From positions 7,899-71,898 of the IMG/VR virus record IMGVR_UViG_3300043748_000039: a stretch of 64,000 nt of DNA, one strand, 5' to 3'. Positions 1-64,000 of the stretch are shown one piece after another; position 1 is the stretch's first letter; the number at the start of each line of letters is the position of its first letter. The notes below the pieces were generated by a model. The model searched no databases. It was given only the letters and a program-made list of their open reading frames with translations, and had not been told where the DNA came from. The position numbers and the translations under genes are program-made. This DNA is from a virus (taxonomy: Duplodnaviria > Caudoviricetes).

Positions 1-125
1 CCCCGACCTATCTCGGCGAGTTCTCCCAGGGCTCCTTCACGGACTACGCGACCGTCTCCTACGAAGAGGTCGTGCGAAACGGTCGGCGCTACGAGCGGCT
101 TTCCCCGGCGGTAGTGGACGACTGA
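1..125 (+). CDS. 3' end of hypothetical protein (truncated by window edge)
   Basis: Open frame from nt 3 (PTYLGEFSQGSFTDYATVSYEEVVRNGRRYERLSPAVVDD) to TGA 123-125; GC3-rich codons; next ATG at 128. Confidence 0.6.
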   Translation, partial: PTYLGEFSQGSFTDYATVSYEEVVRNGRRYERLSPAVVDD

Positions 126-127
126 TC

Positions 128-421
128 ATGGTCGCATTCCACGATCGCCGCAGGGCACCGAAGGCGTCCGTCGATGAGGTGCTTCCCAAGCTGCCCCTCT
201 CCAAGGGGGAAACGGTTGGGAAGCACCTGATCAACGAGCGTTATCTGGTGCGCGGCATTCCCGTAGAGGCCGAGGACGGCTCCAAGTCCCGCCAGTACCT
301 GCTCCACGAGGTCCTGCCCAACGGCAGCGTCGTGCAGCGCGGCGAGGAGCCCTTCGAGAGCCGCCGGGCGGCGAAGAAGACCGCCCGTTCCCTTTCGCCC
401 ACGCGCGTCATCGAGATCTAG
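128..421 (+). CDS. hypothetical protein (97 aa) upstream of portal
   Basis: ORF track; tiles between neighbouring genes; typical codon usage. Confidence 0.7.
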   Translation: MVAFHDRRRAPKASVDEVLPKLPLSKGETVGKHLINERYLVRGIPVEAEDGSKSRQYLLHEVLPNGSVVQRGEEPFESRRAAKKTARSLSPTRVIEI

Positions 422-436
422 TCGGAGTCCTTTTCC

Positions 437-2158
437 ATGAGCGGTGCAATCTCATTCGCGAGCCCCAGTATGCGGGCTTCGGGATCTGACCTTACGGTCT
501 CGATCTCTCCCCTCGGTCTGGTCGAATTGGCCGACGAGGAGTTTGAGGTGCACGGCCCACGCCTCAATAGGTACAGCCAGAACTTCGCATACTACCTGGG
601 TCACCACTGGGGGTACCGGCGAGAGGCGGGCGAGGCGCAGATCACGTTCAACTACGTGAAGGCGTTCGCCGACTACATCAACAATTTCACGTTCGGCAGG
701 GGCGTTCACTTCAAGAGCGTCAAGCAATACGAACACATCATTCCCGGCCTCCTCAAGAGGGCCTGGGAGGTCGACAACCGCAAGGAACAGCTCCTGTGGG
801 AGATGGGCCAGCAGGGCGGTGTCAGCGGTGACGTGTTCGTCAAGGTCGCGTACGAGCCTGGATTCGAAGACAGCACGGGACAACCACACGCAGGCCGTGT
901 ACGCATCCTTCCACTGAACTCCTCCTTCTGCTTTCCCGAGTGGCACCCCCACGACCGCGAGAGATTGATTAGGTTCAAACTCAAGTACCGCTTTTGGTCG
1001 ACCGGTGAAGATGGGACACGTTCGGTATACACCTACGTCGAGGTCCTCACTGACGACACGATCGAGGAATACCTGAATGACGAGTTGATCGACTCCCGGC
1101 CGAACCCTCTCGGCTGCATTCCGGTGGTACACATCGCGAACTCTCAGGTCTCCGGTTCCCCGTGGGGCCTGTCGGATATCGCCGACATCATCAGCCTGAA
1201 TCGTGAGTACAACGAGAAGGCCACCGACATCAGCGACATCATCAATTACCACGCCGCACCCGTGACCATCATTACCGGCGCGAAGGCGAGCAACCTGGAG
1301 AAGGGCCCACGCAAGGTGTGGGGCGGACTTCCCAAGGACGCCTCCGTGTTCAACTTGGAGAATGGCGTGGACATCCAGGGGCCTTTGGCCTACCTGGAGA
1401 TGATCAAGCGCAGCATGCACGAGATAACGGGCGTTCCCGAAACGGCGCTCGGACAGATGCAGCCCGCGTCGAATACTTCGGGCGTGGCCCTGGCCATCAT
1501 GTACCGGCCGATGATGTCCCGCTACGACCAGAAGAAGATGCAGTACTCCGTCGGCCTTCAGAAGATCAACGAGTTGGTCCTCAAGACGCTGTTCACCTTC
1601 GAGCCCGAGACGCGGCTTTACGACCCATCCACCGAAGGCATCATGAAGGCGGACCAGCCGCCAATCATCGACGTTCTCGACCCGATGGCGTACTTCACCG
1701 AGTGCGAATGGCCTGCCCCTCTGCCGGTCGACACCCTCATCAAGTTGAACGAGATCCAGGCGAAGATGTCCATGGGCCTTGAGTCCATGCGCGGCGCCCT
1801 CCACGACTTGGGCGAGGAGTTCCCGGACGAGAAGGTGCGGGAGATATTCGAGGAGCAGATCGAGGACGCCAAGCAGCAGGGCGCTCTGCGAATGCTAAAG
1901 GCGCAGATAGATTCGAGTATTCTCCAGTTGACGGGAATGCCGCCCCATGGGGCGGAGGCGCCTGCTCCCCAGACTGATGCAGATGGGAACCCCGTCGGTC
2001 CTCAGCCTGGTGGTCCGAATCCGGTGACGCTGCCCGGGGGAGTCAACCTCGGTGAAATCACAGCGCCTGAGATTCAGAAGATGACTAACGAAATCGTGAC
2101 ACAGGCGTACGGCCCACGTGCCGGTCTTCGCCGCGACCCGGACAACAGCACCGACTAG
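437..2158 (+). CDS. portal protein (SPP1 gp6-like)
   Basis: 573 aa; motifs 'IPVVHIAN...GSPWGLSDIADIISLNREYN' and 'MHEITGVPETALG...SGVALAIMYRPM'; first gene of head module. Confidence 0.88.
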   Translation: MSGAISFASPSMRASGSDLTVSISPLGLVELADEEFEVHGPRLNRYSQNFAYYLGHHWGYRREAGEAQITFNYVKAFADYINNFTFGRGVHFKSVKQYEHIIPGLLKRAWEVDNRKEQLLWEMGQQGGVSGDVFVKVAYEPGFEDSTGQPHAGRVRILPLNSSFCFPEWHPHDRERLIRFKLKYRFWSTGEDGTRSVYTYVEVLTDDTIEEYLNDELIDSRPNPLGCIPVVHIANSQVSGSPWGLSDIADIISLNREYNEKATDISDIINYHAAPVTIITGAKASNLEKGPRKVWGGLPKDASVFNLENGVDIQGPLAYLEMIKRSMHEITGVPETALGQMQPASNTSGVALAIMYRPMMSRYDQKKMQYSVGLQKINELVLKTLFTFEPETRLYDPSTEGIMKADQPPIIDVLDPMAYFTECEWPAPLPVDTLIKLNEIQAKMSMGLESMRGALHDLGEEFPDEKVREIFEEQIEDAKQQGALRMLKAQIDSSILQLTGMPPHGAEAPAPQTDADGNPVGPQPGGPNPVTLPGGVNLGEITAPEIQKMTNEIVTQAYGPRAGLRRDPDNSTD

Positions 2159-2171
2159 GAGTTCGTCGCTC

Positions 2172-3041
2172 ATGACGCTTAATACCTCGGGCATCTCGGT
2201 GCCCGCCGACGCGATCCTCGGTTACCGCAAGGACGGCCGTCCGATCCACCCCATCGCAGGTGGTGCTCCGCAGCCCGGCGAGGGTGGCGATACCGGTGAG
2301 CCGGTCGTCGTCGTCCCGGCCGCTGTCGTCGAGCCGCCTGCCCCTGTTCCGGCCGAGGTCCGCTTCACGGCGGAGGACATCCAGAAGGCGCGGTCCGAGG
2401 AGAAGGACAAGTTGTACAAGCGCCTCCAGGCTCAGGAGGAGCAGATCTCCAAGTTCACGGCCGAGTTGGAGGCTCAGCGCAAGGTGCGCGAGGACGCCCA
2501 GGCCGAGCAGGCGCGTAAGCAGCAGGAGGCGGCGGCCGAGGCGAAGCGCAAGGCCGAGGACGAGATGTCGGCCAAGGACCTCTTGTCTCAGAAGGAGCAG
2601 GAGTGGAACTCCCGCTTCGCGGAGATGGAGCGCCAGCGCGAGGAGGAGCGCACCCTGTTCGCCAAGGAGCAGGAGTTCAACAACCTCCAGTCCTACATTC
2701 AGCGTCGCGTTGGTGAGGAAACCAACGAGATCGCTCCCGAACTTCTCGACTTCGTCGGCGGTAATTCGCCGGAGGAGGTCGAGACGTCTATCGCTACAGT
2801 CAAGGCGAAGACCCAGGCTATTCTGGAATCGGTCCAGCAGGCCGCTATTCAGCAGCGTGCCTCCATGCGTGGTGTGAGCCCCACCGGCTATTCCACCACG
2901 GGACCGATGGACTCTGATCCGGGCACTAAGTCGTACTCCCTTTCTGACCTCCGCGACATGCCGATGTCGGAGTACGCCAAGATTCGGGGCCAGTTGGGCG
3001 TCGGTAATGCCGCCCAGAACCAGCGTGGACTGTACTCGTAA
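2172..3041 (+). CDS. capsid scaffolding protein
   Basis: RBS AGGAG (2157-2161) before ATG 2172 (the track's 2118 start overlaps portal); long E/K/Q/A coiled coil; lies between portal and capsid genes. Confidence 0.75.
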   Translation: MTLNTSGISVPADAILGYRKDGRPIHPIAGGAPQPGEGGDTGEPVVVVPAAVVEPPAPVPAEVRFTAEDIQKARSEEKDKLYKRLQAQEEQISKFTAELEAQRKVREDAQAEQARKQQEAAAEAKRKAEDEMSAKDLLSQKEQEWNSRFAEMERQREEERTLFAKEQEFNNLQSYIQRRVGEETNEIAPELLDFVGGNSPEEVETSIATVKAKTQAILESVQQAAIQQRASMRGVSPTGYSTTGPMDSDPGTKSYSLSDLRDMPMSEYAKIRGQLGVGNAAQNQRGLYS

Positions 3042-3076
3042 TTCGGTCGAGTACCCGTAACTAAGGAAATCCAAGT

Positions 3077-4063
3077 ATGCCAAGCGCGATCACTGGTACC
3101 CCGAATCTGTCGGCTTCTCCGACGGCTTACTCGGGCGCCAACAGCACCCTCGGTGCGGCCATCCAGACCATCTGGAGCAAGGAAATCCTGTTCCAGTCGA
3201 TGCCGATTCTGCGATTCGAGCAGTTCGCCGTGAAGAAGACGGAGCTGGGCGTTCAGCCCGGACTCACGATCAACTTCATGAGGTACAACAATTTGGGTGC
3301 CGCTTCGCAGTTGGTCGAAGGCGTCCGGATGCAGACCAACGCCCTGTCGGCCAGCCAGTTCTCGATCACCGTCGCCGAGCACGGCTACGCCGTGGCCGTC
3401 TCCGAGTTGCTCTTGAACGCGTCCTTCGACGACGTCATGGCCTCGGCCAGCCGCCTGTTGGGCCGCAACATGGCCCTCTACCTCGACCAGTCCGCGCGCG
3501 ACACCCTGCTCCAGGCGTCCTCGAAGATCTGGGGCTACAACAAGTACTCCACCGCTTCGGCGATGACCGGCATGGGTGTCTACGGCCAGGGCACGGCGGC
3601 CACGTCCACCGACGGTCTGGACGGCACCTTCCACTTCACCTCGGCGCTCGTCAAGGACGCCGTGGAAACCCTCGCGACGAAGAATGTCCCGCGTCTCGGC
3701 GAGACCTACGTGGCATTCATCCACCCGCACCAGTCGCGCAAGTTGCGTGACGACCCGGAATTCATTGAGGTCACGAAGTACGCGGCCCCGGGGAACTTCC
3801 TTCTGGGTGAAATCGGCCGCCTCAACGACGTCGTCTTCATCGAGACCACGCAGGTCAAGCAGATCCAGAACTCGGGCAGCAAGACGGTCTACCAGTCGAT
3901 CTTCCTGGGCGACAATGCCTTCGGCCACGCGATCTCCCTCCCGGTGGAACTCCGCGACGGCGGCATCCTCGACTTCGGCCGAGAGCACGCGCTGGCGTGG
4001 TACGCCATCTGGGGCCTCGGTCTCATCACCGACCAGGCCGTTCTGATCGCGGAGACCAACTAA
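3077..4063 (+). CDS. major capsid protein (HK97 fold, N4-gp56-like family)
   Basis: 328 aa; 'WSKEILFQSMPILRFEQFAVKKTELG..PGLTINF' and 'FIHPHQSRKLRDD...GEIGRLNDVVFIET'; RBS AAGGA; followed by a terminator. Confidence 0.9.
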   Translation: MPSAITGTPNLSASPTAYSGANSTLGAAIQTIWSKEILFQSMPILRFEQFAVKKTELGVQPGLTINFMRYNNLGAASQLVEGVRMQTNALSASQFSITVAEHGYAVAVSELLLNASFDDVMASASRLLGRNMALYLDQSARDTLLQASSKIWGYNKYSTASAMTGMGVYGQGTAATSTDGLDGTFHFTSALVKDAVETLATKNVPRLGETYVAFIHPHQSRKLRDDPEFIEVTKYAAPGNFLLGEIGRLNDVVFIETTQVKQIQNSGSKTVYQSIFLGDNAFGHAISLPVELRDGGILDFGREHALAWYAIWGLGLITDQAVLIAETN

Positions 4064-4121
4064 TTCTTCGGCCCGTTCCGACGGCTTAGTTGGTAGTCGC
4101 GCTCACGCGATCCTGACGGTT

Positions 4122-4159
4122 AGGGGAGCGGTTTTCTGGATTACCAGGACCGCTCCCCT
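4122..4159 (+). terminator. stem-loop after capsid gene
   Basis: AGGGGAGCGGT (4122-4132) / ACCGCTCCCCT (4149-4159), with inner CTGG-ATTA-CCAG stem. Confidence 0.7.
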
Positions 4160-4212
4160 TCCTCGTTAAAGTAGTACCGCTTCAAATACCTGAGACGCAC
4201 CCGGAGAAAAAC

Positions 4213-4587
4213 ATGCCTGCACGTAATGTCGCCCGTCCCGGAGACCTGACCGGTCGCACCAAGGCTGCCCTGGTCAAGGAGCACGCCGAGGAACTGAAGC
4301 AGCGCGAGGGGGAGATCTCCCTCATGAACGCGGCTGCCGCCGAGGAGAAGGCGAACACCGTCGTCGAGGTCAAGCCCAAGCAGCCCGATCCGGTCGTCGA
4401 GACCGTCGTCGAGGTCGCCGATGCCATCGAGGTCGAGACCCCGATGCGCGAGTTCAGGGTCAACACCTCCCTGGAGAACATGACCTACGGCCACGGCAAC
4501 CACTACGACTTCGAAGAGGGCGTGCGCTACAAGGCGCCGAAGGCCCTCTACGACCACCTCGATGCCCTCGGCTACATCTGGCACTGA
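4213..4587 (+). CDS. hypothetical virion-associated protein
   Basis: 124 aa ORF, RBS GGAG, in head module. Confidence 0.75.
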   Translation: MPARNVARPGDLTGRTKAALVKEHAEELKQREGEISLMNAAAAEEKANTVVEVKPKQPDPVVETVVEVADAIEVETPMREFRVNTSLENMTYGHGNHYDFEEGVRYKAPKALYDHLDALGYIWH

Positions 4588-4608
4588 CGGTCCAAGGAGA
4601 CCTATCCC

Positions 4609-4905
4609 ATGAAGACTCCCGCCCCCTCCCCGTCCATGGGTGAGGCGTACGTGCTGGAGAACGCCGAGGGCCACGGAGCCGGACTGGGTCACCTGCCCAC
4701 CGGCTCCACGGTCGTCGTGGTCGACGTACACCCGGCGGGCACCGCTGGCATCGGCCACACAGGCGAGGACGCCGTCCTGCTCGCGCACGAATTCGACACC
4801 CACGTCATCACTGATGACCGCAACCACGCGCCTGGTAAGGCCATCCGGCAGTTCACGCTGCCCGTGCCCGACTTCCTGCGCATGTTCACGAAGGTTGATG
4901 CCTGA
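4609..4905 (+). CDS. hypothetical protein
   Basis: 98 aa ORF, RBS AAGGAG, TGA/ATG overlap with next gene. Confidence 0.7.
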   Translation: MKTPAPSPSMGEAYVLENAEGHGAGLGHLPTGSTVVVVDVHPAGTAGIGHTGEDAVLLAHEFDTHVITDDRNHAPGKAIRQFTLPVPDFLRMFTKVDA

Positions 4906-5324
4906 TGGCTGGTACGAACGCCACCTACGCCGGTTACGCGCTCGACTTCCTCACCGGCCGGGCCGTGGCCTACACCGCCCCGCGCTCGACCTACCTGGCC
5001 CTGCTGATAGCCGACCCGACTGCGGACGACGGCACCTACAGCATGACCACGCTGCCGGAGGTCGCCACTCCCGGATACGCCAGGCAGCAGGTCGTATGGA
5101 CGGCGCCGACCGGATCCCCGATGACCACGGGGAACAACGCGCTGCTGTTCTTCGGTCCGTTCACCGCCGACATGACCGACGCTGCGACGTTCGCGGCCCT
5201 GGTCACTTCCGCGTCCGGCACGACCGGCGACGTCATCTACGCGTGGCCGATCGACAGCCCACTACAGGCCGCAACGAACGAATCCCTTCAGATCGCCGCT
5301 GGCGCACTGACCCTGAACGCCTGA
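4905..5324 (+). CDS. virion structural protein (small beta-rich, T/A/G-rich)
   Basis: 139 aa; 'YLALLIADPT...PGYARQQVVW...FFGPFT..M...TFAAL' pattern common in small phage structural proteins. Confidence 0.6.
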   Translation: MAGTNATYAGYALDFLTGRAVAYTAPRSTYLALLIADPTADDGTYSMTTLPEVATPGYARQQVVWTAPTGSPMTTGNNALLFFGPFTADMTDAATFAALVTSASGTTGDVIYAWPIDSPLQAATNESLQIAAGALTLNA

Positions 5325-5337
5325 TCGGAGTCGCGGA

Positions 5338-6150
5338 ATGGCCACCATTCAGGACCTGCGGTCGCGGGTGCGCAGCGAGCTGGGTGACCGGCTCACGCCG
5401 TTCCGCGACACCATCCGAGGCACCGGGGACGTCGCCGAGTACGAACTGAGCGCCAACAACGTCACGGCCGTCGAGGCCGTCAAGGTCGTCGGCACCACGC
5501 AGACGGTGCTTAATACCCCGGGCGACTACGCCCTCGACCCACTGAACGGCATCCTCACCCTCACCAGCGCGCTACCGCTGGACGCGCTGCTGCTCGTGTC
5601 CGGGCAGTCGTACAGCCTCTTCGCGGACGATGAGCTGGACCAGTACCTCAACGATGCCTTCGCCCAGCACAACCGGGGCCGGACGATCTCCACCCGGTAC
5701 CAGGACGCCAACGGCTTCATCCGCTACGCCGAGGAGCCGGTGGACTTCGCCACCCTCCCGCCGGAGGAAGACATCATGGTCGTCCTCCTCGCGGTCATCG
5801 AGGCGATGTGGGCGCTGGCCACGGACGCGACCACGGACATCAACGTGCAGACCGCCGACGGCACTCACGTCGACCGGGGTCAGCGGTTCGGGCAGTTGCA
5901 GACCCAGATCCAGATGCTCACCGACAGGTACACGATGCTGTGTGAGCGGCTGGGTGTGGGCCTGTACTCGATCGAGGTCACCAACCTGCGCAGGGTCAGC
6001 CGTACGACCGGCCGTCTCGTGCCCCTCTTCCGTGAGCGCGAGTACGACGACTACTCGCTGCCGCAGCGGATCCTCCCGCCGATCGGGCCGGGCCACCAGA
6101 ACGACGACGAGTCCGGCATCCCGTCGCAGACGTGGGGCGGGTACTTCTGA
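5338..6150 (+). CDS. head-to-tail adaptor
   Basis: 270 aa; N-terminal 'IQDLRSRVRSELGD' typical of adaptor/neck proteins; synteny. Confidence 0.6.
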   Translation: MATIQDLRSRVRSELGDRLTPFRDTIRGTGDVAEYELSANNVTAVEAVKVVGTTQTVLNTPGDYALDPLNGILTLTSALPLDALLLVSGQSYSLFADDELDQYLNDAFAQHNRGRTISTRYQDANGFIRYAEEPVDFATLPPEEDIMVVLLAVIEAMWALATDATTDINVQTADGTHVDRGQRFGQLQTQIQMLTDRYTMLCERLGVGLYSIEVTNLRRVSRTTGRLVPLFREREYDDYSLPQRILPPIGPGHQNDDESGIPSQTWGGYF

Positions 6151-6668
6151 TGGGCCGCCTGGACTGGAAGCGCAACGGCCGGTTCAACGCGAACTACGAG
6201 ACCACCGAGATCATGGCGTCCCTGCGGGGGCGCCAGCACGAGGTCGGCGAGATGGTCCAGTACTACCGCTACTCCCACTCCGACCCGGCGGGCGAGGACC
6301 TGTACGACGAGGCGACCGGGCAGGGGAAGGTGTTCATCGGCCCCTACCGGATCCCGGCCCTGCACGTCATCCACAACCAGGGCGCCTCGCAGGACACCCC
6401 GCAGGGCCTGTACACGGTCGACAACCTCTCCATCACCGCATCGTTCGACTCGCTGCGGAAGATGGGATTCACCGACCAGGACGTCACGCACCAGAAGTAC
6501 CTGACCGACCGGATCGTCTACGACACCTCGGTTTTCCGGGTCACGTCCATTTCCGTTCTGGGACAGATCCAGAACAGGGACATCATCGTCGGCATCGAAT
6601 GCGTCCAGATGAAACCGGACGAGCTGGTTAACGACGCGCAGTTCGCACACTGGTCCCAGCCGCTTTAG
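6150..6668 (+). CDS. head-to-tail stopper / neck protein
   Basis: ATG 6150 overlaps upstream TGA; 'YLTDRIVYDTSVFRV' beta-barrel-like pattern; synteny. Confidence 0.55.
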   Translation: MGRLDWKRNGRFNANYETTEIMASLRGRQHEVGEMVQYYRYSHSDPAGEDLYDEATGQGKVFIGPYRIPALHVIHNQGASQDTPQGLYTVDNLSITASFDSLRKMGFTDQDVTHQKYLTDRIVYDTSVFRVTSISVLGQIQNRDIIVGIECVQMKPDELVNDAQFAHWSQPL

Positions 6669-6680
6669 TGAAGGTCAGCA

Positions 6681-8786
6681 ATGCAGATAACACTTCCCGA
6701 CGTCGGATCCCCCGCGTGGGGTACGCCGCTCAACACCGCTCTGACGGCGCTTAATACCGGCAAGGCCGACAAGGTCTCCATCAACCCTATGCAGGACTAC
6801 AGCGCCAAGGGTGACGGAGTCACGGACGACACGGCCGCTATTCAGTCCGCGATCAATGCCCTCGGATCGCAGGGCGGTGAGGTGTTCCTTCCGCCCGGCA
6901 ACTTCTTGCTGAACGGTTCCAGCCCTCTCAACCTGACCGCGCCGATCACCCTCCGGGGCTCCGGCCACGGTGCGACGACGATTCGAATCGGGGCGGGCTT
7001 CACCGGAACCAGCGCCATCACGGTCAGTTCCGACGACTGCATGATCCAGGGCCTCCAGATCCGTGGCGCCTCCTCCACGACCACCTCCAACCCGGCCTGC
7101 CACGGCGTGACGGCGACCGGCGTGCAGGAACTCAGGGTCTTCAACACGACCTTCCAGTACGTCAACGGCTACGCCCTGCGGACCTTCGGGACGTCGGGCA
7201 CCACGCTGCACGGCACCCAGATCAACATGATCAAGATTCAGTCCTGTGCGGGCGGAATCCACGTGAAGTCGGACCCGGCAGCACTCGCCGCCAACGTCCA
7301 GATCTCGAACGTGTTCACCAGGTTCCTGGGTGTCAACTCGGGACCCAATGCGAACTTGGACGGATTCAGGATCGAGGATTCCTGGGATGTCCTGGCGCAG
7401 AACATCATGCCTTGGATGCAGGCCACCAACGGTGGCACCGGCGCAGCCCTCCGGGTAAGCGGCAACTGCGCCGCCATTTTTATCCAGAACTTGGACGCAC
7501 TCGGCCCGCAGACTGGGTCGGCCAACGTCGTTGTGGAATCCGGCGCCAACGGGGATCCCCAGAATGTTCAGATCCAGGGCGGCGTAATTCAGCAGGGCCT
7601 CGTGGGAATCCTGATCTCTGGGGCGTCCAATCAGGTCAGGGTCCGCAACGTTCGGATTCTGAATAACCAGACGCACAACGTCTCGGTCACTTCGACCGGC
7701 TACGGCATCTACTTCGACGAGTGCCTGATATCCCAGGGCGGTGCAGGCGCTACCGGCACCAACTACGACGTCTCGTGGACTGGCACCGCCGAGGGCTTCA
7801 TCACCGACACTCGTTTCGGATCCGCCGTCGTGGCCTCCGGCACGGCAGGCGTCCAGGGCATCATCAACATCGCCAACGGCACCATCGTGCGCGTGGTCAA
7901 CGCGAACTTCACGGGGACGGGCACCACTTCCGCCAACTGGTACCCCACCGCGTCGCCGCAGTTCGCCACCCGAGTGGACGGCTCGAACGTCGAGTTCAGC
8001 GGCAACATCGACTTCCGGCTTAATACCGCGCGGCTCTCGCTCAGGCCGAACGCCTCCAGTAACAACGTGTTGGCCACCAACGTCAACGGCGCCGACGCGA
8101 ACGACAGGTTCAGGTTGTTGGGCGACGGCACCCAGCAGATCGGTCCTGGCACCGCCGGGCGTGACACCACGACGGGCCGGGCGGCTACGGGCGTCTGGTA
8201 CACGGACAAGAACGCGCTCATCGGCTCGGCCACGGCGCTCGGTGACAACGGTGTGGGCGAGATCCAGTTGGCCGATGCTGCCACGGTCCCCACGACCAAC
8301 CCGGCCGCAGGCTCGGTCATCTACTCCGCGTCCGCCAGTGCGGTGCCGGTGAAGATGCGTGACGTCTCCGGCAACGTGCGAGGACTGGTGCCTGCCTACG
8401 CCATCGCGTCGGCCGACCAGACGGTCTCGGTGATCACGCAGACCGCCTCGACCTACTTGGCCGTACCGATCGAGGCGTCGGCGACGTACCTCATGGAGGG
8501 GTTCCTGACCATCCAGACGCCGAACGCGGTCAACTTCGTCCACTCCTTCACGGGCCCGAGCGGCGCCGCGATGGTCTGGGGAGACTCCACTGCAACCTCT
8601 GTGGCCACCCTTACCGGCACGGACACCTGGTCCGGTAACGGTGTGAACAAGACCGCCATGATCAAGGGCATGCTGACGACCAGCACCACCGCAGGAACGC
8701 TCACCGTCACGTTCGCCAGCGGTACCGCAGCGAATAACGCGATACTGCGTTCGGGGAGCTGGGTACGGCTCACCCGTGTTAAGTGA
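6681..8786 (+). CDS. tailspike/depolymerase-like protein with pectate-lyase-3 right-handed beta-helix
   Basis: 701 aa; 'DYSAKGDGVTDDTAAIQSAINA...GGEVFLPPGNFL...ITLRGSG' is the pectate_lyase_3 N-terminal signature, followed by beta-helix-like repeats. Confidence 0.8.
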   Translation: MQITLPDVGSPAWGTPLNTALTALNTGKADKVSINPMQDYSAKGDGVTDDTAAIQSAINALGSQGGEVFLPPGNFLLNGSSPLNLTAPITLRGSGHGATTIRIGAGFTGTSAITVSSDDCMIQGLQIRGASSTTTSNPACHGVTATGVQELRVFNTTFQYVNGYALRTFGTSGTTLHGTQINMIKIQSCAGGIHVKSDPAALAANVQISNVFTRFLGVNSGPNANLDGFRIEDSWDVLAQNIMPWMQATNGGTGAALRVSGNCAAIFIQNLDALGPQTGSANVVVESGANGDPQNVQIQGGVIQQGLVGILISGASNQVRVRNVRILNNQTHNVSVTSTGYGIYFDECLISQGGAGATGTNYDVSWTGTAEGFITDTRFGSAVVASGTAGVQGIINIANGTIVRVVNANFTGTGTTSANWYPTASPQFATRVDGSNVEFSGNIDFRLNTARLSLRPNASSNNVLATNVNGADANDRFRLLGDGTQQIGPGTAGRDTTTGRAATGVWYTDKNALIGSATALGDNGVGEIQLADAATVPTTNPAAGSVIYSASASAVPVKMRDVSGNVRGLVPAYAIASADQTVSVITQTASTYLAVPIEASATYLMEGFLTIQTPNAVNFVHSFTGPSGAAMVWGDSTATSVATLTGTDTWSGNGVNKTAMIKGMLTTSTTAGTLTVTFASGTAANNAILRSGSWVRLTRVK

Positions 8787-8866
8787 TCCGCATAGCGCTT
8801 AGCATCTTCAGCAACCTTTTTGAGATCCTGAATGAGATCACAGGAACTGGAGAAGGTTGCTGAAGA

Positions 8867-9502
8867 ATGCCATGGCTCATCAATGAGGACCGCGCCGTTA
8901 AGGCGAAACTCCAGGGCCTCACTGTCACCGACGCGAATGCACCGGGCGGCCGACCTGTCCCGGTGCGTTATCGCATTCCCGAGGTGGAGCTGGCGGCGCA
9001 GACTTTCCCCCTGATCGTCATCGAGCACGCGGGCATCGAGAAGGCCGACGAGCGCGAGCACCGTGGCCCCGTCTACCTGCCGTACGCCCCAGAGGGCACG
9101 ACCGGCTGGTGGGCGGAGGGAGACACCTCCTACGACGTCACGGCATCTCCGTACCTCGTCGAGTACCCGATCCCCTTCGACCTGCGGTATCGGGTCATGG
9201 TCTTCACGCGCCTCGCCGAGCACGACACCGCACTGGCCTCTTTGATGATGCAGCGCGACCGGCTTCCGGCGCGGTTCGGCTTTCTGGAGATCCCCGAGGA
9301 CGGGACCGTACGTCGGCTCGATCTTCTCGGCGGCCCCGAGCTGGCCGACACCCGCGACGAGAACGGAAAACGTCTGTTCCGTCGCGAATACCTGATCTCC
9401 GTCTCCAGCGAAATGCTGCCGTCCGTCGTCGATGCGTACATCAAGGCGACCAGTGTGGCGCTGGACTTCGAGTACTCCACGGATCAAGTAATCCATCCAT
9501 GA
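8867..9502 (+). CDS. tail terminator / neck protein
   Basis: 211 aa directly upstream of sheath; 'FPLIVIE', 'PIPFDLRYRV', 'FRREYLISVSSE'. Confidence 0.6.
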   Translation: MPWLINEDRAVKAKLQGLTVTDANAPGGRPVPVRYRIPEVELAAQTFPLIVIEHAGIEKADEREHRGPVYLPYAPEGTTGWWAEGDTSYDVTASPYLVEYPIPFDLRYRVMVFTRLAEHDTALASLMMQRDRLPARFGFLEIPEDGTVRRLDLLGGPELADTRDENGKRLFRREYLISVSSEMLPSVVDAYIKATSVALDFEYSTDQVIHP

Positions 9503-9555
9503 CACGGACCCAGGATTCGTAACCCCAGGAATTCCCTTTACCCAGGAGAAAACCC

Positions 9556-11094
9556 ATGACTGTCTACAAGCGGCCTGGTGTCTACATCTCGGAGACGCTG
9601 ACCCCGCTCACCCAGACCGTGGAGACGCCGGGCGCGTCCGTCGCGGCCTTCGTCGGCACGAACAAGCAGGGCGGCCCGCTGGCTCCCACGCTGGTGTCGT
9701 CCTGGTCCCAGTACGTGGCCACCTACGGCTCCTTCGGGGACACCACCGATCTGCTGCCGTTCGCGGTCTACGCCTACTTCAACAACGGCGGCAACGCGGC
9801 CTACATCGTGCGCGCTGCGGCCTCCGATGCGGTGGCGGCCTCCGTCTCGCTGAACGACTCGGAGACAACTCCGCAGGCCACCCTGAAGGTCTCTGCGATA
9901 TCTTCGGGCGCCTGGGGCAACCAGATCCACATCGACGTCGCCGCGTCCGCGTCCGGTGGTGGCCGGTTCGACCTGTACGTCTACGTTGGCGGTACGACGA
10001 CGGCCTTCCTGAAGGAGCGCTTCACCGAGGTCTCCCTGAACCCGGCCGACTCCCGCAACGCGCAGGCGCTGATCAACTCCCCGGTCACCGGCTCGTCCTT
10101 CATCCAGGTCAAGAGCCTGCTTAATACCACGTGGGACCCGACCCACGCCCCGGCCGCCCAGACCGGCACTGCGCTGGCCAGTGGTTCCGACGGTACGGCC
10201 TCGGTCGACCTGGCGACGGCGACCAAGGCTCTGGAGGTCGTCGAGGAGAACCTGGTCCTCAACCTGCCGGGTGTCTCCGACGCGACGGTGCTCAACCCGA
10301 TCATTGCGTGGGCCGAGACGCAGGGCAGCGTGTTCGTCGTCGTGGACGGCGTGAAGCCCACCAGCGCCGACAACGCCCACTCCTACGCCCTGTCCCTCCA
10401 GAACATGTCCACGGGAGGCTCCGCGCTGACGGACTCCTCCTACGCGGCCGTCTACGGTCCCTGGCTGATCGTTAATGACCCGGCGACCGCCGCCTCGGGC
10501 TCGGCCCGACTGCTTCCTCCGGGCGGTGCTGTTCTCGGCCAGTACTCCCGCACGGACTCCTCGCGCGGCGTGCAGAAGCCCCCGGCCGGTGTCGACACCG
10601 CGCTGCGGGGGGTGCTGGACGTTCAGTTCCGGTTCTCCAACGACGACCAGGACACGCTGAACGTCGCGGGCATCAACGTCATCAAGTCGCTGCCGGGCAC
10701 CGGCTTCGTCATCTACGGCGCCCGCACCCTGTCGACCGACATGCCGGACCGCTACGTCTCGGTCCGCCGGTCGCTGATGCTGATCAAGAAGGGCATCCTC
10801 GACGCCACCCGGTTCGCGGTGTTCGAGCCCAACGACCAGGTCCTGTGGGACCAGGTCAGCGCGGTCATCTCCCAGTACCTGCTGACCCTCATGCAGACCG
10901 GAGTGCTGGCCGGATCCACCCCGGAGCAGGCGTACTTCGTCGTCTGCGACTCGTCCAACAACACCGGCACTTCGGTGGCCAACGGCGTCGTGAACATCTC
11001 CGTCGGCGTCGCGCTTGAGACCCCGGCCGAGTTCATCGTGATCTCGATCGGTCAGTACTCCGGCGGCTCTTCCGCAACCGAGATCGCTTCCTGA
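9556..11094 (+). CDS. contractile tail sheath protein
   Basis: 'YKRPGVYISE', 'YFNNGG', 'RGVQKPPAG', 'YGARTL...RYVSVRR', 'FAVFEPND'. Confidence 0.95.
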   Translation: MTVYKRPGVYISETLTPLTQTVETPGASVAAFVGTNKQGGPLAPTLVSSWSQYVATYGSFGDTTDLLPFAVYAYFNNGGNAAYIVRAAASDAVAASVSLNDSETTPQATLKVSAISSGAWGNQIHIDVAASASGGGRFDLYVYVGGTTTAFLKERFTEVSLNPADSRNAQALINSPVTGSSFIQVKSLLNTTWDPTHAPAAQTGTALASGSDGTASVDLATATKALEVVEENLVLNLPGVSDATVLNPIIAWAETQGSVFVVVDGVKPTSADNAHSYALSLQNMSTGGSALTDSSYAAVYGPWLIVNDPATAASGSARLLPPGGAVLGQYSRTDSSRGVQKPPAGVDTALRGVLDVQFRFSNDDQDTLNVAGINVIKSLPGTGFVIYGARTLSTDMPDRYVSVRRSLMLIKKGILDATRFAVFEPNDQVLWDQVSAVISQYLLTLMQTGVLAGSTPEQAYFVVCDSSNNTGTSVANGVVNISVGVALETPAEFIVISIGQYSGGSSATEIAS

Positions 11095-11110
11095 GAGAGG
11101 TAACTGACTG

Positions 11111-11662
11111 ATGGCTACGACCACTTCGACCGTCGGACACATCGCCACGGATCCCTTGAGAAACTTCAAGTTTCAAGTACAGATCCAGCACCCCGGCATC
11201 AAGGGCTTCGCCCGCATGGGCTTCATGTCCGTTTCCGGGCTGAACGTCACGACTGAGGTGATTCCATACCGTGAGGGCGGTATGAACACTACGACCCAGA
11301 AAATGCCGGGCCAGTCGGACTTCGCCCCCATCACCCTTTCCAAGGGTCTCGCGGTCGGCGACTCGCAGATGATGGACTGGATGCGGCAGTTGTTCACTGT
11401 CCTCCAGGGAACCGGAAACGGAAAGGCCGGTGCGGAGTTCCGGCACATGATCGACATCAAGGTGCTCGACCACCCGGTGACTTCCGGCTCCACTCCCGCC
11501 AAGGCCGCATTCCGCGTCTACAACGCCTGGCCCACGGCGGTTGCCTTCTCGGACCTCGACGCGGGCGCCAACGCGATCATCGTCCAGCAGATGACCCTCG
11601 CGCACGAGGGCTTCGAGTTCAAGTTGGCTAACAGCACGGGCTCGTCTTCCGTTAGTTTCTAA
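11111..11662 (+). CDS. tail tube protein (T4 gp19-like)
   Basis: 'DPLRNFKFQV', 'FMSVSGL...YREGG', 'VYNAWP...SDLDAG...LAHEGF'. Confidence 0.92.
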   Translation: MATTTSTVGHIATDPLRNFKFQVQIQHPGIKGFARMGFMSVSGLNVTTEVIPYREGGMNTTTQKMPGQSDFAPITLSKGLAVGDSQMMDWMRQLFTVLQGTGNGKAGAEFRHMIDIKVLDHPVTSGSTPAKAAFRVYNAWPTAVAFSDLDAGANAIIVQQMTLAHEGFEFKLANSTGSSSVSF

Positions 11663-11698
11663 TAGCGGATTCCCGAGACTCAACTAGGAGCAAAACCA

Positions 11699-12562
11699 GT
11701 GGCTAACGACCTTAATACCGAGGGGTACTCCAACCCCCTTGCGAACCCTGGTGCAGCAAACGCCGCCATCGCGGCGGTACTCAACCAGGGCGGCGAGGTC
11801 GCAAAGCCCGAGATCGCTCTCCCGGCAGGTGGTAATTTCCGCCTGCCGGGAGGCTACGTCTTGGGCAACGACTTCCCCAGCACCCGTTACGACGCCGAGG
11901 TCCGGGAACTGACCGGCGCGGACGAAGAGGCCATCACCAAGGCCCGCCAGGGCGGCGTCGGCAAGTTCATCTCCACCCTGCTCGCCTCCGGGACAGTATC
12001 CGTGGGCGGTGATCAGTCCAGCCCAGTCCTGCTGGCCAACCTCCTGCTCGGCGACCGCGACATGCTCCTGATGGAGATCCGGCGCGCGACCTACGGCGAC
12101 GAGATCGTCTGGGACCGGTTCTCCTGCATGCACTGCGGCGAGGAGTTCCGCCTGTCCGTCACCCTCGACGAGATCCCCATCCGGCGCCTGGACGACCCCT
12201 CCCAGCGCATCTTCGAAGTCGAACTGCGCAAGGGCCGAAAGGCATTCGTCCGGCTTCCCGTCGGCAACGACCAGGACGCAATCCTCGCCGTCGTCGACCG
12301 GGCCACCGAGTCCGAACAGAACACCCTCCTGCTTTCCCGCTGCCTCATCTCTGTGGTCGAGGCCGACGGCAGTGAGAATGCCGTCAGCGGAAATCCCGAC
12401 TTCGCCCGCTCTCTGGGAATCGTCGACCGCCAGCGCATCCTCGACGCGATTGAGAACAAGCAGCCGGGTCCCCAATACAATGGGGTCAAGTTCACGCACG
12501 AATCGTGCGGAAAGGAGGTCCCCCTCTTCATTACGGCGGGGGATCTGTTTCAGGGCCTGTAA
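11699..12562 (+). CDS. tail assembly chaperone / baseplate hub assembly protein (T4 gp26-like)
   Basis: GTG start, RBS AGGAG; 'VRELTGADEE', 'LLLGDRDMLLMEIRRATYG', CxxC and 'HESCG'; between tube and tape measure. Confidence 0.75.
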   Translation: MANDLNTEGYSNPLANPGAANAAIAAVLNQGGEVAKPEIALPAGGNFRLPGGYVLGNDFPSTRYDAEVRELTGADEEAITKARQGGVGKFISTLLASGTVSVGGDQSSPVLLANLLLGDRDMLLMEIRRATYGDEIVWDRFSCMHCGEEFRLSVTLDEIPIRRLDDPSQRIFEVELRKGRKAFVRLPVGNDQDAILAVVDRATESEQNTLLLSRCLISVVEADGSENAVSGNPDFARSLGIVDRQRILDAIENKQPGPQYNGVKFTHESCGKEVPLFITAGDLFQGL

Positions 12563-12722
12563 CTACCACGACACGTACTTCGAATACGAGCAACTAGTCG
12601 AACTAAGTCCGGCGTGGAGCCTCAGCGAGATTCGCCGGTTGACCGTGCGCGAGCGTCTTCACTGGGTGAAGTGGTTCAGGGCGCAGCGACATAGGCGAAT
12701 TGCTGAGGCAGAGAATGGCTGA
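12543..12722 (+). CDS. probable frameshift extension of tail assembly chaperone
   Basis: +1 frame open across chaperone stop: 'YHDTYFEYEQLVELSPAWSLSEIRRLTVRERLHWVKWF'; no start codon after 12562; G5 run at 12538-12542. Confidence 0.55.
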   Translation: MCFRACNYHDTYFEYEQLVELSPAWSLSEIRRLTVRERLHWVKWFRAQRHRRIAEAENG

Positions 12723-15700
12723 GAGCACAGTGGCGGGGCAGGGAACGCTCCTGGGATGGAACAAGGCCCAGGACGCGATCTCTGCCCTCGGGCGTAACGT
12801 CGAGAACCTGAACAAGGGTCTGGCCGACGCCGCGCAGAAGATGAAGACGATCGGCGCGGGGGTAGGCGGGTTCTCCGGCGGCGTCTGGGGCAGCATGGGC
12901 GGCCAGCCCTACGGCCCGAGCACCTACAACCAGAGCGTTGCCAACGCGGCCCGAGCCCGGGGCCTGCTCGTCAACGACGTCTGGAACGGCTCCAGCAACT
13001 CCTCCAGGTACGCGGGCAACGGCGGCCGGGGAGGCTCCGGGGGCGCCAACATGCCCCGTCTGGGCGGAGGCGCGGCCAACAACGGCGGGCGCCCGCGCTA
13101 CACCCTCAAGGGCGGCCTCCAGGGCGTCGTCTCCTGGGGCCAGAAGCAGTTGCCCGACCAGGTCGTCATGCAGACGACCGCCTACCAGGCTGCGCAGTAC
13201 TCCTCCCAGTCCTGGCACACGCTGCGTGACGCGGCCTTCAAGAACAACTTCACCGCCCAGTCCACCCAGGACGCCGCGTCGGCGTACGGCACGATGTCGC
13301 AGATGGGCATGTCGCCCGGCTCTGCGAACTTCAACACGAACTGGAACTACGTCAAGGGCACCTCGGGCTACATGAACCCGGGCATGTCCGAGGCGGCGCG
13401 AGCGCAGGGTACGGCCGCAGCGTGGAGCGCTTCGACGTACAACACGCTGCGCGGCATGGGCATCCAGACGATCAAGAACGGCACGAAGCAGAGCCCGCGA
13501 CAGATAGCCCAGCAGATCTACCAGCGGTTCCCGGAACTCAAGCGGGTCAAGACGAACGCGCAGTTGTCGGCGACTCTCGACGACCCGGGCTCGGGCCTGA
13601 ACCAGTCGCTGAACTCCTGGGGCCTGGACCCGAACACCCTGCAACTGGTCAAGGGCGAACTCAAGGGCATGATGCTCGCGCAGATCCACGGCGGCTCTGC
13701 GCAGACGTACGTCAGCCTCGCCAACCAGCGTGACAGCGGCTCCAACCAGGAGAAGAAGAACGCTGCCCAGAGCGCGCTCGGAAAGATGGGCATCGGCGGG
13801 TCGACCGCCAACACCCTGATGACTCGCGCGGGCACCCTGCGTAACCAGGACGTCAACACCAACGACGCCTTCACGTCCGGTCTCCAGACCGCGACGAAGT
13901 ACCTGGACATGTTCTCCACCGCACTCCAGGGCGTCCTGAAGTCGACCGGCGCGGACAGCGTCCTGGGCTTCGCCGGAGGCGCTGGCTCCCTGCTGGGCTC
14001 CAGCATCGGCACCGGTATCGGCGCCTACGGAACCGTGCGCGGTCTCAGCATGGCGGGCCGCCTGTTCGGCATGGGCGGAGGGGGAGGCGGTGGCGGAGGT
14101 CTGCTCGGCGGCCTTCGTGGCGCCCTGGGTGGCGGTACGGGCGAGGCTGCGGGCTTCGGCGCTGCGGGCGGAATGCTTGACCTGTCCGCAGGCGCCCTGG
14201 GCATGGCTGGTGCCTTCGGCATCGGCTCCTACCTGACCCACCACTTCGGCTCGAAGCTGGTCGACAAGTACGTCCACGGCAAGACGGCCAACAAGTGGAG
14301 CCACGTCGGCGTGGACGCCGCGTCCGGCGCTCTCGCAGGCGCCGCTGTCGGCTCCGTCGTCCCCGGCCTCGGTACCGCAATCGGTGCGGGCGTCGGTGGC
14401 GTGATCGGCGCGGGCATGGGTATCTACAGCAACTTCTTCGGCGGTGACGGCTCCTCGGGCGGGGCGGCTGCCGCCACGGGCAGCAAGACGTCCGGAGCGA
14501 AGGCCACGGGTACGCAGGGCGCTGGCAAGACGGCCGCTGCGGTCATCAAGGTCGCCATGAAGTACCTGGGCGTGAAGTACGTCTGGGGTGGCTCCACGCC
14601 GAAGGGCTTCGACTGCTCCGGCCTGATCCAGTACTCGTTCCGGCAGATCGGCGTGTCCCTGCCCCGTACGGCCGCGCAGCAGCAGCGGGCGGGCAAGAAG
14701 GTCAAACTCAGCGACGTGCGCGCGGGAGACCTGCTCTTCAACGGCGACCCGGCGCACCACGTCGTGATGTGCGTAGGCGGTGGCAAGATCATCGAGGCGC
14801 CGCACACGGGATCCGTGGTCCGCATCCGGTCCTTCCGGCCGAGCGAGTTCACCAACGCGGTGCGGATCCTCGGCGCCGTCGGCAACATGAACGACATCGG
14901 CAGCGACAGCGAGTCCACTGCCGGGTCCGACTCCAACCGGCTGTCCACCATGGGCTTCGGCGGTGACGTCGGCTCGTACGGCTCGACCGAGGAGGCCGAC
15001 GCCATCGCGTCCGGCATCTCCTCGTCCGGCACGGTCACCGGCTCCAGCGCAGGGACCAACAAGGACTCGACGAACGACACATCCAACGACTCGATCCCGA
15101 CCAACATGCCGTCCGGCAACGTCAAGAAGTGGATCAAGACCGCGCTCGGGATCCTGCACCAGGACACCAGCCACAACGAGTCCATCGTCAACACGATGAT
15201 CCAGTTCGAGTCCAGCGGGAACCCCCACGCGATCAACCGGACCGACTCCAACGCCCGCGCCGGTACGCCGTCCAAGGGCATCATGCAGGTCATTGACCCC
15301 ACGTTCGCCCGCTGGTCGATCAAGGGGCACAAGGACATCTGGAACCCCGTCGACAACATCATCGCGGGCGTGCGCTACGAGGAAGGGCGCTACCACAGCC
15401 TGGACAACGCGCCCGGCATCAAGTCGATGGCGAACGGCGGTAAGTACAAGGGGTACGCGGTCGGCTCGACGAACATCGACGTCGACCAGATGGCACGCGT
15501 CCACGCGGGCGAGATGATCATCCCGGCCTACCAGGCAGACGCCATTCGCAAGGTCCTGACCGGGAACAACCCCATGTCCAGCGTCGGCGGGCTTAATACC
15601 AAGGGCGCCACGCCCACCCTGAACTTCCACTCCGGTGCGATCACCGTGCAGGTGCAGGGCGTCATGGACCAGCGCGCGGCCCGGGATGCTGCCCAGCAGT

Positions 15701-15756
15701 TCATGCAGGCCATCGCCGAGGACAACCGAATCAACCTCATCGCGGCAGGGAACTAA
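12715..15756 (+). CDS. tape measure protein with NlpC/P60 peptidase and lytic transglycosylase domains
   Basis: ~1013 aa G/A-rich; NlpC/P60 'YLGVKYVWGG..GFDCSGL...HV' (~14545-14880); SLT-like 'ESSGNPHAIN...SKGIMQVIDPTF...DNIIAG' (~15120-15420). Confidence 0.88.
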   Translation: MAESTVAGQGTLLGWNKAQDAISALGRNVENLNKGLADAAQKMKTIGAGVGGFSGGVWGSMGGQPYGPSTYNQSVANAARARGLLVNDVWNGSSNSSRYAGNGGRGGSGGANMPRLGGGAANNGGRPRYTLKGGLQGVVSWGQKQLPDQVVMQTTAYQAAQYSSQSWHTLRDAAFKNNFTAQSTQDAASAYGTMSQMGMSPGSANFNTNWNYVKGTSGYMNPGMSEAARAQGTAAAWSASTYNTLRGMGIQTIKNGTKQSPRQIAQQIYQRFPELKRVKTNAQLSATLDDPGSGLNQSLNSWGLDPNTLQLVKGELKGMMLAQIHGGSAQTYVSLANQRDSGSNQEKKNAAQSALGKMGIGGSTANTLMTRAGTLRNQDVNTNDAFTSGLQTATKYLDMFSTALQGVLKSTGADSVLGFAGGAGSLLGSSIGTGIGAYGTVRGLSMAGRLFGMGGGGGGGGGLLGGLRGALGGGTGEAAGFGAAGGMLDLSAGALGMAGAFGIGSYLTHHFGSKLVDKYVHGKTANKWSHVGVDAASGALAGAAVGSVVPGLGTAIGAGVGGVIGAGMGIYSNFFGGDGSSGGAAAATGSKTSGAKATGTQGAGKTAAAVIKVAMKYLGVKYVWGGSTPKGFDCSGLIQYSFRQIGVSLPRTAAQQQRAGKKVKLSDVRAGDLLFNGDPAHHVVMCVGGGKIIEAPHTGSVVRIRSFRPSEFTNAVRILGAVGNMNDIGSDSESTAGSDSNRLSTMGFGGDVGSYGSTEEADAIASGISSSGTVTGSSAGTNKDSTNDTSNDSIPTNMPSGNVKKWIKTALGILHQDTSHNESIVNTMIQFESSGNPHAINRTDSNARAGTPSKGIMQVIDPTFARWSIKGHKDIWNPVDNIIAGVRYEEGRYHSLDNAPGIKSMANGGKYKGYAVGSTNIDVDQMARVHAGEMIIPAYQADAIRKVLTGNNPMSSVGGLNTKGATPTLNFHSGAITVQVQGVMDQRAARDAAQQFMQAIAEDNRINLIAAGN

Positions 15757-16514
15757 TGGCTACGCGGATCCAGGACAATGGCACCTTCGACCCTCGGATA
15801 ACGAAACTCCCCGGTCTTCAGTCACTTGTGGGCGGGGGGAAGAAGTTGAGCCGTGGCTTCATCATTCAGGAGAAGCCGGTCGACGGCGTGCGCTACCGCT
15901 GCAATTTCCTTTACAACCCGAGCGTCCTGAACGTTTCGCATTCCGTGAATCCCGCGCTCATGGTGGACGACGACGCCATCAACCCTAACGATGTGACGGC
16001 ACAGGACCTCCTTATGCCGATGCAGCAGACAGTCCAGTTCAACCTGCTGTTCGACCGGACCTACGAGATGTGGGACCCGTCCCGGGTGTCCGGCGCCGAG
16101 AACGTATTCGTACCCGCGCTCGGTGTCGGCTGGGATATTTCCATGCTCTACAAGATAACCGGCATCTCCGCGACCGTAGAGGTGACCGGAGACGGGAAAG
16201 ACGCCAAGGGCGACTCCTCTAAGTCGTTCCGAAAGGGGCAGTTCAGTTTCGACGCGTCCGGACCCATGCTGTACAACCCGGTCTACCTCGTCGTCGGTGA
16301 CACCCTGAATTACTACGGCGTCATCCAGGAACTGGACATCCAGTACACCCACTGGACTCAGCAGATGATCCCGTCGCGCTGCCAGGTGTCCATCACCTTT
16401 CAGTTGCTTCCTAAGCCGAAGGGCGGAGGAGAATTCGTGTCCTTCGGAAGGCTCCCCGCAGGAATGACCCCGGACGACTTCGCTAAAGGGGCAAACGGAA
16501 AGGGCGGACGATGA
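15756..16514 (+). CDS. baseplate / tube-initiator protein
   Basis: 252 aa after tape measure; 'CNFLYNPS', 'LLFDRTYE', 'IPSRCQVSITF'. Confidence 0.6.
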   Translation: MATRIQDNGTFDPRITKLPGLQSLVGGGKKLSRGFIIQEKPVDGVRYRCNFLYNPSVLNVSHSVNPALMVDDDAINPNDVTAQDLLMPMQQTVQFNLLFDRTYEMWDPSRVSGAENVFVPALGVGWDISMLYKITGISATVEVTGDGKDAKGDSSKSFRKGQFSFDASGPMLYNPVYLVVGDTLNYYGVIQELDIQYTHWTQQMIPSRCQVSITFQLLPKPKGGGEFVSFGRLPAGMTPDDFAKGANGKGGR

Positions 16515-16783
16515 TCTCTGCTGACTCCAGGTACGCAGACTCAAACCTCACGCTGGTCGCCTCCGGGCGCGGCACGAACCTCACCGTTGTGCCCGGCCAG
16601 CAGCGTGAGTGGGCGTTCAACTTCACCTACCACCAGTTGAACGGCACCGACCGTATCGACCTGCTCGCCGTGCAGTTCTTCGGGGACGCACGGAAGTGGT
16701 GGAACATCGCCGACGCCAACCCCGAGATCCTGGACTGGACCGTCCTGACGCCGGGGCAGATCATCAGGATCCCGAATGCCTGA
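16511..16783 (+). CDS. LysM / tail-X-like baseplate protein
   Basis: 'GTDRIDLLAVQFFGDARKWWNIADANPEI...PGQIIRIP'. Confidence 0.8.
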   Translation: MISADSRYADSNLTLVASGRGTNLTVVPGQQREWAFNFTYHQLNGTDRIDLLAVQFFGDARKWWNIADANPEILDWTVLTPGQIIRIPNA

Positions 16784-17924
16784 GCAGAGCCCTGTCACCG
16801 ACCTGTCCATCTCCGGCAACCGGATCACCAGCACCATCAAGCGCGTCGAGGTCCGCGAGGGCTACGGCACGCACTCCATGGCGATCGTGGACGTGACGAC
16901 CGGCGCCGCCAGCTCGCCCTACACCGAGCTGGCCCCTGTCGTGCTCGACTACGGCCGCAGCCCCAACGACATCGTCCGCTGGTACGGCTACGTGCACCAC
17001 TCCAGCATCCTGGCCAGCACCAGTTCCAAGACGGTCACCGCACGCTACGTGTGCATCGGCACCAGCCTGCCGCTGAACATCCAGCGGACCAGGTCGTGGA
17101 AGAACGTCAGCCCCACCTCCATCGTCCGCCAGGTCGGCCGCCAGAACGGGCTGAGGACGGTCATCTCCCCATCCGCCCGTAGGCTCACCTACTGGGCGCA
17201 GAGCGGACAGAGCGACTTCAAGCTGCTCCAGGACCTGGCGCACGAAGTCGGCTTCCGGTTCTGGGTGGAAGGGACGACGCTCTACTTCCTCGACCCACGG
17301 ATCCTCCTGCTGGGACAGAAGGCCCAGAACATCCCGGTGTTCTCGAAGAACCAGCAGCCCGGGGTGATGGACACCCTCCGGGAGTTGTCGATCCTGACAG
17401 GCACCATGGTTCCCCGCCAGAACGGCACTGCGGGCACCAACAGCATCTCCGGCCTGGACGCCAAGACCGGGCGAGTGATCAAGGCGTCGTCCGCGTCGGA
17501 CACAGGGGCGGCTGCATTCCTCAATTCCATAACGACTGCTCGGGCCGTCGACAACTACGCGGACGCGCAGGCTCTTATGGAGGCCCGCACGCTCGCCTCG
17601 CGTGGCTGGATCACCATGCAGGCTGCCCTGTACGGCACCGCAAAGGTGGCGCCGGGAACCCTTATCGGAATCACCGGCAAATCGGTTTCTACGGAGAATG
17701 CGGGCCGGTGGATGGTGACGGGCACCAAGCACATCATCAACCGGGATAAGTCCCACAGCGGTCTGGTGTTCACGACCACCGTGGATGCGGAAAGGGACCA
17801 GCCCTACGCGGTAACATTCCGGAGCGATGCGAACAAGCGTTTCAAGTTCGACTCCGTCCCTGCTGTTCTGAGGAACAAGCAGTTCTGGGAATCGAGTCTT
17901 CTGGAGGACATCAATGTCGGCTGA
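16776..17924 (+). CDS. baseplate hub protein (gpD/gp27-like)
   Basis: 382 aa; 'QSGQSDFKLLQDLAHEVGF...EGTTLYF', 'PGTLIGITG...GRWMVTGTKH'. Confidence 0.75.
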   Translation: MPEQSPVTDLSISGNRITSTIKRVEVREGYGTHSMAIVDVTTGAASSPYTELAPVVLDYGRSPNDIVRWYGYVHHSSILASTSSKTVTARYVCIGTSLPLNIQRTRSWKNVSPTSIVRQVGRQNGLRTVISPSARRLTYWAQSGQSDFKLLQDLAHEVGFRFWVEGTTLYFLDPRILLLGQKAQNIPVFSKNQQPGVMDTLRELSILTGTMVPRQNGTAGTNSISGLDAKTGRVIKASSASDTGAAAFLNSITTARAVDNYADAQALMEARTLASRGWITMQAALYGTAKVAPGTLIGITGKSVSTENAGRWMVTGTKHIINRDKSHSGLVFTTTVDAERDQPYAVTFRSDANKRFKFDSVPAVLRNKQFWESSLLEDINVG

Positions 17925-20808
17925 TCCGGTACTCGGAATGTACCGGGCGAGTGTTGCGAACAATCAGGATCCGCTGAACGAAGCCCGCGTCACTCTGCTC
18001 ATCCCCCAGGTGCTCGGAAATGCCGAAAGCGCCTGGGCTGTTCCTGCATCCCCAACCAACACCATCCCGCCGATCGGCCAGACGGTATGGGTGCAGTTCT
18101 CCGGCGGAGACCTCACCAAGCCGGTGTACAACCCGCTCGGTATCAAGGAGACCCAGGACCAGGTGGACTCCGGCAGGCTGGACACGCTGCCGCCGAAGGA
18201 GCCCACTGCGCTCGGCCTGACCACGGTGCAGTACGTCACCCAGGAGGGAGTCACCCGGGCGCGCGTGACGGTGAGCTGGACTCCGCCGACCGAGAACCAG
18301 GACGGCACCACCCTCAACGACCTGGCCCACTACCTGCTCCAGACCTCTTATGACAACGCCAACTGGAGCGGCGGACTCACCACGACCGACGATGTGATCC
18401 TCCTCGACGGACTTAATACCGGCGTGACCTTCTACGTGAGGGTCCAAGCGGTCGACACCAGTAGCAACGCCTCCCTGTGGGCGGTCGCCAGCATCACCAC
18501 GGCGTCCTCGTCCAGCCCTCCTCCGGTGCCCTCCGCGCCGGGGGTCGTCGGCGTGCTCGGCGGCCTGCGCGTCACCTGGGACGGGAAGGACAACACGGGC
18601 ACCGCCATGCCCGCGATCTTCTCCCACGTGCAGGTGCAGCGCGACACCGACGTGAACTTCACGAACCCGGTCGTCGTCGGCTCCTTGCCCGGCCCGGACT
18701 TCCTCTACGACTCCGTCCAGAACTACGGCAGCGCCTACAACTACCGGCTGGTGGCCTACTCCAAGGTCGGCATAGCCTCCGCCCCCTCGGTCTCGCACTC
18801 GGACACGCCCAAGCAGGCCGGTACCGGGGACCTCGCCGTGAACTCGGTCACCGCCAACCAGATGGCGGTCGGGACGATCACCGCCCAGTCCGGGATCATC
18901 TCCTCCATCGACGGCGACCGCGCCACGATCACCAACATCAACGGCAGCAGCATCAAAGCCGACGCAATCAACACCAGCCACCTCGCACTCGGAGCCGTCA
19001 CCGGCAACCTGGTGACCAACGGGTCCTTCGAGGACACCTCCCGAGCAGGCTGGACCTTCAGCCAGAGCAGCGCCAGCGACGGCTTCCCGAAGATCGAGAT
19101 CGGACAGGGCACCGCCTCATCGCGGTCCGGCTCCGGAAAGGCTGCACTCGGAGCCAGCGGATCCGGCTGGGCCAAGATCACATCCGACGCATTCGCTGTC
19201 GTCGCCGGTTCGACCTACATGTTCCGATACTGGTACGCGGGCAACGGCCACCTCATGGTGACCTTCGAGACCAGCCCTGACGGAACTGTGTGGACGGATC
19301 AACTCGCCGGGTCCAACGACGTCACAAACGGTAGTTCCGTATACGCCGAGGACTTCTCCGAGGTAGTCATCCCTACGGGCGCGGTGTGGGCGCGGGTCTC
19401 GTTCAAGAACAACAACCCGGCGGGTTACGGACTCACCTCGGGCCAGTACTGGCTCACGGTCGACGACATCGTGGCGGTCCGCGAGGGGTACGGCGCCGTG
19501 GACATCACCCCCGGCGGTGTCCGGCTGTACGACTCCTCGGGCAACCTCAACACTGAGTTGAACTCGGCCAACTCCTACGCGACCTTCGCCGGAGGTGCAG
19601 CCTCCATCAACCCGGCGGGCAACGGCACCTTCAACTCTCTGTGGACCCCGCAGCGGCCCGCTGGTGCGGCCGACGACGATCCCACCGGACAGATCTGGTA
19701 CCAGGGCCAGGAACTGGGATCCCTACTGTGGAACATGCCGTGGGGCGTGGTCGCCTACGAGCGGGGCTGGACGAACAAGCCGAGCACCACCACCTTCTAC
19801 ACGAGCGAGTCCGGCATCATCGAGCTGGACTTCACGGCCGTCGAGGGCCGCATGTACCGCATCCGCGCGCAGTCGGTCTTCGAGTTCGACGGGGGCGCCT
19901 CGGCCTCTCCTGTCTCCATGGGTCAAACCCTGCGCGGGTCCGGGACCACCAGCAGCGTCAACGGCTGCACGATCCTCACCCCCAACGGAGCCAGCCCCAC
20001 CATCACCGACTGGACCTTCGGCCGGTCCTACAGCCTCGGCATCGACGGCATCGGCACAGACATGTACGCCTCCGTCGAGGCGTACATGGTGTGCTCTGCG
20101 GACGCGGGTGGCCTCTACGCTTCGACGTCCGCCCTGGCCCCCGGGGATCACCGGATCTTGTGGACTGGCTTCATCCACCACGGCACGGCGACCGGCTGGA
20201 AGCTGCTCAACTACCTCCAGGCGCAGTCCTCGGACTTCGTGATCGAGGACATCGGCCCGGCCGTCCACGAGGGCGGCGTGTACAACGCGGGCGGCGCAGT
20301 CGTGAACGCCACGAAGACCTACGTCAAGACGTACAACGCCACCTGGTCCCGGCGCTTCGGCAACGCGGGCTCCACCGACGGCACCGCCTACCAGGGCTAC
20401 TACTCCAGCACCTGGGGCACCCAGAAGTCCATGATCGGCTTCGGTACCGCGCCGTACACCGACATGGGCTCCACGGCGAAGGTGTCCAAGGTTGAGGTCT
20501 ACCTGTACGCCCGGCACTGGTACTACAACGCAGGCGGTACCGCGCACATCGGAACGCACACCCAGACCAACCCGCCCGGCTCGAACTCGTCGGCGAACAA
20601 CCTCACCGTCGCCAACTGGCCTGTGGGTGCAGGTAAATGGGTCACGCTGCCTTCGTCCTGGAATTCGGGTTGGAACGCAGCAAGCCCGTATCGTGGAATT
20701 ACGGTCGGTGGCGACCTGGGTTCCAGCACCGATAAAACCTACTACGGGTACTTCGACGGTGTCGGAGACGCCAACGTGCCGAAACTGCGCATTACCTACA
20801 CCAAGTGA
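17914..20808 (+). CDS. baseplate spike (gpV/gp5 OB-fold) fused to Fn3 and carbohydrate-binding-like modules
   Basis: N-term 'YRASVANNQDPLNEARVTLLIPQV...PPIGQTVWVQFSGGDLTKPV' is the gpV OB-fold; Fn3-like 'YVRVQAVDTSSNAS.W' and 'YNYRLVAYSK'; CBM-like 'LVTNGSFED'. Confidence 0.78.
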   Translation: MSADPVLGMYRASVANNQDPLNEARVTLLIPQVLGNAESAWAVPASPTNTIPPIGQTVWVQFSGGDLTKPVYNPLGIKETQDQVDSGRLDTLPPKEPTALGLTTVQYVTQEGVTRARVTVSWTPPTENQDGTTLNDLAHYLLQTSYDNANWSGGLTTTDDVILLDGLNTGVTFYVRVQAVDTSSNASLWAVASITTASSSSPPPVPSAPGVVGVLGGLRVTWDGKDNTGTAMPAIFSHVQVQRDTDVNFTNPVVVGSLPGPDFLYDSVQNYGSAYNYRLVAYSKVGIASAPSVSHSDTPKQAGTGDLAVNSVTANQMAVGTITAQSGIISSIDGDRATITNINGSSIKADAINTSHLALGAVTGNLVTNGSFEDTSRAGWTFSQSSASDGFPKIEIGQGTASSRSGSGKAALGASGSGWAKITSDAFAVVAGSTYMFRYWYAGNGHLMVTFETSPDGTVWTDQLAGSNDVTNGSSVYAEDFSEVVIPTGAVWARVSFKNNNPAGYGLTSGQYWLTVDDIVAVREGYGAVDITPGGVRLYDSSGNLNTELNSANSYATFAGGAASINPAGNGTFNSLWTPQRPAGAADDDPTGQIWYQGQELGSLLWNMPWGVVAYERGWTNKPSTTTFYTSESGIIELDFTAVEGRMYRIRAQSVFEFDGGASASPVSMGQTLRGSGTTSSVNGCTILTPNGASPTITDWTFGRSYSLGIDGIGTDMYASVEAYMVCSADAGGLYASTSALAPGDHRILWTGFIHHGTATGWKLLNYLQAQSSDFVIEDIGPAVHEGGVYNAGGAVVNATKTYVKTYNATWSRRFGNAGSTDGTAYQGYYSSTWGTQKSMIGFGTAPYTDMGSTAKVSKVEVYLYARHWYYNAGGTAHIGTHTQTNPPGSNSSANNLTVANWPVGAGKWVTLPSSWNSGWNAASPYRGITVGGDLGSSTDKTYYGYFDGVGDANVPKLRITYTK

Positions 20809-20820
20809 GGATGTTCCTTA

Positions 20821-21123
20821 ATGGCTGACATCACCGTCACCATCCCGGACGAGTACTGGCCTCGGGTGGCTGCCGCATTCCACGCCACCTACCCGGACAA
20901 CACCGAAACTCCGGATGTGGACCTGATCCAGATAGCCCTCAAGTCCTTGATCCGCGACGTCTGGGTCAGCGTCGAGCAGAGCGCCAACCAGAACGCGGCG
21001 GTCCCGCGCTACAACCAGACGGTGCAGGACTACAACGCGGCGCGGCAGGTGGTCGACGCCGACGTCCAGACGGAGAACGCCCAGGTCCTCGCAGATTCCC
21101 AGGACGCGTTCCCCGGCATCTGA
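20821..21123 (+). CDS. hypothetical protein (possible fibre/spike chaperone)
   Basis: 100 aa ORF with RBS, following spike gene. Confidence 0.65.
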   Translation: MADITVTIPDEYWPRVAAAFHATYPDNTETPDVDLIQIALKSLIRDVWVSVEQSANQNAAVPRYNQTVQDYNAARQVVDADVQTENAQVLADSQDAFPGI

Positions 21124-21173
21124 CGTAGAACTGGAACTGCAATCTGGGTAGGCATTCCTGGGAGAATGCAAGC

Positions 21174-21593
21174 ATGCCTACCGAGATTGCAGTTCCATTT
21201 CGTCTAGCGTCTGACGGTACTATCGCCGTCGAGACGAATCCGGACAGGCAGATCGCCCAGCATGTGAATGCGCTCGTCGGCACTCAGCCGGGGGAGCGGG
21301 TCATGCTCCCGGAATACGGGGTTCCCGTGGCTGATCTGCTTTTCGACCCTGACGCGTCCTTTGTCGCGCAGGAAATAAGCCGTGCCGTGACTACGGCATT
21401 CGACACGTACGAGCCTGGTGTGGTCCTCCAGCGAGCGACCCCTGTGCCGGACTCCTCCCAGCAGTCCCTTGCCCGGATCAAGGTCGACTACATCCGCCGC
21501 GAGGGCGGCACGACTCCGTCCAGCCTCGCATCCCAGACCAACACGGCCGTGGTCCGCGTGGGCGGCACCGTAAGCGAGGTCATCAGTGGCTGA
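21174..21593 (+). CDS. baseplate wedge protein (gp25/gpW-like)
   Basis: 'IAVPFRL...LVGTQPGERVMLPEYGV..DLLFDP...YEP'. Confidence 0.88.
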   Translation: MPTEIAVPFRLASDGTIAVETNPDRQIAQHVNALVGTQPGERVMLPEYGVPVADLLFDPDASFVAQEISRAVTTAFDTYEPGVVLQRATPVPDSSQQSLARIKVDYIRREGGTTPSSLASQTNTAVVRVGGTVSEVISG

Positions 21594-23058
21594 CAACCCG
21601 GCTATCGACTACACATCCCGGGACTACGAGGGATTCAAGTCGTCCCTGCTCGACTTCGCCTCCCGCGCCTTCCCCCAGTGGGTGCCCTCCTCCGAGGGTG
21701 ACTTCGGCGTGATGTTGGTCGAGCTGTTCTCCTACCTCGGCGACTCCCTCTCCTACTACGGCGACCGCCTCCAGCAGGAGTCCTTCCTGCCGACCGCGAC
21801 GCAGCGACTGTCCCTGCTCCAGATAGCCGACCTGCTCGGCTACAGCCCGAGCAACGGCGTTCCCGCGACCGGCACCGTCACCTTCCAGACCTCGAACCCG
21901 GGCCCGGCCGTGACCGTGCCTGCGGGCACCCAGGTCGTCACCGACTTCATCGAGTCCATCGACTCGCCCGTCACCTACGAGACCGACCAGGACATCACCG
22001 TCCCGAAGAACGGCGGCACGGCGACCATCTCGGTCACCCAGGGCGTCACCCGCACCCAGGTCAACGTCGGTACCTCGACCGGCCTGCCGGTGCAGGAGTT
22101 CCGCCTGCCGGACGTACCGGTCATCGGCGGCACGGTCCAGGTGTTCGTGGACGACGTCGACACGCTCACCGAGTGGACCTACATCAACTACCTCGTGGAC
22201 GCCGACCCGTCCGACCGGGTCTTCACCACGTACCTCGACGACGCAGGTGCCACCTGGATCCGCTTCGGCGACAACCTCAACGGCACCATCCCGACCGTCA
22301 ACCTGACCGTCTACGCCACCTACCGCGTGGGCGGAGGGAAGGTCGGCAACGTGAACGCGGGCGTGGTCAACGCCATCGCCTCCAGCACACTGGCCGGTGT
22401 CACCGTCGCCCAGGACGCCAATGGCGGCGCGATCTCCTCGGCCATGTCCGGCGGAGCCGACCCGGAGACCAACGACCAGATCAGGGCCAACGCGCCGAGG
22501 ATCTTCCGCACGCAGGACCGCTGCGTCACCCTCGACGACTACTCCGACCTGGCGCTCACCATCCCGGGCATCGTCCGCGCGAACGCGGTGGCGTCGACCT
22601 ACACCTCGGTCTCGGTGTTCGTCATCGGCTCCGACGGAGGCCAGCCCAGCGCGACCACGCTCCAGAACGTGCAGTCCACCCTCCAGGCCAAAGCCCTGGC
22701 AGGCACCACGGTCACCGTGTCTGGCCCGACCACGGTCAAGGTGAACATCGGCAACTCCTCCAACCCGATCGTCGTCGAGTGCTGGCCCCGCTACTCCCGC
22801 GCGAGCGTGCTGTACGACGTGCAGCAGGCGATGAAGACGATGCTGTCCTTCGCCAACGTCGACTTCGGCATGCGCCTGACTCTCTCCGACTTCTACAAGA
22901 CGATCCTCGCGGTGGACGGCGTGCGCTACGCCGCGATCCCGATGGTCGCCCGCGCCGACGCAGCCCAGACCGGGACCGCCGACATCGTCATGCGCGCCTG
23001 GGAGATCCCGACGGTCGGCAACATCTCCAACATCACCATGACCGGAGGTATCGGCTGA
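21586..23058 (+). CDS. baseplate J-like protein
   Basis: 'IDYTSRDYEGFKSSL', 'DFGVMLVELFSYLGD', 'IRFGDNLNG.IP', 'GGADPET..QIR.NAP', 'RCVTLDDY'. Confidence 0.9.
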   Translation: MADNPAIDYTSRDYEGFKSSLLDFASRAFPQWVPSSEGDFGVMLVELFSYLGDSLSYYGDRLQQESFLPTATQRLSLLQIADLLGYSPSNGVPATGTVTFQTSNPGPAVTVPAGTQVVTDFIESIDSPVTYETDQDITVPKNGGTATISVTQGVTRTQVNVGTSTGLPVQEFRLPDVPVIGGTVQVFVDDVDTLTEWTYINYLVDADPSDRVFTTYLDDAGATWIRFGDNLNGTIPTVNLTVYATYRVGGGKVGNVNAGVVNAIASSTLAGVTVAQDANGGAISSAMSGGADPETNDQIRANAPRIFRTQDRCVTLDDYSDLALTIPGIVRANAVASTYTSVSVFVIGSDGGQPSATTLQNVQSTLQAKALAGTTVTVSGPTTVKVNIGNSSNPIVVECWPRYSRASVLYDVQQAMKTMLSFANVDFGMRLTLSDFYKTILAVDGVRYAAIPMVARADAAQTGTADIVMRAWEIPTVGNISNITMTGGIG

Positions 23059-23702
23059 TGGCCGCCGTCTACCCGAAGCAGTACAAGTCCTTCACCACGC
23101 ACAAGAACCTGGTGGAGGACATCGACGCTTCCCACGTCAACAACCTCCAGGACGAGGTGCTGGCCCTTCAGCAGACGCTGGGCATCCTGCCGCACCAGGA
23201 CACCACGCTGAAGATGAAGACCAACACCTGGTCCAGCGTGGGCGCCCGCATCAGCGCGGCCCAGCGCGGACAGGGAGTCCCGGCCGTGTTCCTCTCCAAG
23301 TCGGCCGACGCTATCCCGCGCCACTCCTCCCCACCGTTCTCGAAGAACATCTCTTTCCCCAAGCCCGGGTACGACCCGGAGGGCCTGTGGAACGGCTCCT
23401 CTATCACCGCCAACCGCACCGGCTTCTGGGTCATCACCGGCCGGGCCATCTGGTCCGGGTGGAAGCCGTACACCAAGGCCCCGTATGCCGACCGCGAGAT
23501 CGACATCTGGGTGGGCGGGCAGCAGGTCGCCACGGTGGACAACCTGCCCAGCCCGGACGGCAATACGCACCAAATGATCACCTACCAAGGGTGGGTCAAC
23601 GCGGGCCAGAAGATCGAGTTGCACATGTACCACGACGTGGTCAACCAGACGCTGGGCGTGGTGAATCTCCACCTGGCAGCCCACATGGTCCGGGAGCACT
23701 AA
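23058..23702 (+). CDS. tail fibre / baseplate-associated protein
   Basis: ATG overlaps upstream TGA; 214 aa 'MAAVYPKQYKSF...DASHVNNLQDEVLALQQTLG' (3' part of track ORF 22173..23702). Confidence 0.7.
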   Translation: MAAVYPKQYKSFTTHKNLVEDIDASHVNNLQDEVLALQQTLGILPHQDTTLKMKTNTWSSVGARISAAQRGQGVPAVFLSKSADAIPRHSSPPFSKNISFPKPGYDPEGLWNGSSITANRTGFWVITGRAIWSGWKPYTKAPYADREIDIWVGGQQVATVDNLPSPDGNTHQMITYQGWVNAGQKIELHMYHDVVNQTLGVVNLHLAAHMVREH

Positions 23703-25754
23703 GTGGGTACCTACGGACAGTCGATCTACGGGCTGGCGACGTACGGGACGGACATCCATCCCGACTTCGACGTCAGCCCGTTCACAGCCACGCCCGTGGA
23801 CTACTCCACCGTGCTCCTGGACTGGAAGGCCCCGGCGGGTTCGTGGGACTCGCTGCGCCTGCTCCGCAACCGCTACGGCTGGGCCGTCAACGAGAACGAC
23901 GGCGAGATCCTGCTCGACCAGACGCACACCTCGACCTCGTTCGTCGACACCAACGTGGCGGGCGGGCACTGGCTGTACTACACCGTGTTCATCTCAGCGT
24001 CCGGCCAGTGGTCCCGCGCGGGCACCGTCTCCTGCCTCATGCCGAAGAACAACGGCTACACCGACCTGCTGTACAGCCTCGTCCCCGAGCACTACCGGAC
24101 CGACGTCCCGCCGGGGAACGCCGTCACCGACGACTCCAACACGACCAACCCGTACCTGAAGCCGTTCCTGTCGATCTTCGGGTTCGGGTTCGACATCGTG
24201 AAGTCGTACTACGACTCCAACCGCTACACCCACGACGCGATGCGGACCCGGTTCGAGAACGTCGCCCAGTTGGCCACGCAGTTCGGTATCCAGTACGAGG
24301 CGTCGGCGCCCGCCTACCTCTTCCGGCAGCGGGTGCGGGACGCAGCCACACTCGGCCGACAGAAGGGCACCCTGGAGCAGATCCGCTCGATCATCTCCGA
24401 GACCACCGGCTACGACTCCGACCTGCGCGTGGGCGTCAACCAGATGCTCAGCGACGACCAGGCCGACTTCGACCACCCCACCTTCCCCCAGTGGGATCCC
24501 GGAGTGAACTTCGCGGTCGGGGAGAAGGTCGAGTTCGGCTCCTACCTGTACCAGGCAGGCTCCTCCGGCGCATACGGCCAGTCGCAGGCACCGACCGGCA
24601 CCAGCTCGTCCAACGCCTACTGGACGGTGGTGCAGTACGGCACGGACTCCACGCTGGTCGACGCCAACGGGCACGTCGCCGGGTGGGAGGAGGTGTCCTA
24701 CACCGCAGGCGTCTCCCCGGGCAGCAACAGCGTCCTGGTAGGCATCGGTGTACAGAACCCGACCAACCCCTCGGACAACACCGGCAACGCGCTGTGGGTG
24801 CGCAACACCAACAGCGGCGGATCGGTCGCCACCATGGGCGTGCGCTCCGTCGGCCGCCTGTCCGGCCAGTCGACGATGGACCCGCAGCAGCCGGTCCTGT
24901 ACGGCATCCCCGTGCCGTACACGTGGCAGGTGTGGGACAGCGGCACCGAGTACGTACCCGGGGACATGGTTATCTACCACGGCCGTGTCTACCAGGCGCT
25001 CACCGCCAGCCTGAACGTGCTGCCTCCCATCACCGGCGGGACCGGGTACGGCCAGGGCACGTACGGCAGCGGGGTATACGGAGGCGGCGCTGCGGGCGAT
25101 CCCACCGCCGCGAACGCCCAGTGGGCGCCACTGGGTTACGACGACCGCGTGCAGATGTGCCTGTCCGGCTACGCGCAGGCGTACTCCGGCGAGCAGGTGA
25201 ACGTGTCCCCGTACATCGAGTACTACGACAGCCACGGCTCCCTGATCACTGCCCTGTACTCGGATGCCCTCCCCGCCTACACCGTTCTCGACTCCTTCAG
25301 TCAGGGCTGGTCCGACTGGAGCGGCCGGGCCACCGACCTGGGAGGCGCCACCTGGACCGAGACTCTGGGCCAGTGGACCTCCGGCGGCTACTCGGGTGGC
25401 TCGGCCTACCCGGTCGGCACGGCGTCGTCCATCGCCACCATCCCCGGCCATGCCGACGGCACGGTGTCAGCGACCTACCTGACCAACCCCGGCAACACCC
25501 TCAAGCAGGGTGTCATCTTCCGCCTCCAGGACTCCAGTAACTACTGGCGGGCCGGGCGCACCGCGCTGCACCTGATCCAGGCGGGTGCTGTCGCCGGGAC
25601 CTTCACCTACTCGACCGCCTTCTCGGACGGTGACCGGATCACGGCCGCCTTCTCCGGCAGCAACATCACGATCTACCGGAACGGATCCCAGGTGCTCACC
25701 ATCACCAACTCGACGCTCAGCACCGCCACCAAGGTCGGAATGGCGGTGACCTGA
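23703..25754 (+). CDS. baseplate wedge/tail protein with W-rich carbohydrate-binding-like repeats
   Basis: 683 aa; gpI-like 'LKPFLSIFGFGFD...RQKGTLEQIR'; 'WDPGVNFAVGEKV' and 'WDSGTEYVPGDMVIYHGRVYQA' resemble CBM5/12 modules. Confidence 0.7.
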   Translation: MGTYGQSIYGLATYGTDIHPDFDVSPFTATPVDYSTVLLDWKAPAGSWDSLRLLRNRYGWAVNENDGEILLDQTHTSTSFVDTNVAGGHWLYYTVFISASGQWSRAGTVSCLMPKNNGYTDLLYSLVPEHYRTDVPPGNAVTDDSNTTNPYLKPFLSIFGFGFDIVKSYYDSNRYTHDAMRTRFENVAQLATQFGIQYEASAPAYLFRQRVRDAATLGRQKGTLEQIRSIISETTGYDSDLRVGVNQMLSDDQADFDHPTFPQWDPGVNFAVGEKVEFGSYLYQAGSSGAYGQSQAPTGTSSSNAYWTVVQYGTDSTLVDANGHVAGWEEVSYTAGVSPGSNSVLVGIGVQNPTNPSDNTGNALWVRNTNSGGSVATMGVRSVGRLSGQSTMDPQQPVLYGIPVPYTWQVWDSGTEYVPGDMVIYHGRVYQALTASLNVLPPITGGTGYGQGTYGSGVYGGGAAGDPTAANAQWAPLGYDDRVQMCLSGYAQAYSGEQVNVSPYIEYYDSHGSLITALYSDALPAYTVLDSFSQGWSDWSGRATDLGGATWTETLGQWTSGGYSGGSAYPVGTASSIATIPGHADGTVSATYLTNPGNTLKQGVIFRLQDSSNYWRAGRTALHLIQAGAVAGTFTYSTAFSDGDRITAAFSGSNITIYRNGSQVLTITNSTLSTATKVGMAVT

Positions 25755-26989
25755 TGACCACGTATGACCTGAACGTCCTCACCTCTACCGACGACGACGA
25801 GATCCCGCCTGCTGTAAACGTCAGCGGCAGCATCGTCGTACGCGCGTACCGGGTTGCTCTGCCGACGCTCGACGGCTTTTTGTCCTTCGACGGCACCCTG
25901 GCCATCAAGATCCCGCGCCCCCAGCCCCTGGCTCCGGAGGCCGGGCAGATCTCCTTCCAGGGCCACCTCTCGGCCGGAGTGAAGGCGCCCGCTGCCGCGT
26001 TCAAGGACTTCTCCCACTACCCGTACCAGGGCGTCGACCCGGTCATGGCGTGGATGGGCGTCAACTCCGGCGCCCTGAAGTCGGCCCTCACCGGCTCCTA
26101 CAGCCGCCCCTACACCGCGTTCACCGGTCCCGTCGACTACCCGGTCTCCGGTGGCGGCTACGCCTGGAAGCGGGCCGCGTACGCGAGCGTGGGGTTCAAG
26201 TTCCAGTCCATGTCGGCGAACAAGCACCAGATCCTCGACGCCGTGCAGTTCGAGCCGCTGCCCCTGGCGTCGACCGGCCCGAGCGCGTACCAGAACGCGC
26301 GTGAGATCCAGGCCATCATCAAGCCGACCCGGCTGAACTACGCCTCGAACCCCAACTTCGAGAGCGGGCGAACCGGTTACAACCCGACCGGCCAGGCCAC
26401 GCACACCTCCGACGCGTTCTGCTGGCAGGGCACCCAGGCCCTGAAGGTCACCGTGCCCACCACGGCGACCTCGGACAGCGGCATGGCCTTCCAGGTCAAC
26501 GGCCTGATCCCGGGCCGTACGTACACCATGAGCGCCCGCGTGGCCATCGCCCAGGGCTGCGGGGACATCGCACCGTGGTCCGGCACCGGCTCGGTGCAGT
26601 TGGGCTCTGTGAAGTGGACGCAGGCGGCCGACCGGATGGACCCGAAGCAGAAGCGCTGGCGCACGATGTTCGTCACCTTCACGACTCCGTCGTCCTCGAT
26701 GTACGTCGGCATGAACGTCCTCAAGGGCACCATGACCCCGGGCCTGGCGAGCATCTTCTGGGTGGACGGTGTCCTGGTCGAGGAAGGCACCGCCGTCCGC
26801 GACTACTTCGACGGCTCTATGGGCTCCGACTACCTGTGGGAGCAGGGCGGCAGCGCGAACCTGGCCCGCTCGTACTTCTACGAGAACTACGTCGAGCGCA
26901 GTTACCTCATCCGAACGCTGCTCGAAGAGAATGTTCCCTTGGGAATCACGGCGGCCGTACCCCAGTACGCCGTTCTGCCGACCCAGTAA
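25754..26989 (+). CDS. minor tail protein with carbohydrate-binding-like domain
   Basis: 411 aa; 'NYASNPNFE', 'TYTMSARV', 'WVDGVLVEEG...YFDGS'. Confidence 0.7.
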   Translation: MTTYDLNVLTSTDDDEIPPAVNVSGSIVVRAYRVALPTLDGFLSFDGTLAIKIPRPQPLAPEAGQISFQGHLSAGVKAPAAAFKDFSHYPYQGVDPVMAWMGVNSGALKSALTGSYSRPYTAFTGPVDYPVSGGGYAWKRAAYASVGFKFQSMSANKHQILDAVQFEPLPLASTGPSAYQNAREIQAIIKPTRLNYASNPNFESGRTGYNPTGQATHTSDAFCWQGTQALKVTVPTTATSDSGMAFQVNGLIPGRTYTMSARVAIAQGCGDIAPWSGTGSVQLGSVKWTQAADRMDPKQKRWRTMFVTFTTPSSSMYVGMNVLKGTMTPGLASIFWVDGVLVEEGTAVRDYFDGSMGSDYLWEQGGSANLARSYFYENYVERSYLIRTLLEENVPLGITAAVPQYAVLPTQ

Positions 26990-27010
26990 CCACGACCCGT
27001 AAGGATCCCC

Positions 27011-27595
27011 ATGCTTACCAACTACGCCGACGCGGCCTCCCTCGCCGTCGGTCTGGTCCTGCCCGCCATCGTGGCGGTGTTCACCAAGCCGTCCACCAAC
27101 TCCACCGTGAAGGCTGTCACGCACGCCGTCCTGGCCGTCGCGACCGGCGCCCTGGCCGTCTACAAGCAGGACCCCTCGAACTTCGTGTGGGCGACCGCCG
27201 TGGTCGCTGCGTTCCTGGCCTGGCTCAGCGGCACCGCGTTCTACCACTCGTTGCTGAAGAAGTACTCGTGGTTCGCCGGGCTCCAGAACCTGTTCGCGGC
27301 CGAGGCCAAGATCTTCCTTAATACCGACGGCCGCCAGGTCGAGACGTACTTCGGGATCGCGCAGGCGGCCGAGGCGACCGACGACGCGGCAGAGATCGTC
27401 AACGACTTCCCCTTGAGCACCGACCTCGTCCAGTCCGGCGTCGAAGAGGCTGTCCACGCGGCCGAAGAGATCCCCGTCGTCGGCGAGGCCGTCCACAAGG
27501 CCGAGACCGTCGCCGTCCCGGCCATCGCAACCTTCATCGACAACACCGTCCCCGTCCAGCCGCAGACCGGCGGCCTGGGCCCGCGAGCGCTCTGA
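27011..27595 (+). CDS. putative holin
   Basis: Three hydrophobic N-terminal segments ('LAVGLVLPAIVAVF', 'AVTHAVLAVATGAL', 'FVWATAVVAAFLAWL') plus acidic tail; end of tail module. Confidence 0.65.
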   Translation: MLTNYADAASLAVGLVLPAIVAVFTKPSTNSTVKAVTHAVLAVATGALAVYKQDPSNFVWATAVVAAFLAWLSGTAFYHSLLKKYSWFAGLQNLFAAEAKIFLNTDGRQVETYFGIAQAAEATDDAAEIVNDFPLSTDLVQSGVEEAVHAAEEIPVVGEAVHKAETVAVPAIATFIDNTVPVQPQTGGLGPRAL

Positions 27596-27596
27596 C

Positions 27597-27884
27597 ATGG
27601 ACTGGTTCCGGCTGATACTCATCGCCTTCGCCACCTTCACCGCGTGGGAGTGGCTGCGCGACACACTCCCCTTCGCCCTCCCGGCCGCCCTCCAGCCGCT
27701 CGCGGTGGTGGGACTGGCCTACGAGGCGCAGCGCCTGCCTGGCCCCTGGTTGATGGCGGTGGCAGCGGCCGGAGTCGTCGCCCTGCTTCACGTCCAGGTC
27801 AGGGGCAACGCCGCCGACGCGGCCTCGCTGCGCCTGCCGCGCAGGCATCCGTCGACCGGGCGCAGGGTTCCTGACCTGCCCTGA
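27597..27884 (+). CDS. small membrane protein (possible lysis accessory)
   Basis: 95 aa, mostly hydrophobic, basic C-terminus. Confidence 0.6.
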   Translation: MDWFRLILIAFATFTAWEWLRDTLPFALPAALQPLAVVGLAYEAQRLPGPWLMAVAAAGVVALLHVQVRGNAADAASLRLPRRHPSTGRRVPDLP

Positions 27885-27906
27885 CCCGTCCCGCTTGTCA
27901 AGCGGA

Positions 27907-27939
27907 AAGAAAACCTCGCTAGACAAGCGGGGTTTTCTT
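27907..27939 (+). terminator. terminator ending the structural operon
   Basis: AAGAAAACCTCGCT / AGCGGGGTTTTCTT inverted repeat followed by GCTTTT. Confidence 0.75.
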
Positions 27940-27966
27940 GCTTTTAGAAGCCGTAATGGCTAAGGT
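27938..27966 (+). promoter_or_regulatory. sigma70/HrdB-like promoter with AGCCGTAAT site in spacer
   Basis: TTGCTT-N17-TAAGGT; spacer contains AGAAGCCGTAAT (27946-27957). Confidence 0.5.
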
Positions 27967-28018
27967 CTTCTCTGTCGCCGGGTACGGCGGCCACCACACA
28001 CCAACACCTGGAGCACAC

Positions 28019-29251
28019 TTGAGCACGCAGCCCATCACCCTGGCCTTCGCGGGTTCCGCCGACGTCGACCCCGAGAACGTGAAGGACCTGCTCAACGACC
28101 TCGTCGGCCTTGGCGACGAGGACAAGGACGGCTTCTTCGCGCCCAGTGACCGCGACATCAACCTGATCTTCCCGATCACCCGCGAGCACCTGTCCGACGG
28201 CCTGGAGGCCGTGCTCGCCTGGTCCGAGAAGGCCGACCTCCCGTACGTCGCCGTCGCCGACAACAAGCGCAGCCGCGCCACCGAAGGGTTTCTCACGGAC
28301 GCCGAGGAGGTCGTCCACGCCGCCAACGTCACCGCCGGGGTCGTCGACCTGCTCAAGAAGGCTGACAGTGCGGGCGACGAGGTCCACCTCATCCTGCTGT
28401 GGGGCGACGAGGGCAGCCCGGAGGCCGAACTCCTCCTCGACGCGGCTGAGCAGGCTGGCATCAAGGCCAAGGACCTGACGGAAGGACTCGACGACATCAG
28501 TTTCGGTGAGCAGCCGCAGGCCGAGCCGGAGCCGGAAGAGGAGCCCGCGCCGGAGCCCGAGCCGGAGGAGGCCCCCAAGCGTGGTCGCCGTCGCGGCCGT
28601 CGCGCCGAGCCCGAGGAGGCCCAGCCGGAGGAGGAGCCGCTGACCGAGGACGAGCCGGAGGAGCCCAAGGAGGAGAATCCCCGCCGTCGCGGTCGCAAGG
28701 CCGACCCGGAGCCGGAGGAGCACCCGGTCGAGGAGGACATCCGCCTCCAGAAGGAGGAGGAAGAGGCGAGCCTGGAGCGGCAGATTAACGCCGCTGCGCA
28801 GCAGGCCCAGCGCGCGGCCCAGCCGGTCCCCGTGGAGCACTACGAGGACGCCGTCGTCTACAACGTGCTGCTCGACGCCTTCAACGCTTTCCGGCTGGAG
28901 GACGAGCGCAACGCGGTGATCAACGGTGCGCCCGTGAAGTACCGTCCGCTGACCGACCGGCTGTCCGAGGCGCTTAATATCTACGCCTCCGAGTGGGACA
29001 AGTCCGCCCCGGCGGCCCCGCAGGAGAAGGACGCGGAGCCGGAGGACTTGTCGGAAGGTGACAAGGAGGACGAGCCGACGCGTCGGCGTCGCGGCCGTCC
29101 GCGCGACGAGTCCAAGAAGTTCGCTTTCCTGGTCGACGAGGAGGGCAACTACACCCGACGCGGTCGCGGCCGGATCCCGGCCGGACAGGAAGTCGTCCAC
29201 CTGACCCGGGCGGAGATCGAGGAGAAGGGCCTCGAACTCGACGGGGAGTAA
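28019..29251 (+). CDS. acidic protein with repeated basic RGR patches (histone-like / nucleoid-type candidate)
   Basis: TTG 28019 after GGAG (track start 27938); globular N-terminus, then EP/EE low complexity with KRGRRRGRR, RRRGRK, RRRRGRPR, RRGRGRIP. Confidence 0.75.
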   Translation: MSTQPITLAFAGSADVDPENVKDLLNDLVGLGDEDKDGFFAPSDRDINLIFPITREHLSDGLEAVLAWSEKADLPYVAVADNKRSRATEGFLTDAEEVVHAANVTAGVVDLLKKADSAGDEVHLILLWGDEGSPEAELLLDAAEQAGIKAKDLTEGLDDISFGEQPQAEPEPEEEPAPEPEPEEAPKRGRRRGRRAEPEEAQPEEEPLTEDEPEEPKEENPRRRGRKADPEPEEHPVEEDIRLQKEEEEASLERQINAAAQQAQRAAQPVPVEHYEDAVVYNVLLDAFNAFRLEDERNAVINGAPVKYRPLTDRLSEALNIYASEWDKSAPAAPQEKDAEPEDLSEGDKEDEPTRRRRGRPRDESKKFAFLVDEEGNYTRRGRGRIPAGQEVVHLTRAEIEEKGLELDGE

Positions 29252-29260
29252 GTGAGCAAC

Positions 29261-29319
29261 GCAAAGGCCCCCGGCGCTGAAGAGGTTCGAGACCTCAATT
29301 CACTGCCGGGGGCCTTTGC
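29261..29319 (+). promoter_or_regulatory. long hairpin upstream of replication initiator
   Basis: Perfect 15-bp stem GCAAAGGCCCCCGGC (29261-29275) / GCCGGGGGCCTTTGC (29305-29319) enclosing GAGGT/ACCTC. Confidence 0.7.
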
Positions 29320-29370
29320 CCACCACACCCCGAGGCCCACCACAAACCCCGAGATGGGAGTAAACCTAAC

Positions 29371-29412
29371 ATGTCCAGCCGACTTAATATCAACGGCGGG
29401 GTCGCCGAGTGA
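29371..29412 (+). CDS. putative leader minigene MSRLNINGGVAE
   Basis: GGGAG upstream; TGA 29410-12 overlaps GTG 29409; carries CTTAATATC in frame. Confidence 0.4.
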   Translation: MSSRLNINGGVAE

Positions 29413-30485
29413 GCATCCTCCGCGTCAAGCGCACCAAGGGGTACACGACAATCCCCAACTCGACGCTGTGCGACCACCGCCTGTCCTTCCGCGCCCGGGG
29501 CGTGCTGGCTTTCCTGCTGGCCAAACCGGACGACTGGGAGACCCGCACGACCGACCTGCCTGAGCACGGCAGGGAAGGCCGCGACGCGGTCCGTACGGCC
29601 CTGAAGGAACTCCGCGACCTCGGCTACATGGACCAGGAGCGGGAGCAGTACAGGGACGACGAGACAGGCAAATGGCTCTGGCGTACGGTCACGATCGTGC
29701 GTGATTTTCCGGAGCCTGAAAACCCGACTTCGGAAGTGGTTCCGGAGACGGATTCTCAGTCGTCGGAAACTAGTTGGGATATATCAACTCGACAGGGTGC
29801 TTCCGAAGACGGGTTTTCAGGCGCTCCCCTACTGTCTAACTACCTAACTACTAGTAGTGAAGTAGTTAATGAGAAGACTACGTCTTCTCCACCGCGCCGG
29901 TCGGCGCGGTCGGAACCAGGGGAAGTCGAGGACGTCTCCGGGAGGCCGGGCGGTAAGGGCTGGGATGCTGTTCGCCCGGTCTACCGGCCGAAGAGGAAGA
30001 CCAGGAAGCAGCAGGCGGAGGAAGCCGCCCTGGCGGAGAGGGAACTCGACCCTGCGTACGTCGTGGGCCAGGTCCTCGGTGAAGACGGCTCGGGAAGCAG
30101 CCAGGATGTCCGTCTCCCGGCTTCAGGTGATGACATGGCCCCTCCGGTCCAGCGATCTCCTAAGAAGCGCTCTCAGCGGCCTTCGGAGGCTTTGGCTTCG
30201 TTCTTCGAGACGCGGGCCAAGGAGGTGGGTCATCCGGTACCCGGTCCGGTCAACCTCGGAGCGCTCTCTAATCACTTCGGCAGGTGGATGCGCGAGGGTG
30301 CCGACCGGGAGGCCGTCCGGCAGATGATCATCACCTACTGGTCCTCGTCCTGGAACCGCTCGGAGAACGTCCCGGCCTGGAAGGACTTCCTCGCCGCCCG
30401 TGGACTGCTCACCGAGCGGAAGGCGAAGGTCGAGACGACCAAGCGGGTGGAGGACACCCGGTACGACACGGACTTCTGGTCCTGA
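29409..30485 (+). CDS. replication initiator with N-terminal helix-turn-helix
   Basis: 'YTTIPNSTLCDHRLSFRARGVLAFLLAKPDDW...GRDAVRTALKELRDLGY'; directly upstream of DnaC-like and DnaB genes. Confidence 0.75.
   Translation: MSILRVKRTKGYTTIPNSTLCDHRLSFRARGVLAFLLAKPDDWETRTTDLPEHGREGRDAVRTALKELRDLGYMDQEREQYRDDETGKWLWRTVTIVRDFPEPENPTSEVVPETDSQSSETSWDISTRQGASEDGFSGAPLLSNYLTTSSEVVNEKTTSSPPRRSARSEPGEVEDVSGRPGGKGWDAVRPVYRPKRKTRKQQAEEAALAERELDPAYVVGQVLGEDGSGSSQDVRLPASGDDMAPPVQRSPKKRSQRPSEALASFFETRAKEVGHPVPGPVNLGALSNHFGRWMREGADREAVRQMIITYWSSSWNRSENVPAWKDFLAARGLLTERKAKVETTKRVEDTRYDTDFWS
29714..29890. other. candidate replication origin inside initiator gene
   Basis: 23-bp inverted repeat (29714-29736 / 29800-29822, one mismatch); inner AGTTG-GGATATAT-CAACT; AT-rich CTAACTAC repeats / GTAGTTA at ~29836-29870. 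Confidence 0.45.
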
Positions 30486-30489
30486 CCTC

Positions 30490-30521
30490 AAGGGGCGGGC
30501 TGCTTCGGCGGCTCGCCCCTT
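30490..30521 (+). terminator. stem-loop with UUCG loop after initiator gene
   Basis: AAGGGGCGGGCTGC-TTCG-GCGGCTCGCCCCTT. Confidence 0.6.
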
Positions 30522-30576
30522 ACGTCTTCCAGTTAATGTCTTCCGAAAGCCGTAATGTGTGGTAGCCTCCTGAGCG

Positions 30577-31263
30577 TTGAACCACCACCACATCGAGGAG
30601 GACATCTTGGCGACCGACCCCCGGGTCCACGCCCTGCGCATGAAGGAGTACGGCGTCCCCGCCTACTACCGGCACCTCCGGCTTAACACCTGCGACTCAC
30701 CCTGGCGCAAGGACTGCCAGGAGTGGGTCGACCACCTCCAGGACCACTACGTCACCGACCGGCGGCCCCTGGAGCACTACCCGGCAGACTGGAGCCAGAT
30801 CGGCAAGGGGATCCTCTTCGTCGGCCCTCCCGGCACCGGCAAGACGTCCCTGGCCACGGCCACGCTCCTGGAGTGCTACCACTCCCGCCGTGTCCCGGTG
30901 CACTTCATCGCCTACGCCGACTACATCAAGTGGTCCAACGAGCAGCGGGGCCTGGCCGACCGCAAAGAGCCCGAGGCCGTCCACCGCTGGTGGGAGATCG
31001 AGGACACCCTCAACGCCGCCCGCATGGCGCCCGTGCTGCTCCTGGACGACGTCGGCAAGGAGCACCGGACCAAGACGGGCTACGCCGAGAACGAGCTGGA
31101 CGCGCTGCTGCGCCTCCGGCACCGCGAGGCCCGGCCCACGCTCATCACCTCCAACGTCCCGCCGAGCAAGTGGGGCGACGTCTACAACCCGTCCATGGGC
31201 TCCTTCATCCAGGGGGCCTTCACCACCCTCACGATGATCGGGGACGACCGCCGTGCTGCCTGA
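30577..31263 (+). CDS. DnaC/IstB-like AAA+ helicase loader
   Basis: Walker A GPPGTGKT, Walker B 'LLLDDVGKE', 'TLITSN'. Confidence 0.85.
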   Translation: MNHHHIEEDILATDPRVHALRMKEYGVPAYYRHLRLNTCDSPWRKDCQEWVDHLQDHYVTDRRPLEHYPADWSQIGKGILFVGPPGTGKTSLATATLLECYHSRRVPVHFIAYADYIKWSNEQRGLADRKEPEAVHRWWEIEDTLNAARMAPVLLLDDVGKEHRTKTGYAENELDALLRLRHREARPTLITSNVPPSKWGDVYNPSMGSFIQGAFTTLTMIGDDRRAA

Positions 31264-31327
31264 ACTGTTGACTTCCCACAAAACCACGGGACTTAATACC
31301 CGGCTCCGCAAGGCGGAGCGCACCTGA
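31253..31327 (+). CDS. putative minigene (24 aa)
   Basis: GTG 31253 after GGGGA; TGA 31325-27 overlaps ATG 31327; carries CTTAATACC in frame. Confidence 0.3.
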   Translation: MLPELLTSHKTTGLNTRLRKAERT

Positions 31328-31782
31328 TGGAACGGGGCGACATCTCCAACGAGGTCGTCCCGCGCCTGGTCATCGCGTACGAAGGCATGCTCGGCGTCCT
31401 GCCAGAGAAGCCGGAGCGCGTACACGAGCTGGTTGCCCGCAAGTTCGGGCGCCGCGCTCGCATGGCCAAGCGGACCGTGGACGCGTACGAGATCAACGAC
31501 CGGTTGGCCCGGGTCATCTGGGACACCACCTGGCGCTTCCGCTACTCGGTCGACGTCGTCACCTACCTCGGTGATGACGCCGTCGAGCCCCTGGAAGAGC
31601 GCCTGGACCGCGAGGGGCTCCCCATCGGCCGCGTGTGGGCCGACACCCCCGAACGGCTTGCCCGGCGCCTGCCCTACATGCCGGACGTCGCCGCGATCTT
31701 CGACAACGAACACCACCTGATCTACGGCAGCAAGGGCCGGACTCTGCCCGCTGCACCCACCACACTGATCGGAGCACTGTAA
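31327..31782 (+). CDS. hypothetical protein (possible HAD-like fold)
   Basis: 151 aa; 'LVIAYEGML' start; coupled to helicase gene. Confidence 0.7.
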   Translation: MERGDISNEVVPRLVIAYEGMLGVLPEKPERVHELVARKFGRRARMAKRTVDAYEINDRLARVIWDTTWRFRYSVDVVTYLGDDAVEPLEERLDREGLPIGRVWADTPERLARRLPYMPDVAAIFDNEHHLIYGSKGRTLPAAPTTLIGAL

Positions 31783-33048
31783 GTGGCGGACTTCGAGCGC
31801 CTGCTCGTGTCCCGCGTCATCCAGGACAAGGACCTGGGAGACGTCGCGGACGCGGGCATCACCCCGGCATTCTTCGGCGACCCCGACAACAAGGCCGTCT
31901 TCAAGGCCATCCTCCGGCACAAGGGCACCTACGGCGAGGTGCCCAGCCTCGCGACCATCAAGACGGACTTCCCGACGTACAAGTTCGTGCGCGTCGAGGA
32001 CTCCGTGCAGGTCCTCACCGACCGGCTGCGCGCCCAGCACACCCTGGACCTCCTGGAGCAGGGCCTTGCCGAGTCGGTCGACGCCCATGAGGAGGGCAAC
32101 GCCGACAAGGCCATGGCGGCCCTCGCCAAGACCCTCTCGGACATCGCTGCGGCCGTACCCAACACCCGCGACACCGACCTCACCACGACCGGCACCGAGC
32201 GCCTGGCCCGCTACCTCGCGCTCAAGGACCTCCCCGACGGCCTGCGAGGAATACCCACCGGCTTCCAGACCATCGACCGCGCCACCCAGGGCTTCCAGAA
32301 GGGTCAGTTGATCACGTTCGTCGGCCCGCCCAAGGCCGGTAAGTCCACGCTGCTCCTGCTGGCCGCCATGGCCGCGCACCTCTTCGGCGTGAAGGTCCTG
32401 TTCATCAACTTCGAGATGAGCAACGAGGAGCAGGAGGAGCGCTACGACGCCATCCGCGCGGGGATTTCCCACGCCCGCCTGCGGAACGGAACGCTGAAGA
32501 AGCAGGACTGGGACCGCCTGGAAAAGGCCATCCGGGAAATCGAGAACATGCCGTCGTTCTTCCTGTCCTCGGACACGATGAATGCGACCACGCTTACCGG
32601 TGTGCAGTCGAAGATTGAAACACTGCGCCCGGACATCGTGATCGTTGACGGTATCTACATGATGCAGGACGAACTCGGAGAGCCGCAGGGTTCGCCGCAG
32701 GCGCTTACGAATCTCACCCGTGGATTCAAGCGCATGGCGAAGAACCAGGACAAGCCCATCATCATTTCCACCCAGGTCCTGGAATGGAAGATGAACAAGA
32801 AGAAGGGCATCACGTCCGACTCCATCGGTTATTCGTCATCCTTCGCCCAGGACTCCGACGCCATTCTCGGTGTCGAGAAGACCGACGACCCGAACATCAA
32901 CAAGATCAAGGTCGTCCTCGCCCGTAACTGCCCGCCCCTGGAGACCTTCGTCCAGTGGGACTGGGAGACCGGGAAGTTCGAGGAACTGAACGAGGACCCC
33001 TTCGCCATGGAGGAGGAGAACACCGATGGCTGGCAGGGATCCTTCTGA
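31783..33048 (+). CDS. dnaB: replicative DNA helicase (DnaB-like)
   Basis: 'GIPTGFQTIDRATQGFQKGQL..GPPKAGKS', 'FINFEMS', 'DIVIVDGIY', 'AQDSD', 'ARNCP'. Confidence 0.92.
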   Translation: MADFERLLVSRVIQDKDLGDVADAGITPAFFGDPDNKAVFKAILRHKGTYGEVPSLATIKTDFPTYKFVRVEDSVQVLTDRLRAQHTLDLLEQGLAESVDAHEEGNADKAMAALAKTLSDIAAAVPNTRDTDLTTTGTERLARYLALKDLPDGLRGIPTGFQTIDRATQGFQKGQLITFVGPPKAGKSTLLLLAAMAAHLFGVKVLFINFEMSNEEQEERYDAIRAGISHARLRNGTLKKQDWDRLEKAIREIENMPSFFLSSDTMNATTLTGVQSKIETLRPDIVIVDGIYMMQDELGEPQGSPQALTNLTRGFKRMAKNQDKPIIISTQVLEWKMNKKKGITSDSIGYSSSFAQDSDAILGVEKTDDPNINKIKVVLARNCPPLETFVQWDWETGKFEELNEDPFAMEEENTDGWQGSF

Positions 33049-33325
33049 GCCCCGCCTGGTGGTCCTCGCCGGGAACTTCCGGGAGTTCCAGTTCTGGTGC
33101 CGGGAGAACAACCGCAATCCCCGTGACCGGAATCTGATCTACGCCAGCGAAATGCACCGGCTTCAGGGCCTGGGAAAGGTCCGCTACATCACGTACGGAA
33201 CCTGGTACCTGCGGCGAGACGCCTTCGAAATCCACGAGTACCTGATTTACCTGGTGAGGAGACAGGAATGCCTAGAGCAAAAGCCGGATGGGATGCAATC
33301 GGAAACCCCATCCCTGGAAACGTGA
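33026..33325 (+). CDS. hypothetical protein
   Basis: 99 aa ORF bridging helicase and primase, overlapping both. Confidence 0.45.
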   Translation: MAGRDPSEPRLVVLAGNFREFQFWCRENNRNPRDRNLIYASEMHRLQGLGKVRYITYGTWYLRRDAFEIHEYLIYLVRRQECLEQKPDGMQSETPSLET

Positions 33326-34233
33326 CGGCCTGCCTCGACACCATCGGCCTCGACTACAAGGTCCAGGGCGACGAGATACACATGCCGTGCCCCATGCATG
33401 AGGCGCGCACCGGAAAGAAAGACGCACACCCATCCTTTTCCATAAACTACGACGAGGGATATTTCAACTGCTTCTCCTGCGGATACCGTGGGGCCTTCTG
33501 GATCCTCGTCCGCGACGTACTCGACCTGGATACGCCGGACGCCAAGAACTGGGTACGGCGCCGGGGAGGGGCGGAGCGCGTCCGCAAGTACCTGGAGAAG
33601 AAGAAGGAGCAGCGGCCCAGCCAGGTCGACACCACCAAGCAGATCAATGAGGCGTCGCTGGCCCTGTACACCACGCCGCCGCTGTCCGCGTGCGCCGACC
33701 GGCTCTTCCTGCCGGAGGACGCCGAGGCGTGCGGGGTGATGTGGGACCCGGCCCGGGACATGTGGATCATCCCGGTCCGCGACCCCGACACGGGCCTGCT
33801 GTGGGGCTGGCAGGAGAAGAACAAGCGGTACTTCCGCAACCGGCCTCCGGGCATGGCCAAGTCCAAGACGCTATTCGGACTGCACACCTACGACGCCGAC
33901 GTGGCTGTGCTGGTCGAGTCGCCGCTGGACATCGCCCGGCTGTGGACCTGCGGGATCCGGGGCGGCCTGGCTGCCTACGGCGCTGGAGTCTCCGACGCGC
34001 AGATGTCCCTGATCCGCGACCACTTCGACACGGTCATCGTCGCCCTCGACAACGACGAGGCCGGGGCCGAGGCGTGCAGGCGCCTCCTGGAGGAGTGGAC
34101 CGGCCGGGGCCTGACCCTCAAGTTCCTCGACTACTCCGTGGCCCCCAGAGCCAAGGACGTCGGCGAGATGACCGCCGACCAGATCAAGGCCGCTGTACGC
34201 GGCGCCTACTCATCCGTCGTCGCCCGCTTCTAG
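33268..34233 (+). CDS. DNA primase (CHC2 zinc finger + TOPRIM)
   Basis: 'CPMHE...PSFSIN...FNCFSCG', 'VLVESPLD', 'ALDNDEAG'. Confidence 0.9.
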   Translation: MPRAKAGWDAIGNPIPGNVTACLDTIGLDYKVQGDEIHMPCPMHEARTGKKDAHPSFSINYDEGYFNCFSCGYRGAFWILVRDVLDLDTPDAKNWVRRRGGAERVRKYLEKKKEQRPSQVDTTKQINEASLALYTTPPLSACADRLFLPEDAEACGVMWDPARDMWIIPVRDPDTGLLWGWQEKNKRYFRNRPPGMAKSKTLFGLHTYDADVAVLVESPLDIARLWTCGIRGGLAAYGAGVSDAQMSLIRDHFDTVIVALDNDEAGAEACRRLLEEWTGRGLTLKFLDYSVAPRAKDVGEMTADQIKAAVRGAYSSVVARF

Positions 34234-34242
34234 GAGATCACC

Positions 34243-34287
34243 ATGACCCGGCTTAATACCTGCCCCCGCAAGGGGGACCACCGATGA
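34243..34287 (+). CDS. putative minigene MTRLNTCPRKGDHR
   Basis: AGGAG (34232-36) then ATG 34243; TGA overlaps ATG 34284; carries CTTAATACC in frame. Confidence 0.45.
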   Translation: MTRLNTCPRKGDHR

Positions 34288-34580
34288 AGGCACCCGAAGG
34301 CTACGAGCACCTGGGCCAGGAGTTCTGGGACCGCGTCGTGCCGGACCCGGACAGCGACTGCCTCATCTTCCAGTCCAACGCCACACGACCGCACTACGGC
34401 GGCAAGACCCTCCTGTCCTTCCTGACCGGAGGTGACGGCCGCCAGAAGCACCGCGCGTGCAGGCGCCGGATGTGCGCCAACCCGGACCACATCGCGGACG
34501 GCCACTTCGAGATGGGCACGCCGTACGCCCCGCGTACGCGCTCGACCCGTCAGTTCTCCCGCCAGTACAGCCAGTGCTGA
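34284..34580 (+). CDS. degenerate HNH-endonuclease-like protein
   Basis: 'DCLIFQ...HYG...HRAC...CANPDHI' resembles the zinc-binding loop of HNH homing endonucleases. Confidence 0.5.
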   Translation: MKAPEGYEHLGQEFWDRVVPDPDSDCLIFQSNATRPHYGGKTLLSFLTGGDGRQKHRACRRRMCANPDHIADGHFEMGTPYAPRTRSTRQFSRQYSQC

Positions 34581-36214
34581 CGGTCGACCTGCACGGCTAT
34601 CAGGAGTCGGCGGTCGACCGCGCTGTGGAGCGCGGCTCACTCCTGATCGCGTACGAGATGGGCCTGGGCAAGACCGTCATCGCCCTGGCCGCCATAGAGG
34701 AGCTGCTGGAGAAGGGGGAGGTCGAGACCGCCGTCATCGTGGTCCCGGCCAACCTCAAGTACCAGTGGGCCAAGTCCATCGCCCGCCTCACCGACGTGCC
34801 GACCCGCGTGGTCACGGTGCGAGAGGACGGGATGAAGCAGGAGATCACTGTCCCGACGGAGGAGTACTGCCTCCTGATCGACGGCGACGCCAAGAAGCGC
34901 GCCGGGCTGTACGCCAAGGTCAAGGCGCTCCGGCCGGAGTACGTGATCCTCGGCTACGAGAACGTCGTCAACGACTGGCAGTTCGTGAGGAGGATCAAGC
35001 CGGAGTGCATCGTGCTGGACGAGTGCACCGCGATCAAGACGTTCCGGGCCCAGCGCACCCGGAAGATCAAGCGGCTCACCGCCCCGTACCGCTTCGGCAT
35101 GACCGGCACCCCGGTCGAGAACGGCAAGCCCGAGGAACTGTTCAGCATCATGCAGTGGGTCGACGACCAGGTCCTCGGTCGGTTCGACCTGTTCGACAAG
35201 ACCTACATCGTGCGCAACAAGTTCGGCGGCGTGCAGAACTACAAGAACCTGCCGGTGCTGCACGCCAAGCTGGCCGAGGTGATGGTGCGCAAGACGCGGC
35301 TGGACGACGACGTCCGGCCATACCTGCCCGAGGTGCAGGAGTCCGTCATCCCGGTCACCCTCGACGGCAAGACGAAGGCGGCGTACAAGACCATCGCGGC
35401 CGACCTGCTCGCCGAGCTGCGGGCGGCCGGGCCGACGATGGGTGACTTCGACCTGTTCGCCCACTACCACGGAGGAGACGCGGCCAACGAGAACAGCCAG
35501 CAGGGCAAGATCATGAGCCGCATGCAGGCACTCGACATGCTGCTGAACCACCCGGACCTGATCGTCATGTCCGGGCAGCAGTATGAGGAGAGCCAGGAGG
35601 CACGCTCACGCGGCGCCGAGAAGAAGGTGTGGCCCGGCTCGAAGTACGCCTACGAGGTGTGGCAGAGCGGGATCCTGGACGACGTCACCACGTCCCCGAA
35701 ACTGGACGCCGTGGCGGCAGCGATCGAGGACATTCTGGCCGTGCCCCGCAACAAGATCATCGTGTTCAGCGTCAACCCCGACATGCTGGACCTGATCGGG
35801 GACCGGCTGCCGGAGGGCTCCTTCGTCACCTACACCGGCCGCATGTCCTCGGCGGCCAAGGCTTATGCCGCCCAGCGGTTCGAGTCCGACGAACAGTGTC
35901 GGGTGTTCCTCTCCAGCCACGCGGGGGCCTTCGGCACGGACCTGTACATGGCGAACTACCTGCTGAACTACGACCTCGCCTGGTCGGCCGGGAAGCAGGA
36001 CCAGATCAACGCCCGGCACAACCGGGCCAGCAGCACGTTCAAGGACATCTACATCCTGAACGCCATCACCCAGGGCACCACCGAGCCGCGCAAGCTGGCC
36101 ATGCTGGCGCACAAGAGGCGGGTCGGCAGCGCCATCACGGACGGGCGCGGGGCCGATGAGAAGGGCCGGATCGAGAACGACGTCCAGACCCTGACTCAGT
36201 GCCTCGCGGCGTAA
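34574..36214 (+). CDS. SF2 (SNF2-type) helicase
   Basis: GTG 34574; 'YEMGLGKT', 'DECTAIK', 'MTGTPVEN', 'LNYDLAW...DQINARHNR'. Confidence 0.9.
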   Translation: MLTVDLHGYQESAVDRAVERGSLLIAYEMGLGKTVIALAAIEELLEKGEVETAVIVVPANLKYQWAKSIARLTDVPTRVVTVREDGMKQEITVPTEEYCLLIDGDAKKRAGLYAKVKALRPEYVILGYENVVNDWQFVRRIKPECIVLDECTAIKTFRAQRTRKIKRLTAPYRFGMTGTPVENGKPEELFSIMQWVDDQVLGRFDLFDKTYIVRNKFGGVQNYKNLPVLHAKLAEVMVRKTRLDDDVRPYLPEVQESVIPVTLDGKTKAAYKTIAADLLAELRAAGPTMGDFDLFAHYHGGDAANENSQQGKIMSRMQALDMLLNHPDLIVMSGQQYEESQEARSRGAEKKVWPGSKYAYEVWQSGILDDVTTSPKLDAVAAAIEDILAVPRNKIIVFSVNPDMLDLIGDRLPEGSFVTYTGRMSSAAKAYAAQRFESDEQCRVFLSSHAGAFGTDLYMANYLLNYDLAWSAGKQDQINARHNRASSTFKDIYILNAITQGTTEPRKLAMLAHKRRVGSAITDGRGADEKGRIENDVQTLTQCLAA

Positions 36215-36279
36215 CTTCCAGGATCGCATGGCGCACGTCGAGTGGTTCTAAAGCCGTAATCGCATGGCACCATCAAGGT

Positions 36280-36414
36280 ATGCGAGAAGAACCACTCGAC
36301 GTGCTGCTCCGTGAGGGGTTGGAGCACGTCATGCACCCCCCCGAGGAGCAGGAGGACTGGGATCTGACCCCCGTCCGCCTGGCGCTCCGAGGTGACATCG
36401 CCGACCGCTGGTGA
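36280..36414 (+). CDS. small hypothetical protein
   Basis: 44-aa ORF after an AAGCCGTAAT site; normal codon usage. Confidence 0.35.
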   Translation: MREEPLDVLLREGLEHVMHPPEEQEDWDLTPVRLALRGDIADRW

Positions 36415-36441
36415 TCCTGTAAAGCGGATGCGTTAGATCCG

Positions 36442-36470
36442 TTGACATACCGTAACGCTCTGCGTAGAGT
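36442..36470 (+). promoter_or_regulatory. near-consensus sigma70/HrdB promoter
   Basis: TTGACA-N17-TAGAGT upstream of gene 36525 (RBS AGGAGG). Confidence 0.75.
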
Positions 36471-36524
36471 CGACCTCGTAAGAAGCAATCGAACGAAGGA
36501 TCGAACAGCACGCAGGAGGACGGC

Positions 36525-36911
36525 ATGACCACCATCGCGGAAGCCCTCGGCATCACCTGGGAGCAACGGGCGCACGAAGAGAACCGTGCGCCGAAGTACC
36601 GGCTGACCTACCACGCGCAGAAGCAGGCCGCCGCCAAGGGTTGGTCCTGTCTCCAGGTCCTGGAGGCCGCGAACAACCCGCAGCACACCTACCCTTCGGG
36701 CCGCGTCCACGGCCAGTTCCGGCACGTACGGGGCAACATCGTCGCCATCGTGGACCCTGCCGCGAACCGAGTCGTGACCGTCTACAGGGACGTCGAGGAG
36801 ACCGACCTCCGTGCCGACCAGACGGACATGGACGCCCGCCTCTACTCCAGCCGCCGCACCACCCGTCTCGGGCAGCCGGTGCCTGTCGTGGTCGACGAGG
36901 TTACGTACTGA
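36525..36911 (+). CDS. DUF4258-like protein (RelE/BrnT-like fold)
   Basis: 'YRLTYHAQKQAAAKGW...VLEAANNP...IVAIVD...VVTVY'. Confidence 0.55.
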   Translation: MTTIAEALGITWEQRAHEENRAPKYRLTYHAQKQAAAKGWSCLQVLEAANNPQHTYPSGRVHGQFRHVRGNIVAIVDPAANRVVTVYRDVEETDLRADQTDMDARLYSSRRTTRLGQPVPVVVDEVTY

Positions 36912-36958
36912 GAAAGCCGTAATCTCGAATGGACAATCGAGAAGGCGTAATGTAGAGT
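36912..36958 (+). promoter_or_regulatory. promoter overlapped by 14-bp-period repeats
   Basis: TGGACA (36930-35)-N17-TAGAGT (36953-58); GAAAGCCGTAAT 36912-23 and GAAGGCGTAAT 36941-51 are 28 bp apart. Confidence 0.65.
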
Positions 36959-37007
36959 CGTTCCTGCTCACCCACCTACTACTCCGGCAGAAAGAGAGCC
37001 CAGCTCT

Positions 37008-37484
37008 ATGGCTACCGTGCAGAGACGAGCCACCCGCCGCGTCGAGCGGCCGATAAGCCTCGACCAGGCCGCGCCCTGGGAGAAGACGAGGCAGTTCCTG
37101 GCCCTGAAGTTCCAGGAAGCGGACATCGTCACCCGCAAGAACAAGTTGCGTGACGAGGTCTCCGCCCACGTGGACGCGACCGGCGAGGTCGACGAGAAGG
37201 GCAGCAAGTTCTGGAAGTTGGACCCGCCCATCGAGTTCAACGGCCAGAAGTTCACCGAGGTCAAGCGCGAGCGCCGCGTCTCCCAGTCCATCGACGAGGA
37301 GAAGGTCGAGGCCCTGGTCACCGCCAAGGGAATCCGAGACCGCGTCTTCAAGCAGGTCACCCAGGAGGTCCTGGACCAGGACGAGTTGTACGTCCTCAAC
37401 CAGGAGGGAGTCCTCAGCGACGAGGAACTCGACTCCCTCTGGGTCGAGACCGAGTCCTTCGCCTTCAAGCCCATCCGCGCCTGA
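37008..37484 (+). CDS. hypothetical protein
   Basis: 158 aa ORF, charged, good codon usage. Confidence 0.75.
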   Translation: MATVQRRATRRVERPISLDQAAPWEKTRQFLALKFQEADIVTRKNKLRDEVSAHVDATGEVDEKGSKFWKLDPPIEFNGQKFTEVKRERRVSQSIDEEKVEALVTAKGIRDRVFKQVTQEVLDQDELYVLNQEGVLSDEELDSLWVETESFAFKPIRA

Positions 37485-37500
37485 CGGGAGCACCCACCAC

Positions 37501-37971
37501 ATGAACAGCATCGCCAGCACCATCGACGAGCAGTTCGCCGCGATCGGTGAGCAGTACTACCCGGGATCGACGCGCCCCCTGGTACGTCACCCCAACCGGC
37601 TTAATACCGAGGCCGCCCCGTCGGCGGCCGACCCCGGAGCGTGGGACGCCAAGCCCCGCAAGGGCGTGGTGGGCGGTGTGGAGACCAACTTCTACACCGT
37701 CGGCGACCTCGCCAAGGCGTTGGGCCGTCAGCCGGTGACGATCCGCAAGTGGGAGCGCGAGGGGATCATCCCCAAGAGCGTCTACCAGTCCCCGGGCCGG
37801 GACGGAGATGTACGCGGCCGACGCCGCCTGTACACACGCGAGCAGGTCGAGGGCATGGCCCGCATCGCGGCCGAGGAAGGCGTCCTCGTCTCCCACCAGA
37901 AGCCCATCAAGGACACCCAGTTCACCCCGCGCGTCATCGATCTCTTCGAGCGGCTGGTGAACGCGGAGTGA
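37501..37971 (+). CDS. MerR-like helix-turn-helix DNA-binding protein
   Basis: ATG 37501; 'FYTVGDLAKALGRQPVTIRKWEREGIIPK...RRRLYTREQV'. Confidence 0.85.
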   Translation: MNSIASTIDEQFAAIGEQYYPGSTRPLVRHPNRLNTEAAPSAADPGAWDAKPRKGVVGGVETNFYTVGDLAKALGRQPVTIRKWEREGIIPKSVYQSPGRDGDVRGRRRLYTREQVEGMARIAAEEGVLVSHQKPIKDTQFTPRVIDLFERLVNAE

Positions 37972-38204
37972 GAGTCGTCAAGAGCCAGAAGCACCACGTC
38001 AGCATGGGCAACTTCGAGTGGGTCGAGTTCGGCTACGAGGTCGACATCTCCACCGAGGACTTCCCCAAGGCACGAACGCTCGACGACCTGGACAAGATCG
38101 CAACCGACCAGATCGAGAAGGCCCTCGCGGCCGACGTCGAGGAAGCCCGACTGAACACGGGCGAGTCCGCCTCGTACATCCATCTCTACCAGCAGGAGAA
38201 CTGA
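37968..38204 (+). CDS. hypothetical protein (78 aa)
   Basis: GTG overlaps upstream TGA; 3' part of track ORF 37641. Confidence 0.65.
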   Translation: MRVVKSQKHHVSMGNFEWVEFGYEVDISTEDFPKARTLDDLDKIATDQIEKALAADVEEARLNTGESASYIHLYQQEN

Positions 38205-39023
38205 ATGCCCCGCACCCTGACCCGCCGCCGCACCTCCCGCGACACCGAGGCGTACTCCCCGGCCGACGAGCCGGAGGAGGAGAAGGGCTACGAGGAGGAA
38301 GAGGACGAGCGTCCGACCCGTGGCTCCCGCCGTGGCTCGCGTCGCCAGTCCCTTAATACCGAGGAGGCCGACACCTCCTCCCGCCGCTCGCGCCGAGCCT
38401 CCCGAGACGAGGAGGACGACGAGGGCGACGAGCCCGCGCCGAAGGTCGGCGGCCGTGGCTGGGGGTCGTACGAGAAGACCAAGCAGGCCAACAGCGGCTT
38501 CCCGGACAACTTCAAGGCGACCAACGAGTCCGTGATCGTGAAGTTCCTGGACGACGAGCCGTTCCTGGTCTTCCTCCAGCACTGGATCGAGCGCTCCGGC
38601 AAGAAGTCCTTCACCTGCCTGGAGGTGAAGTGCCCGCTGTGCGACGACGCAGGTGACAAGCCGTCCCAGCAGATCTCGTTCAACGTCATCGACTTCACCG
38701 ACCCCGACGACCCGCAGATCAAGGTCTGGCAGGTCGGCCCGATGGTCGCGGACATCCTGAAGAACTACTCCAAGGACAAGAAGACCGCCCCGATCAACCG
38801 GGACGACCTGTACTTCAGCGTCCGCAAGGAGACCAAGAACAAGAAGACCAACTACTACGTCACGCCGGTCAAGGAGCGCGACCTCCTCGACGACTGGGAC
38901 ATCGAGCCCCTGGACGACGACGCCCTGGAGGAGTTCGACGCCAAGGCGTACGACGAGGGCATCCTCCAGGTCACCCGCCGCAACGAACTCAAGGGCATCG
39001 TCCGCGAGATTCTGAACGACTGA
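38205..39023 (+). CDS. single-stranded DNA-binding protein (T4 gp32-like)
   Basis: 'IVKFLDDEPF..FLQHW', 'FTCLEVKCPLC', 'FNVID..KVWQVG'; acidic/basic disordered N-terminus. Confidence 0.65.
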   Translation: MPRTLTRRRTSRDTEAYSPADEPEEEKGYEEEEDERPTRGSRRGSRRQSLNTEEADTSSRRSRRASRDEEDDEGDEPAPKVGGRGWGSYEKTKQANSGFPDNFKATNESVIVKFLDDEPFLVFLQHWIERSGKKSFTCLEVKCPLCDDAGDKPSQQISFNVIDFTDPDDPQIKVWQVGPMVADILKNYSKDKKTAPINRDDLYFSVRKETKNKKTNYYVTPVKERDLLDDWDIEPLDDDALEEFDAKAYDEGILQVTRRNELKGIVREILND

Positions 39024-39108
39024 TCGGCCTCCCACGGGGAGGTTCCGGCGCCGAGCTGGTGCTGGGGCCTCCCCTCAGCTTTCCCATCCACCACCACAGG
39101 AGGCCGCC

Positions 39109-39354
39109 GTGGTCACCACCCGCATCCACATCAACCAGCACCACATCAAGGCGAACAGGAAGGCCGGGCCCGAGGACGAGCCCCTGCCGGTCATCACGGC
39201 CAAGGACTACCAGCAGAACCGCAAGGGCAACCACGTCCAGATCCTCGACGAGGCCGGACGCGTCATCGCCCAGGTCGTCTACCGCCCCGACAAGCCGCTC
39301 GACTGCGGCGCCCACGTCTGGATCGAAACCACCCACGAGGTCGTCGTCCGATGA
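39109..39354 (+). CDS. hypothetical protein
   Basis: 81 aa, RBS AGGAGG; 'IHINQHHIKAN...PLDCGAHVWIET'. Confidence 0.75.
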   Translation: MVTTRIHINQHHIKANRKAGPEDEPLPVITAKDYQQNRKGNHVQILDEAGRVIAQVVYRPDKPLDCGAHVWIETTHEVVVR

Positions 39355-41330
39355 AGATCCGCAACAGCGTCATCCTCACCCCTGACCGGCTTAATACCGT
39401 GGTCGAGCGCTTCATGGAGCGCCCGGCCTTCTCCTTCGACATCGAGACCTTCGGCGACCGCCGGAACGTCCCGACGCAGAACGTCGCCAACTGGCTCTCC
39501 CTGGCCACCGACGGCATGGCCTACGCCATCCCCTTCGGCCACCCCAACGGCGACGTCCTGCTGAGCAAGGCCACCCGCAAGAAGAACCGGATCACCGGCA
39601 AGTTCGACGCCATCCCGGCCGTCTACGACGCACCGCCGGAGCAGATGCTCCCCAGCGAGGTGTTCTCCATCCTCAAGCCCCTGTTCTTCGCCGAGGACAA
39701 GATCAAGATCGCGCACAACGCGACCTTCGACCTGATCAGCACGGCGAAGTACTGGGGCGAGATCGCACCGCCGGAGTACAGCGACACCATCGTGCTCCAG
39801 TGGCTGCTCGACGAGAACCTGAAGCAAAAGGGCTTGAAGGAGTTGATCAAGCGCTACTACAAGGTCGACTACGACACCGAGAACGTCGGCAAGTGCGTCG
39901 AGGCCCACCCCTTCAGCAAGGTCGCGCACTACGCGTACATGGACGCGAAGTACACGTGGCTGCTCTGGAAGCGCTATCAGCAGCGGATGCTGGACGAGAA
40001 CCTGACCCACGTCCGACGGCTGGAGGAAGACGTCCTGGGTGTGCTGCTCGACATGGGCATCACCGGGGCGCCGGTCGACGAGGACGCGATGCGCGAGCTG
40101 GTCACGGACATGTCCGCCCGGCTGGTCGACATCGAGGCCGACATCTACCGCGCCGCAGGCAAGCAGTTCAACCTCAACGCCCCGGCGCAGAAGGCCGAGG
40201 TGCTGTACGCCCCGAAGAGCGAGGGCGGCCAGGGCCTCAAGCCGATGAAGCCGACCGACGGCGGGAAGAAGAAGCGGGACGCGGGCCAGGAGCTGGAGTG
40301 GAAGGACTACAGCACCGACTCCGACAGCCTGGAGAAGCACGAGAACAACGCGGTCGTCAAGAAGCTGCTGGAGTACGCGGAAGTCAGCAAGCTGCTCGAC
40401 TACCCCATCGCGTACCTCGGTGTGGAGGGCGACCCGAAGAAGCCATGCCGCATCTTTGACGGGCGGATTCACGCGGACTTCGTCCAGTACGGAACGGTGA
40501 CCGGCCGGTTCTCCTGCCGCGAACCAAACTTGCAGAACATCCCCCGGCCCGACACTGAACTCGGTAAGCGGATCCGTGGCCTGTTCGTCGCGCCGCCCGG
40601 CTACAAGCTGGTCGTCGCGGACTACGGCCAGATCGAACTCGTGGTGCTCGCGCACTTCATCGGTCGTGGTGACCTCTACAAGGGGTTCCACAACGGAGTC
40701 GACCCGCACTCGGCGACGGCCGCCGCGCTCATGGGTGTGGACCCGCAGGAGTTCATGCGGCGGGTCAAGGAAGGCGACCGCACCTGCATCGACTTCCGCC
40801 AGGTCGCAAAGGGCATCAACTTCGCCGTCGTGTACGGCGCTGGCCCGGACAAGGTCGCATCCATGGCGGGCATCACCGTCAAGGAAGCCAAGCGCTTCAT
40901 GGAGATGCACCAGAAGATGTTCCCGGAGGTCTACGCCTTCAAGGAGCAGGTCATACGGGTCTGCCGGTCGCGGCGCCCTCCGCACATCCGTACGCTGCTC
41001 GGCCGCAAGCGGCGCCTGCCGCTCATCCTCAGCCAGAACCACGGCCTGCGGATGGGTGCCGAGCGTCAGGCGGTGAACTCCCTGATCCAGGGGAGCGCGG
41101 CCGACCTGATCAAGTTGGCGATGATCCGGCTGAACAACACCCTGCCGGACGACATCCGCCTGATCCTCTCCGTGCACGACGAGGTCGTGGTGCTCGCGCC
41201 GGAGGACCGGGCCGAGGAAGCCGCCGCGCTGGTGAAGGAAGCCATGCTCGGCGAAGGAATCCAGAAACTGCTTCGCGTCCCGCTCTCGTCGGACGTGAAA
41301 ATCGTGGACCGCTGGTCGGAGGCAAAGTAA
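39351..41330 (+). CDS. polA: DNA polymerase family A with 3'-5' exonuclease
   Basis: Exo 'FDIET', 'HNATFD', 'YAYMDA'; motif A 'ADYGQIE', motif B 'RQVAKGINFAVVYG', motif C 'VHDE'. Confidence 0.95.
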   Translation: MKIRNSVILTPDRLNTVVERFMERPAFSFDIETFGDRRNVPTQNVANWLSLATDGMAYAIPFGHPNGDVLLSKATRKKNRITGKFDAIPAVYDAPPEQMLPSEVFSILKPLFFAEDKIKIAHNATFDLISTAKYWGEIAPPEYSDTIVLQWLLDENLKQKGLKELIKRYYKVDYDTENVGKCVEAHPFSKVAHYAYMDAKYTWLLWKRYQQRMLDENLTHVRRLEEDVLGVLLDMGITGAPVDEDAMRELVTDMSARLVDIEADIYRAAGKQFNLNAPAQKAEVLYAPKSEGGQGLKPMKPTDGGKKKRDAGQELEWKDYSTDSDSLEKHENNAVVKKLLEYAEVSKLLDYPIAYLGVEGDPKKPCRIFDGRIHADFVQYGTVTGRFSCREPNLQNIPRPDTELGKRIRGLFVAPPGYKLVVADYGQIELVVLAHFIGRGDLYKGFHNGVDPHSATAAALMGVDPQEFMRRVKEGDRTCIDFRQVAKGINFAVVYGAGPDKVASMAGITVKEAKRFMEMHQKMFPEVYAFKEQVIRVCRSRRPPHIRTLLGRKRRLPLILSQNHGLRMGAERQAVNSLIQGSAADLIKLAMIRLNNTLPDDIRLILSVHDEVVVLAPEDRAEEAAALVKEAMLGEGIQKLLRVPLSSDVKIVDRWSEAK

Positions 41331-41786
41331 ATGGGAATCTTCAGCAGGAAGAACCGGGACGACGACAGTCTCGACGGGCTTAATACCGAGGAGGACGGCC
41401 CCCAGGTCGACCTCTACACCCCGCAGATGCTGACCAAGCGACTGGCCTGGGACATCGTCCCGTGCGCCGAGGTCGAGGCGCTGCTCCCGCTCATGGGACT
41501 CACCCCCGACAGCCCCGACGTCTCCGAAATGGAGCACAAGGCGAGCCACGAGCGGATAGACCAACTCGCACCGCTGAGGGAAATGCTAGCGCTGCTCATC
41601 CCGCTAGTTTCTGGCATTACTGCCTCGGCTATGCTGGTTAACTCCGGAAATTCGGCGGACGAAGAAACCGCAGCAGTTCTCCAGCGGCACCATTCCGTAG
41701 TCGTCCGCGCCGGAGTGGTGGCGATCCTCGCCAATCTCCTCGACATGGGAATCATCAGTTACTCGGACGGAGTGCAGTTCAGGTGA
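41331..41786 (+). CDS. hypothetical protein
   Basis: 151 aa ORF abutting polA. Confidence 0.7.
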   Translation: MGIFSRKNRDDDSLDGLNTEEDGPQVDLYTPQMLTKRLAWDIVPCAEVEALLPLMGLTPDSPDVSEMEHKASHERIDQLAPLREMLALLIPLVSGITASAMLVNSGNSADEETAAVLQRHHSVVVRAGVVAILANLLDMGIISYSDGVQFR

Positions 41787-42232
41787 GCAACTTCTGGGCT
41801 AACAAACTGGGGGCGGCCCGACCGGCCGCCCCGGCCCCCACCCCGGCGCCGCAGCAGCAGCCCGGGGGTCCGTGGTGGGCCGCTCCGGCGCCTCAGCAGC
41901 AGCCCTACCCCCCGCAGCAGCCGGTCCAGCAGACAGTGCCACTTAATACCGAGGGCCGTGCACCGGCCCGAGCCATGGTGGCCAAGCAGGACACGCACTG
42001 CCCGGACTGCGGAGGCTCGAACTACTTCCGGCCGGTGGGCATGACGAACGCCATGGCGCAGTGCTACGAGTGCGGCTACAACCCGCGATTCCAGCAGACC
42101 ACCGCTGGCCTGCCGTCCGGCAGTGGAGGAGACGGACCCGCCACCCCCGCCAAGCAGATCGCCAGCGGCGGCCTGGGCGGTCGGAGCAACTACAACCCCG
42201 GCGCGATCATCAAGGCCGACGGCACGGTCTGA
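41783..42232 (+). CDS. zinc-ribbon protein with P/Q-rich N-terminus
   Basis: 'CPDCGGSNYF...CYECGY'. Confidence 0.7.
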   Translation: MSNFWANKLGAARPAAPAPTPAPQQQPGGPWWAAPAPQQQPYPPQQPVQQTVPLNTEGRAPARAMVAKQDTHCPDCGGSNYFRPVGMTNAMAQCYECGYNPRFQQTTAGLPSGSGGDGPATPAKQIASGGLGGRSNYNPGAIIKADGTV

Positions 42233-42279
42233 GCGCCCCTCCTCGTAAACCGCACACACTTCCCTAGAAGAGGCTTGCC

Positions 42280-43914
42280 TTGACCTCCCTTTCCCTCCCC
42301 TCCGACGACACCTTTTCCCCCTTCGCCGAGACGATCTACAAGCAGAAGTACGCCCAGCCCGGCGAGGAGTGGCGCGACACCGCCCGCCGCGTGGTCGAGA
42401 CCGTCATGAAGCCCTACTTCCCGGAACTCGTGGAAGAGATGGCCGACGCCGTCGCGACCCGCAAGTTCATGCCGGGCGGCCGGTACCTGTACGCCACCGG
42501 CAAGAGATTCCACCAGACGCAGAACTGCCTCCTGCTGAAGGTGGAGGACTCCCGCGAGTCCATCTCCGACCTCCTGGAGCGTGTCGCCTCCGGCCTGATG
42601 ACCGGCGCCGGTATCGGCATCGTGTGGTCCGCCCTGCGGCCCAATGGCGCCAAGGTGGAGGGCATGGGCGGCACGTCCACCGGTCCCATCGCCTTCATGC
42701 AGATGGTCAACGAGGTCGGCCGCCACATCATGCAGGGCGGGGCCCGCCGCTCCGCCATCTGGGCGGGCCTGCACTGGAACCACCCCGACGTCTTCGACTT
42801 CATCCGTCTCAAGGACTGGTCCGAGGACATCAAGGCGGCCAAGGAGAAGGACTTCAACGCCTACGCCCCGATGGACGGCACCAACATCTCCGTCATCCTC
42901 GACGACGACTTCTTTGCGGCCTACGAGGACCCCGCCAGCGAGATGCACGACTGGGCCCACAAGGTCTACTGGGAGGTCGTCGAGCACATGCTCACCACGG
43001 CCGAGCCCGGCTTCTCCATCGACGTCGGCGAGAACGCGGGCGAGCACCTGCGCAACGCCTGCACCGAGGTCACCTCCTCCGACGACAACGACATCTGCAA
43101 CCTCGGCTCGATCAACCTCGCCCGGCTTAATACCAAGGAGGAGTTTGCGCGCCTGGTGGAACTGGGCACCGCGTTCCTCCTCGCCGGTACCTGCTACTCC
43201 CTGGTCCCCTTCGAGGGCGTCGCCAAGACCCGCGCGAAGAACCGTCGCCTGGGCCTGGGCCTTATGGGCATCTACGAGTGGCTGGTCGCTCGCGGCTACC
43301 GCTACGAGCAGAACGACGAACTCGCCTCGTGGCTGGACGAGTACGCCAAGTCCACGGAGATCGCCGCCCGCTACGCGGCCCGGATCGGTGTCTCGGCCCC
43401 GGTGAAGACCCGAGCCATCGCCCCGACCGGCACCATCGGCATCCTCGCGGAGACCACGACCGGCATCGAGCCGCTGTTCGCAGTCGCGTTCAAGCGCCGG
43501 TACCTCAAGGGCAAGGAGTGGCACTTCCAGTACGTGGTGGACGCCACCGCGCGCCGCCTGGTCGAGAAGTACAACCTGGACGCCGACGATATCGAGACCG
43601 CCTACGACCTGGCCCGCGACCCGGAGCGGCGCATCGCCTTCCAGGCTTGGGTACAGAAGTGGGTCGACCACGGCATCTCCAGCACGCTCAACCTCCCGTC
43701 CGTGGGCGAGCAGCAGTTCACCCACAAGGAGTTCGGCGAGATGCTGTACGGCTACCTGCCGGACCTGCGCGGTGTGACCGCGTACCCGGACGGCTCCCGT
43801 GGCGGCCAGCCGCTGACCGTCGTGCCGTTCTGGGAGGCCGACGGAGCCGAGGGCATCGAGTACGAGGAGATCGGCGGGGAGAACGCCTGCGTCGGCGGAG
43901 TCTGCGGCGTCTGA
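42280..43914 (+). CDS. nrdJ: class II (B12-dependent) ribonucleotide reductase
   Basis: 'FMPGGRYL', 'TQNCLL', 'RRSA', 'RNACTE', 'CNLGSINL', 'IAPTGT', 'ISSTLNLP', C-terminal 'CVGGVCGV'; no small-subunit gene nearby. Confidence 0.88.
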   Translation: MTSLSLPSDDTFSPFAETIYKQKYAQPGEEWRDTARRVVETVMKPYFPELVEEMADAVATRKFMPGGRYLYATGKRFHQTQNCLLLKVEDSRESISDLLERVASGLMTGAGIGIVWSALRPNGAKVEGMGGTSTGPIAFMQMVNEVGRHIMQGGARRSAIWAGLHWNHPDVFDFIRLKDWSEDIKAAKEKDFNAYAPMDGTNISVILDDDFFAAYEDPASEMHDWAHKVYWEVVEHMLTTAEPGFSIDVGENAGEHLRNACTEVTSSDDNDICNLGSINLARLNTKEEFARLVELGTAFLLAGTCYSLVPFEGVAKTRAKNRRLGLGLMGIYEWLVARGYRYEQNDELASWLDEYAKSTEIAARYAARIGVSAPVKTRAIAPTGTIGILAETTTGIEPLFAVAFKRRYLKGKEWHFQYVVDATARRLVEKYNLDADDIETAYDLARDPERRIAFQAWVQKWVDHGISSTLNLPSVGEQQFTHKEFGEMLYGYLPDLRGVTAYPDGSRGGQPLTVVPFWEADGAEGIEYEEIGGENACVGGVCGV

Positions 43915-43984
43915 CCTCCCGAAATTCCTCAAAAGATCTTGCTCTGACTAGTTGATACATCGCTGGACCGGTAGTCCCTCACCG

Positions 43985-44034
43985 ATTACGGTATGGGGAC
44001 TACCGGTTCCGCATTACGGCATCACGATTACGGG
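43985..44034. promoter_or_regulatory. 14-bp-period ATTACGG repeat array upstream of recA
   Basis: ATTACGG at 43985, 44013 and 44027 (spacings 28 and 14). Confidence 0.6.
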
Positions 44035-44054
44035 ATTAGGAGCACACCACACAC

Positions 44055-45257
44055 ATGCCACTTAATACCTGCGCGAGCGGCCCCGACAAGGAAGCCCTCG
44101 CGCTCATCGCAAAGATCAACAAGGAGCACCCAGGCGCCGTCTGCTTCGCCTCGGAGATGCGCATCCCCAAGCGGTTCACCTCCGGCTCCCTGTCCCTGGA
44201 CATCGCCCTCGGCGGTGGCTGGCCGGGCAACCAGTGGGTCGAGGTCATCGGCCGCGAGTCCCACGGCAAGACCGCCATCGTCTACAAGACCCTCGCCGCC
44301 AACCAGAAGCGCGACCCCAACTTCACCTGCCTGTGGATCGCCGCCGAGCACTACGACGTCGACCAGGCCGCCGCCCTCGGCGTGGACAACGAACGCGTCC
44401 TGGTCGTCCCCACCCAGGCCATGGAGTTCGCCTACCAGACGATGCTCGACTTCGCCCAGTCCCGATCCGTCGACATGATCGTCCTCGACTCCTATCCGGC
44501 GTTGATCGCGGACGAGGAGAGCGAGAAGGACATGGACGAGGCCGTCATGGCGCTCGGTGCCCGCCTCACCGGCAAGTTTTTCCGCAAGAGCGGGGCGGCC
44601 ACCAAGCGATCCATGACGGACCCCGACGACAGGCCGCTGTTGGGGATCGTCATCAATCAGTACAGGGATGCCATCGGCAAGTTCTCTCCGCACGGCACGC
44701 CGACCACGACCCCGGGAGGCAACGCGAAGAACTATGCGTTCTACACCCGTGTCGAGGTCCGGCGCGACGAGTGGATCCAGGAGTCCCGGCCGGGCAAGGG
44801 CAAGGTCAACGTCGGCCAGGTCATCAAGGTCAAGACGATCAAGAACAAGTCGGCCGCCCCGCAGCAGACCGCGACCGTCGACTTCTACTTCCGCTCCGCC
44901 CCGTTCCTGAACTTCGCTCGCGGTGACTACGACACCGTGAAGGAGATCATGATCATGGGGATCCTTTTCGACGTCATCCAGCGCAAGGGCGCCTACTTCC
45001 AGATCGAGAACGGCGAGTTCGACGACAAGGGCAAGCCGGTCCTGCGCTGGCAGGGCAAGGACCCCATGCTCGACGCCATCCGGCAGGACCTGGACCTCCA
45101 GGAGTCCCTGTACGAGAAGATCCTGGTCGCCTCCAAGAAGGTCGACGAGCGGTCCATCTCCGAAGAGGACCTGGAGGCTGCCGAGTCGGCCGGTACCAAG
45201 AAGGTCAGCCGACGGCCCAAGCCGGAGGACGAGGCGCTTAATACCGAGGCCGCCTGA
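44055..45257 (+). CDS. recA: RecA-like recombinase
   Basis: 'TSGSLSLDIALGGGWP', 'GRESHGKT', 'IVLDSYPAL', 'INQYR', 'TPGGNAKNY', 'KNK'. Confidence 0.93.
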   Translation: MPLNTCASGPDKEALALIAKINKEHPGAVCFASEMRIPKRFTSGSLSLDIALGGGWPGNQWVEVIGRESHGKTAIVYKTLAANQKRDPNFTCLWIAAEHYDVDQAAALGVDNERVLVVPTQAMEFAYQTMLDFAQSRSVDMIVLDSYPALIADEESEKDMDEAVMALGARLTGKFFRKSGAATKRSMTDPDDRPLLGIVINQYRDAIGKFSPHGTPTTTPGGNAKNYAFYTRVEVRRDEWIQESRPGKGKVNVGQVIKVKTIKNKSAAPQQTATVDFYFRSAPFLNFARGDYDTVKEIMIMGILFDVIQRKGAYFQIENGEFDDKGKPVLRWQGKDPMLDAIRQDLDLQESLYEKILVASKKVDERSISEEDLEAAESAGTKKVSRRPKPEDEALNTEAA

Positions 45258-45469
45258 TGGTGGCCCTGCTCTCACTCCTCCTGGCCTTCGCGGCCGTCTA
45301 CATCGTGGTCCTCGGCGTCCGGTACTCCCGGCGCCAGGGCCGCGCCCACCGCAAGTTCCTCATCCTCGCCAACCTCCTGGAGAAGTCCTATGGCGGACAT
45401 GCTGAAGAAGTCCCAGAAGCAGGAGCGGCGGGGAGCGGAACTCCTCGGCGGGACGGTGAACGCGGGTAG
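45257..45469 (+). CDS. small membrane protein
   Basis: N-terminal TM segment; ATG overlaps recA stop; overlaps next gene by 80 nt. Confidence 0.4.
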   Translation: MVALLSLLLAFAAVYIVVLGVRYSRRQGRAHRKFLILANLLEKSYGGHAEEVPEAGAAGSGTPRRDGERG

Positions 45470-45734
45470 CGGAAACGGCTGGGTCCGGAAGAACGACGTA
45501 CGGACCCCCGAGTACTCCGTCGAATACAAGGTCACCGGCAAGAAGCAGTACGCCCTCAAAGACGCCGAACTCCAGACCGCAGAGAAACAGGCCCTCCTCG
45601 ACGGCAGGGAAATGCTCTTCGGGATCCAGATGGACAGCGGAAGGAACTGGATCGTGATGTCCGAGGAGACCTTCCTCACGCTTAATACCAAGGCGTTCCC
45701 GGACGCCGACCCGGACGGGGTGCTGTCGTGGTAA
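45390..45734 (+). CDS. PD-(D/E)XK Holliday-junction-resolvase-like nuclease
   Basis: 'SQKQE...SG...KNDV...VEYKVT'. Confidence 0.65.
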   Translation: MADMLKKSQKQERRGAELLGGTVNAGSGNGWVRKNDVRTPEYSVEYKVTGKKQYALKDAELQTAEKQALLDGREMLFGIQMDSGRNWIVMSEETFLTLNTKAFPDADPDGVLSW

Positions 45735-46165
45735 TGCACCTGCGTCTCAACGCACCTGAATGGGACGGCGGGGGAAACCCGGACAAGGAAGCCGCTTGCC
45801 GGAAGTTCCGCCCAACGAGAGAGCACGACGACTTCTTCGGTGACGGGACCGGGGAGGAATCCGAAGCCAAGCACATCTGCAACGGCACCTATACCGGCAG
45901 GGTCTGTCCGCTGCGTGAACAGTGTCTGCAATTCGCTCTGGTCAACAACGAGCACTACGGAGTCTGGGGCGGCCTGACCGTCCTGGAGCGGGCCTACATC
46001 AGGAGGTTCGTCCCCAAGAACGAATGGAGTTACGACCGTGCCCCGAGCCGGGAGGACATCGAAGCCGTCTGGCCAGACCGGCTCCCGCCGGAAGACGACG
46101 AAGCCGACCGGGAAGATGGCGGAACTGGCAGCGACGAAGAAGAACAACTCGCTGCTGCTGGGTGA
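45728..46165 (+). CDS. whiB: WhiB-family Fe-S transcription factor
   Basis: Four Cys 'AAC...HIC...CPLREQC' and 'GVWGGLT..ER'. Confidence 0.88.
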   Translation: MVMHLRLNAPEWDGGGNPDKEAACRKFRPTREHDDFFGDGTGEESEAKHICNGTYTGRVCPLREQCLQFALVNNEHYGVWGGLTVLERAYIRRFVPKNEWSYDRAPSREDIEAVWPDRLPPEDDEADREDGGTGSDEEEQLAAAG

Positions 46166-47273
46166 CATCCACAAGCACCTGCTGGACCAGCACGACAAGC
46201 CCACCGACCGGCGCCAAGACATCATCCACCCGTCGGAGATGGCCAAGAGCGACTGGTGCCCCCGTCAGACCTACTACAGGCTGGCGGGGGCTCCCCCCGA
46301 GAAGGGTCGCAGTTTCTCCGCGCAGTTGGAGGCGGTCTTTGAGGAGGGGCACGGGATCCATGCGAAATGGCAGAAGTGGCTCCAGCAGATGGGTCGCCTG
46401 TGGGGCAAGTGGCGCTGCGGCGAGTGCGGATGGACGAAGGTCGCCACGGGCGGTGTCCTGCACTGCGAGCACTGTGACGCCCGCCAGCCCCTGGAGTATC
46501 GCGAGGTGCCCGTGGAGGCAGAGGAAGGGTTCCTGATCGCCGGACACGAGGACGGCGCCGTCGAGGACCTGAACGCCCTCGTCGAGATCAAGTCCATCGG
46601 ACTCGGCACCGTGCGCTTCGACCAGCCCGAGCTGCTGCGCGAGTACACGGTCAAGACCGAGGACGGCAAGACAGTCGTCGACCTGGACGGCCTGTGGAAG
46701 GCCCTCCGGCGCCCCTTCGGCAGCCACATCCGGCAGACCCAGATATACCTACGGCTCTGCCAGGAGATGGGCCTGCCGTTCGACAAGGTCATCTTCCTCT
46801 ACGAGTACAAGGCGACGCAGGCCCACAAGGAGTTCGTCGTCAAGTACAACCCCGAGATCGCCGAGCCGCTGTTCGAGACCGCGCTCGACATCAAATACGC
46901 CCTGAAGAAGGGCAAGCCGCCACCCCGGCCGGAGTTCACCGGCCCGGACAAGAAGGTCTGCAAGGACTGTCCGTTCTTCAACACCTGCTGGGAGACCACC
47001 ACCGATGAGCAGAGCAGTAGCACGGCGGGGCTGGGAAGCGGTCCAGACCCCGAGCCAGAAGGCGATACGGCGGATGGAGCGGGACGACCTGTACCTGCCT
47101 CCGAAGCCGGAGGGAGACGCGCCCGAACTGCCCCCGGATCCCACCGAACTCGACGACGGCGAACTGATGGCACTGTTCGCCAGGACGACAGCGTGGGTGG
47201 AGTACACGGGCAGCCGTCTGGCAGCGGCGGAGGTGGACGAAAAGTCGTGCGTCGACACACTCGAAGCGCATAA
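46116..47273 (+). CDS. Cas4/RecB-family PD-(D/E)XK exonuclease
   Basis: 'IHPSE...WCPRQ', 'GHEDG...VEIKS', 'QTQIY', 'CKDCPFFNTC'; probable start ATG 46116; C-terminus overlaps next gene. Confidence 0.85.
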   Translation: MAELAATKKNNSLLLGDIHKHLLDQHDKPTDRRQDIIHPSEMAKSDWCPRQTYYRLAGAPPEKGRSFSAQLEAVFEEGHGIHAKWQKWLQQMGRLWGKWRCGECGWTKVATGGVLHCEHCDARQPLEYREVPVEAEEGFLIAGHEDGAVEDLNALVEIKSIGLGTVRFDQPELLREYTVKTEDGKTVVDLDGLWKALRRPFGSHIRQTQIYLRLCQEMGLPFDKVIFLYEYKATQAHKEFVVKYNPEIAEPLFETALDIKYALKKGKPPPRPEFTGPDKKVCKDCPFFNTCWETTTDEQSSSTAGLGSGPDPEPEGDTADGAGRPVPASEAGGRRARTAPGSHRTRRRRTDGTVRQDDSVGGVHGQPSGSGGGGRKVVRRHTRSA

Positions 47274-47514
47274 GGCCCTATCCGCCGTCCGCAATGCCGG
47301 TGCGAAGACAGTGACTCAGGCGAAGGCCATGGCCCACGAGGACCCGGAGTACATAGAGGCCCAGGAGGCCAAGACGGCCGCCTACGCCTACCGGAAGATG
47401 CTCCAGGCCCTCCACAACTCCGCCGAACTCCGCAACACCCTGCTGAGCCGCGAACTGACCCGCCGGGTCGGCCGTGGTGACCGTGAGGGCCGCGCGGGGC
47501 GGATGAACGCGTGA
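47005..47514 (+). CDS. hypothetical helical protein (possible UvsY-like recombination mediator)
   Basis: 169 aa; 'AKAMAHEDPEY...LQALHNSAELRNTLLSRELTRR'; recombination gene context. Confidence 0.55.
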   Translation: MSRAVARRGWEAVQTPSQKAIRRMERDDLYLPPKPEGDAPELPPDPTELDDGELMALFARTTAWVEYTGSRLAAAEVDEKSCVDTLEAHKALSAVRNAGAKTVTQAKAMAHEDPEYIEAQEAKTAAYAYRKMLQALHNSAELRNTLLSRELTRRVGRGDREGRAGRMNA

Positions 47515-47936
47515 GGACCGTACGCCGCACGATCACGCGCATGGAACAGCCCCGGCCCCCGTGGGAGTGGCGTCCCTCGTTCAGGGCCGGGGCTCCGCGC
47601 ACTTGCCTGTCCTCCCATCGGGACCCGGTCTACGTGCGCCGTGGCGAGCACGTCTTCAAGGTCGGCCAGTTCGACTGGCTGCTGCGGATGTACCAGCACG
47701 TCGGCGTCTCGGAGCAGTCGGTTCGGTGGGAGGACTACGTCCTGTACGACCTGGATTACGAGATTCCCCTAATCAGGTTGTCAACCGATTGGATCGAGTA
47801 CGTTGACAATCGTCGGGAGATGGTGTTTCGTATCCGGAAGACGGCAGCGCTCGCGGCCGGAGGGGAGATCGAGACCCCTGACGGTCCTCGCTTCGCCGTT
47901 CCGCTCAGTGCCTACACAGCCCACGAAGGGGACTGA
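47511..47936 (+). CDS. hypothetical protein
   Basis: 141 aa, GTG overlaps upstream TGA. Confidence 0.6.
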   Translation: MRTVRRTITRMEQPRPPWEWRPSFRAGAPRTCLSSHRDPVYVRRGEHVFKVGQFDWLLRMYQHVGVSEQSVRWEDYVLYDLDYEIPLIRLSTDWIEYVDNRREMVFRIRKTAALAAGGEIETPDGPRFAVPLSAYTAHEGD

Positions 47937-47943
47937 CCACCAC

Positions 47944-48681
47944 ATGACGCTTAATACCGAGACCGCCCCGTCGGCGGTCGTCACCTTCCGCTCCGAGATC
48001 ACCGCGACGCTCGACACGGAGAACCTGGCCGGGTCCGACGCGAAGATCTGCAAGGCCGCCCGAGTCAGCACCATCGGCGCTGCTGCGGCGGAGACGAAGG
48101 AAGCCTCGGGCCTGATCAACTACCTGATGAAGGGCCGCCACGGCAGCCCCTTCGAGCACGGTCAGATGTCCTTCCTGATCGAGGCCCCGATCTTTGTCGC
48201 CCGCGAGTTCATGAGGCACAGGGTCGGCTGGAGTTACAACGAAACCAGCGGCAGATACAGGGAGTTGGAGCCGGTCTTCTACGTCCCCGGCCCCCACCGC
48301 CCGCTGCGGCAGACCGGCAAGGCAGGGGAATACCGCTTCGAGCGGGGCACCGACGAGCAGCACCTCTCCGTCGAGCACTCCCACAGCGTCATCTACCGAG
48401 CGGCCTACAGCCACTACCAGCAGATGCTGAAGGACGGCGTGGCCCGCGAGGTGGCCCGCAACGTCCTGCCGGTCGGCATGTACACCTCCTTCTACGCCAC
48501 CTGCAACCCGCGCAGCCTGATGCACTTCCTCGGTCTGCGCACGACGAGCGAGTTCGCCGCGTTCCCCTCCTTCCCGCAGGAAGAGATCGAGCGCGTGGCC
48601 ATGGACATGGAAGCCGCATTCGCCGAGCACTTCCCGCTCACCTGGGAAGCGTTCCTCGACAACGGAAGGGTCTGCCCGTGA
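47944..48681 (+). CDS. thyX: flavin-dependent thymidylate synthase
   Basis: 'HGSPFEH', 'REFMRHR..SYNETSGRY', 'AREVARNVLP', 'FLGLR'; ATG 47944. Confidence 0.95.
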   Translation: MTLNTETAPSAVVTFRSEITATLDTENLAGSDAKICKAARVSTIGAAAAETKEASGLINYLMKGRHGSPFEHGQMSFLIEAPIFVAREFMRHRVGWSYNETSGRYRELEPVFYVPGPHRPLRQTGKAGEYRFERGTDEQHLSVEHSHSVIYRAAYSHYQQMLKDGVAREVARNVLPVGMYTSFYATCNPRSLMHFLGLRTTSEFAAFPSFPQEEIERVAMDMEAAFAEHFPLTWEAFLDNGRVCP

Positions 48682-48839
48682 CACGCCGCAACGACGACCG
48701 CCCCACCGCCATCGCCCTGGGCAGCATCCTCGCGATACTCATCGCGCTGTCCCTCTGGGCACACGCATCCGCCCCTTGCGGCCTGTGGTCCTGGGCCCCG
48801 GTGAAGGACGTACCCGCGCGGTGCCTGATGCACCGATGA
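48678..48839 (+). CDS. small membrane protein (53 aa)
   Basis: GTG/TGA overlaps at both ends; TM 'AIALGSILAILIALSLWA'; below track cutoff. Confidence 0.55.
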   Translation: MTRRNDDRPTAIALGSILAILIALSLWAHASAPCGLWSWAPVKDVPARCLMHR

Positions 48840-49192
48840 CCGCCATCACCGTCACCATCGTCATCAGCGCGGCCGTCTACGCCGTCAGCCTGCTGGTCAT
48901 GCTCTGGCGCCTCATAGAGACCCAGGCCCGCCTCGACCGCACCGAGACCGAGTTGCAGATCGAGCACACCCGGCGCCTCAGCACGGAGGATCAGGCGCTG
49001 CAACTCGTCGAGAAGGTCACCCCGCTCATCGAGAAGACCGACTGGATGACCGGCCGCTGGAGCGGGCAGTTCAGCACCCTCGTGCGGATGGAGAACGACC
49101 GCAACGACCTGGTGGACAACGCCCGCCGGTCGATCTGGTCCATCCCCCTCGTAGCCGACCACATCAAGAACAACTACGGAGCAACGAAGTGA
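48836..49192 (+). CDS. membrane-anchored coiled-coil protein
   Basis: ATG 48836; N-terminal TM segment, then coiled coil. Confidence 0.65.
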   Translation: MTAITVTIVISAAVYAVSLLVMLWRLIETQARLDRTETELQIEHTRRLSTEDQALQLVEKVTPLIEKTDWMTGRWSGQFSTLVRMENDRNDLVDNARRSIWSIPLVADHIKNNYGATK

Positions 49193-49791
49193 ACACCACC
49201 ACCGCCCCTGTCGACGCGGACACCGAGATCGTCGAGTCGTGGCTGCCGCAGTACATCGGCCTCCACGGCTTCGCCGGGGCCGGTAAGGACGCCGTCGCCA
49301 AGATCCTCGCGAAGTACGGGTACACCCGCGTCGCCTTCGCCGACGTACTGCGCGAGGCCCTGTACGTACTCAACCCGGTCATCCTCTTCCACCCGTACGG
49401 CGAGGACCAGCGAGTCCAGGACCTGGTGGACCGCCACGGCTGGGACGAGGCCAAGCGCCAGTACGAGGAGATCCGCCGGATGCTCCAGGTCCTCGGCACC
49501 GAGGTCGGCCGGGAGATGATCGACCAGAACGTGTGGGTCGACTCGGTGTTCAAGAAGTTGGAGGAGGGCAAGAAGTACGTCTTCACCGACGTCCGCTTCG
49601 TCAACGAACACCACGCGATCGACTCCCGCCTCGGCCTGCTGGTCAAGATCGACCGGCCCGGCGTCGGGCCCGTCAACGACCACAAGTCCGACAAGGGCCT
49701 GCCCGACGAGTGGTTCGACGTCCGGATCGTCAACGACGGAACGCTGGAGGACCTTAATACCAAGGTCCGCGAGATCCTGCGCCTCGCGTGA
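49189..49791 (+). CDS. deoxynucleoside monophosphate kinase
   Basis: 'IGLHGFAGAGKD', 'AFADVLRE', 'LQVLGTEVGR', 'TDVRFVNE'. Confidence 0.88.
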   Translation: MNTTTAPVDADTEIVESWLPQYIGLHGFAGAGKDAVAKILAKYGYTRVAFADVLREALYVLNPVILFHPYGEDQRVQDLVDRHGWDEAKRQYEEIRRMLQVLGTEVGREMIDQNVWVDSVFKKLEEGKKYVFTDVRFVNEHHAIDSRLGLLVKIDRPGVGPVNDHKSDKGLPDEWFDVRIVNDGTLEDLNTKVREILRLA

Positions 49792-50195
49792 CCACCCCCA
49801 AGATCTGCAAGGACTGTGAGCCCGGGAGCAAGCGCCCAGCGCCCAATCCCGGCCCACGGTGCGCAACCCACTGGCGCGAGGAGAAGGAGCGGCGCAAGAA
49901 GGCCGCCCACGAGAAGCGCGTCCAGACCACCTACGGACTCGGTGACGGCGACTACGACACGCTGTACGAGTCCCAGGGCGGGAAGTGCGCGATCTGCCGC
50001 CGCGCCACGGGAGCAACCCGGCGCCTGTCGGTCGACCATGATCACAAGACGCTGCTCGTGCGAGGACTGCTATGCCGACCATGTAACGACATGCTCGGCC
50101 ACTCCCGGGACGACCCCGAGTTCTTCGCCCGAGCCAAGGGGTACCTCGAAAAGCCGCCAGCGCAGGATCTAGGCCGCTGGTACGCACCGAAGTAA
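49788..50195 (+). CDS. recombination endonuclease VII
   Basis: 'QGGKCAIC...LSVDHDH..VRGLLC..CN..LG'. Confidence 0.9.
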   Translation: MTTPKICKDCEPGSKRPAPNPGPRCATHWREEKERRKKAAHEKRVQTTYGLGDGDYDTLYESQGGKCAICRRATGATRRLSVDHDHKTLLVRGLLCRPCNDMLGHSRDDPEFFARAKGYLEKPPAQDLGRWYAPK

Positions 50196-50207
50196 CAACT
50201 CCGCACG

Positions 50208-50248
50208 CAGCAGGCCCCGGGCTGGTATCTAACCCCCGGGGCCTGCTG
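50208..50248 (+). terminator. stem-loop ending replication/metabolism block
   Basis: CAGCAGGCCCCGG (50208-20) / CCGGGGCCTGCTG (50236-48). Confidence 0.7.
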
Positions 50249-50319
50249 TCATTAACACAAGAATCCTGCGTCTCCGTATTCTCGAATTGTGATCAGAATC
50301 GGACACACAGGAGTCACCA

Positions 50320-50622
50320 ATGGGAGTTCAGTACGACGACGAGGGGGCGCCCGGTAACGAGGCCATCCTCCGCGTCAAGAGTTCTTCGTCCGCCGCCAGC
50401 CTGGCCAGCGCGATTTCCCACGCCGTCTACGACGGTAAGCGGGTCACCCTGCGGGCCATCGGCGCCGGTGCGGTAAACCAGGCCATGAAGGCCATCGCCA
50501 TCGCCAACAGTTTCGTGGCGCCCCGGGGAATCGTGCTCGACTGCCGCCCCGGATTCACCACCGTAACCACGCAGGACGCCGGAGATATCTCCGCCCTCCT
50601 GCTGCGGATCTTCGTCCACTGA
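50320..50622 (+). CDS. spoVS: SpoVS-family protein
   Basis: 'LRVKSSS...LASAISH...VTLRAIGAGAVNQAMKAIAIA...PGF' matches the SpoVS signature. Confidence 0.85.
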   Translation: MGVQYDDEGAPGNEAILRVKSSSSAASLASAISHAVYDGKRVTLRAIGAGAVNQAMKAIAIANSFVAPRGIVLDCRPGFTTVTTQDAGDISALLLRIFVH

Positions 50623-50678
50623 GGTTCTAATCCGCTGCCTTTCCGTCTTTACACTGGGTTTGATCCAGTGGAGGCGAA

Positions 50679-50957
50679 ATGAATGGTGTTTCGGACGGGC
50701 GTAACGGCTCGTTTTCGACGGGTGCAATGGAGACAAAGTACCCGTCCGCGCAGCCGGTACGTACTCAGCGCTTTACCCCGACTTCCGTCTTTGACGAAAC
50801 CCAGGTACGCGGCTCCGCAAACGGACTGGGTTCCGAGGACTACGACCGCAAGCGCGTCGGCGGGGGAATGGCCCCGTCTCTCAACGGCGCCTCGTCGCAG
50901 ACCTACGACAGCCGCTTGTGGATCGACAAGAACCCGTACCGCACCATCGGCGGCTAA
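50679..50957 (+). CDS. hypothetical protein
   Basis: 92 aa, RBS GGAGG. Confidence 0.6.
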   Translation: MNGVSDGRNGSFSTGAMETKYPSAQPVRTQRFTPTSVFDETQVRGSANGLGSEDYDRKRVGGGMAPSLNGASSQTYDSRLWIDKNPYRTIGG

Positions 50958-50972
50958 CCCAAGGAGCCCTCA

Positions 50973-51311
50973 GTGGCGAAGAAGAAGACCGACGTCGTGA
51001 CGACGGACAACCCGTCGCTGCGGCCGACCATGGGCACCGACGCCTCCCGGCTGGCCAACACCGCCAAGCCGGTCAAGGGCCGGTCCGTGCCGAAGAAGAA
51101 CCAGGCCAAGGGCGGCTTCCTGGAGGCCGCGACCGCCACGCACCGGCCGTCGATCATGGAGCGCAACGGCGCCTCCCTGCACCCGACCGCCGTCCTGTAC
51201 CAGGCCAACGCGGCCGAGGCCGGTGTCGTCCAGCGCAACGTCGTGACCGTCCCGAGCGCCCTCGGCAACCGGGACTTCTACCTGCGTCGGCAGTACCGCC
51301 AGGGCATGTGA
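50973..51311 (+). CDS. hypothetical basic protein
   Basis: 112 aa, RBS AAGGAG. Confidence 0.7.
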   Translation: MAKKKTDVVTTDNPSLRPTMGTDASRLANTAKPVKGRSVPKKNQAKGGFLEAATATHRPSIMERNGASLHPTAVLYQANAAEAGVVQRNVVTVPSALGNRDFYLRRQYRQGM

Positions 51312-51322
51312 CGTAGGCAGCA

Positions 51323-51880
51323 ATGTCCAGCAACTGGCAGTACGCGACGCCGTACGCCATCGGACAGCCGGGCGCTCCAGTGCGCGCGAACGGAGGAGCC
51401 GGAACAGATGCGCTCTCCTTCCGCGATGGTCTGGACGCCCGGCGCGCTGCTATGGGGGCCCGCACCCCCTCGGCGGAGTACCCCGACGGCTACCTCGGCA
51501 CGATCAACGACAGACGACGCGACCGCGTCATGGAAGGCGTCCAGAAGCGCCTGACCGACCGCAGCTACCAGCGCGGTGTCCACAAGGGCGACATCATCGA
51601 CCGCTCCGACTACTTCTGGCCGGACGTCGGCGGGGTCAACCCGCAGGCCGGTCTCGTCTACCAGGCCAAGGGCCTGAAGTGGACGCAGAAGGGCGACGTC
51701 ACCGAGCGCCTGGCCCACATGGGCAAGAACACCGCCCTGTCCCCCGAGGAGATGGCGGCGCTCCAGCAGAAGTACGGCATCTCCGAGGTCATGGCCGACA
51801 TCGACCCGGTGCGCAGCGAGCGGATGAAGAAGCTGCTGCCGTCCGCGTCCCCGTACAACTCGCCGGACCAGTGGAGGTGA
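51323..51880 (+). CDS. hypothetical protein
   Basis: 185 aa; 'YPDGYLGTINDRRRDR', 'RSYQRGVHKG'. Confidence 0.75.
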   Translation: MSSNWQYATPYAIGQPGAPVRANGGAGTDALSFRDGLDARRAAMGARTPSAEYPDGYLGTINDRRRDRVMEGVQKRLTDRSYQRGVHKGDIIDRSDYFWPDVGGVNPQAGLVYQAKGLKWTQKGDVTERLAHMGKNTALSPEEMAALQQKYGISEVMADIDPVRSERMKKLLPSASPYNSPDQWR

Positions 51881-51993
51881 CCGTGCGCAACCAGGAATTC
51901 CGAGGCCAGATCCAGGCGATCAAGAAGGCCAGTCCGAAGAACCCGGCGCAGTCCATACGCGACGCGCAGAAGACCCAGGGATGTGGCGGCTGA
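51877..51993 (+). CDS. small hypothetical protein
   Basis: GTG/TGA overlaps at both ends; 38 aa. Confidence 0.35.
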   Translation: MTVRNQEFRGQIQAIKKASPKNPAQSIRDAQKTQGCGG

Positions 51994-53246
51994 TGGCTGG
52001 CAAGACCCCCGCACAGAAGGCAGCGGACACCCGCACCTACAACAAGACCGTCAAGGAGGCGACCGGCAAGCGCGAGTCCTTCGAGGCGGCGAACCCTGAG
52101 CGGTTCAAGACCATCCAGGACCACCCGGGCGCCGGTCGCACCCCGCGCCAGTCGTACTCCCTGATGGGCAACACCGACAAGGCGCCGAACCTGCACGGAC
52201 AGATGGAACTCGCGGGCCCGGAGGGATCGAACGTCTGGCACGGCCAGCACACCATGGCCCCGGCCAAGGACATGATGCCGGTCAACCGGCGGTGGGAGGA
52301 CTTCGCCCCACACGAGCAGGCCCGCGTGCTGCGCTCGGCCGCGAAGTTCGGCGTCACCCCAGACTCCGCGCACCGCTCCCTGGCTGCCCAGGTCGACCGC
52401 GCCTACGCCCACGAGGGCGGGCACCACGACAGTTTCTACAGCCCGGCCGAGGACCACACCCGCGACGGCTCCCTGTCGCCGCGTGCGCGCCTGAAGGTGT
52501 CGGCGAAGGAGAACGGCGTCCCCTTCGGCGTGCAGGCCGCTGCGAACGCGATCACGTCCCCGCAGAACGTCTTCGTCCGGCCGGACAAGGAGACGGGCAA
52601 GGCCGTCTACCCCAACGACGAGGCCGCCAGCCACGCGATCCAGTGGGCGAAGTCCGGGAAGACCGGCGACGAGTACCACTACCACAAGGACTACTACGTC
52701 CCGCGTGAGGACAAGGTCGAGAAGACCGTCAACTCGAAGTCCGGCAAGAGGACCACGCTGGTCAAGAAGGACAGCGACACCCGGGCGTACCCAGCCAACG
52801 GCTACCCCCGTAACCACGCGCTCGCGATCGACGTGACCCACCAGGTCCTCAACGGCAAGCAGTTGCGGGATGCGTGGAAGCCGTCGGCCGGTGAGAAGGT
52901 CTCCGCTTACCACAACTCCTGGGTCGACCCGCACGGCTCCTCGCAGTTCTGGGTGTCCGACACGCACTCCGGTGGTGGCGCCTTCGCCCCGCACCTGGAG
53001 GACAAGAAGGGCTCGAACAGCCAGGAGGCGTACATGGGCATCAAGGGCATCCACGCCTTCCACGACCATGTCGCGCGGAACGTGATGCAGGAGCGGGGCC
53101 TGAACTCGCTCACCAACATGCAGTCCGCCCAGTGGAGCGAGGAGAAGCGGCGACGGGGCGACAACCACGACGCCTCGCTTAATACCTACGGCAAGTCCGG
53201 CGGGCTTAATACCTCGGTCCACCCGGGCCAGCAGAAGTTGTTCTAA
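51993..53246 (+). CDS. hypothetical protein (417 aa)
   Basis: ATG 51993; 'AAANAITSPQN', 'SDTH', 'QSAQWSEEKR'; ends in QQKLF. Confidence 0.75.
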   Translation: MAGKTPAQKAADTRTYNKTVKEATGKRESFEAANPERFKTIQDHPGAGRTPRQSYSLMGNTDKAPNLHGQMELAGPEGSNVWHGQHTMAPAKDMMPVNRRWEDFAPHEQARVLRSAAKFGVTPDSAHRSLAAQVDRAYAHEGGHHDSFYSPAEDHTRDGSLSPRARLKVSAKENGVPFGVQAAANAITSPQNVFVRPDKETGKAVYPNDEAASHAIQWAKSGKTGDEYHYHKDYYVPREDKVEKTVNSKSGKRTTLVKKDSDTRAYPANGYPRNHALAIDVTHQVLNGKQLRDAWKPSAGEKVSAYHNSWVDPHGSSQFWVSDTHSGGGAFAPHLEDKKGSNSQEAYMGIKGIHAFHDHVARNVMQERGLNSLTNMQSAQWSEEKRRRGDNHDASLNTYGKSGGLNTSVHPGQQKLF

Positions 53247-53249
53247 GCC

Positions 53250-53549
53250 ATGCAGAATGCGGATTCCGTCTACGACCGGACGCATCCGTGGGCCTCTCTT
53301 CCCGAGCGGATTCTCACGGATGCGCTGTCGGTCGCAAACATTCCGGGCGACGTGCTTGCACTCCAGAGCGCGCCGCCCCCGGTCGTCCGGCCTCTTTTCC
53401 CGCCGAGGTTCGGATATCGGGACACGGCCCTGGGAATCCAGGACGTGCTCCAGGTTGATAAGACGTTCCCCTCGCCCTCGACGAACTTCTACTCCGGAAC
53501 GCAGGGCGGATACTCTGGTAGTTCAAGGCCAACCATCGGGGGCTTCTAA
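53250..53549 (+). CDS. hypothetical protein
   Basis: 99 aa ORF tiling neighbours. Confidence 0.6.
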   Translation: MQNADSVYDRTHPWASLPERILTDALSVANIPGDVLALQSAPPPVVRPLFPPRFGYRDTALGIQDVLQVDKTFPSPSTNFYSGTQGGYSGSSRPTIGGF

Positions 53550-53716
53550 TGTCCAAGCACAAGAGAGTTCACCGGGCCGACGACAAGAGACGCTCCGGCC
53601 TGTCCGACAACGTGAAGTGGAAAGCGGACCAGGGATCCACCGGATCCGCTAAGCCGCTCGTCGGTCTTTTCAACGACCGGCGTGGGGCGAACGGCAACGG
53701 AAAGCGAGCGAAGTAA
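53549..53716 (+). CDS. small basic protein (55 aa)
   Basis: TAATG overlaps at both ends; MSKHKRVHRADDKRRSG...; below track cutoff. Confidence 0.5.
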   Translation: MSKHKRVHRADDKRRSGLSDNVKWKADQGSTGSAKPLVGLFNDRRGANGNGKRAK

Positions 53717-53964
53717 TGGCGTACGCACCCTCGCGTTCGATGAACGCGGAACTCAATGAGGGCGCCACCGACGGCAAGTACAAGAAGATCGTCGTCGACC
53801 GTGGCGGCCTGGGTGTCGCCGACTCGGCCACCGTGCGCCACCGCGTCGACCTCAACGACGTCTGGTACGGGCGCCACGAGGACGAGGTCAAGGTCCGCCC
53901 CGACGGCAAGGCCGTGCACACCCCCAACTACGTCCAGACCCCACCATCGCAGGCAGGATTCTGA
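53716..53964 (+). CDS. hypothetical protein
   Basis: 82 aa; 'MAYAPSRSMNAELNEG'. Confidence 0.65.
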   Translation: MAYAPSRSMNAELNEGATDGKYKKIVVDRGGLGVADSATVRHRVDLNDVWYGRHEDEVKVRPDGKAVHTPNYVQTPPSQAGF

Positions 53965-53969
53965 ACACG

Positions 53970-54941
53970 ATGTCTCTCCACGGAGTCGACCTCTCCAACA
54001 ACAACGACGCCGCGCACATCGCTGCGGCCATCGCCAACAAGAACAACGCGTTCATCATCGCCAAGGCTTCCGAAGGCGAGCACACGGGCGACACGAAGCA
54101 TGCGGCGATCGTGAAGGCCGCCAGGTCCGCGCACAAGGCGTTGGGTCACTACCACTTCGCCCACCCGACCCAGGACGCGGTCACGGAGGCCAAGCACTTC
54201 CTGTCCGCTGCGGGCGCGCTGCCGGGCGAGGTCCTGGCGCTCGACCTGGAGGCATCCGAGGGTTCCTGGTCCCAGCGGCTGCATTACGCGCTGACGTGGC
54301 TGCGGTACGTGAAGAAGGCGACGGGTGCGTCCCCGCTCTTCTACACCTACACCTCCTACATCCAGGGCCTGCGGACGGTCGCTTCCCCGGCGGAGTGGTC
54401 GGAGTTGCGTACCTACCCGCTGTGGATCGCCGACCCCAACAACCCGGCGGGGCATCCGGCCACCGAGGGCTGGGGCGCGTGGACGATCGACCAGTACGGC
54501 GAGGTCAGCAACGTCGACCAGAACCTGCTGAACGGTGACCTTAATACCTGGAAGGCCCTGGCCATCCCGGCCAAGGTCACCAAGCCTGCACCGGCTCCGG
54601 CTCCGCACCCGGCGCCCGCTCCTACCCCTGCTCCAACCCCTGCGAAGGCATACTCCATGGTCATCTACGGTTCCGGCACTGACGCGATGACGGCCGCTGC
54701 GGCCACCGAGGCGTTCCAGCCGAAGGGTGCGGTCGCCACGGCCCGCCTCGACGTCGCCCAGGCGGCGCTGAAGGCCGGGGACCAGGTCGTCGCGGTCGGC
54801 GGTCCGGCCAACAAGGCGATCGGCTTCACCCACTCCAAGCAGGGCACCGTCGCCATCGACGGCAAGAAGATCGCGGTGGACGGCGCCACGGCTGGTGACA
54901 CCTACGTGCTGCTCGGCCGCTACCTGGCCACCGGCAAGTAA
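53970..54941 (+). CDS. endolysin, GH25 muramidase with PA linker and C-terminal putative cell-wall-binding domain
   Basis: 'GVDLSNNN', 'IAKASEG', 'GHYHF', 'LALDLE', 'LWIA', 'QY...VDQN'; PAPAP linker. Confidence 0.88.
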   Translation: MSLHGVDLSNNNDAAHIAAAIANKNNAFIIAKASEGEHTGDTKHAAIVKAARSAHKALGHYHFAHPTQDAVTEAKHFLSAAGALPGEVLALDLEASEGSWSQRLHYALTWLRYVKKATGASPLFYTYTSYIQGLRTVASPAEWSELRTYPLWIADPNNPAGHPATEGWGAWTIDQYGEVSNVDQNLLNGDLNTWKALAIPAKVTKPAPAPAPHPAPAPTPAPTPAKAYSMVIYGSGTDAMTAAAATEAFQPKGAVATARLDVAQAALKAGDQVVAVGGPANKAIGFTHSKQGTVAIDGKKIAVDGATAGDTYVLLGRYLATGK

Positions 54942-54949
54942 CCATCATC

Positions 54950-55000
54950 GTTACGGCATCCCCGTTACGTCTTCCAAAGGCGTAATGGGGATGCTATGTT
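54950..55000 (+). promoter_or_regulatory. repeat array / putative promoter
   Basis: TTACGGCAT (54951) and TTACGTCTT (54965) are 14 bp apart, followed by inverted AAGGCGTAA (54977-85) and TATGTT (54995-55000). Confidence 0.55.
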
Positions 55001-55033
55001 TGGTCCCTGAACAGCCCCCGCTGGAAGGAAGAC

Positions 55034-55519
55034 ATGTCCGAGCAGATACGACTGCTTCTGTGTAAGACCTGCGGCACGATGGAGACGCTGCCGGACTACG
55101 AGGGTGACCCGAGCCGGGACTTCCTCCTCGAAGCACTCGTCCAGAAGCACCCCGATCACGTCGCCCACCCGATGCTGCGCGTCGAGAAGAAGCACTGGGA
55201 CTCCCCGTCGACCCGCGAGGCGATCGTCGCCCAGATCCGCGAGAAGACAGGCCACACCGGCCTCGACCCGGCGTTCTACAACGCCAAGGACACGTTCCAG
55301 GAAGACGCCCACGCCTGCTGGGCCAAGCACCTGCGCAACCCCGGATGCAACGACTACAAGTCCGCATCCAAGCGGCTCACGCCGGACACGGCCGCCGAGC
55401 GCAAGGCGGCGGGCCTGCCCAAGTACCGCAGCGCGCAGGACCGTTACCTCTGCGAGTTCTGCCCGGTCCACTCCCTCGTGGTCCAGGCGGCCCGCGAGAA
55501 GGCCGGACTCTACAAGTAA
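55034..55519 (+). CDS. hypothetical Cys/His-rich (zinc-binding) protein
   Basis: 'CKTC...HPDH', 'CWAKH...C', 'CEFCPVH'. Confidence 0.75.
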   Translation: MSEQIRLLLCKTCGTMETLPDYEGDPSRDFLLEALVQKHPDHVAHPMLRVEKKHWDSPSTREAIVAQIREKTGHTGLDPAFYNAKDTFQEDAHACWAKHLRNPGCNDYKSASKRLTPDTAAERKAAGLPKYRSAQDRYLCEFCPVHSLVVQAAREKAGLYK

Positions 55520-55547
55520 CCCCCACCCGAACACATCTGGAGCACAC

Positions 55548-55934
55548 ATGCCTGACGTCCCGATCCTCGGCCAGACCAGCAGCACCCCGTCGCTTAATAC
55601 CGACGACCTCACCCCCGAGCAGCGCGAGGCCCTGGCCAAGATGGCCGAGGAGAACCCTCCCGCCGAGGACGAGGTCGGCACCTCCGTCACCACCGCGTTC
55701 CTCGTCGCCATCGGCCTGGACGGCGCGGTCGTCGCCACCTCCGACCTCACCCAGCAGTTCGTGCCCCGGCGCGGCGCCACCCCCGACGACATCTACGGAG
55801 CCTCCTCCGTCGTCCTGAAGGACCTCCAGGTCATGGAGACGGCCCAGAGGACCCAGCAGGCCATGATGATGATGGGCCAGGCCATGCAGCAGCAGGCCCA
55901 GGAAGCCGCCCTCCGTCAGCGCCTCAAACTCTGA
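55548..55934 (+). CDS. hypothetical protein
   Basis: ATG 55548 after GGAG; Q/M-rich C-terminal helix. Confidence 0.7.
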   Translation: MPDVPILGQTSSTPSLNTDDLTPEQREALAKMAEENPPAEDEVGTSVTTAFLVAIGLDGAVVATSDLTQQFVPRRGATPDDIYGASSVVLKDLQVMETAQRTQQAMMMMGQAMQQQAQEAALRQRLKL

Positions 55935-55947
55935 GAAATACCAACTA

Positions 55948-55986
55948 GAAAGCCCCCAGTCTCCATATCGGATTCTGGGGGCTTTC
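55948..55986 (+). terminator. stem-loop terminator
   Basis: GAAAGCCCCCAG (55948-59) / CTGGGGGCTTTC (55975-86). Confidence 0.7.
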
Positions 55987-56010
55987 GCTATTCCAGATAG
56001 AATCGAAACC

Positions 56011-57003
56011 ATGGCCGGATACGAGTTCTACCTCAATCGAGCAATCACCCAGGGAGCGCAGCCCGACATTCACACGGGCGCCTCGGGGTATTTCAGCACG
56101 CCCCAGGCAGGGCTCGACCCGCACATCTTCGACGGGGACCACATCAAGCCCGACGTACGGGACCACATCCTCGGCGTCCTTAATACCTACCTCGACGCCC
56201 ACTACCAGGGCGTACGCGCCTGGATGGCTGCCTGGCTGGCCGGATCCGGCATCTCTTTCCAGTGGGCCGGAGACCGAGGCAACGGGGACCTGGACGTCCT
56301 CTTCGGAATCGACTTCCCGAAGTTCTACGAGATGAACCCTACCTACCAGGGAATCTCCGAAGCCGAATTCGCCGACCTCATGAACACCGACCTCAAGAAG
56401 AACCTGTGGCCCCGCACCGCGACCACGGATTTCCACGGCCAGGTCTACGAGGTCACCTACTACCTGAACCCTGGCACCACGTCGCATTCCATTGCGGCCA
56501 TCAACCCGTACGCCGCCTACAACCTCACCGCCGATCGCTGGGACATCCGGCCGCCGTCCCTGCCCGCCGACCCGCGCAGCCTGTACCCGGCCGAGTGGTG
56601 GAAGGCCGTCGAGGACGAGAAGGCCCACGCGCGCCTGCTCGTCGACCGGTACAGCCACCTGCGCACCCAGGCCGCATCCGCCGCCCCCAACTCCCCGGCG
56701 TGGCAGAACTCCCTGACCTCCCAGAAGGTTGTCGTCGAGCAGGCCAAGGCCCTCTTCGACTCCATCCACCTCGGCCGCCGGGACGCCTTCGGGCCAGGAG
56801 GGTCCGGCTACGGCGACTACGCAAACTTCCGCTGGCAGGCACACAAGGAGTCCGGCACCGTCCAGGCCCTCAACACCCTCGCCACAGCGGACGTCGAGGC
56901 CAAGAAGGCGCAGGAGACCGACCTGTACGGGGCTCCGCTCGACTCCGCCGCCATGGCCCTGGCCAAGGCGGCTCTCTGGCAAACCCCCTACCGGAGGTCG
57001 TAA
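56011..57003 (+). CDS. DNA polymerase-beta-superfamily nucleotidyltransferase
   Basis: 'WLAGSGISFQW...GDLDVLFGID' gives the hGS...DxD signature; third acidic 'YEVTYY'. Confidence 0.75.
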   Translation: MAGYEFYLNRAITQGAQPDIHTGASGYFSTPQAGLDPHIFDGDHIKPDVRDHILGVLNTYLDAHYQGVRAWMAAWLAGSGISFQWAGDRGNGDLDVLFGIDFPKFYEMNPTYQGISEAEFADLMNTDLKKNLWPRTATTDFHGQVYEVTYYLNPGTTSHSIAAINPYAAYNLTADRWDIRPPSLPADPRSLYPAEWWKAVEDEKAHARLLVDRYSHLRTQAASAAPNSPAWQNSLTSQKVVVEQAKALFDSIHLGRRDAFGPGGSGYGDYANFRWQAHKESGTVQALNTLATADVEAKKAQETDLYGAPLDSAAMALAKAALWQTPYRRS

Positions 57004-57854
57004 TGGCCCTTCCCCAGCGCAAGCCCGCAGTCGCCGGGCCGCAGTTCGAGCAGACCGCACTGCCGGTACCGCTCGACACCAAGACATCCCCGCAGGCCAA
57101 GAAGCAGAACACCCTGCGCGCCAAGTACCACCTGACCAGAGACACCCCGCTGCATCTCCAGACGCACTACAAGCCCGGCGCGCTTAATATCTCGCATCCC
57201 GCTCCCCACCCGGGCGGGATGCACACCAAGGTGACCGCGATCGGCTCCCCGCGCGACCACGACCTCATACACGACGAGGAGCGCACCAACTACCCCCAGT
57301 CCGAGGGGCAGATGGTCATGGGCCCGCCGCACAACCCGCAGCAGTTCGGTCACCTGGACGGCCACGGCAACGTCGTCGACACGAAGATCAACGACCGGTG
57401 GTTCGAGAAGCACGGCCCGCAGATGAGCCACGGCAACGAGGCGTTCTGGAACAAGCACGCAAAGTTCCAGAGCATCTCGACCTCGGCCGTCCTGCACACC
57501 GGTCAGACCGCCTACGAGACCGGCAGTCACTCCTACATCACCGGCCCGCTCGCCCCCGACCACCCGCACGTGAAGGTGGTCGTCCAGGGCGGCACCTCGT
57601 ACGTGGCCGACGCGCACCACCGGCTCGCCGAAGCGCGCGGCCGGGGAGACACCCACGTCGGCGCCCACGTCCTGAATTTGGACCAGTTCAAGGCCGAGCA
57701 GCAGCCGAAGATCAAGAAGAAGACGCCCGCCGAGGACGTCGTCGAGCACCTGGTCAAGCACCACGGCTACAGCCCGAACATGAACGCCAAGCACGCCTTC
57801 GGCGAGCACGAGTCGCTGCACCGCTTCGGCCTGCACGAGCACGAGCACGGGTGA
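57003..57854 (+). CDS. His-rich protein with ParB/sulfiredoxin-like domain
   Basis: 283 aa, not in track; 'PHVKVVVQGGTSYVADAHHRLAEARGRG' resembles the ParB DGHHR motif. Confidence 0.65.
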   Translation: MALPQRKPAVAGPQFEQTALPVPLDTKTSPQAKKQNTLRAKYHLTRDTPLHLQTHYKPGALNISHPAPHPGGMHTKVTAIGSPRDHDLIHDEERTNYPQSEGQMVMGPPHNPQQFGHLDGHGNVVDTKINDRWFEKHGPQMSHGNEAFWNKHAKFQSISTSAVLHTGQTAYETGSHSYITGPLAPDHPHVKVVVQGGTSYVADAHHRLAEARGRGDTHVGAHVLNLDQFKAEQQPKIKKKTPAEDVVEHLVKHHGYSPNMNAKHAFGEHESLHRFGLHEHEHG

Positions 57855-57860
57855 TCGGCC

Positions 57861-58355
57861 ATGACTGCAACCGTCGCCATCGTCGTCGAAGGCGTGCTAG
57901 CCCGCGACGTCGGTGAAGCCGTCATCCACCAGGGCCAGCGCCTGTACTGGGGCCTGATGGAGACCTACAAGGTCGCCCTCATCAGCGACCGCGAGGACGT
58001 TGAGCCGGTCCAGTACTGGCTGAAGGTCAACGGCTTCAACAAGCACCCCTACCTGATCCCGGCCAGCCACCTGGATCCCGAGGACCCCGCAGAGCGCCGC
58101 ATGCGGCAGATTGCCCGGCTCCGGCAGGCCGGATGCAACGTCGAGCTGCTGATCGAGCCCAATCCCCAGATCGCCGCGTACGTCATGGCCAACGGGGTCG
58201 GAGTCCTCAACTACCTGCACCCCAACTACTCCTCCCCGCGCCACCGGCCGGACTACCGCGACACCGTAACGCCCTGGTCCGAACTGGTCGGCGAAGTGGA
58301 GAGGCAACGAGCACTACGCGAAGAAGACCCGCGCCCACACATGGAGATCCTGTGA
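57861..58355 (+). CDS. HAD-fold-like protein (degenerate motif I)
   Basis: 'VAIVVEGVLA' versus canonical 'hhhDxDGVL'; 'VALISD'; 'LLIEPNP'. Confidence 0.55.
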   Translation: MTATVAIVVEGVLARDVGEAVIHQGQRLYWGLMETYKVALISDREDVEPVQYWLKVNGFNKHPYLIPASHLDPEDPAERRMRQIARLRQAGCNVELLIEPNPQIAAYVMANGVGVLNYLHPNYSSPRHRPDYRDTVTPWSELVGEVERQRALREEDPRPHMEIL

Positions 58356-58642
58356 CCGTCGCCCTGGTGATCACCATCATCCGCATGCTCAACGCCCTCG
58401 TCGGCGCAGCACTCGCGGCCCTGCTCCTGCGGGCCACCCTTCCCGTCTGGCGCCAGCTCGGCGCCGCAGAGAAGTGGCTGGCCGCCGCGCTGTTCATCTA
58501 CAGCGCCAACGTCGCAGTCTTCTGCGCTCTCTTCTGGACCTCGCCCACCTCCGGCCGGTCCTGGATCAACGTCGGCTTCCTGATCAGCCTCGCCGCCGCG
58601 CACCGCTACCTCTACTTCGTCCGAAGGGACCCACGACCATGA
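58352..58642 (+). CDS. membrane protein (3 TM)
   Basis: GTG 58352; three hydrophobic segments. Confidence 0.65.
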   Translation: MTVALVITIIRMLNALVGAALAALLLRATLPVWRQLGAAEKWLAAALFIYSANVAVFCALFWTSPTSGRSWINVGFLISLAAAHRYLYFVRRDPRP

Positions 58643-59310
58643 GCGTCAAGGGCATCAACGAGATCACCAGCAGATTCAAGGAGCGCTGGCTCTCCCCGCT
58701 CCAGTTCCCCGGCTCGCACCGCTCCGTCGAACAGCGGCTGACCGACCTGGAGAGCGGCAAGAGCGGCCAGAAGCCCTCCAGCCCGCGCGCCAAGACCCGC
58801 GTCAAGGGACAGAAGAGTCAGGCGCCCGCCCCGCAGGCGTCCCCGGCCGTCCGCGAGGAGGTCAAGCGGGTCGGGGAAGACCACGCCTCGGACTCCTACG
58901 CCTGGCACGCCGAGCACTCCGGCGCGGCCTCCGACCTCCTGCACACCTTCAACCAGCGCATGGACTCGATCCAGGCGCAGAAGAAGCCGTCGCAGTCCGG
59001 CGGCTGGGCCGCGTACAACGACACCTTCGGCTCGGGCGCCAAGTCGACGGCCAGCCCGGCCGCTCCGGCGGCTGCCCCGCTTAATACCCCGGCCGCCCCG
59101 GCGGCCCCGAAGCCGCAGCGAGTCACCCAGCCGGGCCTGTTCGGCCCGAGCCAGGTCACCCCGGTCCGCTCCCCGCAGCAGTTCGGCCTGGCCGCGAAGT
59201 CCAAGCCGCTTAATACCCAGGCCGCCCCGGGCGGTCCGTCGGCGCCGAGGAAGCCCCGCGTGACCCAGCCCGGCCTCTTCCCGAAGAGCGCCGTCAAGCC
59301 CCCGCAGTAA
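58639..59310 (+). CDS. low-complexity P/A/K-rich protein with internal repeat
   Basis: ATG 58639; two 'PLNT...P.RVTQPGLF' units. Confidence 0.7.
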   Translation: MSVKGINEITSRFKERWLSPLQFPGSHRSVEQRLTDLESGKSGQKPSSPRAKTRVKGQKSQAPAPQASPAVREEVKRVGEDHASDSYAWHAEHSGAASDLLHTFNQRMDSIQAQKKPSQSGGWAAYNDTFGSGAKSTASPAAPAAAPLNTPAAPAAPKPQRVTQPGLFGPSQVTPVRSPQQFGLAAKSKPLNTQAAPGGPSAPRKPRVTQPGLFPKSAVKPPQ

Positions 59311-59336
59311 CCAACCCCGATTCGGAGAAACAACCC

Positions 59337-60875
59337 GTGGAACTGTACTTCGGCGGATCCGAGATTCCCGGCTGGCGCAAGATGCTGGCCGAGGAAGGCG
59401 TCGAGACCGTCTCCCTGTCGTACATGGGCCTGCGGCGCCGGACGAAGTTCGCCCGGCCCTGGCTCATCGCCGACCACTACCTGGAGGGCCAGAAGGTCTT
59501 CCTGGACAGCGGTGCCTACACCGTGAACAAGGCCGACGACGACAAATACTCGATCGGCGAACTCAAGGAGATCGCCGCGCACTACGAGGCATTCGTCCAG
59601 CAGAACATCGACTCCCTTAATATGGTGTCCGAGTTCGACGCGGTCGTTCTCGGACGGGAATGGATAGAGGCCCGGCGCGAGGATTTCTGGGAGGATCTGC
59701 CGGAGGACAAGTTCCTTCCCATCTGGCACGCGGAATGGGGCGTCGAAGAACTCGACCGCCTCGCTCAGCGCTATAAGCGCGTCGGAGTAACGCAAACGGA
59801 TCTGGACGGACGGAATCTCGCCCCCGTCCTCAACGACATCACCCGGAAATATGGAACGCTGCTCCACGGCGTCGCAATGACGAAGCCAGCGGAAATGGCA
59901 GCGGTGAACTGGGATTCCGTCGCGTCCACCTCCTGGCTTTCCCCGTCCCAGTACGGCGACACCATCGTCTGGACCGGCCGGGAATTGAAGCGGTACCCGA
60001 AGAAATACAAGGACCAGGCCCGAAAGAGACACCGCACCCTTTTCCAGGAAGCAGGCTTCGATCCGGACAAGATCGAGGACGGTGACAACAACGAGGTCCT
60101 GCGCTTCACCATCTGGTCGTGGCAGCAACTGGCCGCCTCCATCGAGCAGCACCGTGCGCCTGACGTCGTTGCAGTTACTACTTCCGCTTCAGGGGTACTC
60201 TCCGCTTTCTCTCAAATGCAGGGGGGCACAGTTGATACGGCGACCGGAGAAATGGTCAACGGCGTAGCAACTCCCACCCCCCGCAAGGAGCGGGCACGTA
60301 CCAACTTGCCGGTCATCGGCCTGGTGCAGGAGAAGGAGGTCTACACCGACCCGGACGACGGCGTGAACAAGGAGCGCGAGGTCCCGCTGGTGACCGTCCG
60401 CTCGCAGTCCATGCGCGTCTGCGCGACCTGCTTCCTGGCCCAGAAGTGCCCGGCCTTCGACAAGGACGCCAACTGCGCCTACGACATTCCGGTCGAAGTG
60501 AAGAGCAAGCAGCAGATGGCCGCACTCCAGAATTCCCTCATCGAGATGCAGGCGCAGCGGGTCCTCTTCATGAAGATGGTGGAGGACATGACCGGTGGTT
60601 ACGCGGATCCGAACCTCTCCGGCGAGATCGACCGTCTCCAGAAACTGGTGAAGGTGAAGACCGAACTGGAGCAGGACTCGTTCTCCGTGAAACTGGAGGC
60701 GAAGGGGAACGGCGCCCAGGCCGGGATGATCAGCCGTCTGTTCGGAAAGGACGCGGGCGAGCAGATGACCGCCCTAGACAACCCCATCTCGGCGGACCGG
60801 ATGATCGAGTCGGGCAGCGGATTCATCGACGCGGAAATCGTCGATGTACCAACTTTCTACAACCAGGAAGGCTAG
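59337..60875 (+). CDS. TGT/DpdA-fold (tRNA-guanine transglycosylase-like) protein with C-terminal Cys4 domain
   Basis: 'SLSY', 'VFLDSGAYT', 'FLPIWH', 'LHGVAMT', 'DSVASTSW' follow the phage DpdA/TGT motif order; C-terminal 'CATC...C...C'. Confidence 0.72.
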   Translation: MELYFGGSEIPGWRKMLAEEGVETVSLSYMGLRRRTKFARPWLIADHYLEGQKVFLDSGAYTVNKADDDKYSIGELKEIAAHYEAFVQQNIDSLNMVSEFDAVVLGREWIEARREDFWEDLPEDKFLPIWHAEWGVEELDRLAQRYKRVGVTQTDLDGRNLAPVLNDITRKYGTLLHGVAMTKPAEMAAVNWDSVASTSWLSPSQYGDTIVWTGRELKRYPKKYKDQARKRHRTLFQEAGFDPDKIEDGDNNEVLRFTIWSWQQLAASIEQHRAPDVVAVTTSASGVLSAFSQMQGGTVDTATGEMVNGVATPTPRKERARTNLPVIGLVQEKEVYTDPDDGVNKEREVPLVTVRSQSMRVCATCFLAQKCPAFDKDANCAYDIPVEVKSKQQMAALQNSLIEMQAQRVLFMKMVEDMTGGYADPNLSGEIDRLQKLVKVKTELEQDSFSVKLEAKGNGAQAGMISRLFGKDAGEQMTALDNPISADRMIESGSGFIDAEIVDVPTFYNQEG

Positions 60876-60887
60876 TTAGTACTTCTC

Positions 60888-61037
60888 ATGAGCGCGCACG
60901 TGCATGCAGTGTCTTTCGCCGACAACGACGAGGACGCAGCAGAAGAGGTCGAGTGCAAGCGGTGCTACGGCACCGGGGAGGACCGCGACGGAGCGGACTG
61001 TGTCCCCTGCGAGGGCTACGGTACGGTGCTGGTATGA
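60888..61037 (+). CDS. 49-aa DnaJ-type zinc-finger protein
   Basis: CKRCYGTG and CVPCEGYG (two CxxCxGxG); TGA overlaps next ATG. Confidence 0.65.
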   Translation: MSAHVHAVSFADNDEDAAEEVECKRCYGTGEDRDGADCVPCEGYGTVLV

Positions 61038-61417
61038 ACAGATTCCGCCATCTCAAGGCCACCCTCATCGCAATCGGAATTCTCGCGGTTCCCGCGATCG
61101 GAATTTCCGTGATCCCCGAGCAGAATTCCCCTTCCCTTAATACCTCGGAATCCCAGTCGGATTCCTCCAGAACCGAAGGGGATTCCAACCCCTGGCCCGT
61201 CCCCACGGTTACCCGCTACGTGGAGCTGCCCTCGCGGCAGAATTCGGGCACGTGCAAGGTGCACATCGTGGTCGGGCCCTCGCCCGTAGTGCCTGCGCCC
61301 ACTTCCACGGATACGCCGTACGCGCCCGTATACGGGCTCGCGCACACGCATTCCGTGCAGGTCAAGATTCCGTGCCCCAAGGAAACGGTCACGGAAACGC
61401 CAACTCCTACCAAGTAG
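61034..61417 (+). CDS. secreted/membrane-anchored P/T/S-rich protein
   Basis: ATG 61034; signal/TM 'ATLIAIGILAVPAIGI'. Confidence 0.55.
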   Translation: MNRFRHLKATLIAIGILAVPAIGISVIPEQNSPSLNTSESQSDSSRTEGDSNPWPVPTVTRYVELPSRQNSGTCKVHIVVGPSPVVPAPTSTDTPYAPVYGLAHTHSVQVKIPCPKETVTETPTPTK

Positions 61418-61438
61418 TTCCCAGCCCGGTCAAGCCCT

Positions 61439-61530
61439 GAAAGCCGTGAGCCGCATGTGACGCAGCTCACGGCTTTCGCCGTTACGTCTTCAGAATTACG
61501 GCTTGACGATTACGGCTTTCGGAGTAGTGT
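61439..61530 (+). promoter_or_regulatory. 13-bp inverted repeat, 14-bp-period array and sigma70-like promoter
   Basis: GAAAGCCGTGAGC / GCTCACGGCTTTC (61439-51 / 61465-77); TTACG at 61482, 61496, 61510; TTGACG (61503-08)-N16-TAGTGT (61525-30). Confidence 0.7.
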
Positions 61531-61572
61531 TCTCCATGCCAACACCAACCGGCCCCGAAACAGGAGGACCCC

Positions 61573-61929
61573 ATGGCCCGCGACACCAGCGTCCGCGACT
61601 ACCTCGCCCTGGAGACCAAGTACGCCGAGGTGTTCAACCTCGTCGGCCAGGGCGAGGACCTGAACATCGACGACCTGCGCCGCGCCCTCGACGACATCTA
61701 CAACGCGGGCCGCGACAAGGGCCGCCCCGTCGTCGGCACCAACGGGCGCACGGCCCAGTTGGAGATCAACGACCTCGCCATCCGGCTGGAGGACGGCGGC
61801 CTGTCCGAGCGCAGCGCCCGCCGCGAGGCCGAGCGCATCGGCGCCGTGATCCGCTCCGAGGGCTTCAGGCACGGTCTCGCCGAGGCCAAGCGCAAGGTCC
61901 TCGCCGCCCTCACCGGCCAGGAGGCGTGA
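61573..61929 (+). CDS. hypothetical protein
   Basis: 118 aa, RBS AGGAGG. Confidence 0.75.
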   Translation: MARDTSVRDYLALETKYAEVFNLVGQGEDLNIDDLRRALDDIYNAGRDKGRPVVGTNGRTAQLEINDLAIRLEDGGLSERSARREAERIGAVIRSEGFRHGLAEAKRKVLAALTGQEA

Positions 61930-61931
61930 GC

Positions 61932-62441
61932 ATGCGCGACAACCAGAAGACCAAGGTCTACAAGGCCGAAGACCTCGTCATGGACGTGCTCAACCGCGCA
62001 GCCCGGACCGAGGCCCGAACCTTCGACTTCTACGGCTCCCACCTGGTCCTGCCCGACGAGCGCAAGTTCGGCGACATCGACGGCGTTCAGCGCTACGTCG
62101 ACCAGGTGCTCGACCTGAACTGGGTGCGCACCACCTGGCCCACCCTCGCCATCCAGCCGGTCAAGGTCCGCGCCCGCCGGGGAGACGCCCAGGCCCACTA
62201 CCAGTTCGGAGTCATCTCTGTGCCCGCCCACAAGCAGGGCATCTCCTGGGCCATGCGCGAGATGGTCGTCCTTCACGAGCTGGCCCACCACTTCGCCCGG
62301 GGCGGGGAGTCCCACGGCGTGCAGTTCGTCTCCGTCTACCTGCACCTGGTCAAGGAGCTGGTCGGCGACGAGGTCGGCCTGCTGCTCACGGACGCCTTCG
62401 CCCAGCACGGCGTCGCCTTCGGCGCCCTCGTCGCAGCCTGA
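61932..62441 (+). CDS. HEXXH metallopeptidase-like protein (Rv0185/SprT-like)
   Basis: 'NQKTKVYKAE', 'VRARRGDAQAHY', 'REMVVLHELAHH', 'HG..F'. Confidence 0.8.
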   Translation: MRDNQKTKVYKAEDLVMDVLNRAARTEARTFDFYGSHLVLPDERKFGDIDGVQRYVDQVLDLNWVRTTWPTLAIQPVKVRARRGDAQAHYQFGVISVPAHKQGISWAMREMVVLHELAHHFARGGESHGVQFVSVYLHLVKELVGDEVGLLLTDAFAQHGVAFGALVAA

Positions 62442-62450
62442 GAGGCCACC

Positions 62451-62645
62451 ATGAACCTGCTCGCCTTCCGCGCCCTGCTGTTCAAGCTGCTCAACGGCCG
62501 AACCAAGCTGCCGGAGATCCACGACATCCTCAGCGTCGCCTACCTCAACCCCGAGAGCACCGGACCTTGGTCCCTGCTTGTCGAGGTGGACAACTTGGGT
62601 GAGCGGCGCTCCTACCGCATCGACATCACGGAGCAGCAGCGGTGA
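62451..62645 (+). CDS. hypothetical protein
   Basis: 64 aa, RBS GAGG. Confidence 0.6.
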   Translation: MNLLAFRALLFKLLNGRTKLPEIHDILSVAYLNPESTGPWSLLVEVDNLGERRSYRIDITEQQR

Positions 62646-63103
62646 TCTCCCTGCTCTACACGAAGTGGGACGTCGGCCTGGAGAGTTGGGCCGACTCCTA
62701 CGGGTGCGACCTGGACCGGGCCCCGCTGGAGCTGGGCTACTACCTTTCCGCCGCGTCCGACGATCTGCCCGGCTGGGAGGACGCCGAAGCGTGGGCCTAC
62801 CTGCTGCACACCGGCCCGGCCCGCGTGAAGGACGGCCGCATCATCCTGCACCTGCACTTCCGGCTCGACGTCGACCCGCTCAAGTGGCAGGACATGCGCG
62901 AGGACTGGGACCGAGGCATCCCCGTCGTGCACGGTGTGCGCCGGGACGTCCTGCGGTACTTCGCCTGGCAGATGTACACCAGCGGAGCCATCACCGAAAC
63001 CGACGCCGTCATGACCGTGAAGCGCGCCCGCGAGGGGCGCCGGTCCTGGCAGCACCATGTACCCGAGCAGGTCCTGGTGTACCGGCGCAACGGTCGAAAG
63101 TAG
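62642..63103 (+). CDS. hypothetical protein
   Basis: 153 aa, GTG overlaps upstream TGA. Confidence 0.65.
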   Translation: MISLLYTKWDVGLESWADSYGCDLDRAPLELGYYLSAASDDLPGWEDAEAWAYLLHTGPARVKDGRIILHLHFRLDVDPLKWQDMREDWDRGIPVVHGVRRDVLRYFAWQMYTSGAITETDAVMTVKRAREGRRSWQHHVPEQVLVYRRNGRK

Positions 63104-63117
63104 AGTGCCGAAAGCGC

Positions 63118-63146
63118 TTGACAATAGGTTTTCGAACCCGTAAGTT
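63118..63146 (+). promoter_or_regulatory. sigma70/HrdB-like promoter
   Basis: TTGACA-N17-TAAGTT upstream of RBS AGGAGGAG and ATG 63186. Confidence 0.75.
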
Positions 63147-63185
63147 TTACCTCACCAACCGCCCCCGCAACAGGAGGAGCCCGCA

Positions 63186-64000
63186 ATGGCGGACCGCATG
63201 CTCGACAGGCTGGCCAAGATCCTCGCCCAGGCCGAGAACGCCTCCACCCCCGAGGAAGCCGCGACCTACATGAAGAAGGCGCAGGCCCTGGCCACCCTCG
63301 GCAGCATCGACCTCGCCGTGGCCCGGCAGCACACCGCGAAGAAGGAGCAGCGCGAGCAGCCGACCCACAAGCACATCACCATCGGGCAGCCGCGCAAGAA
63401 CAACAACGCCCGCCTGGTCAACCTCTTCCTGGTCATCGCCGACAGCAACGACGTGAAGTGCAACATCGCGATGAACTCCACCTTCGTCATCGCCTTCGGC
63501 ATGCCGTCGGACATCGAGGTCGTCGAGGTCCTGTACGCCTCCCTGCTCTTCCAGATGACCGAGGCCGCCAACGCGTGGCTGAAGACCGGCGAGTACAAGC
63601 AGGAGAAGGTCCTGCGCCAGGTGACCAAGCGCGACGCCTGGGGCACCTACAAGGACCTCGTCGAGCGTCCGATGGACGGCCGCACCGCCCGCGCCAACTT
63701 CTACGACGCGTTCACCCAGCGCATCTCCCGGCGCCTGTGGGAGGCCCGCCAGGAGGCCCTGGAGGAGGCCAAGGCGAAGACCTACACCCTCCCCGCCACG
63801 GGCGAGAACGGCGTCGAGTACGAGATCGAGGTGTCCGCCGAACTGGTCCTCTTCGACAAGAAGAAGGAGGTCGGCGCGTACTACGAGAAGGCGTCCACCG
63901 CCAAGGGCTCCTGGAAGGGCGCCAGCAGCACCTCGAACATCAGCAGCAGCGCACGTACGGCCGGGGACAACGCCGGACGCTCCGCACGCCTGGGCAGCGC
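63186..64000 (+). CDS. DUF2786-domain protein (Rv0184-like), truncated at window end
   Basis: Open frame MADRMLDRLAKILAQAENASTPEEAATYMKKAQALATLGSIDLA...; absent from track because it has no stop in the window. Confidence 0.8.
   Translation, partial: MADRMLDRLAKILAQAENASTPEEAATYMKKAQALATLGSIDLAVARQHTAKKEQREQPTHKHITIGQPRKNNNARLVNLFLVIADSNDVKCNIAMNSTFVIAFGMPSDIEVVEVLYASLLFQMTEAANAWLKTGEYKQEKVLRQVTKRDAWGTYKDLVERPMDGRTARANFYDAFTQRISRRLWEARQEALEEAKAKTYTLPATGENGVEYEIEVSAELVLFDKKKEVGAYYEKASTAKGSWKGASSTSNISSSARTAGDNAGRSARLGS

Follow-up and report, generated by a model that had tools for sequence, protein, structure and literature searches.

The 9-mer CTTAATACC that recurs throughout this phage DNA is the first part of a composite element consisting of the 9-mer, a spacer of 2 nt and a GC-rich hairpin whose sequence is arbitrary. 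This composite is a cis-signal private to one clade of phages, and its copies are exact, sense-oriented, clustered at starts and changed in concert between dialects. The change of one letter at all copies in a sister lineage points to an undescribed signal with a probably phage-encoded reader. Our leading, but tentative, reading is that phage transcripts carry an RNA-level signal, read by a putative phage factor that would control translation starts or mRNA ends. An earlier reading of this DNA, made from its letters only, had described a bare DNA word; the hairpin, the sister dialect and the link to start codons, none of which it had seen, change the picture to a composite element on single-stranded nucleic acid.

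Thirty exact copies of CTTAATACC occur in the window (the whole 64,000-nt stretch that was analysed, with a measured GC content of about 65% and not the 67% assumed earlier) and, together with four copies of CTTAATAT, bring the word CTTAATAY to 34 occurrences, every one on the + strand. Dinucleotide shuffles predict 0.03 CTTAATACC and 0.13 CTTAATAY, and a synonymous-codon shuffle in called genes predicts 0.4 copies (both orientations) versus 23 found in these genes, which upholds the excess and the strand bias claimed by the sequence-only reading. Since tolerating one mismatch gains just five extra sites, the 9-mer is an all-or-none word. Of the 27 Leu-Asn-Thr tripeptides in the genome (about 4 expected), 23 are written CTT-AAT-ACC. 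This peptide is a by-product of the nucleotide word: the codon shuffle and the homologous sites agree with the earlier claim that nucleotides are constrained and the peptide is not. That claim had cited Leu-Asn-Thr in ordinary codons elsewhere, which we found at 6729 (CTCAACACC) and 19546 (CTCAACACT), but the ACC given for 19545 was wrong. The extension CTTAATACC(G/A)AGG was confirmed at ten copies. An assembly artefact, considered earlier, is ruled out, since dozens of independent IMG/VR contigs have the word at homologous positions. Phages of the clade carry about 35-40 exact 9-mers each, at about one per 2.6 kb. The copies in the window are as follows.

2178..2205, +, 9-mer and stem-loop (7 bp), starting 6 nt past the ATG of gene 2172
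5509..5533, +, 9-mer, 2 nt and stem-loop (5 bp), gene-internal; only the window and L027 have the site
6750..6777, +, 9-mer and weak stem-loop, 23 codons into a tail-fibre-like gene
8019..8048, +, 9-mer and weak stem-loop, gene-internal
10120..10147, +, 9-mer and stem-loop (6 bp), within the tail sheath gene; the CTTCATACC lineage is without the site
11711..11740, +, 9-mer and stem-loop, GTG start 4 codons before
15592..15615, +, 9-mer, 2 nt and stem-loop (5 bp), near the end of the tape measure gene
18412..18449, +, 9-mer and imperfect stem-loop, gene-internal
27317..27341, +, 9-mer, 2 nt and stem-loop (5 bp, one G.T)
28973..28981, +, variant CTTAATATC, without a hairpin at the fixed offset
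29383..29407, +, variant CTTAATATC and stem-loop, in a minigene of 13 codons, with a stop that overlaps the GTG of the replication initiator gene
31292..31319, +, 9-mer, 2 nt and stem-loop (7 bp), in a short ORF; the 3' arm contains the next gene's GGAG, and the ATG is 35 nt from the 9-mer start
34252..34276, +, 9-mer, 2 nt and stem-loop (5 bp), within a minigene of 14 codons (AGGAG, ATG); next ATG 32 nt from the 9-mer start
37600..37629, +, 9-mer, 2 nt and stem-loop (7 bp), in a MerR-like HTH gene
38352..38380, +, 9-mer and stem-loop (7 bp)
39390..39428, +, 9-mer, 2 nt and two-tier stem-loop, 13 codons into the DNA polymerase I gene; conserved in four genomes
41379..41415, +, 9-mer, 2 nt and bulged stem-loop, ATG 16 codons before
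41942..41969, +, 9-mer, 2 nt and stem-loop (6 bp)
43126..43134, +, 9-mer without a clear hairpin, within the ribonucleotide reductase gene
44061..44101, +, 9-mer and imperfect stem-loop, at ATG + 6 nt of the UvsX-like recombinase gene
45237..45265, +, 9-mer, 2 nt and stem-loop (7 bp, one G.T), with a TGATG stop/start junction in the loop
45681..45707, +, 9-mer, 2 nt and stem-loop (6 bp), stop 17 codons on and next GTG 47 nt downstream
47950..47979, +, 9-mer, 2 nt and stem-loop (7 bp), at ATG + 6 nt of the ThyX gene
49753..49793, +, 9-mer and stem-loop, ending at a GTGA stop/start overlap; start 35 nt from the 9-mer start
53178..53186, +, 9-mer, first member of a pair, partner 27 nt away
53205..53229, +, 9-mer, 2 nt and stem-loop (5 bp), stop 13 codons on
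54540..54578, +, 9-mer and stem-loop at a 5-nt offset
55593..55601, +, 9-mer without hairpin, start about 15 codons before; the G001 homologue has a strong hairpin
56179..56218, +, 9-mer and weak stem-loop
57183..57220, +, variant CTTAATATC, 2 nt and 11-bp stem-loop
59080..59106, +, 9-mer, 2 nt and stem-loop (6 bp)
59209..59236, +, 9-mer, 2 nt and stem-loop (7 bp, one G.T)
59616..59655, +, variant CTTAATATG, 2 nt and long stem-loop, in a DpdA-like gene; conserved in four genomes
61136..61165, +, 9-mer, 2 nt and stem-loop (7 bp)

In 20 of the 34 copies, exactly 2 nt separate the 9-mer from the GC-rich stem-loop, against a background of 2.5% per position, and 17-25 of about 41 copies in relatives have the same offset. 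Hairpins show no enrichment upstream of the 9-mer and almost never overlap it, and mean folding energy downstream is -11.4 versus -7.1 kcal/mol (p = 5e-33). Homologous sites keep the start of the hairpin but not its sequence, and compensatory pairs are present. For instance, relatives show three different hairpins beginning at the same point at site 15592. In the window itself, the stems of the 47950 and 37600 copies are one compensatory pair apart. Since 92% of the pairs are Watson-Crick and folding energy is not significantly different between sense and antisense (p = 0.14-0.2), the choice of the folding strand hinges on internal non-Watson-Crick pairs, which are G.T at four independent sites and A.C at none (controls, 17% and 18%).

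As noted earlier, about half of the copies lie near gene starts or ends. Their positions peak 6 nt past the start codon and 32 to 35 nt before it, and at the latter distance the Shine-Dalgarno sequence is inside the hairpin in four of five independent cases. Furthermore, the four between-gene copies are in translated minigenes that have a ribosome-binding site and a stop overlapping the next start, and whose frame is conserved while their peptides are not. The 9-mer in a DUF2637-HTH gene leader is paired with a complement located downstream, which changes along with the dialect and can equally be viewed as an inverted half-site in duplex DNA.

Each copy is in frame within an ORF having a start upstream. 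The absence of reverse-complement copies holds inside the window, but the 71.9-kb record contains one at 3022-3030, 4.9 kb upstream of the window, and this sole reverse copy is sense-oriented within a small minus-strand ORF. Four related genomes have one reversed copy each, in sense within a small minus-strand ORF in the three of them with ORFs called. Orientation therefore tracks gene direction. The check on leftward genes proposed earlier thus favours a signal linked to transcription or RNA, on the basis of one conserved minus-strand site at which transcription and any divergent replication are indistinguishable.

The phages carrying CTTAATACC form a clade of Streptomyces phages that looks temperate by gene content (serine and tyrosine recombinases, minus-strand XRE/WhiJ-like regulator). 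In a sister lineage, CTTCATACC replaces CTTAATACC at the same sites, with one letter changed at every copy. All four-way homologous sites have switched from C to A and relics persist, which suggests a co-evolving reader. The CTTCATACC dialect looks ancestral, with relics surviving in CTTAATACC genomes, and comparison of the sites shows that copies arise in place by point substitution. Five Streptomyces genomes (41 Mb) contain no CTTAATACC and 7-10 CTTCATACC each, which is the chance level, in line with the phage self-signal proposed by the sequence-only reading; a search of more distant phage relatives found no equivalent word. These absences argue against a host-wide reader. The Chi/KOPS-type cue, also proposed, is disfavoured in a host-read form by the lack of the word in host chromosomes, and host-read Chi is excluded.

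In our leading reading, the 9-mer, which is AU-rich, lacks G and does not vary (CUUAAUACC; in the sister lineage, CUUCAUACC), would be read on the sense transcript. The hairpin would sequester the GC-rich neighbouring sequence and leave the 9-mer single-stranded at its foot, where a sequence-specific factor, most likely phage-encoded, would bind or cut. The likely point of control would be mRNA fate at gene boundaries. A copy 6 nt past the start codon would lie within the ribosome initiation footprint, and one 32-35 nt before it would place the Shine-Dalgarno in the 3' arm of the hairpin; since copies take these positions, binding or cutting could switch the translation of middle and late genes. 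If the 9-mer is cut, the new 5' end would be 2-4 nt from a protective hairpin. We infer that RNA is the molecule read and that the putative reader is phage-encoded, as well as the direction of the effect. Against this reading, the dialect changed just once in evolution, and about half of the copies are gene-internal, where a role at translation starts is inapplicable and a cut would destroy the message.

No described counterpart of the word and its hairpin was found, in agreement with the earlier statement that the element was not a recognised one. In the Com-mom system of Mu, a single-stranded protein site is likewise located directly 5' of a hairpin with a ribosome-binding site, but Com has one target. 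T4 RegA and RegB, as proposed here, control many mRNAs via short words at translation starts; however, they use short or degenerate words that occur solely in initiation regions, whereas the present word does not vary and is gene-internal in half of its copies. Lambda nut (boxA + boxB) and HK022 Nun also involve a conserved linear RNA element that precedes a hairpin and is read on the nascent transcript, but their boxB sequence is conserved and read directly at two sites per genome, at operon starts, whereas here about 40 sites have arbitrary stems.

Alternatively, the 9-mer could be the melted recognition element of a phage-specific promoter, used by a putative phage factor redirecting host RNA polymerase or by a novel phage polymerase; the transcript would start at or beside the spacer and the hairpin would become a 5'-terminal stabiliser. 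We consider this unlikely. The copies are exact, phage-private and all co-oriented with genes (about one per 2.6 kb), like the promoters of T7-group phage polymerases, which are private exact co-oriented words (about one per 2.5 kb) with a stem-loop at the RNA 5' end and, among related phages, specificity positions that shift together; the dialect switch is reminiscent of T7 and T3, in which promoter and polymerase have co-evolved. With a start codon 32-35 nt downstream, the 5' leader would be short, gene-internal copies would be harmless, and the repressor module and a 15-kb small-gene block (72-87 kb of G001) are without the word, as expected for early or lysogenic genes. However, neither Sigma70_r2 nor a T7-type polymerase was found in three complete genomes, nor was an unexplained polymerase-sized ORF; just 9 nt are conserved, no -35-like signal was found upstream of them, and canonical TTGACA-17-TAGAGT promoters exist elsewhere. 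Moreover, ordinary -10 spacing would put the transcription start within the 5' arm of the stem, a 5' hairpin would lock the Shine-Dalgarno, and many copies lie deep in genes or just past start codons, several independent ones at exactly +6 nt, so that the transcript would miss that gene's start.

The stoperator-like site suggested by the sequence-only reading is still a rival, although quite an improbable one: a monomeric prophage repressor would bind the asymmetric 9-bp word in duplex DNA and block elongating RNA polymerase in one orientation, silencing lytic genes, with dialects as immunity groups and the hairpin as a secondary adaptation protecting mRNA at an AU-rich patch. Cluster A mycobacteriophage stoperators (L5 gp71, TipsytheTRex repressor) are 13-bp, hairpin-free duplex sites in short intergenic gaps and, as here, tens of asymmetric sites are spread across a temperate actinophage genome, with orientation correlated with transcription, gene boundaries favoured and site sequence diverging between related phages (PMC9283540, PMC6550527). 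The temperate-looking gene content, the about 40 asymmetric sites that point along transcription like those of L5 (PMC9283540), the site-free repressor module, the enrichment at gene boundaries, one regulatory intergenic region with an inverted partial repeat of the word that co-varies with the dialect, and the exchange of site-free modules between dialects are in favour of such an operator. Nevertheless, the present sites are mostly intragenic, within codons, and the word is 9 bp and near-invariant versus 13 bp with tolerated variation; the hairpin at a fixed 2-nt offset without overlap and the translated minigenes are left unexplained. Furthermore, the one recognisable repressor has alleles that fail to follow the dialect, the 70% and 77-81% groups each occurring with both words. 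A sense-strand signal in single-stranded DNA (lagging-strand priming site, phage-read recombination hotspot or strand-specific nick site) is very unlikely. Hairpins are found beside the start site in G4-type origins, and strand-specific nicks in T5-like phages; the mean spacing (1.8-2.6 kb) resembles Okazaki-fragment length, the phages encode DnaB, a DnaG-type primase, a UvsX-like recombinase and a Cas4-like nuclease, the hairpins as DNA fold equally well on either strand, and the single reversed copy is where gene direction, and possibly replication, diverges. Known primases, however, read about 3 nt and not 9, primase alleles are not cleanly separated by dialect, minigenes and start-codon spacing would have no reason, and the bias of G.T over A.C better suits RNA. 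It is hardly credible that the element is a terminator of antisense transcription, appearing on the opposite strand as a hairpin, 2 nt and GGUAUUAAG, a weak U-containing tail. Its orientation relative to genes would follow naturally and two copies score terminator-like on the minus strand in a consensus scan, but the tail begins NNGG with just 3-5 U, fewer in the CTTCATACC dialect, a generic terminator has no need of an invariant 9-mer or of a one-letter switch made in concert, and the sense G.T pairs would be C.A mismatches in antisense RNA.

The DNA uptake sequences of Neisseriaceae and Pasteurellaceae, which serve DNA uptake and occur genome-wide on both strands in bacteria, are likewise exact 9-12-mers gained by point substitution in tolerated frames of coding sequence, with lineage-specific one-letter dialects that co-evolve with their receptor. 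Unlike them, the word described here is phage-borne, strictly sense-oriented and linked to a hairpin.

A recount of the window upheld the tally of the sequence-only reading, i.e. 30 exact copies of the 9-mer CTTAATACC and four of its last-letter variant CTTAATAT, all on the + strand. Dinucleotide shuffles give 0.03 expected copies of the former and 0.13 of both taken together. Since allowing one mismatch adds just five further sites in the window, this word is essentially all-or-none. As had also been argued from the sequence, the constraint bears on the nucleotides and not on the peptide. The codon-preserving shuffle proposed by that reading, done with synonymous codons in called genes, gave 0.4 expected copies vs 23 observed. 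The tripeptide Leu-Asn-Thr is about 7-fold over-represented, with 23 of its 27 occurrences encoded CTT-AAT-ACC (CTT and AAT represent 6% and 11% of their respective codon families). This excess results solely from the word: it is gone after removal of the word-encoded copies and a sister lineage encodes Leu-His-Thr, which rules out a peptide-level signal. Each copy belongs to an ORF that starts upstream of it and is always in the frame CTT-AAT-ACC. The earlier argument about the frame stands, as does the GAGG/AAGG extension of the word. A programmed frameshift or bypass was rejected because frames run on for hundreds of codons and the stop codon in the -1 frame is present in the A dialect (CTTAATACC) only.

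Copies appear irregularly rather than evenly spaced along the window (gaps of 27 to about 8,900 nt) and about half of them are internal to genes. They are found near starts at about twice the frequency expected by chance, and fall there into two sharp classes. In one class, the word begins 6 nt past the start codon (ATG NNN CTTAATACC); the window has three such copies and the related genome G001 at least five, and others are found in two further relatives, G002 and G003. In the other, the start codon is located 32-35 nt after the word, immediately beyond a hairpin. When a start lies 29-47 nt downstream, the Shine-Dalgarno sequence is within this hairpin in four of five independent cases. Just three of the 34 copies are located between annotated genes:

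29383, + strand, copy in a minigene
31292, + strand, copy in a minigene
34252, + strand, copy in a minigene

One more such copy is found in relatives. These minigenes have a ribosome-binding site and a stop that overlaps the next start. Their peptides diverge; their start, frame and stop are conserved.

The word is followed, after a 2-nt spacer, by a GC-rich hairpin. A stem of at least 5 bp starting right after the spacer, at exactly 11 nt from the word's first base, is present at 20 of the 34 copies, for a background of 2.5% per position. Around these 34 copies, there is no stem enrichment upstream of the word and almost no stem overlaps it. The 32 nt downstream of the word have a mean folding energy of -11.4 kcal/mol vs -7.1 kcal/mol in controls (p = 5e-33). 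The same composite of word, spacer and hairpin is found in three full relatives. At homologous sites, the position where the hairpin starts is conserved, stem and loop are re-invented (for instance, the tape-measure site has three different hairpins among homologues) and stems contain compensatory pairs. Stems are 92% Watson-Crick, and folding energies show no significant difference between the sense and antisense strands. The sole pointer to the strand that folds is a hint given by internal non-canonical pairs, which are G.T at four independent sites and A.C at none. No Rfam family matches the window at the gathering threshold.

The phage is a myovirus of a high-GC actinobacterium. Its IMG/VR record, of which the window covers bases 7899-71898, has 71.9 kb and an estimated completeness of 72%. 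Portal, capsid, sheath, baseplate and tape measure genes were identified, together with genes encoding a replication initiator, a DnaC-like loader, DnaB, a DnaG-type primase, DNA polymerase I, ribonucleotide reductase, a UvsX-like recombinase, a Cas4-like nuclease, ThyX and a DpdA-like transglycosylase. Among cultured phages, its closest relatives are GiJojo, pSt2308 and BRock of Streptomyces (45-49% sheath identity). Many close relatives are found in IMG/VR and others are prophages of sequenced Streptomyces isolates. Complete relatives (105-110 kb) encode serine and tyrosine recombinases, a WhiJ-like HTH + DUF397 pair on the minus strand, and an RNA-repair cassette (RlaP-family nucleotidyltransferase, Rnl1-type RNA ligase and PNKP kinase-phosphatase), as well as 4-5 tRNAs. 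In G001, this cassette is located outside the window (locus L067:9385-13448, i.e. 89.4-93.4 kb of G001), near a second tRNA cluster of four tRNAs (Pro, Phe, Leu-CAA, Asn). G003 carries an additional tRNA-His of 86 nt.

The sole reverse copy in the record lies upstream of the window (record positions 3022-3030). It is in sense orientation within a minus-strand ORF of 47 codons, and it too is followed by a hairpin at the 2-nt offset. Four related genomes (G001 to G004) harbor exactly one reversed copy apiece. In the three with called ORFs (G001 to G003), this copy is inside a small minus-strand ORF, which adjoins a recombinase gene in G001 and G003. Since the flanks of these copies are unrelated, what is conserved is the presence of the copy. 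Copy orientation therefore follows gene direction and flips in leftward genes, a point that the sequence-only reading had proposed to check; this relies on one conserved minus-strand instance, at which a change in the direction of transcription would coincide with that of any divergent replication. Across 17 loci, the minus-strand repressor module is free of copies in both orientations.

At these same positions, relatives of about 80% sheath identity carry CTTCATACC or variants of it that end in T or G; there are 30-32 copies per genome, never mixed with the A form. This C dialect converts Leu-Asn-Thr into Leu-His-Thr. The C form is also found in deeper lineages (loci L231 and L232, and weakly genome G007), so it is probably ancestral and the A form derived. 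In G007 (the 67-kb record containing L046; 52% sheath identity), four exact CTTCATACC and about five near-variants are on the gene strand vs one on the opposite strand, and hairpins are present at some copies only. Genomes of the A type retain relics, with CTTCATATT found at one of the homologous sites and a single CTTCATACC in the relative G025. In the leader of a DUF2637-HTH gene of relatives, the word is followed by TAG and then by GGTATT (A type) or GGTATG (C type), which pairs with the word and shows a compensatory change at the dialect position. This pairing is compatible with two readings, an RNA hairpin hiding the word and a DNA half-site in inverted orientation. Site gains and losses between close relatives result from substitutions within collinear alignments, for instance with CTGAACACC or CTCACCACC opposite CTTAATACC. 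A mobile miniature element (REP/MITE-like) was therefore rejected: relatives that lack a site are collinear, with substitutions only and no insertion, and stems are unrelated.

Depletion in the host, another check put forward from the sequence, was examined in five Streptomyces genomes (41 Mb in total), which contain no CTTAATACC and 45 CTTCATACC without strand bias (25 forward, 20 reverse). Chi and KOPS words, in contrast, are over-represented and skewed in the host chromosome, so that the earlier suggestion of a Chi/KOPS-like cue is disfavoured as far as reading by host machinery is concerned. No equivalent enriched word was found in GiJojo and relatives of 45-52% sheath identity (including G006, G008 and G013). 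When viral contigs were scanned for paired copies, high-GC multi-copy matches came solely from three contigs, which belong to the sample series of this clade's relatives (one being G005). The concerted dialects and the absence from hosts and distant relatives point to a specific reader co-evolving with its sites and not to a general host system.

The clade-specific genes form a long list from which no reader was singled out. In a test of association with dialect over nine genomes, the top matches were small ORFs that themselves carry or adjoin sites, which confounds the test; primase, DnaB, polymerase, terminase and DpdA were not separated by dialect. The WhiJ-like HTH_31/DUF5753 regulator and its DUF397 partner (minus strand; L068:445-1498 in G001, and loci L235-L250) fall into two groups of alleles, which are about 70% and 77-81% identical to G001 and both occur with both dialects. 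This indicates exchange of this site-free module between lineages, and the pattern suggests that movement between dialects is restricted to modules lacking sites. Since its alleles do not track dialect, this regulator, the sole recognisable repressor, was rejected as the reader. Other candidates rejected were a resolvase-like 114-aa ORF and a 151-aa ORF (31327-31782) located between the DnaC-like loader and DnaB. The latter has a predicted HAD/PNKP-phosphatase-like fold (pLDDT 71; best PDB matches Pnkp1 and T4 PNKP, E ~0.01; first motif degenerate). A trans-acting antisense RNA was discarded, as no genome contains a sense-oriented complement of the word, even with G-U allowed, except for a partial complement in one leader. 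A link with tRNAs is inconsistent, tRNA-Asn being present in both dialects and tRNA-His in G003 only. No Com-like activator was identified.

The fixed 2-nt spacer, the arbitrary stems and the avoidance of overlap speak for reading of the word in single-stranded form, at the base of a helix. Sense orientation, translated minigenes, start-codon spacing and the G.T bias make RNA the best fit for such reading. The favoured reading, plausible though short of probable, is thus that the element is an RNA cis-signal: a putative phage factor would bind or cut the word on RNA and act on translation starts or mRNA ends. A single-stranded-DNA signal (priming, recombination or nicking site) appears very unlikely and an antisense terminator extremely improbable. 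A phage-specific promoter would account for the privacy, exactness and dialects of the word but fits poorly with start-proximal copies. Moreover, T7-type phage promoters depend on a phage-encoded RNA polymerase or a dedicated sigma factor, whereas neither a sigma factor (PF04542) nor a T7-type polymerase (PF00940) was matched in three complete genomes; the PF00940 control also matched no control genome, which makes this last result weak, and highly diverged factors may escape such matches. We consider a promoter unlikely.

Stoperators of the Cluster A mycobacteriophage type are by definition asymmetric sites present in more than 20 copies per genome and oriented with transcription (PMC9283540). 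The suggestion of a stoperator-like site made from the sequence holds for copy number and orientation, since 30-40 copies per genome are all sense-oriented. It does not hold for location, because stoperators occupy promoter regions and short gaps between genes whereas all copies here are in frame inside ORFs. Nor, as far as the sole recognisable repressor shows, does it hold for the immunity repressor, which co-varies with stoperators whereas both WhiJ-like allele groups occur with both words. A DNA operator of this type would suit a temperate lifestyle but leaves the hairpin unexplained, and seems quite unlikely. A more speculative form of the RNA cis-signal, which we regard as doubtful, is an RNA-level counterpart of stoperators. 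A phage-encoded, sequence-specific RNA-binding or -cutting protein would read a private tag (the 9-mer on its clamp hairpin) on nearly every middle and late transcript and switch translation or stability as a block. Dialects would then define compatibility or immunity groups and act as a recombination barrier, limiting exchange to tag-free modules such as the repressor cassette.

As anticipated by the sequence-only reading, no described element with this anatomy was found in the literature or Rfam; literature searches on the word returned primers only and those on phage motifs nothing relevant. The closest concepts are stoperators (PMC9283540, PMC6550527), T7-type promoters, Com-mom and RegA/RegB operators, and nut sites. 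In the Com-mom operator, an unpaired site immediately precedes a hairpin in which the RBS or start codon is hidden. Copies followed by a start within 29-47 nt can show such a layout and may be comparable; the comparison does not apply to gene-internal copies. Lambda-type nut sites have a boxB of conserved sequence and one site per operon start, whereas stems and loops vary here over about 40 sites. In evolutionary terms, an analogue is provided by the dialects of DNA uptake sequences.

If the RNA reading holds, one short tag in coding sequence would address about 40 places on the phage's own transcripts and almost no host target. To our knowledge, genome-wide post-transcriptional control of this kind is undescribed for actinophages. 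The complete one-letter switch, the surviving relics and the exchange of tag-free modules only would provide a natural system for the co-evolution of a reader with dispersed sites and show how it limits phage mosaicism. The tag and its reader could also serve as an orthogonal expression or immunity switch in Streptomyces. Since close relatives are prophages of sequenced Streptomyces isolates, these proposals can be tested at the bench.

Several other features of these phages were observed. The 512-aa protein encoded at 59337-60875 matches phrog_887 (queuine tRNA-ribosyltransferase, DpdA-like; E = 1e-78 for the G001 homologue), which suggests 7-deazaguanine DNA modification; no connection with the 9-mer was found. 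Two sigma-70-like promoters (36442-36470 and 36930-36958; TTGACA or TGGACA, 17 nt, TAGAGT) are located in the gap past the SF2 helicase gene, and neither is associated with the 9-mer. The ribonucleotide reductase (42280-43914, 544 aa) shares just about 25% identity with an enzyme of 649 aa found at the same place in G001 (51489-53438), G002 and G003, indicating gene replacement. Furthermore, relatives carry, about 740 nt upstream of the sheath gene, a conserved and unusually AT-rich stretch (…tctgactataaactt…tcttgggatcctgaatggcggaagact; L011:552-612, L013:8416-8476 and homologues) in phages that otherwise have 65% GC.

What the first reader, a model, noticed from the sequence alone, without database searches (positions are those of the whole stretch)
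29371..34287. All three between-gene copies of the motif lie in minigenes coupled to the next replication gene
Seen: 29371-29412 MSRLNINGGVAE* (RBS GGGAG; stop overlaps the initiator GTG), 31253-31327 (24 codons; TGATG overlap) and 34243-34287 MTRLNTCPRKGDHR* (RBS AGGAG; ATGA overlap). Each holds the motif in the same CTT-AAT frame. Two begin M-x-R-L-N, echoing real gene starts MTLNT (2172, 47944) and MPLNT (44055). Inference: the motif may need to be translated or ribosome-covered, pointing to an RNA or translation-level mechanism, such as a rare CTT-AAT pause controlling coupled reinitiation or shielding of an RNase site.
Basis: partly seen in the sequence, partly recalled or inferred. Interest (0 to 1): 0.75.

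Follow-up and report, generated by a model that had tools for sequence, protein, structure and literature searches.

The report
Translated phage word-plus-hairpin element
A nine-letter word that this soil phage repeats about 35 times always sits in the reading direction and reading frame of a gene, is followed by a small RNA hairpin, and where it falls between genes it gets its own tiny gene, which points to an undescribed signal read on the phage's messenger RNA.

Summary
All three between-gene copies of CTTAATAYC (29383, 31292, 34252) lie in short ORFs with an RBS, in frame CTT-AAT. Each ORF's stop overlaps the start of the next replication gene. Random intergenic 9-mers meet these criteria 0.4% of the time.

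Relatives keep the arrangement while the peptides diverge. Every further between-gene copy I inspected in four genomes also lies in an RBS-led mini-ORF, a gene end or a probable uncalled ORF.

New findings:
- The word is half of a composite element: an unpaired 9-mer, 2 nt, then a GC-rich hairpin. Downstream folding averages -13 kcal/mol against -8.7 for controls.
- In the three mini-ORFs, the hairpin's 3' arm (its loop region at site 1) carries the next gene's RBS.
- About half of the sampled sister phages carry CTTCATAYC instead; the two types almost never mix in one genome. A distant phage uses CTTCTAGVC.
- At one site the word pairs with a downstream anti-word, with an A:U to C:G compensatory change.
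- A small HicA-like (dsRNA-binding fold) protein differs most between the two types.

Best reading (about 40%): an mRNA element kept in translated sequence and read by a phage-specific RNA-binding protein or nuclease. The mini-ORFs would be coupling leaders.

Rivals are a pure ribosome pause and a DNA-level site. The frame rule is partly forced by coding limits. I found no description in the papers searched and no Rfam match in the window.

The parts
29371..29412 (+). Mini-ORF 1 (13 codons), leader of the replication initiator. RBS GGGAG at 29356-29360. The stop TGA overlaps the initiator GTG at 29409.
   Evidence: Sequence. Kept as an intact ORF with an overlapping stop and start in both A-type and C-type relatives, although the peptide changes.
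29383..29391 (+). Word copy CTTAATATC, in frame CTT-AAT-ATC.
29394..29407 (+). Hairpin (5-bp stem, 4-nt loop) starting 2 nt after the word and ending 1 nt before the initiator GTG.
   Evidence: In A-type relatives a 6-bp version has GGAG in its loop.
29409..30485 (+). Replication initiator gene (DnaD/HTH type), coupled to mini-ORF 1.
   Evidence: PHROG replication initiation families, E = 2e-18.
31253..31327 (+). Mini-ORF 2. The start is GTG 31253 or TTG 31268. The stop TGA at 31325-31327 overlaps ATG 31327.
   Evidence: In many relatives the same word plus hairpin is the 3' end of a longer ORF.
31292..31300 (+). Word copy CTTAATACC.
31303..31319 (+). Hairpin (7-bp stem). Its 3' arm holds GGAG (31315-31318), 8 nt before ATG 31327.
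   Evidence: The stem is invariant and the loop length varies among relatives.
31327..31782 (+). 151-aa gene of unknown function upstream of DnaB, coupled to mini-ORF 2.
   Evidence: No Pfam or PHROG hit. Strongly partitioned between the two word types.
34243..34287 (+). Mini-ORF 3 (14 codons). RBS AGGAG at 34232-34236. The stop TGA overlaps ATG 34284.
   Evidence: Conserved in all A-type relatives and some C-type relatives. In other C-type genomes the word sits in the first codons of the next gene.
34252..34260 (+). Word copy CTTAATACC.
34263..34276 (+). Hairpin CCCCC/GGGGG. Its 3' arm is the RBS-like GGGGGA, 7 nt before ATG 34284.
34284..34580 (+). 98-aa gene of unknown function, coupled to mini-ORF 3 and followed by the SNF2 helicase gene.
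2178..61144 (+). The other 31 copies of CTTAATA(C/T)(C/G) in the window. All lie inside genes, all in the sense direction and all in frame CTT-AAT. Most are followed by a hairpin after about 2 nt.

Best explanation
The word is the single-stranded 5' half of a composite RNA element: 9 nt, about 2 nt of spacer, then a stem-loop. The element is embedded in the sense strand of the phage's transcripts and kept inside translated sequence.

In the three between-gene positions it is hosted by tiny leader ORFs. The hairpin there holds or abuts the RBS of the next gene. Ribosomes that read the leader would melt the hairpin and restart at the overlapping start codon, which is classical translational coupling.

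The word itself is most likely read by a lineage-specific factor encoded by the phage. That factor would bind or cut the word when it is presented next to the folded hairpin, that is, when no ribosome covers it. The best candidate is a 69-97-aa HicA-like protein with a dsRNA-binding fold, encoded near the genome end of complete relatives.

What is shown: the anatomy, its conservation, the sense-only and in-ORF placement, the hairpin, the concerted A-to-C switch, and the anti-word covariation.

For: Placement in the sense strand and in ORFs:
- 270 of 271 genic copies in 8 genomes are in the sense direction and in frame.
- The one reverse copy lies in the sense frame of a small minus-strand ORF. 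It is followed by its own hairpin (seen by eye) and switches type along with its genome.
- All between-gene copies inspected in G000, G001, G002 and G004, and those at the site before the membrane-protein gene, sit in RBS-led mini-ORFs, gene ends or a probable uncalled ORF. Chance is 0.4-3.9% per site.

The hairpin:
- The 36 nt after the word fold at about -13 kcal/mol, against -8.7 for in-frame controls (p = 1e-5 to 1e-11 in six genomes). The upstream side is not structured.
- The stem most often starts 2 nt after the word.
- Orthologous positions without the word have no hairpin (-8.7). Old shared sites have the strongest (-13.5). There are 18 compensatory pairs.

RNA-level pairing:
- Upstream of a 235-aa membrane/HTH gene, the word, a stop codon and an anti-word form a stem. 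A:U appears in 6 distinct A-type sequences and C:G in 7 distinct C-type sequences, with 100% of cells paired.

A specific reader:
- In the DnaB-centred loci (L009-L048, L051) each genome piece carries only the A word or only the C word; four C-type pieces and two A-type pieces also hold one stray C-type 7-mer on the opposite strand. G009 holds the one canonical wrong-type copy.

The candidate protein:
- It has the largest type partition of all shared families: 79% identity within a type against 40% between types.
- The predicted fold is alpha-beta3-alpha.
- Top structural matches are HicA toxins.
- G-x-H is invariant in the beta1-beta2 loop, matching the essential Gly22 and His24 of HicA (PMC3969222).
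- A distant phage with a homologue has its own sense, in-frame word, CTTCTAGVC.
Against: - No expression, cleavage or binding data exist.
- A and C types are largely two clades, so the protein-word association is confounded by descent. Only about three lineages are informative.
- The HicA call is below Pfam's threshold: 14-18 bits against 27. The structural scores are middling, Z about 5.
- The distant phage's word has no downstream hairpin.
- Hairpins fold equally well on either strand, so single-stranded DNA is not excluded.
- About two thirds of the copies lie more than 60 nt from any start codon, deep in essential genes where cutting would destroy the message.
- The frame rule can be explained largely by coding economy.
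Confidence: 0.4

Rival explanations
1. DNA-level site. The word is read on DNA: a stoperator-like block for a repressor, a strand-specific nick site, or a lagging-strand priming site. On this view, frame and ORF placement are by-products. New copies arise most cheaply by two synonymous changes at existing L-N-T or L-H-T tripeptides, and the mini-ORFs are former gene ends that persist as ordinary coupling leaders.
For: - The copy number (35-44 per ~105 kb), the polarity with transcription and the lineage-specific versions all parallel stoperators (PMC9283540).
- The phage has a tyrosine integrase, and relatives carry an Xre/DUF5753 gene on the minus strand, so it is probably temperate.
- Gains are seen at ctgaacacc and ctgcacacc.
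- 82-94% of L-N-[TI] or L-H-[TI] tripeptides are encoded by the word.
- TAA and TTA forbid the other frames in the A type.
- The hairpins show no sense-strand advantage.
- The primase is strongly partitioned by type.
Against: - The single reverse copy follows gene direction and not the DNA strand. A + copy lies further left of it in G002.
- The hairpin and the anti-word stem argue for a single-stranded nucleic acid.
- Several mini-ORFs before the membrane-protein gene have different, independently placed RBS and start pairs.
- No between-gene copy that I inspected lacks an enclosing ORF, although intergenic DNA would be the cheapest place for a DNA site.
- The Xre-type protein is not partitioned by type.
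- In the C type and the CTTCTAG type, other frames are allowed but unused.
Confidence: 0.25
2. Pure translation-level pause. The ribosome itself is the reader. With the rare CUU in the P site and the rare AAU or CAU in the A site, the hairpin starts at about position +12, the ribosome's mRNA entrance. This would give a programmed pause that tunes coupling, co-translational events or mRNA life. No separate factor is needed.
For: - The word spans exactly three in-frame codons.
- CTT, AAT and CAT are all rare codons here.
- The hairpin offset of 2 nt leaves a 5-nt spacer after the A-site codon. From general knowledge, this is the geometry of frameshift and pause sites.
- CUU followed by a slow codon is the classic shift-prone context (prfB, Ty1; general knowledge).
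- The phages carry tRNA-Asn(GUU). Two of the three C-type genomes that could be assessed add a tRNA-His(GUG).
- The distant phage's word is CUU-CUA, and that phage carries tRNA-Leu(UAG).
Against: - It does not explain the strict one-version-per-genome rule or the conserved third codon.
- The distant phage has no hairpin.
- A +1 shift would not join any mini-ORF to the next gene. Those genes are in the -1/+2 frame (coordinates).
- Copies at codon 3 of genes, or directly before a stop codon, gain little from a pause.
- The anti-word stem is left unexplained.
Confidence: 0.2
3. Coincidence of two unrelated features. The three mini-ORFs are ordinary leader peptides of replication genes, and the word merely happens to lie in them.
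For: Leader-peptide coupling of initiator genes is well known (R1 tap-repA, IncI repY-repZ; general knowledge). The whole-leader folds have unremarkable z-scores.
Against: - Of 38 intergenic regions in the genome, the only three with the word are also the only three whose RBS-led mini-ORF ends overlapping the next gene's start codon by 1-4 nt. One other mini-ORF (61343-61447) ends exactly where the next called gene begins, but the two are not shown to be coupled.
- The chance estimate is 0.004 per site.
- The same link recurs at other sites in relatives.
Confidence: 0.05

Closest known systems
Leader-peptide translational coupling of replication initiators (plasmid R1 tap-repA; IncI/IncB repY-repZ). 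This comparison rests on general knowledge.
   Same: A short ORF with its own RBS sits upstream. Its stop overlaps the initiator's start. The initiator's RBS lies in or next to a hairpin inside the leader.
   Different: Here the leaders carry a genome-wide 9-nt word that also occurs about 30 times inside genes. Three successive replication genes each have such a leader. No antisense RNA is evident.
Stoperators of Cluster A mycobacteriophages (PMC9283540; PMC6550527)
   Same: More than 20 asymmetric sites are spread over the genome. Their orientation is tied to the direction of transcription. Their sequence co-evolves with a phage-specific reader.
   Different: Stoperators are 13-bp DNA sites in promoters and short intergenic spaces. 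This word is 9 nt, about 88% of copies are inside ORFs in one frame, it is followed by a hairpin, and at one site it pairs with an anti-word.
Phage T4 RegB and RegA target sites. This comparison rests on general knowledge.
   Same: A phage protein recognises a short RNA word present in many phage messages and so controls translation or message life. Many sites lie next to start codons.
   Different: RegB cuts GGAG in ribosome-binding sites of early messages. Here the word is 9 nt, lies in coding frame, occurs in both early-type and structural genes, and has a fixed-distance hairpin.
HicA toxins (PF07927; PMC3969222; PMC10865869)
   Same: The candidate reader shares the alpha-beta3-alpha dsRNA-binding-like fold and the Gly-x-His of the beta1-beta2 loop.
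   Different: Its sequence score is below the family cut-off, and no HicB partner gene lies beside it. It is phage-encoded, and the A-type form has a 14-aa insertion. No HicA is known to have a 9-nt specificity.
DNA uptake sequences in coding regions (general knowledge) and Chi-enriched phages (PMC12315714)
   Same: These are short over-represented words whose reading frame inside genes is set by coding economy. Chi is strand-polar.
   Different: Uptake sequences occur in both orientations. Chi follows DNA ends and not gene direction, and Chi-rich phages lack recombination genes, whereas this phage has RecA-like and Cas4-like genes.

Membership tests
Leader-ORF translational coupling (tap-repA type) | A short upstream ORF with its own RBS and start codon | tested here: met
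   GGGAG + ATG 29371 and AGGAG + ATG 34243. Mini-ORF 2 has only a weak start, GTG 31253 or TTG 31268.
Leader-ORF translational coupling (tap-repA type) | The leader's stop overlaps or abuts the start of the regulated gene | tested here: met
   GTGA at 29409, TGATG at 31325 and ATGA at 34284. Conserved in relatives.
Leader-ORF translational coupling (tap-repA type) | The regulated gene's RBS is sequestered in a structure that leader translation opens | tested here: inconclusive
   GGAG at 31315-31318 and GGGGGA at 34272-34277 lie in the 3' arms of predicted hairpins. Opening by ribosomes cannot be tested here.
Stoperators | Asymmetric multi-copy site oriented with transcription | tested here: met
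   34 copies on +, 0 on - in the window. The only reverse copy lies in a minus-strand ORF.
Stoperators | Location in promoters and short intergenic spaces | tested here: not met
   32 of 35 copies in the genome are inside called genes. The other three are inside mini-ORFs.
Stoperators | Bound by the phage's immunity repressor, whose specificity co-varies | tested here: inconclusive
   An Xre/DUF5753 gene exists in relatives but is not partitioned by word type. Binding cannot be tested here.
HicA (candidate reader protein, encoded in relatives only) | dsRBD-like alpha-beta3-alpha fold | tested here: met
   The model has H20-31, E35-39, E43-47, E53-58 and H64-76, pLDDT 75. Foldseek's top match is 1WHZ with probability 0.95. 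VIA-align gives four HicA chains in the top 7: Z 4.6-5.1, rmsd 2.5-2.9 A, 55-60 residues aligned.
HicA (candidate reader protein, encoded in relatives only) | Gly-x-His in the beta1-beta2 loop (Gly22 and His24 in PMC3969222) | tested here: met
   T-G-G-N-H is invariant in 11 sequences, lying between strands 1 and 2 of the model.
HicA (candidate reader protein, encoded in relatives only) | Score above Pfam's PF07927 gathering threshold | tested here: not met
   14.1-18.2 bits against a cut-off of 27. The A-type member gets no hit.
HicA (candidate reader protein, encoded in relatives only) | Adjacent HicB antitoxin gene | tested here: inconclusive
   The neighbouring genes give DUF7848, a weak holin-like hit or nothing. 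A diverged partner cannot be excluded.
Programmed +1 frameshift sites (CUU + slow codon) | Shift-prone CUU in the P site followed by a rare codon | tested here: met
   CTT, AAT and CAT are rare codons here. The word is in frame in 270 of 271 genic copies.
Programmed +1 frameshift sites (CUU + slow codon) | A functional product is read in the +1 frame | tested here: not met
   The genes after the three mini-ORFs are in the -1/+2 frame (coordinates). No conserved +1 ORF was seen. About 40 sites per genome, including codon 3 of genes, makes recoding implausible.
Chi-like recombination hotspots | Polarity set by DNA ends or replication and not by gene direction | tested here: not met
   The reverse copy sits in a minus-strand ORF, with + copies on both sides in G002.

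The most novel reading that the evidence does not exclude
A clade of large, probably temperate actinophages tags its own messages with an in-frame three-codon word (CUU-AAU-ACC, CUU-CAU-ACC, or CUU-CUA-GVC in a distant lineage), followed in the window's clade by a hairpin. A phage-specific HicA-like RNA-binding nuclease reads the tag only when ribosomes are absent. This would be a translation-gated 'self' mark on mRNA whose specificity switches in concert with about 40 sites per genome. No such system has been described.
Probability: 0.25. Interest if true: 0.9.

Novelty: new variant of a known kind. Interest (0 to 1): 0.75.

Why it matters
If the word-plus-hairpin is read on mRNA, it would be a genome-wide post-transcriptional control system in a phage whose specificity can be followed base by base. 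About 35 orthologous sites changed A to C together, and a small candidate reader protein changed with them. That gives a natural matched pair for testing how an RNA-binding protein and its sites co-evolve.

It also bears on how translation protects or exposes messages in high-GC actinobacteria.

The three mini-ORFs show how the element is wired into the control of replication genes: initiator, helicase partner and SNF2 helicase block.

Even if the DNA-level reading proves right, the system would extend the stoperator idea to sites built into coding sequence.

Tried and rejected
Readings rejected:
- Promoter. Copies sit 3-9 nt after start codons that have strong RBSs, and nothing beyond the 9 nt is conserved. 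No phage RNA polymerase is annotated in the closest isolates.
- Peptide signal (L-N-T). Rejected because the codons are fixed: 29 of 34 L-N-T in G000 are CTTAATACC. The amino acid also changes to His in sister phages.
- Mobile mini-insertion. Rejected because orthologous positions without the word align base for base (for example ctgaacacc), so gains are point changes.
- A trans-acting phage antisense RNA. No anti-word of 7 nt or more lies on the + strand apart from the minus-strand ORF copy.
- AT-hook or Lsr2-type binding. Unlikely, because the C version interrupts the A/T run.
- DpdA/TGT-type modification. The sense word has no G and no conserved TGT context. This reading was not pursued.
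- tRNA supply as the cause. tRNA-Asn is present in both types, and tRNA-His in only two of the three C-type genomes that could be assessed.

Searches that found nothing:
- Rfam has no family matching anywhere in the window.
- Streptomyces phage Alone3 (52% PolA identity) has no comparable word in the 80 kb scanned.
- L049/L050 carry only an iteron-like GGGCAGTTTT array.
- GAACCTGA in proviruses G006/G007 is not comparable.
- Literature searches for the word and for the isolates gave nothing relevant.
- A profile search of PDB sequences did not find HicA.

Tests that were uninformative or could not be run:
- Sense versus antisense folding did not separate RNA from single-stranded DNA.

Full report
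CONTEXT

The window is bases 7899-71898 of a 71.9-kb IMG/VR virus contig. The contig is about 65% G+C and is estimated to be 72% complete. Almost all genes are on the + strand.

Gene order matches the large Streptomyces myophages BRock, Alone3 and LuckySocke, with PolA about 52% identical. The genes around the finding are:
- a DnaD/HTH-type replication initiator (29409-30485);
- a DnaC-like loader (30577-31263);
- a 151-aa unknown (31327-31782);
- DnaB (31783-33048);
- primase (33268-34233);
- a 98-aa unknown (34284-34580);
- an SNF2 helicase, PolA and a ribonucleotide reductase.

Complete relatives are 105-110 kb with direct terminal repeats. They carry a tyrosine integrase, also present in this contig at 3172-4245 in contig coordinates, upstream of the window. 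They also carry an Xre/DUF5753 gene on the minus strand. The phage is therefore probably temperate.

THE OBSERVATION

CTTAATA occurs 34 times in the window, always on +, against 0.33 expected. The conserved word is 9 nt, CTTAATA(C>T)C. There is a mild preference for G just before it and nothing else beyond codon periodicity.

- ATG 29371 to TGA 29412, with GGGAG ten bases upstream. The stop overlaps the initiator GTG.
- An ORF ending at TGA 31327, overlapping ATG 31327. It starts at GTG 31253 or at TTG 31268, which lies five bases after the DnaC-like stop.
- ATG 34243 to TGA 34287, with AGGAG seven bases upstream. The stop overlaps ATG 34284.

For comparison I tested 53,152 intergenic 9-mers from eight genomes. 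Only 3.9% have an RBS-led in-frame start within eight codons. Only 0.4% also end at the next start.

Of the genome's 38 intergenic regions of at least 20 nt, only these three contain the word. They are also the only three whose RBS-led mini-ORF ends overlapping the next gene's start codon by 1-4 nt. One other mini-ORF (61343-61447) ends where the next called gene begins, but coupling is not shown.

RELATIVES

I fetched 43 loci around DnaB (84-87% identical) and seven further long or complete relatives, G001-G005, G009 and G011.

About half carry CTTAATAYC at the same density. The other half carry none and have CTTCATAYC instead, again almost always on the sense strand. In the DnaB loci no genome piece mixes the two canonical words. 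A few pieces carry one stray opposite-strand C-type 7-mer.

For most genes the two types form two clades, although the DnaB tree intermixes them.

Mini-ORF 1 is kept in both types. It has ATG three or four codons before the word, is 12-15 codons long, and its stop overlaps the initiator start. Its peptide diverges strongly between types and keeps little more than the L-N/H core.

Mini-ORF 3 is kept in all A-type loci and some C-type loci. In G002 and G004 the word lies instead in the first codons of the following gene.

At site 2 the conserved module is the word, the hairpin and the TGATG overlap. What lies upstream is either a mini-ORF or the end of a longer ORF, always in frame.

The reverse case also occurs. 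The RecA-like gene of the window starts M-P-L-N-T at 44055. In G002 and G004 the same word sits in a 10-codon mini-ORF with AGGAG or GGAG, whose stop lies at or overlaps the RecA-like start.

In G000, G001, G002 and G004, every between-gene copy I inspected lies in an RBS-led mini-ORF, at a gene end, or in a probable uncalled ORF. The between-gene copies of the other four genomes were listed but not inspected one by one. One non-canonical antisense copy, CTTCATACG in G004, and one 'frame 2' call in G011 are the only exceptions. The G011 case is probably a gene-calling error.

ORIENTATION AND FRAME

Across eight genomes, 270 of 271 genic copies are in the sense direction and in frame CTT-MAT-AYC.

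The contig's only reverse copy (contig 3022-3030) lies in the sense frame of a 46-48-codon minus-strand ORF next to the integrase gene. It has its own hairpin, seen by eye two bases after the word. It is A-type in A genomes and C-type in C genomes. Orientation therefore follows the gene and not the DNA strand. This is, however, a single evolutionary case.

The frame rule is weaker evidence than it seems, for three reasons:
- In the A type, CT-TAA is a stop, and TTA is used 0-1 times per genome.
- A table of 75 orthologous site clusters shows that new copies arise at existing L-N-T (ctgaacacc) in A genomes and at L-H-T (ctgcacacc) in C genomes, by two synonymous changes. One G005-only site is an example: the six other genomes that have the position all read ctgcacacc (G004 lacks it).
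- Tripeptides that would allow the other frames are scarce.

Against that, the C type and a third word (see below) leave another frame open, and it is never used.

A HAIRPIN IS PART OF THE ELEMENT

The 36 nt after the word fold at a mean of about -13 kcal/mol. Random in-frame windows of the same genes fold at -8.7 (sd 3.6). The difference gives p between 1e-5 and 1e-11 in each of six genomes. The 36 nt before the word are not structured.

The word itself is mostly unpaired, and the stem most often begins two bases after it.

Hairpin strength tracks the age of the site:
- shared, old sites: -13.5;
- single-genome, recent sites: close to background;
- orthologous positions lacking the word: exactly at background, -8.7.

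Many shared sites keep a stem at the same offset while the sequence changes, with 18 compensatory pairs.

In the three mini-ORFs this hairpin lies directly before the next start. Its 3' arm contains GGAG (31315-31318) at site 2 and GGGGGA (34272-34277) at site 3. At site 1 the A-type relatives have GGAG in the loop. This is the standard design of translational coupling.

AN ANTI-WORD

Upstream of a 235-aa membrane/HTH gene, which lies beyond the end of this contig, every relative has the same arrangement. The word is followed directly by a stop codon, then by a stem in which the last six bases of the word pair with a downstream complement, then by a second strong hairpin.

A-type sequences have AATACC...GGTATT. 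C-type sequences have CATACC...GGTATG. That is A:U in 6 distinct sequences and C:G in 7, with 100% of cells paired in helix 1.

The ORF that brings ribosomes to this word is sometimes a gene end. In other genomes it is a 6-8-codon mini-ORF, and these have differently placed RBS and start pairs. This argues that translation up to the word is maintained, and that the word acts in a single-stranded nucleic acid.

A CANDIDATE READER

Among gene families shared by the eight genomes, the strongest partition between A and C genomes is a 69-97-aa protein near the genome end. It is 79% identical within a type and 40% between types. It is absent from this contig only because the contig stops short.

In 23 further loci its type matches the word type, although these are not independent of clade.

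The evidence that it is HicA-like:
- Its model is alpha-beta3-alpha, pLDDT 75.
- Foldseek's top match is 1WHZ, a HicA-family protein.
- VIA-align puts four HicA toxins in the top seven: Z 4.6-5.1, rmsd 2.5-2.9 A, 55-60 residues aligned.
- Pfam's HicA model is the best but sub-threshold hit.
- The invariant G-N-H lies in the beta1-beta2 loop, where Gly22 and His24 are essential in B. pseudomallei HicA (PMC3969222).
- HicA is described as a dsRNA-binding-domain toxin (PMC10865869).

No HicB-like neighbour was found.

A distant 100-kb phage (60% G+C) with a 46%-identical homologue has no CTTNATA. It has its own word, CTTCTAG(V)C:
- 32 copies are sense and 7 antisense;
- 27 of 29 genic copies are in frame CTT-CTA-GVC;
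- none is in the permitted CT-TCT-AGV frame;
- there is no downstream hairpin.

Alone3, which has no homologue of this protein, has no such word in the 80 kb scanned.

INTERPRETATION

The data fit best an RNA element that is kept in translated sequence. On this reading the mini-ORFs are coupling leaders that also keep the word under ribosomes, and a lineage-specific factor reads the word next to the folded hairpin.

I put this at about 0.4. Its weak points are the confounding of the protein-word association by descent, and the many copies deep inside essential genes.

A DNA-level site of the stoperator kind (PMC9283540), with frame and ORF placement as by-products, remains a serious rival at 0.25. 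A reader-free ribosome pause stands at 0.2. It is attractive because the hairpin starts 5 nt after the would-be A-site codon and because CUU plus a slow codon is the classic shift-prone context. It does not explain the one-version-per-genome rule.

Nothing comparable turned up in Rfam or in the papers searched.

Noticed in passing
G000 contig 2914-3060 (-) and 3172-4245 (+), upstream of the window: A tyrosine integrase gene with a small divergent minus-strand ORF. That ORF carries the only reverse-oriented copy of the word. Together with an Xre/DUF5753 (WhiJ-like) minus-strand gene in relatives (L057:635-1480), this suggests the 105-kb phages are temperate.
   Followed up: partly
G002 (reverse complement of L058-L063), my coordinates 95196-95281; G003, 76989-77074: An 86-nt tRNA with anticodon GUG and a long variable arm, unusual for tRNA-His. 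It lies next to tRNA-Asn in two C-type genomes (word codon CAT) and in none of the A-type genomes. G004 lacks it.
   Followed up: partly
G009 (reverse complement of L093-L097), my coordinate 57753: A single C-type copy (CTTCATACC) inside an otherwise A-type genome, at a site near the genome end that is a word site only in C-type genomes. It may be a relic that hints C is the older version.
   Followed up: partly
window 18412-27317; G001 72326-87634: Long stretches without any copy. In the window this is the baseplate and tail-fibre block. In relatives it is a 15-kb block of small genes with no homologues in Alone3, probably early genes.
   Followed up: no
L137-L141 (G014, 100-kb virus contig): A third sense-strand in-frame word, CTTCTAG(V)C, with 32 copies, in a distant phage that also has the HicA-like gene. 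No hairpin follows it.
   Followed up: partly
L049:21010-21145: An iteron-like array of GGGCAGTTTT repeats in a distant relative with 44% DnaB identity. It is probably a replication origin and is unrelated to the word.
   Followed up: no
It is conserved at that position in all eight genomes, as CTTCATATG in the C type.
   Followed up: no
   Followed up: partly
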